Shown piece by piece: positions 1 through 64,000 of a stretch of 64,000 nucleotides of DNA. Each line of letters begins with the position of its first letter. Within the stretch, counting starts at the first letter, position 1. Source of the stretch: Bilabrum cf. latius. Lineage: Eukaryota. Made by a program: the position numbers and the translations under genes. The notes below the pieces were generated by a model that saw only the letters and a program-made list of their open reading frames with translations, did no database searches and was not told the DNA's origin. The stretch spans positions 992,001 to 1,056,000 of the forward strand of contig OZ237752.1 of NCBI GenBank assembly GCA_965178125.1, read 5' to 3'.

Positions 1-1
1 T

Positions 2-2089
2 GCTGACGGTAGCAGTGGTGGCGTGAGTGCAGGGGGTGCAGAGCGCGCCATGTACCGGGAGCTGGCGCGGCCGCAGACGCATGGACACCCGGTGCGAACA
101 GTGGCCGTGCTGCGGTCGCCGGGGGCGATGCATCGCATTGCAGCAGGGGCAGAGGAGAAGGTCGTTCGGGTTTACGACGCCACGCAGCCGTTCGTGGATC
201 GGGCCCGCGGGGCGGGTCGCCTGGCGCAGGTACGCAACGAGGGGGCCTTGGATCGGATCAAGAAGGCCGAGGAGGGCTGGAGAGGTGCCGGAGCCGCCGG
301 TGGCGCATGCGAAGGCGAAGGCGCGGACACGGACACGGACGCGGCAGCAGTGGCGCGCCGGCGCGTGTTGACGGCCCGCAGGTCGCGCGCCTACCTCCCC
401 ACGCTCGGGCTGTCGAACAAGGCCATCGTGGTGCGGGAGGGCGCGTCTGCCGTGGCCGAGGCTGCGTCTTGGTGGGACTCCAGAGGGGGGGCGGGGGAAC
501 AAGAGGGGGGTGAGGAGGAGCTGGAGGCGGCTGGGTCGGTGAAGGGCGTGCTGAAGCCAGCTCAGGGCAAGGGCGAGCGCGTGGGTGCCAAAGCACAGGC
601 GCCAGTGCAACCCGTGGCCAGCGCAGACACGCACGTCCTCTCTGGTGAGACGCTGCAGGACCGTCTGAAGCAGGAGCAGCTGATCAAGGACGCGGCCCGC
701 TTGGACAGGGAACAAGGGGCGCGGGCAGCGGCGGTGAAAAGCAGGGAGGAAGCGGAGAGGGTGGCCAAAGTGGGGGCCGCCGAGGAGGTGCAGGCCAGGC
801 TAAGCCAGGGGACTGCGGGGGCCGGTGACGGGGCAGTGCCTGCAGGCGAAGAAGATGCAGGGGCAGCAGGGGCAGAGGGAGAGGAGGAGGGGATGGGGAA
901 TGCTGCGTTGCCGCCAGAAACAGCATCAGCAGCCGCCGTGGATGGTCCCGCGGCAGATACAGCGGGAGCGCCTCGATCCACGAGTGCTCCCGGCTCGCCT
1001 CTTGTTCCCCCGCCCCCACTGCAGGACGAGCTCAGGGCCGAGACGTTGTTCCCCGAGACCGACAAGCTGTACTACCACGGCGATGAGATCGTGCGAGTGG
1101 CAGGGGACCCGATGGGCCGGTGCTTCGCCACGGCATGCAAGGCCAGGGACCCGGAGACCGCCGCGGTCCGCGTGTGGGATGCGCTCACATGCCGGCCCGT
1201 GTGCGACCTGAAGGACCACGCCTCCACGGCCTGTGCCCTGGCCTTCAGTCCCTGCGGGAGGTTCTTCCTGAGCGCCTCCAAGGACAGGCACGCGTGTCTG
1301 TACGCAGTCGTGGGGGCCGGGGATATCGAGGATAGGCGAGACTCTGGTGCCGGTGGTGGTGCCGGGCCCGGCCTGTCGCTGCTGGCTCGCTTCAAGGCGC
1401 ACAAGCGAATCGTCTTCGATGCGGACTGGGCACCCTGTGTGACGAGTGGGAACGAAGATGGTGTGACGAGTGTTGCGGTGTTCGCGACGTGCGGCAGGGA
1501 AGGCGCCGTGAAGGTGTGGAGGCTTGCCATGCCCGAGGTAGACACGGGGGCAGGGGCAGGGGCAGGGGCAGGGGCAGGGGCAGGGGCAGGGGCAGGGGCA
1601 GGGGCAGGGGCAGGGGCAGGGGAGCATGGCGATTCGTCGGGCGGGGGTGGAGGGGCGAGGAAGCCGGTGCTGTCGGAGGGCCCGGCTCCTCCTGCGTACA
1701 AGGAGCCGGTGACTGCGGTTGCGTTTGCGACCAGCTGTCCCCTGGCGGGCGAGGTTGCGACCGAGGGTGCCGCTGGTGGTGGTATCGGTGCTCGCACGCT
1801 GCTGCTTGCCGTGGGGCGGGAGTCGGGTGCAGTCGAGGTGTGGGGGGCTTCCTTATCAGCGGTCCAGTCGCATGGTCCCAAGTCGAAGGGTGTTTGGCAG
1901 AGGCTGGGAGAGGTCAAGCGCGCCGGGCCGTCCTCGGGCGCTGTGCGGCAACTGGCGTGGAGACCGGGACGGCGGGATGTCCCTGGCCTGGCCGAGGCCT
2001 GGGAAAGCGAGCTTGCCGTTGCGTCGGACGACTGCACGCTCCGAGTCTTTGACATCGCTTATGGGCAGAGGGGTCTTGCCTCAAGTTGA
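2..2089 (+). CDS. ELP2: Elongator complex protein 2 (WD40), 5'-truncated by the window edge
   Basis: Motifs GAEEKVVRVYD, LGLSNKA, ETLFPETDKLYYHGDE, FLSASKDR, AHKRIVFDADW and ASDDCTLRVF match the C-terminal propeller of Elp2. The frame is open from base 2, ends at TGA 2087-2089 and has no internal TAG. Confidence 0.9.
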   Translation, partial: ADGSSGGVSAGGAERAMYRELARPQTHGHPVRTVAVLRSPGAMHRIAAGAEEKVVRVYDATQPFVDRARGAGRLAQVRNEGALDRIKKAEEGWRGAGAAGGACEGEGADTDTDAAAVARRRVLTARRSRAYLPTLGLSNKAIVVREGASAVAEAASWWDSRGGAGEQEGGEEELEAAGSVKGVLKPAQGKGERVGAKAQAPVQPVASADTHVLSGETLQDRLKQEQLIKDAARLDREQGARAAAVKSREEAERVAKVGAAEEVQARLSQGTAGAGDGAVPAGEEDAGAAGAEGEEEGMGNAALPPETASAAAVDGPAADTAGAPRSTSAPGSPLVPPPPLQDELRAETLFPETDKLYYHGDEIVRVAGDPMGRCFATACKARDPETAAVRVWDALTCRPVCDLKDHASTACALAFSPCGRFFLSASKDRHACLYAVVGAGDIEDRRDSGAGGGAGPGLSLLARFKAHKRIVFDADWAPCVTSGNEDGVTSVAVFATCGREGAVKVWRLAMPEVDTGAGAGAGAGAGAGAGAGAGAGAGAGEHGDSSGGGGGARKPVLSEGPAPPAYKEPVTAVAFATSCPLAGEVATEGAAGGGIGARTLLLAVGRESGAVEVWGASLSAVQSHGPKSKGVWQRLGEVKRAGPSSGAVRQLAWRPGRRDVPGLAEAWESELAVASDDCTLRVFDIAYGQRGLASS
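1547..1618 (+). repeat. (GGGGCA)12 coding microsatellite (Gly-Ala run) in ELP2
   Basis: Directly visible hexamer run. Confidence 0.95.
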
Positions 2090-2237
2090 TCCGGGGGTCG
2101 CGGCGCGATTGAAACCGGAAGAAGCTGGCTGCGGGCATTGCCGGCGGGCAAGCCGAGGTTCGCTTGCGCTTAACTGAGCGGTATCTGATCGTTCCAGTCA
2201 ACACGCGAACCAGAAATACTCGAAGTGGTATAATAAT

Positions 2238-4424
2238 ATGAGCTAGTCGTGGCGGAGCCTCGATTTTCCGGACGGGCTGCGGCCGTTTGAAGGGCAAAAG
2301 CAGGTGCGCGTAGCAATCGAGTATGCAATCAAATCGAGAACAAACGCACTGATAGAGAGCCCAGCAGGAAGCGGCAAAACCCTTGCACTACTCTCATCGG
2401 CAGTAGCATGGACGCTTGCTCCCGCGGGACCTGAAATGCTCGAGCCGGTGCAATCTGGCAAAGGCGAGCAGATCAAGCGTAAACTCGTTATTTTTGCGTC
2501 CAGAACGCACTCCTAGCTCCAGAACGCAACCAAAGAGCTTCGAAGACTTATAGTTCAGCACGAAGCTGGCTTAGGTCACGGCAAGGGGTAGGGTTCTCCA
2601 AATGCTGAGGCAGGGACTGAGGTTCTGCAAGCAGGCAGCATGGTGGTGGCCGCGCAACCCGAACACGAGAGGATCGTACTCGCAACTATGGCTTCAAGGA
2701 GGCAACTATGTGTGAATTCAACTATCAGAGAGGCTGCGACATCAAAAGCTGAATCTTTGGACGCGGCGTGCGCGCACGCTTGCGAGACGGGCAGCTGCTC
2801 GCACGCAGATCCCTCCAAAGTGGCCAGGCTGGCAGACCTCGCTGCGGGACCTCAAGCACCCACCCAATCTAGTCTGCTAGACGTGGAAGACTTGGCCCGA
2901 CTGGGAGCCTCGAGAAGTTCCTGCTCGTTCTTCGCGTCCCGCCGACTGGCCGATTCGTGCAGCGTGCTCATGTGCCCCTACTCGTACCTGCTGCATCCCG
3001 GAACCAGAGAGCAGTCCGAGCTTGGGAAGCTCATGCGCAGCAGAGAGGTAATCATTGTCCTGGACGAGGCCCACAACATCGAGGAGGCGGCATGTGAGGC
3101 CTCCAGCGCAAGGGCGAGCAGGCGCGATATCTCGGCAGCGATGGGCATGCTCGCGGCCTCGGCTGCGTCGGTCAGCCCAGCCGCAACAAAATCGAACGGG
3201 CTGCCGGTGAAGTCCAGCGATGCTGCGTACTCTGCGCTGCAGGGGATGCGGACCTTTCTGCAAAGGCTGTTTGGCTGGTGCGAGGCCGCGGTGAAAGCGG
3301 CGCATGGCTGTGGCTGTGGCAGTGGCACAGGCCCTGCAGTGCCCTCAATCGGGGACAAGCGCGGTCGGCAAGCAGGAGGCAGCGCTGCCCAGACTGCTCC
3401 ATCAGGAAGCAGTAGCCCTGCAGGACCCCGCATGACCCCGTTTCCCCTGGGGGTGCAGCCCAGTGCCCCCTCGAGCGACCTGGCCAGACTCGGGGTCACT
3501 GCCGCGCTGGGCGCCGGGCCAGCGCGGCAGGTCCTGCGGGAGGCGTGCGCCGCCGCTGGGATACGAAGCGTGACCCGCGGTCTGGCAGACCTCCAGACCG
3601 CCATAACACGTCTGGGTAGCAGACGACGCCGCGCATTATCCAGCGGAACTAAGCGAGGACCCCAGCAGGGGTTCGTGCGCCTGGGGCGGGCCGCCCTGGC
3701 CCTGCTCGAGTCCATGTCCATCGCTGAACAGGCCCTTGAAGCGTGTGGGGGCGATGGCAGCGCGGCCGGTGGTACAGCTGCCAGTGGTGCGGGCAACTCC
3801 ACCGGTGGATTCTCGCTCATCCTGTCGAGGACAGGCAGGGGCCGGCAGCAGCAGCAGCGGGGGAACAGCCAGGGGTGGCAGATCGAGCTGCGGTGCCTCA
3901 CCCCGGCCCCCGCCCTGGCCCAGCTCAGCAGCTTGGCTCGGTCCATTATCATGGCCAGCGGTACCCTGGGCGACATGCAGGGCCTGCAGGACAGGCTGGG
4001 GCTGCCCTTCCCAGTGCGGGCCAGCGCCCCGCACCCTGCCGACGTGGGCTACCAGCTGATGGCAATGGCGTTCAAGAGCGGGCCCACAGGTGGACCCCTG
4101 GAGCTGCGACACACCCACGACCAGGCCAGCAGGCAGCGATACATCGACGAGGTGGGTCGGTGCATCGCGCGGCTGTCCGACTGCACCCCGGCCCCTGGTG
4201 GCATCCTCGTTTTCTTCCCCAGCTTTGGCCTGCTGGAGGCGTGTAGGCGGCGGTGGGCCGCATCCGGGCAGGCCACTGCCCTTGAGGCTACGAGGCACCT
4301 GCGCTTCGAGCGATCGGGCATGGGCGAGGTGGCACACCGGGCGGAGGTGGGGGCCTTCTTGGCAACTGCCGCTGCCGCTAGTGGGGGATGGTGTGCCTCT
4401 TCCGGAGACAGGCAGCAGCAACAG

Positions 4425-4456
<32 letters not shown>

Positions 4457-7400
4457 ACAGCAGCAGCAGCAGCAGCAGTAGCTGATAGCGCCAGCAGGAG
4501 ACGGGAAAAGGGGGCCGAATGGCTCCACACCTACGGAGAGCAAGACAGCGTCACCCGCAAGAAGCTCACCCCCCGCTGTGGGGTCCCCCTCAAGGGTCCA
4601 ACCCCAGGAGAACCCCAGCGCGGGGTCATCCTCGAGCCCCTCCCCAACTGAGCCGCCGGCTACTGCCCGGGCCAGGCGGCTGCAGCGCCGCAGGAACCTC
4701 ATGAGAAAAAGGCAAGCAAGCGCTGCGCAGCTTCCCGGTGCAAGCAGTGGGAGGGCCTTGCCCGCTGCGGAGGCACCAGCAGCAACCAGTGCAGTAGTGG
4801 CAACAGCTGCTCTCTCTCTGGCGGGTCAAGAGGCCTCCAATGCCGTTGCCCAGGCAGTGTTCTCTGACAAGGACCGCCGCAGCGGATCCATGCTGTTCGC
4901 CGTGCACAGGGGCCGATCTAGCGAGGGATTCGATTTCAGGGACGACGCCGCCCGGCTCGTTGTGCTGGTGGGCGTGCCCTTCCTGGCTCTGGGAGACCCC
5001 GGGGTGGTGCTGAAGAAGAGGCATGATGCGGCTAGGAGGGCGAGGGCACAGCCTGTCTGGGCCAGGGGCGGGGCTGCATCGGCGGGACCAGGGGCAGGGG
5101 TTGCTGTTCCCTCGAGCAGTGGCCTCGCGGGGAAGCGTGCCGCTGGTGCCAGCGTCTCGAAAGCGGCCGGAACCCTGTCTGGCAAGACCGCCGCCAGCCC
5201 CACGCCTCCCGACTGGTACACGGCACAGGCCTTCTTGGCCCTGAACCAGGCAGCCGGGCGGTGCCTGCGCCACGCCAAGGACCACGGGGCCGTCGTGTTC
5301 CTGGACGCGCGGATGACCCAGCCCAGGTGGCAGTCGGGGCTCAGTGCATGGATGCGGCCTGCACTCCGGGGAGAATTGCCGTGGGACGCGGTGCAAGGGG
5401 AGATGCGCCGCTTCTTTGCGGGACAGGGGCGGGGTACTGGCATCGTGCCAGACGGGGGCAGCACGGATAGCAGCTTGGCAGCTGAGTCGGCCTTGCCTGG
5501 GCAAGCCGGTACGAGCGTCGCATTCTATGGCGATGGGGCCGGGAATGGGGCCGCATCCCCAGCTGATCAACAGGACCACTCAGTTCCCCTAGCCGTGCCG
5601 AGGCTTCCATCAGTGGCCTCTAGATCGGGAGGGGGGGCAGCTTTGGCCACAAGCGGCCGAGCGGTAATGGGCACAGTCGCGAAGACTCCGGCAAGACCGA
5701 CTGAGGAGCCCACGCGCACGCCATCTGCAGCTCGTGCCGACGGCAACAGCAGCAGCAGCAGCATGAGGATGAGGATGAGGATCGATCCCGACGATCCAGC
5801 TGGTGCACGTGGGGGTGCACTCGTCCCCGCAACAGGACCAAGGAGTATTTCCCATGTGATCGAGGGAACACACCAACTGTCTCACGCTGCAGCAGCATCT
5901 CGTAAGCACAGGCAGAAAGCAGCAGCTCGGGCCAGCGGTCCTTTCTCCTATGAAGCCGCAGGTCCTGCTCTCCCAAACGGCGGGCGGGGATGGGCCGCAG
6001 CTCTAGGCCGGTCTACCGCGATGCAGCGGGCCCCCAGCAGCACGCTCTCTCCCAAGCAATCAGCTGCTTCCACCCCTGCAGTGGTCCAGGCGGAGACACC
6101 CCCGACCGCGCCAGGGTCTGCAAACTCAGGCAGCCTCAGCACCGCCGAGGGCACTCCCTGGCGCGGTCTGCTTGGAGCGACTGGGACAAGACCTGGGGAC
6201 GATGCTGCCAAGGGCTCCACCCCCAGCACGCCAACTGCCCCTCACAGGCTGTGGTGCAAGAGGTGCGGCGCCCTTGCCTTTGACCTGGCGGGGCAGCTTA
6301 TCGGGCCAGAGGGACACTCACCGGAGCGCGTGCCCATCGACGGGGCAGTGCTGGGGCTGTACCCAGCCTCGCCTCCATCGCTATCAGCCCCGTGGCCCCG
6401 TGGTGGAGTTAAAGGTATTCGAGTCGGCTCGCTCAGCCGCGCAACCGCCATGGGGTCCAGCGGTCTAGCGATCGCGGGGGGCTCCTCCTCCTTATCGTCC
6501 TCGTCCTCGTCCTCGTCCTCTGCCTAGTCAGCCCCGGGGAGACAGGCCACCTCTGACGGGTTTCTCCTCGTGCACAGCCCCAGCACAATGGTGGGTGCGT
6601 GCCTGATCGTGTGCTTTAGGTGTCGCGCCGCAGGGCACTCTTGGGAGCACGCGGCAGTTGGCGTCAGGATCGAGATGGCGGGATCCAGGCACGCGGGGCT
6701 CATCGGGAGCGCGTGGGCACTTTCGGATCGCGTGCGGGGCGCTGGAGGCAGCCACAGGGGGTCCATTGGGGGGCAGGGAGCCCACGCAGACCGCCATCCG
6801 TGGGGCCTGCTGCCTGGTGCTGCCTCACCTGTGCACCCGTCACCGGCAGATGTGCACCTATCTTGGTCAGCAGCCCAGGGGGGAGGCAGAACCTTGACTA
6901 CCCTTGGCACTGGCACTGGCACTGGCACTGGCACTGGCACTGGCACTGGCACTGGCACTGGCACTGGCACTGGCACTGGCACTGGCACTGGCACTGGCAC
7001 TGGCACTGGCATAATACAGACTGCGAGCAAGGGCGGTGAGATTGCCAAAGGCAAGGGGAAGGGGAAGGGGAATCATACACTGGATGCATTGGATGCACTG
7101 GACTCGGACGACTCCTCCTTGGGGTCCGAACATGAAGATGAAGACATGCCGACAGCCAGTCCGCACTGCAGCCCTGACTCGCCCAGGAGCCCTGGGTCTG
7201 TTGCGGGAGTGACACAAGGGGGATTCAGGCCAGGCATAGCGAAGATGAGGAGCGGAGGGCTGCAGCCGTCGAGCTCGGCCCTGGGCGGAGCAGGAGCACC
7301 TCGAGGTGTACTGCAAGGAGCACCTCGAGGTGTATTGCAAGGAGCACCTCGAGGTGTACTGCAAGGAGCACCTCAAGGCGTATTGCAAGGAGCACCTCGA

Positions 7401-7934
7401 GGTGTACTGCAAGGCGCGTGGGGCGCGGGTCAGCAAGCCGGGCAGCAGGGCATGCAGCGGGGCGTGCAGCCGTCCTATGGGTCTGTGGAGAGTCTTCGCG
7501 CAGAGGAGATCGATCTGAGCGAAGGTGCAGCTGCAGCATTACTGCAGGCTGCTGAGGAGCTGGGCAGCAAGCAGCAGCACGCCGGTGTCTCGGCTGGGGG
7601 CGTGGCCGGTGGCGGCCTAGCAGACGCGCGCAGGAGACTCGACTGGGGAGCTCATTGGAGAGCGATTGCACCTACAGCACGGGTGCCTTCCCCACAGGAT
7701 GGAGCTGGGCTGGGTGTCGGTGTCAGTGCCAGTGCCAGTGGTGACATCCACGGCGAGGGCAGCAGCAACCCGCGCGGCGCCGATGGGGCCCAGGGCGCGG
7801 TGCAGCTGGCGATGCAGGCGTCGCTCGAACCGCAAAATCGCGGGCAGCTTGCGCTGCTTCGAAATCGGGTGGGGAAACCTCCGCGCTCCCCTGTCAGCGC
7901 TTCTTCTGTGTCAAGCGTGGAGTCGTGTAGTTGA
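2238..7934 (+). CDS. BRIP1: FANCJ/BRIP1-like (XPD/Rad3 family) Fe-S DEAH DNA helicase, ~1898 aa with TAG=Gln
   Basis: ATG 2238; single frame with TAG at 2244, 2514, 2589, 4479 and 6525; ends TGA 7932-7934. Motifs: FPDGLRPFEGQ, ESPAGSGKT, ASRTHS[TAG]L, Fe-S cysteines (LCVN..AC..SC..CSFF), CPYSYLL, LDEAHNIE, SGTL, FFPSF, SEGFDFRDDAAR, ALNQAAGRCLRH. RTEL1 is not excluded. Confidence 0.8.
4413..4481 (+). repeat. CAG/CAA polyglutamine run (22 codons) followed by an in-frame TAG
   Basis: Directly visible; the frame continues after the TAG. Confidence 0.95.
6906..7010 (+). repeat. (GGCACT)17 coding microsatellite (Gly-Thr run)
   Basis: Directly visible. Confidence 0.95.
7293..7412 (+). repeat. 24-bp coding repeat x5 (GAPRGVLQ)
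   Basis: GGAGCACCTCGAGGTGTACTGCAA units. Confidence 0.9.
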
Positions 7935-8002
7935 GCCAACGGAACCCGGCGGTGCTTGTCGTATTGCTGCAAAGTTGAAGTTTTCTGGTTCATCCACGCA
8001 TC

Positions 8003-8320
8003 TCATACCCAAAGACCAGCTGTAAGCGCCAAGAAAAGCGTACCAAACCCAAGAAATAGCGACGCAGCTGCGGCTACAATCACCTCCATCACAAACTTGC
8101 CAACGAAGCTTGAATCCTTCCCCTACCGCGGTGTAACACAGAAATAAGAGCTTGCAGCGAATCCTACCAACAAAAGTACAATTGCTAGCGGTAGGAACAT
8201 GCTGTGCGGTAGAGGGGGCTGGTACGTCACAAAATCTGCAGCCGCCTGCGGTTGTGAAAGGTGCCAGCTGGACAGCTTATGAGAAGAGCGAATCGAGGGA
8301 ACGACAGCAACGCGACCCAT
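8003..8320 (-). CDS. TMEM258: Oligosaccharyltransferase subunit OST5/TMEM258
   Basis: Reading through the TAG at 8123-8125 gives ...YQPPLPHSMFLPLAIVLLLVGF...PR[Q]GKDSSFVGKFVMEVIVAAAASLFLGFGTLFLALTAGLWV-TGA. This matches the family C-terminus (E..AS.F.GFG.LFL....G.YV). The start codon is uncertain. Confidence 0.85.
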
Positions 8321-8453
8321 CTATGCTGCTTCTGCAAATAGGTCCATAGCACAAGTGCTCACCATGTCTCCTATACTTGATTGTGGAGGATCTTTGCGTG
8401 CACTCGAGAAAATATCAGTATTAACACTTTATAATACCACCGAAGATGCGAGA

Positions 8454-9191
8454 ATGGACTTCACTCCAACATATCAAAGGTCAATGGCAGCCGCGGAAGC
8501 GCCTAAGGTAGTTGTGACGGAACGAAAGACAATGGGCTCCGATGAGCCGGTGTCCGCCTCCTCCTTTGGGCTCCGTGATGATGCCCTGACGCACGATTCA
8601 TTGCTAGCATGCCGCGATGATGACCGGAAGCGATTCTACGACGAGCTCGACGCATTTGAGAACTTTCCCAAGGAAGGCATCCGATTCTTTGATATGTTTA
8701 GCCTGATGAGAAGCCCATCCACGTGCCAGCTTCTTCTAGGCTGCCTGACCCGAGGCATTAGACTGGCGTTCCCGGCGGCGACTGCGATCGCGGGGCTTGA
8801 TTCGAGAGGCTTCCTGTTCGGGCCGTCGGCTGCTGCATCGCTGGGCATGCGTTTCATTCCTGTTCGCAAGGCAGGCAAGCTTCCGGGCCGATGCCTCACA
8901 GCAGGATACTCAACCGAGTACAGCAATGCGAGCGGGGAGGTGCAGGTGCTCGCCGTGCGAGCGCCGGGCAGGGACAAGGCCGGGGCTGCGTCCGACGGCG
9001 AAGACGTGCCCAAGGAGAAGATAGTGGTGGTAGACGACCTCCTCGCCACGGGAGGCACCCTCGCTGCCTCCGTGGCGCTGCTGGAGGGGGCGGGCGCAGA
9101 GGTGCTCGGCTGCGTGGTGGCGATCGAGCTGCCCGAGCTCGATGGGGCGGCAAAGGTTGGCAAGCCCGTAAAGACGCTTTTGCGGTGTTGA
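8454..9191 (+). CDS. APRT: Adenine phosphoribosyltransferase
   Basis: NFPKEGIRFFD, AGLDSRGFLFG, RKAGKLPG and PRPP-binding VVVDDLLATGGT; ends TGA. Start is 8454 or 8484. Confidence 0.92.
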   Translation: MDFTPTYQRSMAAAEAPKVVVTERKTMGSDEPVSASSFGLRDDALTHDSLLACRDDDRKRFYDELDAFENFPKEGIRFFDMFSLMRSPSTCQLLLGCLTRGIRLAFPAATAIAGLDSRGFLFGPSAAASLGMRFIPVRKAGKLPGRCLTAGYSTEYSNASGEVQVLAVRAPGRDKAGAASDGEDVPKEKIVVVDDLLATGGTLAASVALLEGAGAEVLGCVVAIELPELDGAAKVGKPVKTLLRC

Positions 9192-9270
9192 TTTGCCGAT
9201 AGAGTATATACATTGCCACGAGATGAGCCCGGCCAACCGTTCATCAATCAATGAGTTGGCAACCCTCCGG

Positions 9271-9716
9271 TGCACCGCTGCTGCCATTGCCATTCGGACC
9301 CCTGCACCGCTGCTGCCATGGGGACCCCTGCACCGCTGCTGCCATGGGGACCCCTGCACCGCTGCTGCCATTGCCATTCGGACCCCTGCACCGCTGCTGC
9401 CATGGGGACCGCTGCACCGCTGCTGCCATGGGGACCCCTGCACCGCTGCTGCCATTGCCATTCGGACCCCTGCACTGCTGCTGCCATGGGGACCCCTGCA
9501 CCGCTGCTGCCATGGGGACCCCTGCACCGCTGCTGCCATGGGGACCGCTGCACCGCTGCTGCCATGGGGACCGCTGCACCGCTGCTGCCATGGGGACCCC
9601 TGCACCGCTGCTGCCATGGGGACCCCTGCACCGCTGCTGCCATGGGGACCGCTGCACCGCTGCTGCCATGGGGACCGCTGCACCGCTGCTGCCATGGGGA
9701 CCCCTGCACCGCTGCT
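9271..9716. repeat. Minisatellite, ~17 copies of a 26-bp unit with a 32-bp variant
   Basis: Unit TGCACCGCTGCTGCCATGGGGACC(C/G)C; variant ...GCCATTGCCATTCGGACCCC. No spacers, and the unit length is not a multiple of 3. Confidence 0.92.
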
Positions 9717-9984
9717 CGTCGCCAACAGCACCTCGTTGTTTAGTACAGATGGCTTCGATTGCGTGTTTAACCAAGCTGCGCTCGCTCTCACGTGGGGACC
9801 GGCTGCTACTGGATCGTCGGAGCGGCAGTCAGATTTGCGGATGATATAATCGATGAGGCAGACCGCTGACCGCTGACCGCTGCCCGCTGCCATCAACAAC
9901 CCAACTATCGTCTCCCCCTGAACTCGGTTTTCCATATTGGCCGGATTAATAGCCGTTGCCTTGACTTTTGCATTCGCTGCCGCT

Positions 9985-10705
9985 ATGAGCCACGTGGCAA
10001 TGGTGATGATGCTCGGCGAGGTGCTGGGGTGTACGTTGGGAGGTAAGGCGGATGCATGCGAGCACTGTGTGGTCCTCTTGGCCATCCTGGGTGCTGCCAC
10101 CGTGCAGTGCGCCGAGTCCGGGCCCGGCGGCCCGTTCGGGGCGATGCTGCGATGCTTGGCGTCGAGGGACTTTCTGCGTCATGGCAGGAGCACCCTGGGG
10201 CTGGCGGGGTGCACTGCACTGTGCACCGCAGGGGGGCTGGCAGACGAGCTGCTCCGCGCGGTGGTCTAGTTCGCTCGGCTGGGGAGATGGAGGCGTAGCC
10301 TGCCGGAGGCCAGGGAACAAGGGAAGCCGGACCTTGTCCCTTGTCCCGGAGGACCACTGGTGGCTGTGGGATCCGGAGTTGGAAATCTTGTGGGGCGAGT
10401 TCTGGGAGGAGACGGCGACCGGCCGGTACCTGGTTTGGCTGGTGACCATGACCGTGGTGGTGGGCTGGAGGGGGCTCTGGGGCCACGCATTCGTGATGGC
10501 TGCGTCCGGGTACGAGGCCATCGTGCACCTGTACCCTTCCATCCGGATGGCACTGTGCGGGAGCGGGCCTGTGCTTCCTAGTGTGGAGAGGAGGGTGGAG
10601 GCAGGCTCTGTGAGATATGGAGGACTTGGAGGGGGCCCACACGTGAACGGGGAGGCCTCACCGCAGGCCATCCCTAGGATAAACCGCCCGCTGAGAGAGT
10701 TGTGA
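9985..10705 (+). CDS. Hypothetical membrane protein; structure unresolved (intron, frameshift or pseudogene)
   Basis: Hydrophobic, coding-like text in one frame (9985-~10300) and in another frame (EDHWWLWDPELEILWGEFWEE...YLVWLVTMTVVVGW, ending TGA 10705). The junction was not found. Confidence 0.3.
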
Positions 10706-11026
10706 TGCGTGTGAAGGGTGGATCATGATATATTTAAATTGACTCATGCATCGGGCGCAGCAAGCCTGCAATACCGCAGCCAAGCGGCTGCGCCTGCATG
10801 CATCATGTGGTAGTCATCAGTGCCACACTGGCTGTGATGGTCGCCGCGAAGAGTCGCGGCAGGCGCGCCACGTCACAACTCAGCTACTAGCCTGGCACCA
10901 CCCGCGCGACTGAGCTTCAGCCTGACTGATCGACCAGATTTCTACCAGTCGGCCGAGTTGTTCTCCTAAGGTAAAGTGCGCCATCGACCTTTGCCGATCG
11001 ATCTTACGGATTTGTCGGCAAAGTTG

Positions 11027-11461
11027 ATGGAGCGACTGGCTGCTGAAGATACTATCATGGGATCAGAGCCCAAGGTTGATACAGAAGAATACGCAATTAA
11101 GCATGGATTTGTAAGAGAGCAGGCGGACCGCAACGCCCGCTTGTACGTAGCTATCGCTGGGGCTGTGTTGTTTGTCGGCCTTTTGGCAGGGCTCTTTATC
11201 CCGGAAGGAATCTCGCGCTGGTGGAGGTGGACAGCATTCCTACCTCTAACTATGATGAGTATTGGTATCATGTGGTACCGTGGGATGTGAGGGTGCGCCG
11301 CCGTGGGGATGTGGGCCCCGGACGGGGGGCCTTTTCGACAGATAAAAAGCAAGCACTTCAGGGACGCAATGCTCGCCAAGTTTTGGTGGACAGTCGCATA
11401 TATGGCAGTGTTTGTTTTTGGACTGCAAGCTGTTCTGCTTGCAGTGCCTGAGCGAGGCTGA
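11027..11461 (+). CDS. Probable membrane selenoprotein (MSP-like), 144 aa, Sec at TGA 11288-11290
   Basis: Two TM helices and SRWWRWTAFLP precede the TGA. The frame continues GCAAVGMWAPDGGPFRQIK.. plus a third TM helix to TGA 11459-11461. A SECIS-like hairpin lies downstream. Confidence 0.65.
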
Positions 11462-11584
11462 GACATGTCTGAATGACATAGATTGGACGAGCAGCCGAGG
11501 TGCCGAGGTTGAGGCCTGTCCGGCAGGGCAGGCTGCTCGTCGGAATCGACCGTCGGTCCTGTCCTTTCGGTGCAAAGTACACCA

Positions 11585-11665
11585 GGCAAGCATGAAACTC
11601 GGATGACGCGCGGTGCCTACACCTGCTCATGATTGAAGCGGGCGGTCCCGCGCTGACGACTGCCG
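11585..11665 (+). promoter_or_regulatory. Candidate type II SECIS element
   Basis: ATGA (11603-11606) ... TGA (11654-11656) core; stem GCGCGG/CCGCGC; apical mini-stem CCTGCTCA/TGAAGCGGG. The bulge reads AC rather than AA. Confidence 0.5.
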
Positions 11666-12116
11666 CATAATTGCGGCGATTGGCTGCAGCTCTTGGCTCC
11701 TCGATTGCCAGCGGCTCGCCCCACACGTCTAGTGTATTCTAGACGGAGCCGCGGCTCGTAGAGGCCAGTAGGGCTGCAGTCCGCCTCCCACTCAAGAGAG
11801 CTTGTCGCGCTGCAACTGATCGCAGCGTGTGGAGCTTCAAGTTGGGAGGTGCATGCTGCTGCCTGCCCGTACTATGCACCGACTGGCCGGAGCTGCGAGG
11901 CCGATCAAGTCGTTGATGCGTGCACATGCTTGGAAACGAATCACGATCTACATGAGCACTTCTTGATGATGAACTTCTCCTGATCAAATATGGCCCGTAG
12001 CAGCACGGTGGTGGGGGAGACCGTGCGTGCATGCACCGCAACGCAACGCGGCTTGCCGCCCCTTCGCGGGCCCCTACCGGTGATCCGATCCATGATCCGA
12101 TCCCTGCAGCCATTGC

Positions 12117-14256
12117 TCACGAGGTGCGGGCAAAGTAGGTCACATTGGCCCCCAGCTGCACCTCCAGCATCCCGTCTGTGCCCGTGCACGCCTCCCGTCC
12201 CACCGGGGTGCCCATCCAGTCCAGCGGCTGCCAGCAACTGCCGCCGCTTGCGCCCCTCCCCCCTTCCTGAGCGCCCCTCCCCCCAGCATGTACGCCCCTC
12301 CCCCCTTCCTGAGCACCCCTCCCCCCTTCCTGAGCGCCCCTCCCCCCTTCCTGAGCGCCCCTCCCCCCAGCATGTACGCCCCTCTCCTCTGGCAGCAGCA
12401 AGGCCTGCTCCTTCCACTGCTGCCAGGAGGGCACGGCGGAAGCCAGCGGGTCGAACTTTGCGGGTAGCCCGTCCATCTCTTTGGGGAAGAAGCACTGGTA
12501 CGGGCTGGCACCAGGGTCGGGCTCGTAGCAGCAGCCCAGCACCTTCTCGCATGTCTCTTTTGACGCCGCGCCTGCGGGCATGTTGCCGCAATTGCGGCGG
12601 TCCTCCTTGGCCACTGCACTGCACTGCGATGCGTCGCCCGTGACCCAGCCCATCAGCAGCCCCACCTTGGGGTCATCGACTCCTCCCACCAGCGCCTGGT
12701 CACCACCAGCACCAGCACCAGCAGCAGTACCAGCATCACCACTGCGCTGTGCCGTTGATGCGCCTGCCGAGTCAGGCTCGAACTTCATGACCCATGCGTT
12801 GGTCCCTGCCTCCGTCCAGGTACCCGCCGACTGCACCCCGGACAGCCGCCCCTTGAGCTGCACCCCCGGGGCCCGAGCCAGCTTCGAGTACGCCTGCACT
12901 CCATAGAAGCTCGGCTTTGCCTCAAAGGTACCGCTGCCCAGGCTCTGCCCCCCTGAGCCGGGCACCACGTCGTGCCTGACCTTGCCGTACATCTGCTCGC
13001 GCATGGTCACGTTGTCTCCGCCGTCCCTGAACTCGTAGTCGATTGACACAGGCACGCCGTACCACTCGTCGATCGCGTACCGCCGGGGCACGTACGCTGC
13101 CTGCTGCCACTCGGTTGCCAGCTGGCCCCGGGGGAAGCACGTCCCGTGCCCTGGGCCCTCCGTGCCGCAGGTGGTCCACCCCTGCTCCGATGTGACGAGT
13201 GGGATGGGGGCCTTGCCCTCGGGGGTGTGCTTCTGCACCACTGCGGCGAACTCGTCGTAGGACGCGGGCATGTTCTCTGGAGGGGATACCCTGTACGGGT
13301 GGAAGGACGCCCCGTCGAAGAGCGCGGGATCGAACCCGCCCGCGGCCCCGAAGTCCTGCATGAACTCGATCGGCATGCCCGCCGCGCAGGGTCCCACGAT
13401 CAGCTGGTCGGGGAATGCCGCCTTGAGTGCCCTGGCGGTGGAGAGGGCGAGGTGGGCGTACTGGGTGACGTTCGGGGCGGGCTGGCCCGTGGAGTTGCGC
13501 CAGAACGCGATGTTGGGCTCGCTGCGGCGGGCAGAGGAGAAAAGCGTGACGGGGCGATTGAGAATGAATGGAGGGAAGCAGGCATCTGCGCACTGGGCTA
13601 GATCCATGACACTGGCAGGGCTGCTTGGCTCGAGTAAATCCACTCGATACGAGGACACGGCTCGACTTGCTCACTTCCAGATCTCGGCGACGAAACGGCT
13701 ACCAGGGTATCGAGCACGGTATCGGCCGACTCCCGTCACTGCCCATTTGACAAACGCGTCCACTTGCCACTGTTCTGTGGGCGAGCACGACGGCCAGGTG
13801 CTGCGAGGCAGATCCGGGCAGTACGCTCGGTTCCACAAACCGAGGATGAACAGCACCGAGACGTTTCGCTGGGAATATAATTCCTCCATAACACCATCTA
13901 AATAGGTCCAGTTGTAGACTCCTTGCTCCGGTTCCGTTTTATCCCACTGGAGCGACGTCCTGACAACATTGGCGTAGCTCGCAATCATGTCGAGGCCTTC
14001 CGCCGGAAAAGGATCGTTTGAACTCCAGTCGCCCTGCAAGGTTGCATCGGGAGGATATCAACAACTTTGTGCCTTGGTGGTACCTACCTCTCCAGGATGC
14101 TCCACCGCAATGGGATAGTCTCTATTCGGCGTTCTGCGATCTTACCCAGTGAATATTCACACCGCGTGCCCCTCGGTCCCCACCAGGCCAGTCACTAGCA
14201 ACTGCAAGACATATAAGACAGGTGATTCCAATCGTGAGAGCTCCATCATTGCGCAT
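12117..14256 (-). CDS. Secreted clan GH-A glycoside hydrolase (GH5/GH39-like) with a C-terminal trefoil (P-type) domain; exons 14256-14146, 14033-13675, 13521-12117
   Basis: Signal peptide MRNDGALTIGITCLICLAVA and GVNIHW. Splicing the GT-AG introns 14145-14034 and 13674-13522 restores acid/base motif EIWNEPN. Also SFHPY, nucleophile motif VTSEQGW, and trefoil-like C..RRNCG..C...GCCY..CFFP. Ends TGA. Confidence 0.8.
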
Positions 14257-14434
14257 GATTCAGGTTTGACAGAACGCGTCGATGCTTGAATCGGATCATA
14301 TCTTTTTCCGAGTCGGAGGTGCAGATCACTGAATTTGGAGTAGAGGGGGGTACCAGTCGGCATATTTGGCAAAGTCAGCGGTATGCAACGCGTTTTATGC
14401 TTGATTCAGGCCGTGCAGCAAGGCCTGCTGAGCA

Positions 14435-15086
14435 ATGACGCATCCCCAGAGAGCACGTACTAGCTGCCTCTCACCAGCTCAGCTCGGATCCGATCCACAT
14501 TTAGACCTGAGTGATAGCTCCAGCGCATCTCCTTCCACGGTGTATCCGGTGGGCGGCGGCGTCTTCTTCAACCGTGCGCCTTCGTGCGACCATGACGAGG
14601 ATGCTATCATGATCACTGAGTGAGCAGCAGCAGGAGGAGGCAGGTGCTCTGTCAGACCGGCTCGATTCCGAGGGCGGTGAACCTGCGGCTGCCTCTGGTG
14701 CCATCGGTGGGTGTGCGAGCATGGACGCAGGGGCGGAGGTCCTTGTGTGCTGGGGCCATGAGGACGACAGGAGTGCGAGCATGGCCAGCGGAGGGGGCGA
14801 GCACGAGCACTTGCTCCGGGCCATGGCGAGCAAGTCGATGGTGCCGGGCACTGTGGCGGAGGCGCTCGCCACGGCGGACACAGGGGCTGATGCGGTGGTG
14901 CTGCCGCCCATGTCTGACAGGTGCCTGCGGGCGTGGGCGGGTGCGAGGCGGCGGGCGCTGGCAGCCACTGGCAGGTCGAGATACGAGGCACTGCGAGACG
15001 TGGAGGAGGGGGAGGAGCTGTGCTGTGACTATGATCTGCTGATGTCAGTCGATCAGCCGGATGATGCGGTGATGCCGTGGGAGTGA
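14435..15086 (+). CDS. SET-domain-containing protein (5' end uncertain)
   Basis: GT-AG intron 14574-14655 restores FFNH. C-terminal ALRDVEEGEELCCDY is the SET signature. Ends TGA. Confidence 0.55.
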
Positions 15087-15281
15087 TGCAAGTTTACTGG
15101 CTCGTTGAATTGACACTATCGGCAGCCGTTCTGTGCCAGGCTGCCAGTGCCACTAGTGGCCTCATCATGTGGTCTAACCGGAACCACCGCCGGCGACGAC
15201 GAACTCGCGACGACACAACATCGGTCTCAACTCAAGATATCCTTGCTTGCTTGACTTCAAACTTCACGGAATATTTTTAAG

Positions 15282-18200
15282 ATGGGTTGCTACTGTTGCT
15301 TGAAGACGCAGAGTTCATGTTTCTTGCTGCTCGTAACGATTTCTGCACTTGGAAGTCCATAGACGAATGGCAGTGCCTCCTATGCTTCGACAAGCATTCA
15401 GAGCTTCATTGGGAATCATACTTCCGGGACTTGCACAAAGGAGCGTGGATTGATGCAGAAGCAATTTGCACTTGCGAGGCTTGGCATAGCTTGGTGTGTG
15501 AATGGAAACCACGATTCATAGCGGGATGCTCCAGGCAGTCCATTGCAAGGCGCTCCACCAATGGCTGCGCGGAAGCATTCGTACGCTGCGCTCGCCACCC
15601 CTCCCAGATCAGGCACCACATGGACTGCTTCGCTGCTGCGGGCTGCGACAGGCTAGCGGTCTTGCTCCGTGTATGCAGGCGCGGCCGATTCCTCAAGGGT
15701 CTTTCCGGAAGCGCTCGAGACCTGGCATTCGTCCAGTAGCAGCAGCGGCGATGGGCCAGGAAATCCACCGCGGACATCGACCCCCGGCACCGCGGGGAGC
15801 AGCACGCAGCTCCGTTGCTCGGACGAGACACTGCCCCACTCGGTTGATACCAACCGCTCGTCACACCGCTCCGGCTTGGCCCCGGTGCGGGTGGGCAGCC
15901 CCTCCGAGAGCGCGCTGACCGTCGTGAAGACGCACTGCCCGCTGCTCGCCGTGGCACGGGCCGGGCTGGAGGAGCGCAGGGCCCTCGGGGTCGCAGAGGG
16001 CAGGGGGGCGGGCAACCGTCTGGACCGAGCGGGCGTGCTGGGTGTGACGAGTGGGGAGGGTGCGAGTCGGGCGTGCGAGGTGCAGGCGGCGGGCACCCCT
16101 CGCTTCCCCCGGGCAGCGGTCCGCACACTACGCGACCCCTTGGTGTCAGGGGTCTCGCAGGTGATGCGCCAGGAGCAGGGGGTGGGCTTGCTCAAGGCGA
16201 TTCGGGGGCAGATGGGGCAGGCGGAGGGCAGGATGAGGCAGCTCATGAGGACGTACGGGTGCACGCCAGGTTCCCATAGCAGCAGAAGCTAGGGGGGCGA
16301 TAAGGAGAGGGGGTCAGCCGTAGCACGCGGTTTCCTGTCGGCCAAGAGGCTACAGGAGTGCAGGCGCATGCTGGGCAGGCACGCGATGTCTCCCGCCATG
16401 CGTGCGATGGCCGCCCTCGAGCTGGAGGCGGGTGGAGGGCACCCGCACCTGGCCTGGTCCTTCCCCAGGGAACAAATGGCCAGGGAGGCGTGCCTGCGTG
16501 TGGCCGGGCCGTGGTACGCATCGTCATTCCGCAGTGCACTGCGGCGCTGGCTGTACGCCTGGGTGCGGTAGTGGGCACACTGGGAGGAAGAGAGGGAGAG
16601 GGGCATGCCTTAGTTCCTGCTAGGGATCGACGGGCTGTGTGACAAGGGGGTCCGGCTGGCCCTGGGAGAGGTGGATGAGGGGGGAGAGAGGGGGGCGGGG
16701 CGGGCGAGTCGCGGGCAGGTGCGGGACACTCTGCAGCTGATGCTCGAGTTCCTGGGATACGACACGGGAGAGGGGGCGGTGCAGGAGCCATGGCGACAGG
16801 GAGACTAGGCGCGTTCTGGTGATGGCTCGACCGACGAGCCAGGTGTGAGTGAGTCAAGTACAGGTCTTGCACCTCGCCGGTACGTGCCACCAGAGTGGAT
16901 CGATGCAGCGGTGGACAAGGTCAAGTGCTACTCGGCGCTTCAGTCCATGCAGGGCGGGCTCACTAGACACCCTGCCGTGCTGCACTCGGCCTGGCGGGAC
17001 ATGGCCCGGGAGTGGACCGGCGCGCAGGACCAGGACAATACCCAGGGCCAGGGCCAGGGCCAGGTTGATGAAACGCCGATGTCAGGTGATGGCGCGTCTA
17101 GCCGAGCCAACGGTCCACCGCTTGCGAGCAAGACCCAGCTGCTGCTGCCGCCCTCAAGCACTACTCGGATGACGGGCAGTCGCTTTCAACGAGTCGGCGG
17201 GGCTGTTCAACACGGTGCCGGTCCTGCTGGTGCCTCCGCGTGGCACGAGGCTGGAACTGTGTCTTTGTCCTCGTTCTGTTCCCCGCTCGCAGGGGGCAGC
17301 GGTGCGCAGGCAGGGATCATAGAGTACGGGGGGAGAGGGCCGGGCTGCGATCACATGCAGGAGGCCAGGGTGAAGGCGGGGCACACATGCGTGGGTGAGC
17401 GAGGCCGGCTGGCTGTCCCTGTGCTGTACACCCTCCCAGACCCACCGCTGGCGAGTTCGCCCGCGCCTGTCTGTGCGAGCGGGGATGTCCCGGCAGATGG
17501 GCCGTTGGAGCCAGAAACAGCCACGAAGCGAAGGAGACTGCAGACAGGTGGTGTAGGCACAGAAGTTGTTGAGCAGCACCACCACCAGCAAGGGGCTCGC
17601 CAGCCGGTGGGAAAGGAACAGCGACAGGTATATGGTCCAGGGCAGGACACAGGGGGTCTAGCCTCAGGGCTTGCTTCAACTGGAGGGGGTCTAGCCTCAG
17701 GGCTTGCTTCAACTGGAGGGGGTCTAGCCTCAGGGCTTGCTTCAACTGGAGGGGATCTAGCCTCAGGGCAGGACACAGGGGGTCTAGCCTCAGGGCTTGC
17801 TTCAACTGGAGGGGGTCTAGCCTCAGGGCTTGCTTCAACTGGAGGGGGTCTAGCCTCAGGGCAGGACACAGGGGGTCTAGCCTCAGGGCTTGCTTCAACT
17901 GGAGGGGGTCTAGCCTCAGGGCTTGCTTCAACTGGAGGGGGTCTAGCCTCAGGGCTTGCTTCAACTGGAGGGGGTCTAGCCTCAGGGCTTGCTTCAACTG
18001 GAGGGGGTCTAGCCTCAGGGCTTGCTTCAACTGGAGGGGGTCTAGCCTCAGGGCAGGACACAGGGGGTCTAGCCTCAGGGCTTGCTTCAACTGGAGGGGG
18101 TCTAGCCTCAGGGCTTGCTTCAACTGGAGGGGGTCTAGCCTCAGGGCTTGCTTCAACTGGAGGGGATCTAGCCTCAGGGCTTGCTTCAACTGGAGGGGGT

Positions 18201-20546
18201 CTAGCCTCAGGGCTTGCTTCAACTGGAGGGGGTCTAGCCTCAGGGCAGGACACAGGGGGTCTAGCCTCAGGGCTTGCTTCAACTGGAGGGGGTCTAGCCT
18301 CAGGGCTTGCTTCAACTGGAGGGGGTCTAGCCTCAGGGCAGGACACAGGGGGTCTAGCCTCAGGGCTTGCTTCAACTGGAGGGGGTCTAGCCTCAGGGCT
18401 TGCTTCAACTGGAGGGGGTCTAGCCTCAGGGCTTGCTTCAACTGGAGGGGGTCTAGCCTCAGGGCTTGCTTCAACTGGAGGGGGTCTAGCCTCAGGGCAG
18501 GACACAGGGGGTCTAGCCTCAGGGCTTGCTTCAACTGGAGGGGGTCTAGCCTCAGGGCTTGCTTCAACTGGAGGGGATCTAGCCTCAGGGCTTGCTTCAA
18601 CTGGAGGGGGTCTAGCCTCAGGGCAGGACACAGGGGGTCTAGCCTCAGGGCTTGCTTCAACTGGAGGGGGTCTAGCCTCAGGGCTTGCTTCAACTGGAGG
18701 GGGTCTAGCCTCAGGGCTTGCTTCAACTGGAGGGGGTCTAGCCTCAGGGCTTGCTTCAACTGGAGGGGGTCTAGCCTCAGGGCTTGCTTCAACTGGAGGG
18801 GGTCTAGCCTCAGGGCTTGCTTCAACTGGAGGGGATCTAGCCTCAGGGCAGGACACAGGGGGTCTAGCCTCAGGGCTTGCTTCAACTGGAGGGGGTCTAG
18901 CCTCAGGGCAGGACACAGGGGGTCTAGCCTCAGGGCTTGCTTCAACTGGAGGGGGTCTAGCCTCAGGGCTTGCTTCAACTGGAGGGGATCTAGCCTCAGG
19001 GCTTGCTTCAACTGGAGGGGGTCTAGCCTCAGGGCAGGACACAGGGGGTCTAGCCTCAGGGCTTGCTTCAACTGGAGGGGGTCTAGCCTCAGGGCAGGAC
19101 ACAGGGGGTCTAGCCTCAGGGCTTGCTTCAACTGGAGGGATTCAAGCGAGCCTTCGAGATGGTGGATCTGGAGGCGATGGAAGGGAACCTGTGAGTGCCC
19201 CTGCGTTTCAGTTCATTGCAGGGAAGCATCACAGTGGTGACAGCGAAGCAGAAGATGCCGGGGCAGCCTTGCGCGGCAGTAGTAGTAGTCGTTAGTAGGA
19301 GCGGAAGGGGCTCGCCCCTGGAAATGCACTAGAGGACCATGCTAGTGGTTCCCCATTGGAGGACCATGTTGGTGGGACCCCACTGGAGGACCATGTTGGT
19401 GGGACCCCACTGGAGGACCATGCTGGTGGTTCCCCACTGGAGGACCATGCTAGTGGTTCCCCACTGGAGGACCATGCTGGTGGTTCCCCACTGGAGGACC
19501 ATGCTAGTGGTTCCCCACTGGAGGACCATGCTGGTGGGACCCCACTGGAGGACCATGTTGGTGGGACCCCACTGGTGTTAACAGGGACCAGCACCGCAGC
19601 TCAAGGCACTGGTGGTGTTACCGGAACGTACACGGGGAACGCTGCTGATGCGCCTGCAAATACAGCGCTAGAGCCAGCACTAGCGGCAAGCTCGCACGTA
19701 GGTGCGAACGGCAGCACCTACCTCTCCCTCGGTCTTCGGGCCGGATTGGATCCCTCCCCGGTGTTTGGCGACTCGCAGGGACTGAGCGCGCTACGGTGGG
19801 GACACTCCAGGGTGGGGGTGGCCCCTCGGCTTGTTCCCCAGGGGTGGGTGCAGGAGGCCGTGGCTCGCACCATGGGCTCCCCGTGGGGCGGGGACCCTCT
19901 GTACCTGCCACTGGACGACGCGGTGCTGGAGGAGGCAGCCGACGTGCTGGGAGTCTTCGCCAGGGAACACCCGCTAATCGAGAGCTACGCCAAGGGGTAC
20001 CTTGAAGAGCTCGAGAAGCGGCGGGCATGGCGGGGGGAGCACAGGGGGGAGCTGCCCCCAGACAGGGGGGAGCCCGTGGATCAGGTGGGGTTGGCCCCCC
20101 TGGTGGGGTCAGGGGCCGCCCCAGTCCCCCTGACGTCAGTGGAAGAGGGGCTGAGAGACCCGGCGAGGTGGGTGGGGCTGCAGGGATGGCCGGCACCACC
20201 CACAGGCGCGCACCGGCGCGGACTGCAGGGTGGGTCCAGCGCCGATGCCAGTGGTGGCGCCAGTGTGGAGGCAGGCAACTCCACAGGGGATGGTGATGGT
20301 GGTAGCGGCACTGGCACTAGCACTGCTGGCAGTGGGGCGAGGCAGCTGCCTCCATCTCTGGCCCACCTTTGGTTGGAGGAGCAGGCCCACTGGTGGCAGT
20401 ACGAGGGCGATCCCGCCAAGGTGCCCGAGGACCCGGGCACGAGGAGGAGCAGGCAGGCAGCCGTGTGCGAGCTGCTGCTGCCCAGGGCGCTCAGCTATGA
20501 GGCCGCCTACAGCGCGAGAACGGACCATCGAGTGGAGGGGCAATGA
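15282..20546 (+). CDS. Sulfotransferase-domain membrane/secreted protein with large repeat expansions, ~1754 aa with TAG=Gln
   Basis: One frame from ATG 15282 to TGA 20544-20546 with 9 TAGs. Hydrophobic N-terminus, PAPS-binding motif TPPRSGTTW..LLRAATG[Q]RSCSVY, VVKTHCP, LRDPLVSGVS and LMLEFLG. Confidence 0.7.
17640..19139 (+). repeat. ~1.5-kb coding minisatellite of 33/30-bp units (GGGLASGLAST / GGGLASGQDT)
   Basis: Near-identical units, all multiples of 3, in frame with the sulfotransferase ORF. Confidence 0.95.
19329..19575 (+). repeat. 27-bp coding repeat x9 (LEDH[AV][GS]G[ST]P)
   Basis: Directly visible. Confidence 0.92.
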
Positions 20547-20748
20547 CGCGGGCTTCTTGTCTGCTTGGAGGAGCTGCGACCAGAGACTGCCACGGCGACC
20601 TGCAAAGGTGCGAGCGAAGATTTGGCGGTTGCAACCGCTTGCGAGTCCACGGCCGACCAAACGGAGACTCGAGCAGAAAGCGGCGGCCTCGAGCCTCTCT
20701 CAGCGACTTCGTCCGCGACATTGTATTGATAGTGCAGCAAAGGTTGCA

Positions 20749-23700
20749 ATGGGACAGCAATTTTCCACTCCAAAGGCCAGACCAGGCGGCGACGCAGCAA
20801 GTGGTCGGGTCTCCGGCACAGCCATGGACGATTCAAGTGTTTCGGTGTCTGGGTGAGCCAGTCTTAATTTTCCAGTCAATTTGCAAGGAGACTGCGTCAA
20901 GTAATCGACATGGCTGATGTTCTCTAAGTGAAGCTCACTTTGTCTGCACGAATACTCGGGAAACCGATATGCCGACGCAGGCCTGCCTTAAATTTTGCAA
21001 AATGCACGCTGTAGCGCACCACCTTGCTGGCACTTACGATGTGCTGTCAGATTCTCAGTCCTTGGTTTGAACTTTCTCGCCTCTAATACCGATATTCGGA
21101 CCTTTTTCACGTTGCTACCTTCCGATGTTCGCAGACGAAAGACGGTTCTCATGAAACTACGAAATGACCTGTCGGCTTGGCAATTGCCAGACGTATGGGC
21201 CGCGTTTGAGCGGGCTCTGCAGCTAAAAGAAGCTGTATCTGGTCCCAAAGTGCGTCTCTCGCGCCGAGAGTTCGCCGAGGTGTTTGGGGTGGCTCAGATG
21301 TCATCCGCTGCTGCCAGCGGTGGCCTCGGCTAGGAAGTTGCGAGTAGAGGCGCGGAAGAATCCGCGCTAGAAGCACTGCTTGCAAGGCACGAAAAGGAGC
21401 ACGGTCTGCAAGCAGGCGACTGGCCGGCCGCTGAACCGGCAGCAAACCAAGAAGCCGGTGAGAAACAGCCGAGCCGAGCAGATGCTCCCCCAGCCAGTGG
21501 CAGCAAGAGCGCCCTCGAGGCAGCGAGCGTCCCGCCCGAGGTTACAACCGCTGTCAGGACTCGGGCATCCGGCGGGCCAGGCCGCCGCGCCGCCCCCGCA
21601 CGCCTGCCCCTGCTGGCGCACCATGTGCTCGCAGGGACAGACGGGCACGTCCGTCTGTTCGAAGTCTTCGCCGCGCTGCTGTTGCACTGCCAAGGCCCCC
21701 TCCGGCAGCGGTGCGCGCTGCTGTGGCGCATGTTTGACATGGACCAGAATGGCTTGCTGGACCGCGAGGAGGTGCTAGAGTGAGACCGCACTCGTCACAT
21801 GGAACGCGCTCGCGGCTGCATCCGATCCGATCCGATCCGATACACAACCCCAACAACCCCCCCCCCCCCCCCCCAATCGGCTCGCAGGTTCTTCGAGTCT
21901 GCATGCAGCTCGCTGTACAAGCTGGAGGTGCTGCCGAGCAGGGCCAACCGTAGGCAGCTGCGGGCCCTCCGCAGGGACCTCTTCGAGTCAGTGGACGCCA
22001 ACGAGGACGGGGTGCTGAGCTTCCCCGAGGTGTACCGCTGGGCCGCCTCCAGCCTCCACACCAGAGACCTCATGGAGGGCTTCTCCGTGGCGGCGCTGGA
22101 CGATGATGACCCGCGCAAAATCGAGGTGGTGACTCGCCGCACGCGACTCGCAACGCTCGAGAAGCAGGCCGCCGCGGCGCGCAGGCGGTGTCGCCGGTGG
22201 TCCGCCCCCGGCCCCCTCTGTGCCCTGGCGGTGGGCCCCGGAGGTAGCGTGGGGGGTGGCACCGGCGGTCTGCTGTTGCAGCACACTGCGGAGGAATAGG
22301 AGAAGGAGAAACAAGGCGCTGTGGGATCTGCGCGGTGGTATGGGCGGGGAAGTGGGATGCCATTCCTCCTCGGCGACATGAGGGCGCCGTGGCGATCGCT
22401 GGTGCTGGACCGTGGGGGTGACGGGGGCTACGTGGGACTGCTGCGACACTGTCTGCAGGTAGATCTGGAGGAGAGGCCGAGGAGGAGGAGGAAGGCGGGG
22501 AACAAGGGGGGGCGGTGGAGGGGCACCCCCACGAGAGGAAAGGGGCAACCGGGGGAACTTATGGGGGGTGCATCGGTGGCAGGGACGAAGAGTAGTGGCC
22601 TCGACAGGCGAGATGGAGATGAAGACGCCGGCACCATGCGGCTGCCTGGCCCCCGGAGGCACCCCACAGGCAGGCGGCACTCAGCCACCGCTGCCGATGC
22701 CGTTGTCATGGTGGCGATGAGGAGGAGCGCGGCGCAGGCCGCTGCCATGCCTGCGGCAGCCGGCACGGAGCTACCTGCACCTGCAGGCGTTGGGGCAAGG
22801 ACTAACGCAGGCAGCGCGACCTTCGGGGGTGGTTGTGGTACGGGAGCAGGAGAGGGCAAAGAGGAAGAAGAGGAGCTTAAACAGGGGCGGGCAGGGGTGA
22901 GCGCGGCGGGAGACCTGGACGGCGGCGAGGACCCGGAGCTGAAAGTTGGCCGCGGGGTGGACGGCCGCTCCGACGCTGCCCTGCAGGGCGCGCTGGCCAT
23001 GGTGCCCGGAGCAGCCGAAGCGATGGCGCTGCTTGCCAGGCTTCAAGAGGACGGGGAGGTGGCCGAGGATGCCGCGCTTGGGGGCGGGATCGGGCGGCCG
23101 TTGAGCAAGCAGGAGAGGGCAGCGGTGAGGCAGGCGGGCTGGAGGCTGCTGCTGCCTGCGGCCACCCGTCTGTGGCTGCTGCGAGGGCGGCAGGCAGGCT
23201 CCAAGGAAGTGCTGGCCGCGCGCAGGCTGGATGATGCCCTGGATGAGGCCGTGCTCGTGTACGGGCGGGCGGCGGGGTGGGCGGGGAGGTGGGGCCGGGG
23301 CAAGGGGGGGACAGCCAGGAGCGGTAGCAGCCGCGCCACCACCTCGTCCTCTCCCTCTCGATAGGCTGTCCCGTCCCCCCCTCTGCCAGCCATGGCCAGG
23401 GTGCATGCGAAGAGCCCGGGGGCTGCCAGCTCCAGCTCGGGGGCATCAGGGGCAGGCACACTCCAGGCCCTTATGCCACGTGGAGGGAACAAGGGGGTTG
23501 CAGGGAACAAGAGGAGCACAGCCAGGACGAGGGGGAGGGGCAGGCTGGCATCCGCCAAGTCACAGGTCTCCTCCGCCCGTGCCTCTGCCTCTCCTGCAGC
23601 GGCGCGGGGAACAAAAACAGGACCAAGAACAGGACCAACTCAAGGAGGTCCCATGCAACGGACAGGCCGCAGGGCGTCCATCGAGGAGCGGCTGGACGGG

Positions 23701-25635
23701 CTGCGGCAGGCCTTCCCGAGCAGGGGGCCCGCGGAGGACCACGCTTCGCGGTTCGATGTCGCTGGCTTCATGCAGTGGGAGCGCGAGTTCGAGCCCCGCT
23801 AGGAGGAGCCCTCCGGTCGGGGTGGTACGGTGTCAGCACAGGGGGGTGCCACGGCTGGGGCAGCGCTGTAGGCCACCGGCAATGGCGTGGTGAGACACAG
23901 CAGCCAAGCTGCATCGGTTGTCCATGCTGCCCCCCAGCGCCACGAGCCAGGGCCCCGCGAGGGCGAAGAGACACCTCCATTGGGCCAAGCCGTTCCTGTT
24001 CCTGTCCCCGTGCACTTGGCGATGGGGAGCTCAGGTGCCCCACCGGTTAGGACTGCTGATGGTCTCTCTTCCACAGCTCCCAGTCCGGTGAAAGTTCCGG
24101 GGGTTCGGTCGGGGCAGCTGAGGGAAAGCGAAGGTTCCGCGCGGGGTTCAATCGGCACTCCCGGTCGCAAGACAGACGCATCCAGCGAGGGCTGGTCTCC
24201 TCTCGCACGACCCGGGGGCGAGTCTAGGAACAAATGGGACGGCTCGCACGGCGTTGCGGCGGGCGGAAGCACAGCCCACAGAGGGAGCAGCAGCCGAGGA
24301 CCGAGCGCATCCCAAGGCCGTGGCGTGTCAGCGGGGCGCATGACCCCGCTGGGTCCGCTGACGGGGGCAGCGGCGGGGAGCGGCCGGCTATCACGCGGTG
24401 GCCAGCTGGGCAAACTGCAGGGCAGCGAGGGTGTGGGGGCGGCGCTGCAGCGCAAGATGAGCTCAGGCAGCCTGCAGGGTCTGCTGCGGGAGAGCAGCGT
24501 TGAGGGCCAGGGAACAAGAGGGAGGGGCAGCCCGTTCCAGGGGCGCCGGCTTGGCACTCCGCTGGGCCAGTCACCTCTCCTGTAGCCGCCGAGGGGGTCG
24601 TTCTCAGGATCGCCCCTCCTGCGTCCCATCGGCGGGGGACCAAGCCAGGGGTAGGGTGGGCACATGATGGGTGGAGGGCTCGCAGGCAGGGCCATGGCCA
24701 GAGCCAGCTCCCCCTCAAGTCTGGGTCCCGAGCGGCGGGGCAGGGGCCGCGCTGTGACCATGGACGCCCTGTCGGAGCGGGACGCATCCGCAGTGCCGTG
24801 CAGGGGGCACTCGGGTGGGTTCCGCAGCATAGGCAGCGGCTAGTTCCGAGTTGGTTCGGCCCTTGGTTCCCAGGAGTCTTCGCCGAGATCGGAGGTGCAT
24901 GCCCGGCATGCGAGGTCAAGTGCGGCTCCGGGCCTCGGGTCATCCCCTGTGCAGACCGTGATAAGACGGGCGCGCAGTCACAGCCAACTGGCCGGTCTAA
25001 GTGCCGGGGGCATGAGCGCTGCATCTTCCTCCGTCTCTGCCTCTGCCGCCAGCACTGCAGGAGGCTCCCCTCTGGCCCGCGGCATAGCGGGGCCGTCCCT
25101 TGCCCAGGGCTCGAGCGCCTCGTCCTCGGGACTGCCCAGGAGTCCCTCCATGCGGCCTGCTTCGGGTGCACTGCATGGTAGTGCGCCGGGCGAAGACGAT
25201 CCGATGCGGGTGGGGCACCTGGCGCGCATCCGGGCAGGGGCCCGGTCCAGCGTGGGGGTACAAGGGGCAGGTGTGGCTAGCCCCGGGGTGGCCCGTCGCA
25301 GAGTGGCGGGCGGGAGCAGCCCGCCATTCGGATCGGAGGAAGAAGAAGAAGGGGGCTGGTCTCCGCAAGGGCCCCACGCAATGGTGCATGTGGCACGGGG
25401 CAGGGCGCATTCCTGGGACCCCGCCGATTCCGCCTCCAGGGGGGGGGGGTACGTGCCGGGGGCCCCCTCGGGAGTGGGGTTGGTGCCCGCGAGAGCTCCC
25501 AGTCCACTGGCGCTATCACTTGAGCGGGACAGAGCATAGATGCAGGTGCCAGTGGGCGGCAGCAGTGCCAGTGGTGCATCCAGTGGCATGGAGCGGCGGG
25601 AGCCGCCGCCGCTCGCTGGCGGTATGCTTGCATGA
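20749..25635 (+). CDS. EF-hand Ca-binding protein with a long low-complexity tail and possible N-myristoylation; introns 20853-21050 and 21780-21887
   Basis: MGQQFS start; EF loops FDMDQNGLLDREE and VDANEDGVLSFPE; GTGAG...CAG introns keep the frame. About 9 in-frame TAGs join the ORFs 20995, 21799, 22321, 23392, 23887 and 24895 (all one frame). Ends TGA 25633-25635. Confidence 0.7.
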
Positions 25636-26435
25636 CTGGCCTAGGACTGCGAGAGCGTGGGTTTGTGCGATGCATGTTCTGTGAGTGGAAATAAAAATGG
25701 CCATTGTAAACGAAGTATAGCACCTGTCTTCTTCGATCTGTTGGGAGCCGTCCTTGTGATCGGCGATCGCTGACCGTCTGCCTGGCTGCGACCACACGGT
25801 GGGGCTCAACGGCTCGGACTGCAAGCGAACAGTGTGCGACCGCGAATCCATCTTGCACTGTCTGAGTAAGCTTGCTGTTGGGAAATCATGCAGCTTCTCC
25901 ATGACACGAGACAAACTTACGCAGAATTGCTTGCCCTTGATCCTTGTGAGACTACTCCCAGATTTCTCCAGCCTCGCGCACGATCCTTGCGGTGATCCAT
26001 TCGACCCTGTCTTATCCACCAGCCTAGTAGCATTGTCCAACGCATCCCTGTCCATGTATTTAATTGATAGCAGCAAAACGATCGGCTATTTCTGGACTGG
26101 ATAGGCTTACGCACTAGGTCCAGATTCTGGCGGAAAGGCTGAGCTCGATCGCTGGCATGCCGGTTGGAGACAACGGGCTACCATCCATTGATTCGAAGGA
26201 GCCGCCCGTTGTGCAGACGCCTGATTTGTACGAAGCTGCGCTCCGCAGGGCCGTGCGCTCTGCTCAGGCGGATGCTTAGGCTGAAGCAGTCGTGCCATTG
26301 ATGGCGCAGGCGCGAGCACTTGCCCCGGGCATTCAGGGAACCACGCTTTTCCTTAACTCTCGGTTCGGACGTGAGTGCAAATATCTAGAAAGCTCGATTG
26401 CGGCCAGAGGGCAGCACCTGCTCCTTGCCCTGGCA

Positions 26436-29400
26436 ATGGGAGACCGTTCGTCGGGCGCAGCGTCAGCTGCCGCACCAGCGGCCGAGCAAGAGGCTGCGAT
26501 TCGGGTACTGCAGGCAGATGCTGCACTGATCGGCGCAAATGGACCTCGAAATCCCTCGCGGGCTCTAGAGTTGTACGCGGGAGCGGCGGGCGACGGACAC
26601 GCGAAGGCGTGTGCCGCACTGGCCCGCGCCGCCTCTGCGTGGGAGGACCGGGGCGCCGGACTGCTCCTCGGGCTGGGCGCGCTGCTGGCAGGGAACAACG
26701 GGGCCGGGCTGGGAACCGACGGCTCCGGCAGCGCTGGAGCTGCCGGGCTCTGCGCCGCTGCCTGGGCGCTTGGGTGCCCGTTGGGTGCGGTTGCAGAGGG
26801 CGACCCGGCGCGGGTGTGGGGTGCATCGCACGGTGGTGCACCGAGCCTGCGGGACGCCGCCGCGCTCGTGGGTAGCGGTCTCGGCACGCGGGAGCCCTGG
26901 GTCCTCCGAGCTGCAGCGCCGCAGGGCACTGCACCCTGGCTGGCGGTGCTGGACAGTGCCGTGGACAGGCGGGTGCTAGTGTTCGCGTGCCGGCTGGCGA
27001 TGGCACAGGAGGCGAGAGAAGCGGCGGCGGAGGCTGCCAAGCTGGCACTACAGTGCGATGCAGTCGAGGCGGAGCTGCGAGACGCCTGGGAGGAAGCGAA
27101 CGAGGAGAAACAGCGGCGGGAAGGGGAGGAGTCAATCGCGCCGGCAGGATCGGCTCATGATCATGACGACCGGGGCGAGGGCGAGGGCGAGGGCAAGGGG
27201 CCCAGGGTGCGGTTCGCTGGGGAAGGCAGCAGCAGCGAGGGTGCCTTTGGGGGCCATAAAAGAAGCAGAAGGAGCTCAGATGCAGATACTAACGGGAACG
27301 AGGAGTCAAAGGTGGGTGGTGCCCAGGGGGTCTAGCAGGACGGGGAGCAGGACCAGGCAGAGGGCGATTCGCTAGAGGACGCCATGCGTGGCCTGGAGGA
27401 CGCCGCCAGACAGGGGTCTCTGTTCGTGGGGAACACAAAGGGGGGGAGGCAGGCCCCGCGGGGATCTGTGTCCGGGGTTGGATCGCTTGCAGTGGAGGAT
27501 GCAGCGAGGGCAAGGGTTCTGGGCCGGCCCACGACAAGGGCGCGGTTCGGGAGCCGGCGGCGGGCGGGCACTGGCGCTCCATCGTCCTCCATCTCCGGCA
27601 GGTAGGAGCAGGCAGCGAGGAGCTCGACCGCTGGTAGGGGTCGGGCGGGCAGCGCTGTGACGATAGGGTCCATGGATCGAGCCGCGGGTGCAGAGGGGGC
27701 AGGGATCGGGCGCGGGCGGCGCATGCGAGACGCGAGGGAGAGAGAGGCGCTGGCGGCGGAAGACGCGCGGATTCGAGCTGCTGCCGATGACACTGACTCC
27801 AGCACAGAGGGAGAGGAGGGTCAAGGAGGGGGTGAGTCCGCGGTGGACGAACGGGTGCGTGGGGGTCGCGCGCCTATAGGTGCCGCTTATAGGCGAAGGT
27901 CGGAGGCTGCACGACGGGCCAAGGCGATGCGAGCGCAGCTGAGAGTCGTCCGGCAACGAGCGCTCGAGGTTGACCCGGGGGCGGTGGTAGTGCGCGCCCG
28001 CCGCATCCTGGCGAGAACGGCGAGAGATGCGGGCGAGCTACTCGGGCTGCCAGTGGCTCGCTGGCTGCTGGACCCCGTGGGGGCAGGGGCGCGGGACTCG
28101 ATGCCCAGGCTAGAGGACGGGGCGGGCCCCATGGGGGGAACAAGCGGTCGAGAGGCGAAGGCAGGGGCCAGAAAGCAACAGGGTTTGGTTTACCAGCAGT
28201 ACGGCGATACTCGTCAAGGGCTTGACAGGGGTCGCGCTGGGGCAGGAGCCGGCGGCGTCGGGCTGCGGCTGCGGCGGGCCGGAGACGGCAGCGAGGTGCA
28301 TCGCGGCTCTGTGGAGAGTTTCACTCGGGGCAGGACCACGGGTAGCGTGACGAGTGATGGATCAAGGAGCAACAGGGGGGGTACAGCGCTCCGGCGCGCT
28401 GCCATGGGGGAGACGCAGTCTGTTGACGACGAGGCCCACGATGAGGGCGAGGGCGAGCTGGCGCACACAGGTGCAATGGAGGATGGAGGGGGCATTGACC
28501 GAGGCAAGGGCAGTGGAGTCGCGTCTGGACTGGCTGCAGGTGCTGGCGGAGAGCGCGAAGAAGACTTGGACTGGACTGTGCCTGGCGAAGGGGGTGCGCG
28601 CAGCAGTGCAGTGCATCGCAGCGCGAGCCTCCACGGCCTGCTCCGAGGCCAGACCGACGTCCTGCCCGCAGGCCACCGACAAGGCGGTGTTCCCCGCGAC
28701 GGTGTGACGAGTGCAAGACACAGGGAACCAGCAACCGGGCCCGGTGCAGGCAGGGACATCACGGCGAGTGAGGGCGACAGCGTGCCATTCCTCTCCGGAC
28801 TGGCAGCGGGACGCACGGCCAGCGCAGCAGCGAAGAGGGACGCGTTTGCAGCGGCGCGCGCGGCTCTCCCCGAGGAAGACACGTGGCCCGACCTCCCGTC
28901 GATGGTGCCCCAGCGAGCCCTCAGGGTGCACGAGCTGACCGCCAAGATGCGTGCGCTACCTGCCGCTAGGCGGGTGCACCTCACCGGGTGCCTGGGGCTG
29001 GCCGCCGTACTCGCGGGGGCTGGGACAGTCAGCGACGGACTTCGACCAAACGGGTAGACCGCCCGACTGGCGGAAGATGATGGAGCTAGGGCTGGAGCGC
29101 TGCTAGTGGCCGGCGCGCTGGTGGAGGCGGTCGGGCCTCGAGTGGGGTGTGCCGGCACTGCTGCGTCGCTTGCGGCCGGCATCGACACGGAGCGGGAGCA
29201 GAGGCTGGCGGTGCGGCTGGAGGAGCAGCTGATGGCTGGTGCATTGCATGGCAGTGCATCAGCGGGAGGCATGTCTTCGGGTCGCGCCGGTCCTCGCTTG
29301 CTGCAGGGTGCCCAGGTGGCCAGGGAGCGGGCGCTTGCGGTGGCAGGGAGACTGCGGAGGAGGAGGCTGCTGGTGCCGAGGTCTGGTGGACGGGGTTAGG

Positions 29401-31361
29401 GGCTGAGGCGAGGCTCGCGCCGGTCTGCTCGAGGCGGCTTGTCAGACAGTGCTAGGGAGGTCGCTGCCTTGGAGGTCGAAATGAGGGGCGCAGTTCCTGG
29501 GCTGGGGCTGGGGCTGCGGGGAAAGTTGCAGCCCTGGGCCGCGGGCCCAGACCCACTTGTGTCGACGCAGTGGAAGAAGTCCTGCCTCCAATGGGCGGGA
29601 TGTTGCTTCAGGGGAGTGGCGCTTGGTCGATCTGTGCTCGCAGCGGCCAGCGCACTCCTGGAAGCAGCGGGCGAGGCATCCTGTCAGGATGGCACAGGCG
29701 ATGTCCAAAGGGAAGGGCCGGCAGCAGGAGCAGATTTGCTTGCCGCTGCACTGCGGAACGTGTGTTCTGCAGCCGGTTCGATGGGCGGGGAGGGCAGTGG
29801 CACTTCGTCTAGAGGCGCGCCCGTGGAAGACGGGTCATTCCTGGACCAGCTGCTCCACCTACGCCCAGCCGTGGATGCCCCCGGGCTGACCGGACTTGGG
29901 CCTGACCGGGAGCGGGCCACGGCTCTCGCGGCGGCGGGTCCACTACTCGGCAGGCTGCTCCATCCGAGGCTGACTGGCCTGTTTGGCGGCGATGGCATGG
30001 GGAGCATTGCTGGCGCCAGCTAGTTCAATGGCAGGGCGACATCAGGTCCGGTGAAGTCCGCTGGCGATCAACGGAGCATCGCAGGAGGCCAGGGGGCGCT
30101 GGAGCGCAGGGGCATGCTGGCCCTGCTCGGGCTGCCTTCCGCTCTGCCTGGGGAACTTGGGCTAACCTCGGATGGTGGCATCGGGCTTGAGCCCAATGTT
30201 GTTGCGCTTGAAGGGTCTGATGCAAGTGGACCCCCGGACATAGGTCCCACTCGAGCGGAGTTGCGAGCCGTGCGAGACATCCGGGCCGCTAGAGAGGAAG
30301 TGGCGCAGCTGATGGGCGCATCGCACGGCAAAGCAAGCCCATTCGTGCTGCAGCAGCTAGAATCCGCAGCGCACCTGGCTATGGCACGAGGATAGAGTGC
30401 CGTGCGGGAGTCGCTGCGTGGCATGTGTGGGGCAAGAGCGGGGCCACTTGGGGCCCTGCCTGTTGATACGGATAGTGCAGGCAGCGTGTGGAGCGTGACT
30501 GGAATAGGACGGGCCTGCTACCGCCTGGCAGGGTGTTATTGTTGGAGTGGTAGTGGTCTGCCTAGCACCGGCACTGGTCTTGATGCGGGCCTCGCGTGGC
30601 TGCTGGTCGGAGCGGCAGCCGGGGATGCGCAAAGTGCCTCTGCTGCTGCTGCCATTCTGGATGCACATGCGGACGGCACCCGTGCAATGCCAGCAGCTGC
30701 AATGTTCAGGTCCCTGCTGGCTGGAGCGGATCGGGTGACTGAAGCGGCAGTGCAGTTGCACGTGGAGGCAGTGTCGCTTGCGAGCGTATTGAACGAAGGA
30801 AGTACAGTCTTGGGGCTTGGATCCGATGCCACCCTTGGTGGCGTGACCGGACTCGGTAGATGGGTACATCATGCGCACGCAGAGGTACGTGATGGTATGG
30901 TCCTGGCTGCAATGGGCGAGGGGTCGCTATACAGGACCGAGGCCGCAATGGGCAGAAGCGCGTACGCAGTTGGTCGCTGGGTCGATGCCAAGTGCGAAGA
31001 GGAACGCGCGTCAGCAGGGGTTAGAGCGGGCCTTGAGCTTGTCAAATGGAGGGGAGGTGGGGCTCCAGCAGTACCTGGAGCAAGAGCACGCACAATTCAT
31101 ACCCGTATGGCTGTTCTTGAGAAGCTCGACCCGGCGGAGCTAGCCCGAGCAGTTTGTGACCGTCTGGCAGAACCCTCGAGCATTAACCACATGCCGGACA
31201 CTCCAGATCGATTGGAAAATCAGCAGTACAAGAGGAAAGCAGTTGCGGCAGCGGCGGCAGGCTACCATCTCAGTACTAGATGGTTGACAGTCGGAGCCCG
31301 AGCTGGAGGGGCCTTGGCAATTGGGGAGTTGGCTCAGAGAGCCGTGTAGGGTGCCAAGTGA
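26436..31361 (+). CDS. Large Sel1-like repeat protein (~1640 aa with TAG=Gln)
   Basis: Seven same-frame ORFs, each ending in TAG, join to TGA 31359-31361. Sel1-like segments PRNPSRALELYAGAAGDGHAKACAALA and ACYRLAGCY..G.G.....AGLAWLLVGAAAGDAQSA. Confidence 0.6.
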
Positions 31362-31400
31362 ATTTGTGGGTCGAATAGACAGCTGCAAAGATGTCGATGA

Positions 31401-33932
31401 TCATTGCAAAGACTTATGACCAGGTGCAGTATAGCCAGCTTCTCCCCTCAGCTCGTACTTTTTTACTAGCACTTGCTCTGAGATCCTGACATCCCGCAGA
31501 TGCATCAAAACCTCACCGCCGGGCGCCCCCGCCACCCCGCGGCCGTTGGGCAAGGCGGGAGCCACGGCAAACCGTCTCGGCATGGCTAGATCCGTGGGCC
31601 AAATTGACGCTGCATCCATGGAGCACGCCCACCCTCGGTCAAGGTTGTGGTGTATCGCAACGGCTGGAAGCCTTCGGATGACATCGCCCCGAATGAACAA
31701 GCCGTACTCGATGTTGACTTGTGAGCGAGGTGACGGTCCCTTCGTGCGCTGGACCCAGTATTGCATGGTAGGCAGGTCCGCAGTGGCACATGGACACAGT
31801 GCTGGTGCGGCGCACCCGATCTTGCCAGCCCATAGCACCAGTCGGTCGCTCTTATCCAGGTCCAAGTACTTTTCACTGTTGGCAGTATCGGTCTTTTTAG
31901 CCTCTCGACTAAGAGCCAGCAGCGATGCCCCGGCCTCCCCCTTCGCCTCCAGGTCACGCAGCACGCCCACCACGCCCCACGAATCCACCACCTCGTCTGC
32001 ATCCAGGTACAGGTGCCACATCCTCCCAGGGCCCCCGGCTGCCTGCTCCGCCTCCAGACCCGCGCGCCGAGAAGCAGCCATCTGCACGCCCCCGCCCTCC
32101 CACGGCCCGCCCTGTCCGTGCAGCTCCATCGCACGGTCGCGCTCTCGCAGCATTTCGAGCGTAGCAACAAATCTCGTCCCCGCCATCCACTACTGTCTAG
32201 CAGGAAATGTGAGACTGTCCCCGACCCACGCTGCACGCCACTCCTTGTGGTCGAACCGCCGCACCAGCACGTCCACGCTCCCCGCCGGATACCTGCCCGC
32301 CAGCTCCTCGAACAGAGTCACGTTCTCGCCCGACCCGTCGTGCAGCTTCTGCTTCAGCGCGATCAACACGCGCCGAGAGGACAGAAACGCCGCATGCACA
32401 GTGTGCTCCACAATCCCGCGCTCGAGCGAGCTGGCTAGCACAATCGTGCATAGCCTGCGCCTGGCCTCAAGATGCCGCTGCAGCTCATCATCCACCTCTG
32501 CCTCGCTCAGCCCAGCATCCCGCAACCGGTCCGCATGCACGCCCCAGAACGCCCCCGCCACCATGCGCTCCGCCGCCTCTCCTCCCTGCCGCATCGCCGC
32601 AACAGCTGCATCCACGCTCCCTGCAGCTGCCACAGCGGGATGCGCGGGCATGCGCGCGGCCCAGCCCAGGTCCATCCCGGGCAGCAGCCGCCGCACCATG
32701 GGCCCGTACACGGCCGGGCTCTCCCTGGCCAGCTGCATGCCCGCCTCGTACACGTGGTGGCCAATCAGCTGCCCAACAGATTCCACCAGACTCAGCTCGT
32801 CCATGGGCAGCCCCTCCAGCCCGCTGCCGATGGTCTCCCAGGACTGCTCCTGCACCCCGATCATGGACCCCAGCAGCACCATGCCCCGCCGCAGGGACAT
32901 GGTCATGGCCTCGTACATGGACAGGTGCACCTGCCTCCAGGGCGGCTGCAGCCGGGGCAGCAGGTCCAGCACGGAGGACCCCTGTCTCGTGTCGGGGGGC
33001 AGCCCGGCGAACGAGACGTAGTTACGATCTCTCTTAGTGGCTACGAAGTGCCTGGTAGTTCGCTTAGCCTGCTGCTGTGTTGCCTCTCGTATTGCGGTGG
33101 TGTTCCACTGGCCAGCAGCGTCTCCCCGCGCCCCCAGAGCCGCAGTCCGCCCCGCCAGTAGGTCTGTCTCCTGTGCGAGCGAGTAGGCCCGCGCCCATTC
33201 CAGCGCCTGCTGCGGCCACTGCAGCAGCGAGCGCACACGGGCGCGGATTCTCGGGTCCTCGAAAGCCTCGGCCAGGCCCGGGTGCACGGTCCGGCTGAAG
33301 GAACGCATGCCTGTGTGATGGATGCCGCGTGCGCCGTGGCTCATAAAGCGGGTGATAGTGGCGGAATCGACTACCCCAAACGCAGACTGCACTCCATGAT
33401 TTGAAGCCGAAGAAAGATTGGCCTGTATGCCAAGTAAATACAAGCCAGGCGGATCCACCAGTCCACTGAGGCGTTTCATCTCGTCTTGGGACGCGAGCAA
33501 AACGCCACCGCGAGCTGCTGGAACGGCAAACGCAGCCCCGCCATCTTTGCACACGCCTACGACCATACGTTCGTGCTGAGGTGCATACAAAAGATTTGCA
33601 CTACTTGCATGGTTCGACCTGACACATAAAAACACTACGAGTCGCCAATATGGCCACAATGAGGCCCTTGCGGGGCTTGCTCCATGCAGTCCACCAGGGA
33701 TAGTGGCAAGCGATTTCTGAACGGCAATGTTACACAATTCTGTCGATATTCCTGGAGCATTGCATACGTTCTTCCGCACAGATACCTCAATCGGGTCTCT
33801 CCCTACGGAGAGGTCAATCATTTTAGCGAACACTGCATCCATCAGTGGACTCGCAACGCTGCCTTCAAACGCTAGCAACACCGCCATAAATATAGATATC
33901 CGTACGAAGTGAAAACGGGAACATTTAAACAT
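31401..33932 (-). CDS. Putative GT-A glycosyltransferase-like protein, paralog 1
   Basis: Hydrophobic N-terminus MFKCSRFHFVRISIFMAVLLAF; TAG at 32190-32192 read through; WHLYLDADE (DxD) motif; ends TGA. Collinear with paralogs 2 and 3. Confidence 0.6.
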
Positions 33933-34030
33933 TTTGCTTTCAAGCAGCCCGGTGCCAGATTTTATTTTCTTCCGAAAGAGCTGATGCACAATGATGATGA
34001 GAGACGATAAATTGATGAGAGAATAAATAT

Positions 34031-35939
34031 ATGGGATTCAAACTACACGCTACCCAGGCTAAGAAGTCACCCGCCTCATCCTACCTGTACCTCGGTCTAC
34101 TCATTTCGACCCAACCAGTACGGATCAGCCCAGATGAAGTAGCTGGGCTGACGCAGGCGAGAGACATCTGGGTAATTGATATGGCACCCCACGTACGCAG
34201 GAGGATTGCGATGGCGTACCGGGCGGCCAGGGACATCACACGAGCGGCGGTGAACGGCAACTGGGCGGTCTCCCTGCACGCCCAGCTGCTCCATGCAGGA
34301 GCAATCACGAGTGCATTCTACGGAGCAGAGGCAGCGGCATGTGCAACAGGATGGGACACCTTGTCAGGATTAGGATATGGTTCCCAAGTTTTCTACGGGA
34401 TGGAACTGAACCTGGAAGTCCTCAAGATGCTGGACAAATTCCTGCTGGATACGCGCTGGATGATTGTCAGCGGATCGACACAGGTAAGGCCCTTCACCAT
34501 GGGCGGTCGATACGTGCCAAACCTTGCGATGGACACTGAGCTGCTGACGGCATCGGCAGCAGGGCGTGTTGCTATGGGCCTGCTGGACCTGATCGAGTGT
34601 CCCTCGAAGAAGGGCCTTGATGTTGCGGCCAGGTTCATCCACCAGGGCCGATTCCTGCAGGGACCACCAGTACAGACAGGCCCACTCGGGGCCGCGCTGG
34701 CACTGGGATTCAGGATCAAGATGGCAGGGTGGACCCACCGGATCGATGACGCGAAGGACTGGCTGGGATGCCAGGAGACTGCAAAAAAAGTCACAAAGTG
34801 GAGGAAATCCAAATCCGGAGCTGCTGACCGATCGTTCACAAGCCTGAGCCTGGGATGCTCGCACGATCCGGCACTGTCGGATTGGGACCGGGAGAGAGCT
34901 GCGCTCGGAGTGGTCATGCTTAACCGGTACGCAACGAAGGGACGGTATGCCTTCGGACCAGGAGCCATGCCAACAGCAGCGGTGGTGCAGGAATACGGCC
35001 ACCAAGGAAGACGAATTCTGCGCATCCGAGCTGGACAATACCCGCAACAGGGCACGCCCAACCTTCAAGTGATGGGCACCGCGGTAGAGCAGATGGAGCG
35101 GGCCGAGCATGACCATCATGCCGGAACGAGACCGTGGCAACCCGATGATGCGGATCAGAATAGAGGGAGGTCCCCTGCCTCCCTCCGGAAAGCATGGGCG
35201 AAGACAGCTCTCGCTCAGGACCCTTGGGACGAGAAGCTGGAGCGCACCAGCAGGGCCAAGCCAATCGTCGAAGACGCACTCACTCGGATAGAGCGTACGA
35301 TTGCGCGGTCATCGGAACGGACAGCTGTCAAGGAGCTGGCCAACCGAGTGGTGCAGGTGATCAGGAACCAGCTGCGCTAGCAGGAGTAGCTGACGTGCAG
35401 GCAGTGGATGCGAGGCGATGCGGCGGCTGCTCTTGCCGCCACGGCCACGCAAGAGCTGATAGCGGCAACCAATGCGAACGCTCGGCTACAGCGACGGATG
35501 TTTAAGCCCCACGGCTTGCTAAGGGACATAGAGAGGCAATGGGCCAAAGGCATGAGCGCGTGCATGCTAGCCTCTCTGAAGGATCGTGAGACGCAGAGAC
35601 GGTCATGGAGGAGGAAATGGTGGGTCCCGGCAGGGGACCCTGATGTGGGACTGGACCGCGCTTTGTGCCGGGCACATGCTCCGCACCTGTATGCTTTCTC
35701 CCTGTGAAGGCATCAGGCTGAGGGCTTGTGGGGGACCACATTGATGGCGAATAAAGGGGACTCGGCGGTGTAGGCTGAGATTGGGGGGCCTTTGGCCTGA
35801 AAGGGTCGGGGGTCTTGTAGTCCTTGTTTGAGGACTCCTCTGGATTCAGGTGATCACTCGAACTCCTTCGGGGGCAACGGTGCATCTGGGTGCTTGTGGA
35901 ATCTTTACCCAACAATGTATTTCTGTATTTCTGTATTTC
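34031..35939 (+). mobile_element. 5'-truncated non-LTR retrotransposon (end of RT and C-terminal region)
   Basis: Begins GFKLH...YLYLGLLIS (RT domain 7-like) followed by AITSAFYGAEA (LINE thumb-like). The ORF reads through TAG 35378 and 35387 to TGA 35705-35707. Ends in a (TGTATTTC)3 tail. Confidence 0.55.
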
Positions 35940-37516
35940 ACCCGAAGGCTACTTCGACCGGGAGGAAACATCTCACTGACCAGCTCAAGCTGCAGCAGCT
36001 GTCAGCTGTGCCGCTCCTCCTTGGAGGTTCTGCACATCTGGAGCTCCCACTGCGAGTGCTAGGGGATGTAAGAGACCAGCATGGTCAGGGTCAAGGCCGC
36101 CTGCCTCTTCCCAAGCACTCCCAGATCCACCACCTGGTTGTGCTCCTGCCGGGATCGCAGCCCACACTACCTCCGCTCGTGCTGCCGCTTGCGCTGCCTC
36201 GGGGGTCCCAGCTCCTGCTGAACCCGTTTCCTGCGCCACTCTCGTTCCCTGAAGCCCTGACATGTTCCGCACCGTAAGGTTGAAATGAATCGTGCGGCAT
36301 GCGCTCAGCATGGAAACTCCTTTGGCGATCTCTCGCGCCCAGATCCTGATCTGGGCCTCCTCCCAGGCTGGCAAACTACGGGCCCTTCCCACCCGCTTCC
36401 GACGGATGTGGGCCAACAGGCGCAGCAGCCCGCGCGCCCCACTTCCCAGGCCCCCTGTCGGTAGAACAACAAAGTCGTGGAAGACGGCCTGGGTCCTCTT
36501 CGCGATCGACCTGAACTTGTGGGCCGACCGGTCACCGTTGAAGAGAGAATATAATATGTCTGAGTCAAAGCACACACTAGATCTACCCAACTACAACGAC
36601 CACCCCAAGAGGCAATCGCACTGGGCAGGTCGAACGGATCAGCAAGCTCACGCCATGGGCTCCGCAAGCTGGGCCGCTCCTCCGTGGGGGAGTTGCGCTG
36701 CTTGCGGTCCATCTGCGTTCGCGATGCCTTCGTGTTCGATTGCGTTTGGATCAGCCGCCTCGTCCGGTGCTGCACCCTCAGCTCCTACTGCAGCTGCAGC
36801 AGGTACTGCGGGCACAGCTGGCGCTTCAGCTGCATCCAAACCCTACGCACCACCAGCTCCACCAGCCTGCTGTAGTGCCACTCCTAGCTGCGCAACTCCC
36901 GCTGCCAGCTCTCCCACCTGACCACCAGCTCCTGCTGCGGCCGCTCCCTGTGCGCCGGTTGCCTCCCTCTGCTTCAGCAGCTCACAAGCGTTAAGGTTAA
37001 ATTTGCTCGTGAAACCGGTCACCGTTGAAGAGAGAATAGATATATCTGTATCAAAGCACACACTACCCAACTGCAACGACCACCCCGTGGGGCAATCGCA
37101 TCAGGTAGGTCGAACGGATCAGCAGGCTCACGCCGCAGGGTTCGCAAGCTGGGCTGCTCCTCCGTGGGGGTTCTGCGTTGCTTGCAATCCTTCGGCGTTC
37201 GCATTGCCTTCGTGTTCGGTCGCGTCCGGATCAGCTGCCTGATCTGCTGCCTCACCATCAGCTCCTGCCGCATTGAAGAGAAAATAGATATATCTGTATC
37301 AAAGCACACACTACCCAACTGCAACGACCACCCCGTGGGGCAATCGCATCAGGTAGGTCGAACGGATCAGCAGGCTCACGCCGCAGGGTTCGCAAGCTGG
37401 GCTGCTCCTCCGTGGGGGTTCTGCGTTGCTTGCAATCCTTCGGCGTTCGCATTGCATTGAAGAGAGAGAATAGATATATCTGTATCAAAGCACACATTGA
37501 AGAGAGAGAATAGATT
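35940..37516 (-). mobile_element. Head-to-tail chain of 3' fragments of an RLE-type non-LTR retrotransposon family
   Basis: The innermost piece encodes HKFRSIA...FHDFVVLPTGGLGSGARGLLRLLA...IAKGVS, resembling the end of a restriction-like endonuclease domain. Five further units share the terminus TTGAAGAG(AG)ARAATA on + at 36538, 37025, 37273, 37457 and 37497. Confidence 0.55.
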
Positions 37517-37586
37517 CCAAGTTATTGGTTCTCTTTCTCATTGAACACACTACTTTTTATGCTTGCTTCAAAGTACAAGTGAACGT

Positions 37587-40211
37587 ATGTATTTGATGTG
37601 TATTATAGCCGCTATCCTTACGGCAGAAGGCTCAGTGATGCGTCCTGCTGTGGGTGGACGGCTGATCCCAGGAGTAAAGGCTGCAACATTTGAGATTACG
37701 GCAGGGCGCGAGCCATTGCCACAAGCGGTTGAGAGGCTTCTTTGCGAATCACAGCTTGATTTGAGGCACTGTGTAGCGGCCATTCACGCTGTGGAGGCTG
37801 TTGTACCAGATATGCGGCTCGGCCAGAGACATCGAGGTCGCAGCTCAATTTGGCCGTTTTGGCGGATTACAGCATTTGTTCGAACGACGCATAGCGTATA
37901 CGTAAATGCGTACCTCCATAGCTCGGCAAAGCTTAGCTTATCTCGGCTGCAAGCCATTTTAAACAGGGACGGGGCCGTTGCGTTCGCTGTTCCAGTTGCC
38001 CGCTCTCGATTTATGGTCGCGCAGTCCAGAGTATTCAAACAAATTCAAGCCCTATCAGTAGATGAGCAACTATATTAGCAAGGCATTCAAGCTAACTTCT
38101 CGTCAAACTCTACGAGTGGTGCCATATCGGTGCATGGCTATCTCGATCGAGTCCACGCCAGGAGCGTCCTGCGACAGCCAGGCACGGGCATGTTCGCAAT
38201 AGGGTTCCGCTCCAAGGCGCGGGGTGCACCACCTGAGCTACATGTAGCTATGAATGAGCCTCGTCTGCGCTAGAGGTGTTTGGAACTTCTCCAGTGGCCC
38301 CAGGAGGCACTAGAGTACGGCCGGTCCTACTCGATCGTTTTCGAGTCGGTGCCGGCTTTGGCCGACATTAGCGGAGAGAATGTGTCTAGTAGAGAAGATA
38401 TTGATTCAACTCGAACGTTGTGTGACTCGCCGAATTATCCCGATCGCTTTGCTGCATGCAACGGAACGAGTCACCTCGCAACAGCACGGCAGCGCCTGCT
38501 GCACGTTTCCAGCCAGGCGACCTCTGTGCTCATGGGGCACCCCGATGATGCTCCATATCACCAGGTGCTGGGGCTGCCCCCCGACACGAGACAGGGGTCA
38601 TCCGTGCTGGACCTGCTGCCCCGGCTGCAGCCGCCTTGGAGACAGGTGCATCTCTCCGTGTACGAGGCCATGACCATGTCCCTGCGGCGGGGCATGGTGC
38701 TGCTGGGGTCCATGATCGGGGTGCAGGAGCAGTCCTGGGAGACCATCGGCAGCGGGCTGGAGGGGCTGCCCATGGACGAGCTGAGTTTATCCACGTCACT
38801 GACACAGCTGATTGGCCACCACGTGTACGAGGCGGGCATGCAGCTGGCCAGGGAGAGCCCGGCCGTGTACGGGCCCATGGTGCGGCGGCTGCTGCCCGGG
38901 ATGGACCTGGGCTGGGCTGCGCGCATGCCCGCGCATCCCGCTGTGGCAGCTGCAGGCAGCGTGGATGCAGCTGTTGTGGCGATGCGGCAGGGAGGAGAGG
39001 AGGCGGAGCGCATGGTGGCGGGGGCGTTCTGGTGCGTGCATGCGGACCGGTTGCGGGATGCTGGGCTGAGCGAGGCAGAGGTGGATGATGAGCTGCAGCG
39101 GCATCTTGAGGCCAGGCGCAGGCTGTGCACGGTGATTCCGGCCAGCTCGCTCGAGCGCGGGATCGTGGAGCACACAGTGCACGCGGCGTTTCTGTCCTCT
39201 CGGCGCGTGTTGATCGCGCTGAAGCAGGAGCTGCACGACGGGTCGGGCGAGAACGTGACTCTGTTCGAGGAGCTGGCGGGCAGGTATCCGGCGGGGAGCG
39301 TGGACGTGCTGGTGCGTCGGTTCGACCACAGGGAGTGGCGGGCGGCGTGGGTCGGGGACCGGCTGGCCGCTCCGGCCCGTCAGTGGATGGCGGTGACTCG
39401 ACACGTGGCTGCGTTGGAGGTGCTGCGCGAGCGCGACCGTGCGATGGAGCTGCACGGACAGGGCGGGCCGTGGGAGGGCGGGGGCGTGCAGATGGCTGCT
39501 TCTCGGCGCGTGGGTCTGGAGGCGGAGCAGGCAGCCGGGGGCCCTGGGAGGATGTGGCACCTGTACCTGGATGCAGACGAGGTGGTGGATTCGTGGGGCG
39601 TGGTGGGCGTGCTGCGTGACCTGGAGGCGAAGGGGGAGGCCGGAGCATCGCTGCTGGCTCTCAGTCGAGAGGCCAGGCCAACTGGAATCGGCACAGAGAC
39701 GTCCGTTACAAGTAGCGGCGGGAGCGGTGGGAAGGGCCATTCTGCTGTCGAGGCCGATGTGGGCTGGGCCGGTGGCCTGGGCTGTAGTAGAGTCGCACAA
39801 TGTCCTTCGAGTGGGGACGGAGCCCGATCCCTGCCTAGCATGCAGCACTGGGTGCAGCGCACGCAGGCACCACCTCCTCGCACCCAAGTCAATATAGAGT
39901 ACGGCTTGTTTCTTCGGGAGGACGTGGTGCGGAGGCTGCCGGCGGGCGCGACGATGCACCACCTGGAGAGGAGCTGGGCGTGCTCCATGGATGCCCCCGG
40001 CTTCTGGCCCACGGATCTAGCCATGCCGAGGCGATATGCCGTGGCTCCTCCCTTGCCCAACGGCCGCAGGGCGGCGGGGGCGTCTGGCGGTGAGGTGGTG
40101 CTGCATCTGCGGGACATTCGGTTTTCGGAGGAGCTGCTGGCGAGCAAGTACGTGCTGCGGGGGGAGGGCGGGTACACGCTGTCGGGATTTGAGAAATGGC
40201 AAGAAGTTTAA
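37587..40211 (+). CDS. Putative GT-A glycosyltransferase-like protein, paralog 2
   Basis: MYLMCIIAAILTA signal; TAG 38076 and 38271 read through with continuous similarity to the paralogs (LY[Q]QGIQANFSS vs LYLLGIQANLSS); WHLYLDADE; ends TAA. Confidence 0.62.
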
Positions 40212-40370
40212 TTTGCTTCTTCCACATCATTGGCCCCACTCTGCTTTTGAGTATGCCAGTGTGGGGTGCCCATGTCCGATCCACCCGTGGTCCTAGGCTA
40301 GACTGGAGGGCTACGATGTGTTCCGGGTTGCTGGAGCATTCTCTATGCAGCCACGAATCTAGTGCCCCCG

Positions 40371-42932
40371 ATGAGTCGCAAGATTTCCTGCCTCTTTTGT
40401 ACTTACAGTTTGCTTTTGCTTTCGCATGCAAGCACTCTTGCATGTTCGAAGCGGTTGGAAATTGCAGACCAGCCAGCAGTGTATGCCCAAACGTTTAATG
40501 TAGTTGTGGGTAGGGATTCGGTAGATGAAGCTGTGCGCCGCAACGTATGCCCTTTAGATGTTGTTACTGAAAGCATATGTCGCCTCGCGATCACGAGGTC
40601 TGCTGCGCTTATACCATCAGGGAATCTTGGTGCAGTTCGAGCGACCGCACCAAACAGAAGCCTACTGTGGCCGTTATGGCGAGTGTTGGTGTTTGTATGC
40701 GCCTCTCAGAAGCATGCTACAAATAGTTTGAACGTTGTAGTTGATGAGGCGATCGTTGAGAGCGTTTGCACTGCCGGTGCGAAGGCTTTTGCAATCCCTG
40801 TTGCTCGGGGAAGGGCATTCGTTTCTACGGATGCTGAGTTTTATAGGCTGGAGAGAATGATCGAACCTCCGTTTGTTTTCTTCCTCGGCAAGCAGGCCGA
40901 TTACGCTTAGCATTCAGCGGTCGGTGTGCTGTCGGCATTTGGGGTTGTCGATTCCGCCACTATCACCCGCTTCATGAGCCGTGGCGCACACGGCATCCAT
41001 CACACAGGCATGCGTTCCTTCAGCCGGACCGTGCACCCGGGCCTGGCCGAGGCTTTCGAGGACCCGAGAATCCGCGCCCGTGTGCGCTCGCTGCTGCAGT
41101 GGCCGCAGCAGGCGCTGGAATGGGCGCGGGCCTACTCGCTCGCACAGGAGACAGACCTACTGGCGGGGCGGACTGCGGCTCTGGGGGCGCGGGGAGACGC
41201 TGCTGGCCAGTGGAACACCACCGTGCTACGAGAGGCAACACAGCAGCAGGCTAAGCGAACTACCAGGCACTTCGTAGCCACTAAGAGAGATGGTAGCTAC
41301 GTCTCGTTCGCTGGGCTGCCCCCCGACACGAGACAGGGGTCATCCGTGCTGGACCTGCTGCCCCGGCTGCAGCCGCCTTGGAGACAGGTGCATCTCTCCG
41401 TGTACGAGGCCATGACCATGTCCCTGCGGCGGGGCATGGTGCTGCTGGGGTCCATGATCGGGGTGCAGGAGCAGTCCTGGGAGACCATCGGCAGCGGGCT
41501 GGAGGGGCTGCCCATGGACGAGCTGAGTCTGGTGGAATCTGTTGGGCAGCTGATTGGCCACCACGTGTACGAGGCGGGCATGCAGCTGGCCAGGGAGAGC
41601 CCGGCCGTGTACGGGCCCATGGTGCGGCGGCTGCTGCCCGGGATGGACCTGGGCTGGGCTGCGCGCATGCCCGCGCATCCCGCTGTGGCAGCTGCAGGCA
41701 GCGTGGATGCAGCTGTTGTGGCGATGCGGCAGGGAGGAGAGGCGGCGGAGCGCATGGTGGCGGGGGCGTTCTGGGGCGTGCATGCGGACCGGTTGCGGGA
41801 TGCTGGGCTGAGCGAGGCAGAAATTCGTGCTGAGCTGCAGCGGCATCTTGAGGCCAGGCGCAGGCTGTGCACGGTGATTCCGGCCAGCTCGCTCGAGCGC
41901 GGGATCGTGGAGCACACAGTGCACGCGGCGTTTCTGTCCTCTCGGCGCGTGTTGATCGCGCTGAAGCAGGAGCTGCACGACGGGTCGGGCGAGAACGTGA
42001 CTCTGTTCGAGGAGCTGGCGGGCAGGTATCCGGCGGGGAGCGTGGACGTGCTGGTGCGTCGGTTCGACCACAGGGAGTGGCGGGCGGCGTGGGTCGGGAA
42101 CAGGCTGGCCGCTCCGGCCCGTCAGTGGATGGCGGTGACTCGACACGTGGCCGTGCTGGAGGTGCTGCGCGAGCGCGACCGTGCGATGGAGCTGCACGGA
42201 CAGGGCGGACCGTGGGAGGGAGGGGGCGTGCAGATGGCTGCTTCTCGGCGCGCGGGTCTGGAGGCGGAGCAGGCAGCCGGGGGCCCTGGGAGGATGTGGC
42301 ACCTGTACCTGGATGCAGACGAGGTGGTGGATTCGTGGGGCGTGGTGGGCGTGCTGCGTGACCTGGAGGCGAAGGGGGAGGCCGGAGCATCGCTGCTTGC
42401 TCTGCTTCGGGAATCGATCCCGGGAGGTGGCATGCAAAAGGCGAGAGGGGCTAATGGGACTAGCAGCCATTCAGACTCGCTGCCACAATGGTCGGGCAGA
42501 GTGGGGTGCACTGCCTCGGCAATGTGCCCGAGTGCCAGCGAACACCTGCCAGGTGTGCAGCACTGGGTGCAGCGCACGCAGGCACCACCTCCTCGCACGC
42601 AGGTTAGTATCGAGTACGGCTTGTTACTTCGGGAGGACGTGGTGCGGAGGCTGTCGGCGAGCGCGATGATGCACAAGCTGGAGAGGAGCTGGGCGTGCTC
42701 GATGGATGCAGCGTCAATTTGGCCCACGGATCTAGCCATGCCGAGGCGATATGCCGTGGCTCCTCCCTTGCCCAACGGCCGCAGGGCGGCGGGGGCGTCT
42801 GGCGGTGAGGTGGTGCTGCATCTGCGGGACATTCGGTTTTCGGAGGAGCTGCTGGCGAGCAAGTATGTGCTGCGGGGGGAGGACGGGTACACGCTGTCGG
42901 GGTTTGAGAAATGGCAAGAGACACCAAAGTAA
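40371..42932 (+). CDS. Putative GT-A glycosyltransferase-like protein, paralog 3
   Basis: MSRKISCLFCTYSLLLLSHA signal; TAG 40908 read through; WHLYLDADE; ends TAA. Confidence 0.62.
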
Positions 42933-43089
42933 AGCCCAGTCGAATCGTATTGTTCCTATGCATCCGCTGCAGCTTCTACAAGCAATAATCGCAGCGTGCA
43001 CTCTGCACGCATGTGCTGCAGCGAAGCTGCAGTGCACGCCGGCGGGGGATCTACCGGGCCGCCAGTGGATCATGCGGTCACTCCAATTC

Positions 43090-45324
43090 ATGAGCGCCCA
43101 GGACGCTCACACTGATCATGTTACCGATCCAATACCGCAAGCCTCTAGCCCCTCAGAATCTGACCTATCCATTCCTGATGGTGGCTCTGGTGGATTGCCC
43201 ACCGAGCTAGTTGAGGCCGAAAGTACTGCGCGCACCAGCTTGTTTTTGAGCCGGTTCATGTCAGCATGGGGTGATAGAATGTGGGAGTTCGCAGTCACGT
43301 TAATTTTGGTGGAGGCAGGACACGGGTCTATCTTCTTGCCAGCTGCGTTTGGCCTGGTAGAGTCTCTCGCAGTTGTTGCCTTCGGCCCAACAGTGGGCAG
43401 TTGGGTGTAGAAGAAAGGCAGAGAGCGATTAGATGTAGTTCAAAGGGCATTATTGATACAAAATCTGTGCGTGGCTTTGTCTGCCTTGTCAGGCTTCTTC
43501 TTGCTGTTCACCGCTGACCCCGCCGACGAAGTGCTTGCAACCCCGGGGACTGCTCGCCCGCCAGGAATCACGGGCGAAATGGTTCGATCCCGGGCTAGCA
43601 TCTTCTGGCTTTGTACGATTGGGCTGATAGGACTGGGTGCGGCAGCACGAGTGTTCAGCGTCGCTTCTTCCATTAGCGTGGACAAGGAGTGGGCCACGAT
43701 CGTGAGCGGCGGGGACGAAGGCAAGCTGAGCCATATGAACGGGATCATGAGAAGAATCGATCTATTTTGCAAGCTTGTTGCACCTGCTCTGACTGGGGTA
43801 GGGTGGGGATTCGTGGGTGGCACGATCGGGACGCTCTTCGTGAGCGCGTGGAACTGCGTGAGCTACCTGTTCGAGGTGCGCCTGCTGGGCAACGTGTTCG
43901 AGGCCGTGCTCGTGCTGCAGGGGGCACGCAGGGGGCACAGTGCTAGGCTGAAGGGCAATGTGACAGCAAGCGGACATACCACTGGCAGCAGGGGGGGGCT
44001 GGCAGCTGCTGTAGACCCAGGGGGAATGGGAGTGGCTGTGGCCGTGCAATCCCTCGGGGCGAGTGCCACGGATGCATAGGTTGCAGGGGAGAAGAGGCGG
44101 CGAGCGGGCGATGGCGAGACGAGCAATGGGCACGTTGGACCTGGCGAGGGTAACGGGGAAAACGGGGGCAGTGTGGCGGTAGGCCTAGGGGACGCACAGG
44201 CTGCATTCACGGATAATGAGAGTGGGGATGGGGGCTTAGAAGAAGAGGAGGAAGAAGAAGAGGGAGAGGAAGAAGAGGAGAAAGACAAGGGGTGTGGCTT
44301 TGAGTGGCGCGTGTACAGTCGGTAGTCGATTCTGTTCCCCATGCTCGGCCTCGCGGTGCTGTACGTGAACCACCTCTCCTTCGGCCAGGTGAGCACGACG
44401 TTCCTCCTGTGGCTGCAGCTGCACCCGGCGCTCGTGGGGCTGTGCAAGGGCGCAGGGGCGCTGTGCGGGGTGGCAGCCACGGTGTGGTTCCCGGACTGGA
44501 TCAAGAGCCAGGGAACAAGCAGGGCGGGCGTGTATGCGCTGGTTGGACTGCTGCTGGGCCTCATGCTGTCCCTCCCTGTTGCAGTGCTCACGCTCGCACC
44601 CCCGGGGCCGGGTCAGGGCCCCAGCGAGGCGGTACTCCTGAGGCTGTCCCCGCGGGCGAGCGTGGAAGGGGTGGCGGTGAACGGCACGGGCGAGGGGCAG
44701 GAGGACGGGGGTATCGACACGAGCGGGCAGGGGGGCGTGTGGACGACCGACTGGCACGTGTGGCTGCTCATGGCAGGCATCGCGCTGAGCAGGGCACCGC
44801 TCTGGGCGTATGACCTGGCCGTGACGCAGCTGCTGCAGACAGGGGTGGCGCCCTGGCACAGGGGCCCGGTGAATGGGGCCCAGCAGGCGTCCCAGAGCGT
44901 GTTTTACGTGCTAGGGTTTGCAGTGGCCATGGCTTTCCCGCGGCCCGACTCGTACGGCTGGCTGGCCCTGCTGTCTCTGCTGGCGTGCGGTGCGGCGCTA
45001 GTAATGCAGCTGGCGTTCTGCTCCAGGCACCCTGGCGGATTCGTGCACTCGCACGCGAGGCAGAGGTTGGCGAGGACTCGGAGCAGGAGCAGCAGCGACG
45101 GGTCATCCGTCTAGTCGGGGGAGGGCGGTAGCGGGGAATCTGGGCTGGAGCTGACTGTAGCTGCCGTTGGATCGTCCTAGGCAGCTGGCAGGATGGGCCA
45201 GTCGCTGAGGCTATCCAGCTCCGAATCATCAGATGAGTCGCCTAGGGGTGGCGGTGCGGCTGCAGCAGCTGCAGACGCAGTTCATGGGGTCGGTGGGCCC
45301 GAGCAGTCGGCCGAGATCGTGTGA
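43090..45324 (+). CDS. SLC40A1: Ferroportin (SLC40/FPN1 family) metal exporter
   Basis: SAWGDRMWEFAV, IQNLCV, SVDKEW, MRRIDLFCKLVAP, WNCVS, YSR[TAG]SILFPMLGLAVLY..LSFG, SRAPLWAYDLAVTQLLQ, VNGAQ. TAGs at 43408, 44077, 44323, 45112 and 45178; ends TGA. Confidence 0.9.
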
Positions 45325-45518
45325 TGTATAATGTGCATTATTTCATGCTTGTTGGGAGAATCTATGGGTGAAGCCGGCGGCGAAGAGGCGCACAGTCGTT
45401 AAGCAAGCAGCCTCCCATTGCATTGCATGCTCCGCGGTGGATCGTGCACGTGTATTCCAAATCGTCATCACCATCGTCATCATCGCAGAAATCTCAATCC
45501 CCTTCCTCTTCCTCGCGC

Positions 45519-46748
45519 TCATCGCCTGCCCCCTGGCTTGCCCCTCCTCAGGTTGTGCGCCTTGCGGTACGCGTCGAAGCCTCCACCCTTCTCGAGCTCC
45601 ACCGAGGCGCCCCAGAGCAGCAGGTGGCGGCGCTGGGGCCGACGGTACATGAGCCTCCACCGGATCGAGTACCTCAGCCGAGTGCTCTCCTGGTCAGCCG
45701 TTGATTTTTCCGCGAACGTCTCGAGGCACGCGAGCGCCCGCGCGTTGACGTACCTGGGGTCCTGCGGGGGCCTCCTCGAATCGTTGGCCACGTCCACCCC
45801 TGCGGCGATGAGCATCTCCATCACGCGGGGGGATGCGCCGCGGTGCCTCGCCAGCGATAGCACCGTGCGGGTGCCGGACCCGTCCAGCGCATTCACGTTG
45901 GCGCTGAAGCTCAGCAGCAGCCTCACGCACTCCTCCCCCTCCTCGGCCATCACGGCGCAGTGCAAGGGGGTCATGCCGCTGTGCCCCTCCCGCGCCTCGA
46001 TGTCGGCCCCGTGCTCCAGCAGCAGCCTCGCCTGCCCGTGGTTCCCCCTGAGGCAGGCCTCGTGCAGGGGGGTGCGCCCCTTGTACCTGGCCTCCAGCTG
46101 GGCGCCCGACCGCAGGAGAAGCACCGTGCAGTCGCGGTAGTAGTACCGGCCGTGCCTCGCGGCCACGTGCAGCGCCGTCATGGCGGACTTCTCTCTCTTG
46201 TTGACATCTGCGCCTGCCTCCAGCAGCAGCCGGGTGCAGTCAGAGTTGCCGAACTCGACGCCCAGCACTAGCGGAGTCTCGCCCGTGGAGCTCTGAGCGT
46301 TGGGGTCTGCCTTGTGCCGCAGCAAGGCGGAGACGCAGAGCGCGTGCCCGTCCCTGGAGGCGTAGTGCAGCGGCGTGCAGTCACCGTCGTCCTTGCAGTC
46401 GATCGTGGCCCCCGCCTCCAGCAGCATCTGCAGCACGTCCGCCCGGCCCACCAGAGCCGCCTCGTGGAGGGGGAAGACCCCGGAGGCGTTCGGTTTCTTG
46501 GGGTTGGCGCCGAACGCAAGCAGGGATCGCACGCAACCGGCGTGACCGTTCCTAACCGCCTCGCTGAGGGGCGTAGAGTCGTAGCCAAACACGTTATGCC
46601 AGTCGATGTCTGCAGCCGCGGCGGCGTCCCTGCCTCGGCCGATGCCAAATCGTTGCAATAGAGTCTCCAACACTTCCTCCCTGCCTTCACTCGCAGCCTA
46701 CCAAAGCTAGTGGGAACTAACTGTTGCAGCCGAAGCTGTTCGAGGCAT
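45519..46748 (-). CDS. Ankyrin repeat protein
   Basis: About 8 TPLH.A...G repeats. The 5' end extends through TAG 46707 and 46698 to ATG 46748 (MPRTASAATVSSH[Q]LW[Q]AASEG). Ends TGA. Confidence 0.85.
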
Positions 46749-47723
46749 CATATGCCGGGATCTGTTGCTCATCGTTCGCCGTTGATTCCCAACTAACGAA
46801 TCGAACCTAGGTCAGCTATGCGCAATAAGTTTCAAACTGCCGAAACTGTGGTTTCGCAGTAAATGAACCTATTCGCAATGCGTGTAATAATCTGTGCGCT
46901 CGCCGTTGCCAGCACTGCGCAGCTCGTTGTTCAACGCAAGCCTTTTTGTCAATCCTTTGGATGCACGGCCTGCAATGGCGAGTTGAGGAATGTCAAACTT
47001 CAATTTTGAGGTATATCGAATAATAGATGATATTCTGTTGCAGATCCGCGAGTTCCTTTGGCGACGAGGAGCAGGCTACTGCAAGCGACCTAGGTGCTTG
47101 CGCTGCACCTGCCCCAACTAAGCACAGTGCCAGGATCCAATAGATCGGTCGCCAGAAAACCCAGACGAAAGCGATCATGCACGCCTATCCAACTCAGAGG
47201 ACGGGTTCACAAGCTTGAGCTTGGTGACTAGCTCGCATCGTGAGTGAGCAAAACGACAGCAATCGATGGAATTCACATTTCCAGCCGGCGAGCAATATAT
47301 CACTCCACTTCACCAGCTAGAGCAAATAACAGCAGCAATCGGGAGCACATCTGGTGCAGGATCAGTACACTAAGATACAACGAGCCAAGTATCGCGGAAG
47401 GTTGTCGTTGGAAGGGAATTCCATGGATAGAGCCCGTACACAAAGGAATTAAAGCGTCCAAAACCAAAACAATGGTATCATCCTTACGTTTTCAACTAGT
47501 ACGCCGGTAATTTATACTCGTGTGCCTCTTCTGTAGCCACTGACAGGTGGAAATCCTTCTGCGCGGGCCGTCGCTCCTTCTAGTTGTACTGTTTAGTTTG
47601 CTAGAATCTGATATAATTTATTCGTGAAGGTTCTCCGGGTCTGATGCGTTGAGGTCCCAAAAAATATTCCAGGTTGTTTTATCCATGGATACCCCTAGTT
47701 CCGTAAAAGCTTCTTAAGCTCAG

Positions 47724-49033
47724 ATGCAGACCGTCTTCGATGCTCCGCTCCTCCATTTCGGAGTAGTGCTCTGCCTAGCCAGCTGCACAACGGCACAATT
47801 TGTCCGTGATAGCCAATTATACCAGCAAGAACTATCTGAGTCTACTGGTGAGGTGCTCGGGATGAAATAATTAAGCAATGCGAGCCGACTAGAAGCTCAA
47901 GGTGGCCACGTAATTCGACATATCGTCTTCAAACCAAAACCTTTGGTATTGACTTCGCAGGCTAGCTTCTAGCTCAGCTGTAGAACCACCCCGACTTGGA
48001 AGATATTTATTTTCCCGGAAAGTATGACATCCCGACGCAGTTCTACAGGTTCAGGCCGCCAGTGGATTACACGCAGAACGTGATATTCGATCCGTGCCGG
48101 GACCAGGAGTATGACTGCTGCAAGGACACGTACGGCACGCCAGAGTTTCGCCGGATCCTGCCGGATGGCACGGATCTGCGACTTCGTGCTGGCGGAGAGC
48201 AGCTCCCCCTGGAGAGCAGTCGGCTGCCCACGGACAGCCTCGAGATCGACGAGCTGTGCACGGGGGAGCGCCAGCCCTTCGACTACTGCGTCCGCTCGCG
48301 GGTTGCGCGCAAGCCCTACCCGCTCACGCCGCGCTGCTGGAACAACAACGCCACAATCGTGGCAGACCGCAGCTGCAGGTCCCCCATGGACGGCAGCTCC
48401 CTGCCCCTCTGCCTGGAGCTGGCCGTCACCCAGACGGCCTACATCGTGGAGTGCGGGGGGACCTTCCGGAGGTCCCAGTCCTGCGGAACCTTCCTTGAGG
48501 TTCACCGGCCGGGGTCGGAGGAGGTGCTTGCGCAGGCTCGGTTGCGGGGGCAGTACACGAGCGGGTACCGCATGGCCGTGATGACGACGACGCACGGCGG
48601 CCGCAGCAACCGCACCCTGTGCGAGGGAAGGCACGAGCTGTGGTGGGTGCACCGCACTCGGTACGAGTACATCGTGGAGAAGGTCATGCCCTTTGAGATC
48701 GTGTCTCCCCTGTGCGACTGGGATGCGGTCAACGACAGGTTCCTAGAGTACGCCACTGTGCCCGCAGTGCCCCTCACGGGCCTGGACCCCTACGCACCGT
48801 CTAGGTTTGTCGAGGCGCACACGAGGACGTTTGGTACCCCGGGGTATCCGGGCAAGGGCATGGGTCCAGAGCTGCGGCTGTTCAACCGCAGCGCGTTCCC
48901 GCAGTCGGCTCGCTTCCAGTACGGCAGCCCATATGAATACGACTTCACGCCCGCCACGGAGGACCTCACTGTCAAGGAGGGCGAGCTGTGGGAGTCGCAT
49001 CCTGAGTCCAGGGCCAGCCAGGGAGGGGCGTGA
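47724..49033 (+). CDS. Secreted Cys-rich hypothetical protein; intron 47848-47960
   Basis: Signal-like exon 1; GTGAG..TTGAC..CAG intron; exon 2 with TAG 47963 and 47981; strong GC3 bias; ends TGA. Confidence 0.65.
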
Positions 49034-50757
49034 TCGAAAACGAGGGGCGTACTGGAGATGTAACAGATGTTGTTGGTGCCTAGTATTATGCCGTGTTACG
49101 AAATCGCCAAATCGCACCTTAAAATCGCACATGCGATTTGTGGTCGTGGGTTCGGATCCGCCCGGAGCCATTTTGTAACAACTGTCGCAAGTGTAACAAG
49201 ATTCAAAAATGCCTCCTGCTGCTAAATTTTGAGGTGTTGTGGAAGCCACAATGAGCGGGGGTAATAGATAATAATCAAAAGTGTCAATAGGCGCTTTGAA
49301 TCCAGCCGCAGAGTTGATCTCAGCTGCGGCATAGAACATGGTAGGAGACGAGCTCTGGCATCCAAGCTTCGAGTACGACCTACGGCACATGACGGTCAGT
49401 ATGCGGCCCAGAAGGCCCTCAACTACTCAAATAGACACGATCAAGCTTGGCGGAGGCTACAGTCCTACGGGAGATTAAAACAGTCAGCTGCAATCAGGCA
49501 TGGTATCCCGGAGGGCAGAATCCGGTGCAAGGAAGAAGTCGCAGTTCGCACCACCCCGAGTCGCTTCAGGGCCCATCCAAGCCTAGCAAGTGTGTAAAAA
49601 GACATGAATACTCTGTAGCAGAGAGGATCAAGGTCGGATTGGCTCATAACGTCCGTAGGAGACAGCAGGAGAAAAACAGAAGAGATTCCAGGAGGTGCTT
49701 CGGGTTGCTGTGCAGCTCCGAAACGTCCATGCTAAAGCCACTACGCACCGTACGACAAGGACACCAATAAAATGTTCTAGCAAATATTGAAATGCAACGA
49801 GCTGCACGCGATTCAGCCCGATGATAAGACTATAGAGCACTCCGAAAGTGAGAGCGCCAACCTGCTGGTATAGAGGTACGTCCGGTTCGCGCACTCCCTG
49901 GAGCTGACCTTGGTCGGAAATGCCAATCGGATCGTCATAGACATCGAGTAGCATGAGATCATGCCCTCTAACATGGACAAGATGGTCGATACTACCCAAT
50001 CTCCGCTCGGCCCAGGCTTCGGCAACAAAGGATGCTTCCCTTACAGTCAAGGCACAATTAGGATGTTCGGAGCGCCAACGTATCGCTTATAAGCGTTATA
50101 GATACAATATTTTACTGCGACAGTCCGATGATTTGCAATGGCCCTCCACAGTGACCAGAAAAAGGGCAAAGAAAAACCTGTTACACTTGGGCACCACGCG
50201 CCAAGAACCCATGCAAATCGCTGGACCCCTCACTTCGACACTCCATAACTTAGGAACTAGATATCATATGACTGCCGGAAAACCACCGATCGAGAGCTCT
50301 CCGCGAGCTTAAAATGGCAAAAATGAGCTCGGAGCGACTAACGGAACAATTGAGGATCAGCGGCGCCGCGAAGACGCGGCGAACCCGCAACGAACCTGTT
50401 ACAGATTCGCCGAGGGCGGATTCGGTCCCGGGACCCAAACCTATCCCACAACCACAAATCGCAACGCCAGACGTCATCCTACAACATATCAATTCTTAGT
50501 GCGCCACGCTCAGACGCTCCTCGCGCACCATAAATCAAAATAATAGTAGTTGTCATTTGCTATAAGATTTTTGGCAGCATTTCGTAACACGCCATTAGTA
50601 TGATTGATGGCAGTTACATTTAACCGAATTATTGTGCACGGAGTCTCCGAAACAGGCTCTCATAGCCCTAGTTCTTTTCCTGGCAGGCGCCATGCCTCAG
50701 ACGTTTCCGCATACTTTCCGGATCCCAGATCAGATCGTCATCAGGTTTCCAGCCCCC

Positions 50758-53241
50758 TCACCGCCTGCCACCATCGCTGTCGCTCGGCAGCTTCGGGGGC
50801 GGCCGGGGCCCCCTGCCTCCCGCGGTGACGATGGAGGCTGCAGCGACGGCGCACAGCAGCGACACCACGGTGGCGATGTTGTAGGGCATGGCCGTGTCGG
50901 GGGCCGGGGGCTCGACCTGCAGAGGAGGCAGGTGCAGCTGGCCGTGCCACCGGGGTGCTGGTGCGGCCCCTCGGTTTGCATGCGCCTCGCCCCACGACAC
51001 CCTAACTGGAGCCAGGTCGACCCCCCGGTGCAGGTCGGCGGGCAGCCACTCGGAGGCACGGACGGGGAGTCGCACCGGCAGGCGGATGGCTGCGGAGCAC
51101 GTAACCCGCTTGCTTGCGCCACGCGCACCATCAAGTCCCATGCCCGGATTCAAGTCCAGGTCCAGGAGCAGCCAGCCAGATGACACCCCACCATCCTCCC
51201 GCCGAGGCAGCTGCCAGTCTATTGCCACCACCCTGCCGCAAGGGGAAGCAGCCGACGTGTTGCGCCCCCCCTCTGCCCCACCACCCCCCGCCCCCAGCAG
51301 TCGCTCGGCCTCGAATCGCACCTGCAGGTCGCTCGCTAGAAGCTCGAGCATCGGTCCCAGCTGCCACTCGAGCTGCACCCGCACGGGCTTCTCCCCTGCC
51401 CCATAACTCGCTGTCGCCTGCACCGCGTCGACCAGGCCCCCTGTAGGACGGATCCCTTCCGCCCATCTGTGCGCCACCACCTGTTGATTCTCTCTCTCCC
51501 AGCCGCGAGCCACAGATGGTGCTCTTGGCACAGCCTCTGCTTGCTCCTGCCCTGCCCCTGCCCCTGCAGAGCACAGCTCGTACCGCAGGTCCAACGCCCC
51601 ACCTGGCACAGCCCTGTCCTCCTACACGTGTCCACGATCTGGCTGCATCTCTAGAGAAGAAGACGCATCGCATGGTCTCGGCCATACCTCGTCCGCAGCT
51701 CCGTGCAGCCCGCTTGCAAACACGCGAGCATCCCAGGGCACAGCTGCGAACGCACTCGAGCCTCTCACCGCGCACCCGAGCGGTCTCGAGAGGCCGTGCA
51801 TGGCTGCAGTCCGACGAGCCGGCTTCTGCAGTGCTGCCTGCACTGCACTGCAGCTCACACTCCTCCATTTGCCGCCGCCCAAACCACGTCCGGTCCCAGG
51901 CACGTGACCTGCATCGGTCTGGCCCCCGTCGCCCCCTCGCAGCCCCTCAGGCAGCTGCTCCCAGCCCGCGACCCACACCCACACCGCGCCCGCCCACTCG
52001 TCACCCCGAGGGTCCAGAGCGCCCAGGCAGCTCCGGGCATTTCGCGCCCCACCCCCGCTAGGAGTCAGTCCCATCAGCTCCCCCAGACCGACACCCCCCG
52101 GTCTCTCCAGCGCCAGCGCGCCCTCTCTGCCCCCGAGCTCCTGCCCCCACAGGAGCGGCGGCCTGCCAGCACCAGCGCGCGAGGTCCCGTCCACTCCCCT
52201 GGGCACGAGGCCAGCGGGCCCGTCACGCTCGGGGGGATCAGTCCACAGGGAATGCGGGGAGTCGCCAGACTGGAGGTCACCATCTTGATCGTCCCCTGTG
52301 CTTGCCCCACCCTGAACCTGCACCTGCCTGTCCCCCACCGGGGCCTGCACCACGATCCTGCGACCCCTCTTGCCCGGCATACCCGGCGAGACCCATGCCA
52401 GTGAAGAGTCCACCCACACCCAGCGAGTGGCATTGCGAGGCAGTCCACCGGTGGACCCGCGCTCGCCTCCAAGCCGCGCCCCTATGGAAGCTCCTGCCCA
52501 CGGGGAGGCGAGCACAGCGGTGTCAAGTACGGCCTGCAAGGGGCCCGCCCGCATTCCGCATGGTTGTAGCCGGGCCCAGCGGCCCAGCTGTGCAGCACCC
52601 AGCCGAGCCTGGGGCAAGAAACCCCGGGCAATCCAGTCCCAGCCCGAGCCGGATGTTTCGCGAGTGGCTCGCCACGAAGGCCTCAGCAGCATGGACTGCG
52701 AGTGGCGGTCTGCTAGGAGCCCGACCGTGGACCCTAGCGCGGCATCGAGGCGCCCTGCTACATGTGCAAAGTCCGCCGCGATCTCGACACTGGGCAGCTC
52801 AGGCCGCTCGTTTCGCTACCATGTCTTGCCGCCCTTGTGCACAGTTTCGAGCGATGCTCCGGCTGCAGCAGAACATGCGGTGCGTGGTAGTGATTGACTA
52901 CACTATGAACTCCATGCAAATTGGCCCAGCAGCTTTGCTGAAGATCCTCTCGCCATAGCGTGCTCGAGAGAGAGGAGCGAACCAAACGAGAGATGGTCCG
53001 CGATAGCAGATGGAAGCAAGCCCGAATCCGGGCTGCACACACGCCCTCCACGTGACTCTCTACATGAAATACCGGATCCAGCTGACGACAAGAACTCAAG
53101 TACAACTTGCTAGTTCGAATCGTTCGAAGCAGAGGGCTCGATAAAATGTCTAGGAGTTAATACCAAATCTTCTTGGATGTGAACTGCCGCAAGAATGCGG
53201 TAAATACAAGACAATATTATCAAATATACACATGCGCGCAT
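50758..53241 (-). CDS. PIGT: GPI transamidase subunit PIG-T/Gpi16, ~827 aa
   Basis: Signal peptide, [47 protein letters not shown] plus TM helix. One frame with TAG at 53110, 52903, 52816 and 51622; ends TGA. Confidence 0.8.
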
Positions 53242-53339
53242 GCGCTTTAATTGAATGCCGCTGTGCTGCGCGTGAAGAGGGGTTCTTCGTCACACTCAGC
53301 TTGAGGCACTTCCGTTTGGAGCTCCTTCCTCACTCTGCA

Positions 53340-55246
53340 ATGGCAAGAATTGCAGCAGAATGTCCGTATTTGCTTTTAATCTCAATATTTATAAGAATTA
53401 TAGCTGTTATCGCTGGGGAATATATTGATCTAGTCAGTCCCGCACGGAAATACACAGATGTTGACTACGTCGTGTTCACAGATGCGGCAAGACATCTCCA
53501 GGCAGGTGGTTCTGCGTTTGACCGGGCCACGTATCGATATACACCATTAATGTGAGAACGGACTGTCCCGCTGTTGTTGCATTATTCATCCGGTGCCAGC
53601 GATCTTTGCAAACCCCAATCCTCCAGTAGATCTACTTGCCCCGCAGAGCCTGGATGTGTACGCCGAATGTTTGGCTGCATCCTTCGTTTGGTAAATTATT
53701 GTTTGCAATAGCTGACGTTCTGGTTGGAGTGGTGCTTTACGAGCTTATCCGTAAAAGCGGTGGCACTCGGCATCGAGCAGGGTGGTCTGCTGGCGTTTAC
53801 TTGCTCAATCCATTGACAATCAATGTCAGCACTAGGGGAAACTCTGACGCTATAGTTGCGTTACTAGTTCTCGCAGTGCTGTTGGTACTGCAGTTCGGCA
53901 AACAGGCAGTGCACAGCGCAAAGTAGGCTGCAGGCCAGTGGAGTGGCACGATGCATGCTCTGCTAGGTGGGGTCGTGTTAGGGCTAGCTGTCCACCTCAG
54001 AATATACCCAATCATATACGGGCTGCCCGCCGCCATTGATGTCGTAGGGTGGCACGTTATTCCGTTGCACGCGACAGCGCCGAGCTCGGAGGGCGATGCT
54101 CCTCTGATCAAGATAGCGAGCGGAAGCAGCGACGGCGATGGCAGCACTGATAGTGACAGCGATGCCGGCCCATCAATACGATCGAGGCCAAGGGCAATCA
54201 GCAGGGCGCGACAGCCTGGTTGCACGCATGCCACTAGACGGACGAAGGCTGTTGCTACCGTGCCACCGCTGTCGTCAGTGTGGGGCGATGTGCAGATGGA
54301 CCCAGCGGGAGCTGCGAATGCGGCCGTGTTGGCACTGACTATGCGGTGCTGGAGATGGGCCTCTTGCGAATCCCCAACTCGTAGCCACGCTCAAGCGCCC
54401 GCCCTCGATGGAGACCCCCCGTCCCTCGGCGTCGTCGACAGCCTCAGCCCAAGGCTCAGGCTCAGGGACTATTCCAAGAGAGCACCCCTGCGGCTGCTTG
54501 GGCTGGCCCTTGGTGCTTGCCTAGGCAGTCCGCGAGCCTGGTCACTGGTGCTGGGCCTCTTGTGTTCCACAGCTGCCGTTACATGGGGCGCCATGTCCAT
54601 GGATGGGCATCGTGGGCTGGATGCAGCTTATCTGTACCACCTCCGTCGTCAGGACAACAGGCACAACTTCTCGGCGTACTTTTACCCCCTGTACGCGCTG
54701 GCGGGTGCAGGGCACGAAAGTGCGCGGGCGTCTCTAGCGTCGCTTGCGTTTGGTCCCCAGGCCTTGCTGCTGCTGCTGGCGGGGTGCGCTCGTCCAGGAG
54801 ACCCCGGTGCATCGATGCTGCTGCAGACCATAGTGTTCGTGGGGTGGAACAAGGTGTTTACTGCGTAGTACTTTGTGTGGGTGCTGGCGCTGCTGCCGCT
54901 GGAACTGGCACAGTCTAGCTTGGGGTGGGCCTGGCCGTGGGAGCAGGCACGGCCCAGTAATCGGCGCGGAGGTGCTGGGGCATAGGACGGGGAGTGGTCC
55001 TTGTGGAGGTGGGGGGTGGTTGGGGCAGCGTGGGCCGGCTGCGTGGGGCTCTGGCTCTCGCAGGCTGGGCTACTGGAAGACGCTGGGGTGCCAACGTTCA
55101 GGCGGGTGTGGGGGGCAGGGCTGGTGCTCCTGCTGGCGCATGCCTGCATCGCTGCCCTTGTGGCCATAGCTGGGCCCGCACGTGGGAACGGGGGCAGACA
55201 AGAGGCTGTGAACGCCCTTAGTAAGTCGATAGATGTCTTGGAGTAA
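53340..55246 (+). CDS. PIGM: GPI mannosyltransferase I PIG-M/Gpi14; intron 53552-53646
   Basis: [70 protein letters not shown][TAG]YFVW. TAGs at 53924, 54866 and 54983; ends TAA. Confidence 0.93.
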
Positions 55247-55479
55247 TGAATCATAATTTGCTTGCCCTGACTTGAATAATCCAATGCGATTCCGAACACA
55301 GATCGGATCCGGTGGTTCCACCTGCTCCATCCGGGTCAATTGAAGTGAATCAAGCAGAGCACCTGGGCATGGCTGTAGACCAGGCCCTCTTTGGTGCCCG
55401 GGCGATTCACTTCTCAGGTTGAGTCTAGACTCTAGAGCCCACCCGAAGCCCGACCACGAGGATAGATTCTTACTGCCAC

Positions 55480-58400
55480 TCACTCCCCTCCGAAGAGGGC
55501 CCCCCGCACTACCTCGTACAGCGCCTGGGAGCCAGATCGCTCGATGGGAGCCCTCCTCGGGTCAGTAAACTCGGTGCTACCCTCTCCGGCTCCCCCCCAT
55601 TCTACCTCGCTTTCACCCACCGGCAAAAGCGGCTCCTGAAGCTGCGAGTACTGCACGCTAGACGACACCGAGTGCCGACTGCCTGTGCTGCCTCGACCCG
55701 CGCTGCCGCTGCCCGCCGTGGCCCGCCCACTTGCACTTGCATGCTCCGTGCCCCAGCTGCCGGAGCGCTGGCCCACATGCCTCCCGCTGGCGCCATCTAC
55801 TGCTGTCTACTGCGATGCCCCCTTCTCCACGCCTTCTCCTCCTTCGTGGTGCCTTGCCAGCATGCCCTCCATGGAGCCCCGCCCAAGCGACAGCCTACCC
55901 CTGGAGCTCTTTCTCGCCCTTACGGACTGGCCCTCACCAGTATCAGCATCAGCACCAGCACCAGCACCAGCTTCGATGGGGTCTTCCCTGTCCATGCTGT
56001 CCAGCCTCTGCCTGTCATCGTCAGCCCATGCCTATTCGACGACCGGCTTCGCCCGCTGTCCTCCCCCCCCTCCTCTTCCTTTTCGTTCCGCCCCTTTTCC
56101 GTCCTCCTCTCTAATCATCCTGACGCGCCCCTCCTGCATGTCCATCGAGCACCCAGTCAGCCGAGACATGGTGCGCGCCCGCTCCAGACTCATGGACCCC
56201 ACAATCACGATGCCAACCACCACCACCCCGAGACCGACCACGAGCGCACTCAGCAGTGCCACGGAAAGCACCACCACAACGGCACGGAGGTCGTGGGGAG
56301 TGGGCGGCGGGTCCACCACAGCGGCGGGCTCTGCAAGCAGGATGGTGGTCAGAGCGGCGGAGTGCAAAGAGCCCGAGTGCGGCAGGGGACACAGCTCAAG
56401 CCCTGTCTGCGGGTCTGTTGCCGAGTCGAAGGCCGCCGGCATCAGTTGCACCGTCATGTTGGACGCAATCTGGTCTCCTCCCTAACCAGCGGAACCGCTG
56501 CCAGCGCACAGGGCAGAGGCAGTGTCCCTGGCGATCTGACCCTGCAGCGCGCCCAGGTGAGAGGCGTTGGCTCCTCGGAGCGCTGCCCACTGCACACGGA
56601 GCCAGAGAGGCCCGCTGTCACCCAGGCTAGCGTTGAAGGCAGGATCGTTCCTGGCCAGAGAGGCCACCAGCGGCGGGGGCGCGAAGGACCCCGACAGCAG
56701 GGCGTCGGCCACACGCACCCGCCAGGTCTCCGCACGGGGGTTCCCGCGCACTGCACCACCATGCGATGCATCAAGTGGGCGGTTGCCTCGGAGCAGATCC
56801 ACCCGTGGCTGTCCCTGCCCCTACTCTAGCCCCAGCCCCGGCCCCGGCCCCAGTCCCAGCCCCAGGGGCTCCTTGCTCCTCCCCTCCACGTCGTCTCGCA
56901 CCATCCACCCCCACGAGTCTGCCAGGGCCGCCCACTCCCCCCTCCTCTGCATTGGCTCAGTGGACCCTCGCGGGGGAACAAGCAAAGGCATCAGCCCGGC
57001 TGAGGTCACACGCAAGTCCAGCGCAACGGTCAGTTCGTACTTGCTTGCTTGCTACGAGGAGCCACCGTCCCCCCCGGCATCCCCGCCCGTGGTCGCGCCA
57101 GCAGTCCCACCGGCCCCTTGCAGCCCAGCGGGATGAAGCCGGGCCACGCCGTCATAGAATAGTAGGTCGGGCAGCTGCGGGGTAGGGGAGAGGGAGGGGG
57201 AGGGGGCTGGGGCACCCGCTCGCCTGTCGCTCCCGCCTCGCTGCCCACTCTCTTCATGATCATGATCGGGAGACTGGGCATGCAGCAGCTGCATCAGCGC
57301 ATCCCACGCCCCTTTAGCCGCATCGTTGAGCTCCTGCACCTCATCGCCGCCCCCCCACACGGGCCCGGCGGGCAGCTGGCCCCTCTTCCATCGGCTGCTC
57401 CCTCTGCGCCCCTGTGCCCCAGATACACCCACGAATCGCCCAAGCAGCAGCAGCGCGGTGGTTTCATCTGCCCACGCCGCCGCCAGACCCGCGTCTGCCC
57501 TCAGCCACCCCCTCGGCTCCGAGCACTTGAGTGCCGCAGGTACATCGTCCCAGCCGCCCTCTCGGATGAGCTACAGCCCGCAGCCAAGCGCGCACAGCTC
57601 CATGCGCCTCCGGAGGGGGGACAGGGCGGCTCGCTCGGGCCGCTGCAGGGAGGCGACCGGTTCTGGCGGAACTGGGAATGGATGCGGGCACTAGGGATCC
57701 GGACTATTATGCAACTGACGAGCGATAGCAGCCAGGGATCGGCCTTGCGGTGCCGGTAGCAGCGTGGCGTTGACCGTGCCTGGCCCGAGCCCTGGGGTGG
57801 CAGGCAGCGTGGCTTCCCACGGATGCCGGGCTAAAATAGTCCACGGCATCGATCTGATCGTGCTACTGTCAACACCAAGGTATGAATTCATGGCAGGGAC
57901 TGTTCGAAAGTCTCTGGTCCAGCGCAAAGCCCTGCGCGCCGCCGGGAAACACTCATTGTTCAGCGTGGAGAACGCTTGCTTCAGCCAATTTGCCCCACTT
58001 TCGCACCTTGGTGACTCGTTCTACAGTCTACAGCCTGCAAATGCTGCATATGCTGCATACAGGTGGACGAGACATGTACGACCTAGCTTGGGTGGCGCTG
58101 CGAGTGGGCTCAGCGACTAAGCATCCCCGCTTTTCAACGACGAAGCTGGTGGCCAGCTGATAAACGAGCCAGCCAAGGGCTGGTCTGATCCCTACGGCAG
58201 CTTGCAGTATATTACAGCTGGAATTCTGCCAGAGCTGACTTGTGAGTCCGCGACGAGCTAGATAATTTTCAGGGCCGCCGCCCCGGGCTCCATCTCGTTT
58301 ATCTTGTCTCCCGCAACGACCAAAGCCGTCGCGGCATCCAACAGGGCTTCGACATTGTACCCAATGCATACAGATGTCGAATTTGTTGGGCATTCACAGC

Positions 58401-58566
58401 CTACTCTGCTGTTAATCTGCAGGAATCCGGTCAAAGAGGCGGACAAGCTGTCGCTGGCTAGGTGCTTCAATTCGTCTGCCTAACACGTCGTACTCCCACA
58501 GTGACCCGCATTGACTATAGTTAATAGTAAATAATAAACAATAGTTCGCGTAAGATGGTACTGCAT
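55480..58566 (-). CDS. Type I membrane protein of unknown function, ~1028 aa with TAG=Gln
   Basis: Signal peptide MQYHLTRTIVYYLLLTIVNAG; single frame with 12 TAGs and no TAA/TGA until 55480-55482; one long TM segment; cytosolic tail containing YSQLQEPLL. Confidence 0.65.
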
Positions 58567-58739
58567 CGCTGGGATGAGATACATCTGGCCGGCGGAAGAG
58601 AACTCGGCTCCGAGTGCCATCGGCCCGGGGGTCGGTGAGTGCCAGTGGGCACTTGGTTGGGTGGAGGTTTGCCGTGCCACTTCCGAGTGGATAATGCACA
58701 ATACCCATCCCCAGATCGATCGGCAAAGCACCAATCCAA

Positions 58740-61700
58740 TTAGTTGGAGCCCTCCTCACTCCCTTCCACGGCCGAGTCCAGGTCCCTCCCGATGCCAGCC
58801 ACGTACTTGGACTAAATGGCCTCGAAGTCGGCCCGCAGCAGGGCTCGGAAATCAGACAGCTCCTCTTCGAGGTCTTGTTCATCCTCCGCAGCGCCCTCTG
58901 AATCAAAATTAGCACCATCCCCATCCCCAGTACCAGTAGCAGCTCCGGCCACTGCATTTTGCGTGGTCGAGCCTGCTGCTGGTGACACTGCATCCACTCG
59001 CAATGCTGCCTGGCCTTGGACCCCATCACCCTCCTCATCCCTGCTGCCATCACCCGCACTGCCGGCCTGCCCCCCTGCCTCTGCCTCCGCCTCTGGGCCC
59101 TCGTCCTCAACCCCTCGCCCATCCATACCAGCTCCATCGGTGCGTTTGGTGGCAACTATCAGTGCCCCTTGCCCCTCACTCTCCTCCACTCCTTCGTCCT
59201 CCTCCTCCTCCTTCAAGCCACTATCCTTCTACCGCTCCGCCTGCAGCATGCGGACCAGCCGAGAGTTCTCCTCGAGCAGGCTAGAGAAATGACGCCAGGG
59301 AACACCGTGGGAACCCTCTTCCGGACCGAGTCCAGAGCTGGGCGTGTTCCTGCTCCCAAGTACAGCTCCGCCAGCAGCAGGCACATTCGGCTCCCCGGGC
59401 CCACCGCCTCCGCCACCGCCACTAATTCGGTGATCCGAACCAGACTGGTCAGGCGGCGCGGCGCTGCCACCCGCATCACCCGTCGGCTGGGGCCTTCCGG
59501 TTGGCAGGCGCAAGGCGGCCTCCCCGCTGCTTGTGGGCCGTTGTGGCTCTGGATCCCACAGGCCGTCTGCATCAGTTCCGTTGGGTGTGTTCGCTGCGGC
59601 CGCCAAGCTGTTGCTCGAGGACACGGACTGGCCCGGTTGGGACTGCACCTGCACTTGGCTCCCGCCCGCACCTGCACCCGCTCCGTGTGACGCGTGTGTT
59701 CCCTGGGCGAGAGCGAGAGCCGACTGCTCCGTGGCTCGGTCCCCATCGACGGGCCCTGCCCCTGGCGCCTCGTGCCCCTGCGCGCCCATGGCAGCGGCGA
59801 GGGCCTCCGCTGCGCCGCCTGTGATCATCAGCCCGCCCGTGGTGCCTGCCTCTGGCTGGGCTCCTGGCAGCGAGGGAACACGCACGAGGCCGCTCCGGGG
59901 CGAGGCAGGCAGCAGGGCAGACAGGGGCGGCATGGCGCGGCGGGAGGGCGGCGCTGGGTGCAGACCGATGGCGGCGCGCGGCTTGGGTGCTGTATTGTCT
60001 GCCTCCAGGCCTTCTGTTTGGGACTAGGGCCATGCTGCAGGCGGCTCGACTTCCAGGGGTGGCGGGGGGGATGGACCCTGCTTGGCTTCCTTGCCAGTGC
60101 CTGTGCCTGTGCCAGTGCCAGTGCCTGTGCCTGTGCCAGTGCCAGTGCCAGTGCCTGTGCCTGTGCCAGTGCTTGTGCCTGTGCCTGTGCCTGTGCCTGT
60201 CGCACTCGTGCCGCTCCCCTCCGGGCTGGGCTGGTGGCTGGCTGGCGGCGAGCTGAATGGCGACGCGAGCACCTGGCCGGCGGTCCCTGCTGGGCTCGAG
60301 TAGGCCCTGTCACTGCCACTGGTTCTCGGCGCCTCTGTCTCGCTCGTGGGGGCTGGCGGCGCGGCGACCACTAGATCGGAATCGACGTTTGCATCGGGTG
60401 CCGATGCTGCACTCTGCTGCTTGTGCTATCCCGGGGTGGTCTCTTGCGCTGACTCATGCGAGGAGCCATGCACGGGCGAGGAGGATGAGGAGGAGTCCTG
60501 CTCTGATCGTACCGGACCAGCAGCGCCTTCTTGCTTCTACTCTGGCTCTCTGGAGCTCGCCTCGATGCCAATGTGTTCTTCTTCGGCTCGCGCGTCCTCC
60601 CCAGCGGTGTCTTCTCCTGCCGCATCCAGGAAGAGCTGCTGCAGCTCAGCACCGGCATCGTCCTCCGATGCTTGCTGCGTGTCGCGCTCATTATCGCCAT
60701 GATCTGCAGCACCACTGTGCGCTTTGCCATTTTGCATCGAATGAGAGGACAGGCCGACTGATTCGTCCTCTCCACCTCTGGCCGGCTGTTCACCCGATTG
60801 GTCTCCTCTAGTCGCCTCCTCAACCGGCACCTGAGTGCCTTCCTACTCTGTCCTGGCGAGCCGCGCGCAAGCGCTGCTGGGATGCCCTCCGCTGTGCGCA
60901 AGCAGCAAGCGCACCACCCTGACGGATAGCACCGGAGACACCACACCGGGGACATCCTGACCGCTCCCACCTCTCTAGCCTTGTCCCCCACGCCCACCGT
61001 CTTCCAAACTCTCGCCCTCTGGCGTGTAGGCAGACTCAGGCAGAGAGAGTGTCCTGGCCACCGGCAGCCCCCAGCCACCCTATGCCCTGCCGGAAAGCCC
61101 GCCAGCAGAGGGAGAGGACAACGACTCGTACAGCTCCCTGATCTGCTCTGCGAGCTCCTCGGCTGCCCAGAGGGGGCCCCTCCACAGCACGGCCCCGCCC
61201 GCCTCCAGGACCTCCTCCGCTGCCCTGCTCACCGCCTGTGCCCCGCCGGCATCAGGAGCCCCCGTCCAGCCGCACACCAGGGCTGCGTCCTTCTCTAGAG
61301 CGTGCGCCGCCCCGAGGCTCTACTCCGCCATCTGAGCCACCACCCTGGCGACCTGCCTACCTCTCCTTTTCTAAGGGGATGCAACCGGTGGCCCGATTCG
61401 GTTGGTGCTGCCACTGCCAGGGTCTGAATCTTCGCCAACCCGAGGGCCCGTGAAACCTGAGTGTGCTCCCGGCACTAGCCGCGCCGTCACGGCCACCTCG
61501 AGCTTGCCGGGGTTGAGGGCCCGAGCCAGCAAGGAGCCCCCGCTTGCGCTGGCGGCGCGGAGGGCCTGACCACCCCCCCCTACCTTTCTCCCATGCTGCT
61601 GCTTGCCTGCTGCCACTCCTTCTAGACCCACCTCCCAGAGCACGTCCTGGGCCAGGGCGGCACATACCCTACCTGCATCCGCGCACACGCGCACCCCCTT

Positions 61701-64000
61701 GAGGAGAGCATCCTCCAGGGAGGCCGCCCCCTTGGAGACGCTCGCCAGGATGGCAGCCCGACCGATGGCCTGCTCCTGCTCCTGCTCCTCCTGCTGCTCT
61801 TGCTCAGAGTCAGAGGCTTCCTGACGCCCCCGTGCGACGAGCTGATTGGAATTTGTCCGCTCCACCGCTCTTGGGCCGGTATTGCTGGACACTGGCTCAT
61901 CGGCGGCCGCCAGCGCCGCCAGCGCCCTCGCCCTCCTGGCTGGGGAGAGGAGATCCATGGCGGTGAGACCGGCGGAGGACGAGGGCGAGGACGGGGGGTC
62001 GCGGGCGGAGCGAGCACCCGAGGCCTCCCCAGGGCCCTGCTTTGGACCCCGTTGGTCAAGCGGCATCGGAAGGATCATAGCGAGCTCGCTGGCCAGCGGG
62101 GAGGCGCGGCGGACACGTCTCTAGCCGGACTGCCTGGGACTGCGGGGCCTGGCCCCGGACTCGTGCAAATGACCCCCCGCAGTGCCCAGGCCCGTGCCCA
62201 CGGTAGAGGCACTGCCCCCGCTCATGAGAGCAGCGGCCGCTGCGGCCTGCCGAGCTGCGGGGGTGGGCGCGCGGGGCGAAGGGGGTCGACTGCTGCCTCG
62301 TGGTTGTGGTTCGGGGGCGTCCAGGAGCGCGCCCTAGGATCGCCCTGCCTGATCACCGAGAGCGGGCCCCGCTGGCCTGAGCGCACGCCTCGCATCTCTC
62401 CGGAAGACGTACACGTGCTGCGCACCCCCCAGCGCGATCGAGTCTCCATCCTCCAGCACAACGTCCTCCTTCGCCACGCGCCCGTTCACGCTCACCCAGG
62501 CATCCGCGGCGGGTCTCAAGACGATCGTCCCGCGCTGCACGCGCCTGGCCACTTCGGGAGACAGCTGCGCCGAACCGGCACCACTGGAGGATCCCACGAG
62601 CGGCCCAGGCGCGTGCAGCACGAGGCAGTGTTCCGGCAGCATCCCCGGCCCGCCCAGTCGCACGTCCTGGGCAGCATTCGCCCGCTGGCCCCCCGCCCCT
62701 ATCCTGGTGACTCCGAGCCTGAGAGGGAACATGAGCGCCGCAGTGAGCAAGGGGTCCTCGCTGGCGTTGACGAGGCAGGGCAGGCCCAGGGAGCGGGAGG
62801 CGCGGGCCACTGCCACCGAGGGGGAGTCGCTCTAGGGGGGCAGGCCGAGCGGCGACATCAGGGCGGCCGGTCGGGCTGCTCTCTGGGGAGATGGCAGGGA
62901 GGCCAGTCCAGGCGGCGGGATGGCGTTCTTTCTTTCCGTCTGCGTGCTCTGCATCGGTGCCTCGATCGATGCGTTCCCTCTTGGCGACTGTCCTGCGCCC
63001 GGCATTCCATCTGCCTGCAGGTGCTCTGTGGCCCATCGTCCACCCGCCACCGCGCCCTCCTCCACCTCCGCCCCGTCCGACTGCAGCTGCAGCCCAAGGG
63101 ACGCCAGGGCCTCCCGCCTGCGCCTCCACAGCACCGCCGTCCTGCGCCTCTTGTCCGCCCAGCTCTCCGAGTGACGAGTGAGGGCCTCCTGGTACGCGCA
63201 CAGCCGCTGGAGGAGGGTCCGCAGCGGCAGTTTCTCGCTGGGCGTCCCCTCGTCCCGGCCCCCCGGGATCATGCGGTCGATGCCCCGCCGCCTGGCCTCC
63301 TCCTCCTCCTCCTGGGCTGCCCGCCGCCACATGGGATGCTCAGGGTCCCAGAGCCCCCCGTCCCAGCCGAACTCGCCGCCCAGAGACACGAGAGCCTCTT
63401 GCGCCTGCCGACTCAGCACACCATCGCCATCGCCCTCGCCCTCGTCGCCCTGTTCCTAATCGCCATCGCCGCCACCAGGACTACTGCCTGCAGCATGGGC
63501 CGATTTCGTCCGGCTGTCCTCCCGGCTGTCCTCCCGCTGACCCGTAAGACCCGGGGATACCCGCGGCCCACGGGACGGACTCGCCGGCGCGGAGGCAGAC
63601 TGCGGCTGGGGCAGGGCATCGGCTGGACGAGCGGCGGTTGGAGCACCCCCACCGCCAGCCACGCTGTGTCGGCGAGGCCGCAGGGGAAGACCGGGCGGGG
63701 CCCCTTCCTACAAGCCGCTGCCCTCGTCTGCCTCCGTCTGGCTTGCGGCCCCGGACGTGCTCGAGGGTTGCCTCGACCTGCGTCCCCGGCCCCTCCTCTT
63801 CCTCTCCTGCTGCGCCCGCTGGAGCAGTCGCTTGGCCACGCGCGGAGACCGCAGCCGCACAAGCACTTGCAGCCGGTGCACCTCTGCCTGCAGATCCGCG
63901 GCCAGTCGCCTGGGCTGGTGCTGATTTACAGCCACCCTGGTGGTGACGTGCCTCGCCGAGGAGGCGTACCTCAGCGTGCTCAGGGTGGCGGCGAAGTCCC
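58740..64000 (-). CDS. Kinesin-3 family motor (KIF1/KIF13/KIF16-like), 3' part
   Basis: End of motor TLSTLRYASSAR, neck VAVNQ..RLAADLQAEVHRL, FHA domain PCLVNASEDPLL...TRIG..QDVRLGG....EHC...VSVNG...LEDGDSIALG. About 15 in-frame TAGs; ends TAA 58740-58742. Confidence 0.85.
60093..60199 (-). repeat. Gly-Thr hexamer run (GGCACW)n in the kinesin tail
   Basis: Directly visible. Confidence 0.9.

Follow-up and report, generated by a model that had tools for sequence, protein, structure and literature searches.

Do the TAG codons that interrupt reading frames throughout this 64-kb stretch of DNA (the window) act as sense codons while UAA and UGA still terminate translation? UAA and UAG are almost always reassigned jointly; the original prediction held that in this nuclear genome UAG alone encodes glutamine. 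The GC content of the window was 60-69% across 4-kb steps and ~64% overall. We counted codons in 17 gene models (16,397 codons) within the window. Because TAG was treated as sense in building these models, a true gene end at TAG would escape notice. The codon counts, glutamine columns and spliced contigs described below support the core of the prediction. Very probably, the window comes from the nuclear genome of an intron-poor, GC-rich eukaryote that reads UAG as an ordinary sense codon, for glutamine, and terminates translation at UAA and UGA.

Stop codons within and at the ends of the gene models

Inside the 17 models, 78 in-frame TAG codons were counted, compared to no TAA and no TGA, which bears out an earlier hand count of roughly 80 TAGs with TAG as the only in-frame stop codon. 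The other two frames of the same stretches contained all three codons (TAA, 26 and 39; TAG, 169 and 105; TGA, 227 and 210). TAG was carried by 14 of the 17 models. The three TAG-free models, all ending in TGA, were a WD40-repeat gene truncated by the start of the window (2..2089, + strand; Pfam WD40), a phosphoribosyltransferase gene (8364..9191, + strand; Pfam Pribosyltran, E value of 2.5e-13) and a Trefoil-domain gene (12117..13607, - strand; Pfam Trefoil, E value of 3.6e-07; GC3 of 0.81). Two further open reading frames (ORFs) were set aside as probable antisense artefacts: one with 7 TAGs (12580-14289, + strand) lies opposite the Trefoil ORF, and one with 2 TAGs (47897-49390, - strand) lies opposite a spliced gene at 47712-49033 (+ strand). 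The hand count may include these two.

Many of the TAGs were found in long ORFs. An ORF of 1754 aa without a known family (15282..20546, + strand) contained 9 TAGs before its TGA stop; judged by the density of stop codons off frame, a frame this long that is free of TAA and TGA greatly exceeds chance expectation. Two ORFs of 1278 aa (21799..25635, + strand) and 1734 aa (26157..31361, + strand) each carried 8 TAGs and ended in TGA, as did an ORF of 1046 aa with 12 TAGs and no known family (55480..58620, - strand). The tail of a kinesin-like gene, which leaves the window (58740..63998, - strand), displayed 15 TAGs and a TAA stop. It had been designated kinesin-3; the window includes no more than the end of a motor-like domain, and for the rest Pfam found nothing. 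An ORF of 827 aa with 4 TAGs and a TGA stop (50758..53241, - strand) is a putative PIG-T/Gpi16 gene. Its predicted identity was backed by a Pfam Gpi16 match, but this match was weak (E value of 0.0015, 17.5 bits against a cut-off of 27) and there was no PDB match. An ankyrin-repeat gene (45519..46772, - strand; Pfam Ank) contained 2 TAGs close to the N-terminus and ended in TGA.

Under the standard code, the longest ORF of the window was 828 aa. Reading TAG as sense yielded four longest ORFs of 1918, 1765, 1763 and 1752 aa, while the longest ORF remained at 828 aa when either TAA or TGA was read as sense. The number of ORFs of at least 500 aa increased from 13 to 30 with TGA as sense and likewise reached 30 with TAG as sense. 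Reading through TAA extended the top ORFs by just a few tens of codons.

All 17 models ended in TGA (13/17) or TAA (4/17) and none in TAG, as had been claimed, and the TAA stops expected at 40209, 42930, 55244 and 58740 were confirmed at these positions. This outcome bears on the possibility that UAG has a dual role, encoding glutamine inside genes but, depending on context, also ending some of them, in the manner of codes that have no dedicated stop. Such a role could account for the TAGs located at most 50 codons from the ORF end in 4 of the 17 models, among them the ORF at 26157-31361, where a TAG lies 4 codons upstream of TGA, and for the TAGs at ferroportin residues 803 and 825, beyond the end of the Pfam match at residue 760. 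However, no model needs a TAG stop, and simple arithmetic from the codon-count density predicts about as many TAGs near ORF ends under uniform use as a sense codon. The Pfam match of PIG-M, moreover, extends to residue 499, past the last TAG at residue 444. We regard a dual role as unlikely.

A second alternative is that UAA and UAG both encode glutamine and that UAA is merely rare in a GC-rich genome. The models contained 502 CAG and 125 CAA codons, with TAG making up ~11% of glutamine codons; as CAA is already the minor glutamine codon, a sense TAA would be scarce as well. Nevertheless, if TAA shared the CAA:CAG ratio, ~19 in-frame TAAs would be expected in 16,397 codons, whereas none was observed, four models end in TAA, and reading TAA as sense joined no ORFs. 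An unnamed family of three paralogues provided a further comparison: paralogue a (31401..33932, - strand; 1 TAG) ends in TGA, and paralogues b (37587..40211, + strand; 2 TAGs) and c (40272..42932, + strand; 2 TAGs) end in TAA. In their alignment, the three C-termini coincided within 4 aligned residues despite the different stops, an argument for TAA being a genuine stop. No clean TAG column was found in the paralogue alignment because the TAGs sit in diverged N-terminal parts; the TAG of paralogue a is a one-codon insertion right after a CAG relative to b and c. A shared reassignment of both codons is thus very improbable. UAA as well as UGA terminates genes in this window, and neither is a sense codon.

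Conserved domains and the amino acid at TAG

The domains of three genes, helicase, ferroportin and PIG-M, were complete solely when TAG was read through. The helicase gene, of the FANCJ/RTEL1/XPD kind (2238..7934, + strand; assigned by Pfam), encodes 1898 aa with 5 TAGs and a TGA stop. Its Pfam domains span residues 86-297 (DEAD_2) and 874-1041 (Helicase_C_2), and three TAGs (residues 93, 118 and 748) come after the Walker A region and before the C-terminal domain, so that a whole helicase requires read-through. The TAG at residue 93 (2514..2516, + strand) falls on the glutamine of the RTHSQ motif and aligns to the Q of FANCJ 'rthkQi', an alignment of one short segment against one solved structure that scores 1.5 bits alone; the segment is covered by the helicase Pfam domain match. 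Another TAG (4479..4481, + strand) directly follows 22 CAG/CAA codons (codons 726-747), constituting codon 748, and is itself followed by CTG.

The ferroportin gene (43117..45324, + strand) displayed 5 TAGs in the model and a TGA stop, in a frame that is open from 42706. It matched PDB ferroportins and Pfam FPN1 over profile positions 4-429 of 430 (E value of 2.5e-87). At residue 540 (44323..44325, + strand), the TAG occupies a column with Q in 68 of 145 homologues, H in 38 and Y in 15. At residue 235 (43408..43410, + strand), it occupies a conserved aspartate column (D in 134 of 145 homologues, Q in none), which we take to be the Asp of MFS motif A. An ORF piece of a relative (P0156) ends just before residue 235, so the TAG is kept there as an ORF end.

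The PIG-M gene (53342..55246, + strand; Pfam Mannosyl_trans; 3 TAGs, TAA stop) consists of one exon from at least 53342 to 53551 and a second at 53647-55246, separated by an intron at 53552-53646. Its TAG at residue 405 (54866..54868, + strand) falls on a column with Q in 60 of 61 homologues and neither D nor E; the solved GPI mannosyltransferase 1 has Q there as well.

Glutamine was thus the residue in three of the four conserved, alignable TAG columns (helicase 93, PIG-M 405 and ferroportin 540) and Asp in the fourth (ferroportin 235); as just four window TAGs sit in such columns, the amino-acid call is based on few sites. In a log-likelihood comparison over the conserved columns, Q scored best, by 3.9 ln units with three columns and by 7.2 with four. 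With three columns, the deficit relative to Q was 4.9 ln units for D and 7.0 for E, and both deficits grew with four; Leu and Ser were far less likely than Gln.

A metagenome contig (L001) from a ~67% identical relative allowed TAG positions to be compared directly. In conserved blocks, a CAA of the window (Q246) pairs with a TAG of this contig, and the window TAG at residue 540 pairs with a CAG. Together with the columns, these reciprocal swaps bear out the expectation that TAG columns are enriched for glutamine. Decoding of UAG as Glu, as Asp or in a mixed manner would draw on the aspartate column at ferroportin 235 and on the acidic insert of ferroportin, where both TAG pairings with the contig are GAG, in a variable and poorly alignable region. 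The PIG-M column without D or E, the log-likelihood deficits of both residues, the swaps in conserved blocks and the TAG at the end of the helicase polyglutamine run all argue against it, which makes another amino acid quite improbable. Judged from these alignments, glutamine is most likely the residue that TAG encodes.

Spliced contigs, relatives and placement

We next considered whether the TAGs could go untranslated, as parts of introns or pseudogenes, through editing or as assembly errors. GT..AG introns were located at 47847-47959 and 53552-53646; the description of the DNA as intron-poor holds in that introns are few, but it is not intron-free. The first intron belongs to a gene whose Cys-rich product has a signal-peptide-like N-terminus (47712..49033, + strand; TGA stop). 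Its joint (47846>47960) was found in runs X5 and X8, and the ORF continues across it; the TAGs at 47963 and 47981 are both on spliced contigs. The PIG-M joint (53551>53647) was found in run X5 and restores a continuous PIG-M N-terminus. Altogether, contigs with GT..AG joints retained 5 TAGs without any differences, which indicates that TAGs are neither spliced nor edited out.

X5 and X8 displayed GT..AG joints and very uneven depth, while X6 reads through the intron with a flat depth of ~2. The type of X5 is recorded as 'RNA? (probably DNA)', and its RNA nature was deduced from joints and depth; among the sequencing runs on record, no RNA run was listed as holding the sequence. Over the 40 TAG codons of the stretch compared, pieces with zero differences covered 26 in X5, 26 in X6 and 11 in X8. 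X5 pieces of this kind covered all 12 TAGs of the ORF at 55480..58620, and the ankyrin-repeat gene (45519..46772) had high coverage in X5 and X8 without differences. No point in favour of untranslated TAGs was found. The unchanged TAGs on spliced contigs, the identical letters in independent runs, the limitation of the effect to one of three stop codons and the same pattern on the separate metagenome contig all speak against this explanation, and we give it next to no probability.

The pattern was also seen in relatives. Contig L001 carries a ferroportin frame that is open from end to end, with 3 TAGs and no TAA or TGA. Six ORF pieces of closer relatives, 81-98% identical to the window at the protein level, provided five ORF ends, four of which fall on a window TAG and one on a window CAG; one piece (P0217), 91% identical to the ORF at 55480..58620, ends at TAG 121. 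In run X9, which contains a ~90% identical relative, the 40 differing places listed of 1647 included none on a TAG codon. The trait is common to relatives at three divergence levels: the window strain, the relatives with 81-98% protein identity and the ~67% identical metagenomic relative. A first metagenome scan retrieved nothing, a second with alignment retrieved one locus, and scans of genome contigs and viral contigs retrieved none. Of three protein searches by shared words, two were dominated by low-complexity sequence and gave one match each.

A ferroportin tree grouped the window with three metagenome proteins (support of 100/99), outside the choanoflagellate and animal groups. The closest ferroportins in the set were metagenome proteins with at most 34% identity. 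Among 27 ferroportin matches looked up, all 12 named clusters, from the best-scoring 26, were opisthokonts; these names may mirror which organisms have sequenced ferroportin, and we therefore did not place the organism from them. With its GT..AG introns and 60-69% GC, the genome can reasonably be called not ciliate-like, as the original prediction had it, which is not a phylogenetic placement. A relative was present in a run labelled 'algae metagenome'. We had also considered that the organism might be an aphelid. According to Table 1 of PMC10608142, however, the two sequenced species of Amoeboaphelidium have 40.5% and 39.9% GC, compared to 60-69% here, and this candidate was rejected. The nucleariid Nuclearia thermophila (44% GC) was likewise a poor fit. 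The window may represent a so far undescribed lineage of GC-rich eukaryotes in which a UAG-only glutamine code arose separately from those of fornicates and ciliates and characterizes the whole clade, a reading that we hold tentatively, with slightly less than even confidence.

Implications and comparison with known codes

By analogy with other such codes, the reassignment would involve a tRNA-Gln with anticodon CUA that reads UAG and not UAA, and an eRF1 that may have lost or weakened its recognition of UAG while keeping that of UAA and UGA. The 64-kb window contained no tRNA genes, whether or not introns were allowed, no eRF1 gene and no Rfam matches at gathering scores. Each lineage that splits UAA from UAG is a test of how eRF1 can lose one purine-ending stop but retain its partner, and of whether one tRNA-Gln(CUA) suffices. 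A GC-rich case with TGA rather than TAA as the main stop would widen the conditions for such a change and, if the independent, clade-wide origin is true, a non-ciliate case of UAG/UAA uncoupling would be added. Since several public runs hold the organism, it seems accessible. In public protein collections, its ferroportin is present only as pieces of 71-179 aa. Gene callers using the standard code cut genes at each TAG, so that estimates of gene content will go wrong unless they apply the correct table.

In the literature searched, with subscription journals mostly outside its range, UAG-only reassignment to glutamine appeared only for Iotanema spirale, Protocruzia tuzeti and phyllopharyngean ciliates; a description of the code of the window organism may exist. 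According to PMC5304391, Iotanema spirale (Fornicata) uses UAG for Gln and UAA and UGA as stops, and its eRF1 carries a T32G change in the GTS motif. It resembles the window in that UAG alone was reassigned to Gln and UAA is still a terminator, but it is an anaerobic metamonad, characterized by its transcriptome, with UAA as the primary stop (PMC5304391), whereas TGA was the commonest stop here (13/17) at 60-69% GC. Phyllopharyngean ciliates and Protocruzia tuzeti translate UAG, but not UAA, as Gln, with several independent origins reported in PMC11687900. Those ciliates share the assignment, while the window has a high GC content, introns of the ordinary GT..AG type and long genes on a 64-kb contig. 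NCBI lists code 15 as the Blepharisma nuclear code. The change of TAG to glutamine is named 'genetic code 15' in PMC9523058, where it is used for crAss-like phages; the table is formally the same, but these are phages of gut bacteria, whereas the window belongs to the nuclear genome of a eukaryote that has spliceosomal introns. Amoeboaphelidium protococcarum, an aphelid parasite of green algae with UAR = Gln, is a non-ciliate, stop-to-Gln case from algal cultures (PMC5304391 and PMC6299283); it differs in that TAG and TAA are both reported to encode Gln, whereas TAA is a stop here. In the rhizarian exLh (UAG = Leu) and in Scotinosphaera (UAG = Ser), UAG is likewise uncoupled from UAA but encodes another amino acid (PMC5304391 and PMC11687900). 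The UAG-only glutamine code itself is known from a few protists, to which the window organism would add another case.

Stop codon use in the gene models

The GC content of the window was 60-69% in 4-kb steps. Under the standard code the longest open reading frame (ORF) encoded 828 aa; with TAG read as sense, the four longest reached 1918, 1765, 1763 and 1752 aa. Reading TAA as sense left the maximum at 828 aa; continuing the top ORFs through TAA lengthened them by only a few tens of codons. The maximum also stayed at 828 aa when TGA was read as sense, yet the number of ORFs of at least 500 aa rose from 13 to 30, the same rise as with TAG. Pfam searches identified a helicase with DEAD_2 and Helicase_C_2 domains (2238-7934(+)), ferroportin (43117-45324(+)), an ankyrin-repeat protein (45519-46772(-)), PIG-M (53342-55246(+)), a WD40 protein, a phosphoribosyltransferase and a Trefoil-domain protein. 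Among the genes that the original prediction had reconstructed by reading through TAG, helicase, ferroportin and PIG-M were recognized as family members, and PIG-T was represented by a weak Gpi16 match.

Codons were counted in 17 gene models comprising 16,397 codons. The ORFs 12580-14289(+) and 47897-49390(-) were dropped before counting because a gene with better support occupies the opposite strand at both places, and unsupported ORFs (e.g., 34031-35707, 8910-10085 and 10873-11904) were excluded as well. The models contained 78 in-frame TAG codons and no TAA or TGA, which bears out the prediction that TAG, and never TAA, occurs within genes. In the two other frames of the same stretches we counted 26 and 39 TAA, 169 and 105 TAG, and 227 and 210 TGA codons. 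If TAA were used beside TAG in the proportion of CAA to CAG (125:502), about 19 in-frame TAA would be expected beside the 78 TAG. The models ended in TGA (13 of 17) or TAA (4 of 17), as had been predicted, although they read TAG through by construction, and genes truly ending at TAG would escape this count. A TAG lay within 50 codons of the end in 4 of the 17 models, approximately as uniform sense use predicts. In a three-member paralogous family (31401-33932(-), 37587-40211(+) and 40272-42932(+)), the proteins ended within four aligned residues of each other at TGA, TAA and TAA.

These paralogs, for which no Pfam family was found, are about 850 aa each, with diverged N-terminal thirds; their near identity at aa ~310-675 suggests a recent duplication or gene conversion. 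Other features of the coding regions were also observed. A long tandem array at 17400-19200(+), inside 15282-20546, consists of dozens of near-identical GLASGLASTGG / GQDTGG units, and another frame of it (ORF 17485-19194) contains 48 TAG. GT-type microsatellites gave rise to Gly-Thr runs in several genes (helicase, kinesin-like) and in the ferroportin of a related metagenome contig. ORF 21151-21783(+) finishes in an EF-hand-like stretch and ORF 21799-25635(+) starts with another; the two may be one gene joined via an intron or a frame change.

Identity of the residue at UAG

Four TAG codons of the window fell into conserved, alignable columns, three of which supported glutamine. At PIG-M aa 405, 60 of 61 homologs carry Q, as does the solved GPI mannosyltransferase 1. 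The TAG at helicase aa 93 aligns to the Q of the FANCJ motif RTHKQ, within one short, weakly scoring segment of the DEAD_2 match. At ferroportin aa 540, the column comprised 68 Q, 38 H and 15 Y among 145 homologs. The fourth TAG, at ferroportin aa 235 (43408-43410(+)), disagreed with glutamine: 134 of the 145 homologs carry D and none carries Q. We take this position to be the Asp of MFS motif A; if TAG is glutamine, the ferroportin encoded here has lost a residue that is almost invariant among its homologs. The position sits within a GxxxD[RK]xGR-like motif, and an ORF piece from one relative stops just before the same place.

A simple column likelihood, computed for the three window columns that had data, was highest for Q, ahead of H by 3.9 and of D by 4.9 ln units; with the TAG column of a relative added, Q led the next-best residue by 7.2 ln units. 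In the helicase, one TAG immediately follows 22 CAG/CAA codons, and in one of the three paralogs TAG is a one-codon insertion directly after CAG. We consider it highly probable that UAG encodes glutamine and that UAA and UGA are stops. Such a code would call for a tRNA-Gln(CUA) reading UAG and not UAA, beside an eRF1 without UAG recognition, a mechanism for which known cases are treated in PMC5304391. In Iotanema, eRF1 carries T32G, a change at the residue in contact with the third-position G. Neither gene lies within the 64-kb window.

UAG in transcripts and in related sequences

Thirteen public runs, under several organism labels, contained part of the examined stretch. Reads were aligned for 4 of 15 listed runs over 20 kb of the window containing 40 TAG codons. 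Run X6 behaved as DNA: its depth was flat at about 2, and a single contig spanned 52276-58354 without a gap. Run X9 contained a relative with roughly 90% identity to the window. Depth in X5 and X8 was very uneven (3.9-332 per bin in X5, excluding bin 61376-62042, which was inflated in all four runs). Contigs skipped 47847-47959 (GT..AG) in both X5 and X8, and 53552-53646 (GT..AG) in X5. The latter joint restores a continuous N terminus of PIG-M, which begins as is conserved among family members; the former connects a Cys-rich ORF to an exon that resembles a signal peptide. These joints and the uneven depth lead us to treat X5 and X8 as RNA, even though the recorded run type is a guess and X5 was marked "probably DNA." The spliced contigs retained five TAG codons unchanged, and zero-difference pieces covered 26 of the 40 TAG codons in X5, 11 in X8 and 26 in X6. 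Thus, the TAG codons are neither removed by splicing or editing nor errors of a single assembly.

Two further joints, at 46969-47486 and 50115-50233 (one in X8, one in X5), had CT..AC ends, as GT..AG introns of minus-strand genes would show, and probably represent introns in the 5' part of the ankyrin gene and in the 3' part of gene 50758-53241. The contigs of the Cys-rich gene (47712-49033(+)), which has one 113-nt intron and no Pfam family, stood well above all others in depth in the RNA-like runs (X5, ~320; X8, 49); a 497-aa ORF antisense to this gene was rejected as spurious. Bin 61376-62042 showed 20-400 times the depth of its neighbors in the four runs (1877, 239, 1019 and 638) and many loose ends at 61769-61804, and is probably a low-complexity repeat gathering unrelated contigs.

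When ferroportin was used as the query of an exhaustive HMMER search, short pieces sharing 81-98% identity with the window protein were recovered; these are remains of the gene in related strains after standard-code gene calling. Six pieces (ferroportin and one piece of another gene) had five distinct ends: four immediately precede a TAG of the window, and the fifth precedes a CAG of the window. The ferroportin of a JGI metagenome contig (L001) is more distant, with 67% identity over 418 aligned residues, and its frame is open along the entire contig with three TAG, no TAA and no TGA. Within conserved blocks, the CAA codon for Q246 of the window is matched by TAG in L001, and TAG540 of the window by CAG; two other TAG pairings, both with GAG, lie in an unalignable acidic insert. 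The trait is therefore common to a clade rather than peculiar to a single assembly.

Relationships and comparison with known codes

An Rfam search of the window returned no rRNA and no other match at gathering scores. Apart from pieces from relatives, PIG-M and ferroportin homologs were at most ~40% identical to the window proteins. All 12 named clusters, taken from the best 26 ferroportin matches by score (27 looked up), were opisthokonts, which may mirror the sampling of sequenced ferroportins, and in the ferroportin tree the window protein grouped only with three metagenome proteins. Runs with several different organism labels contained window DNA nearly unchanged, and two with a low share are labeled as metagenomes of algae and of protists; the organism may often accompany or contaminate cultures of other organisms. 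Amoeboaphelidium was rejected as a candidate, with a genome of 40% GC versus 64% in the window (PMC10608142) and TAA being a stop here.

This aphelid is reported (PMC5304391, PMC6299283) to read UAR as Gln, whereas the window reads only UAG so. Our literature search returned no report matching a GC-rich nonciliate with UAG-only Gln; subscription journals lay mostly outside it, and a published description may exist. UAG-only Gln has been described in Iotanema spirale (PMC5304391) and, according to PMC11687900, in two lineages of phyllopharyngean ciliates as well as in Protocruzia tuzeti; the same table is named code 15 for some phages in the abstract of PMC9523058. The code of the window adds to these UAG-only Gln cases, possibly as an independent origin.
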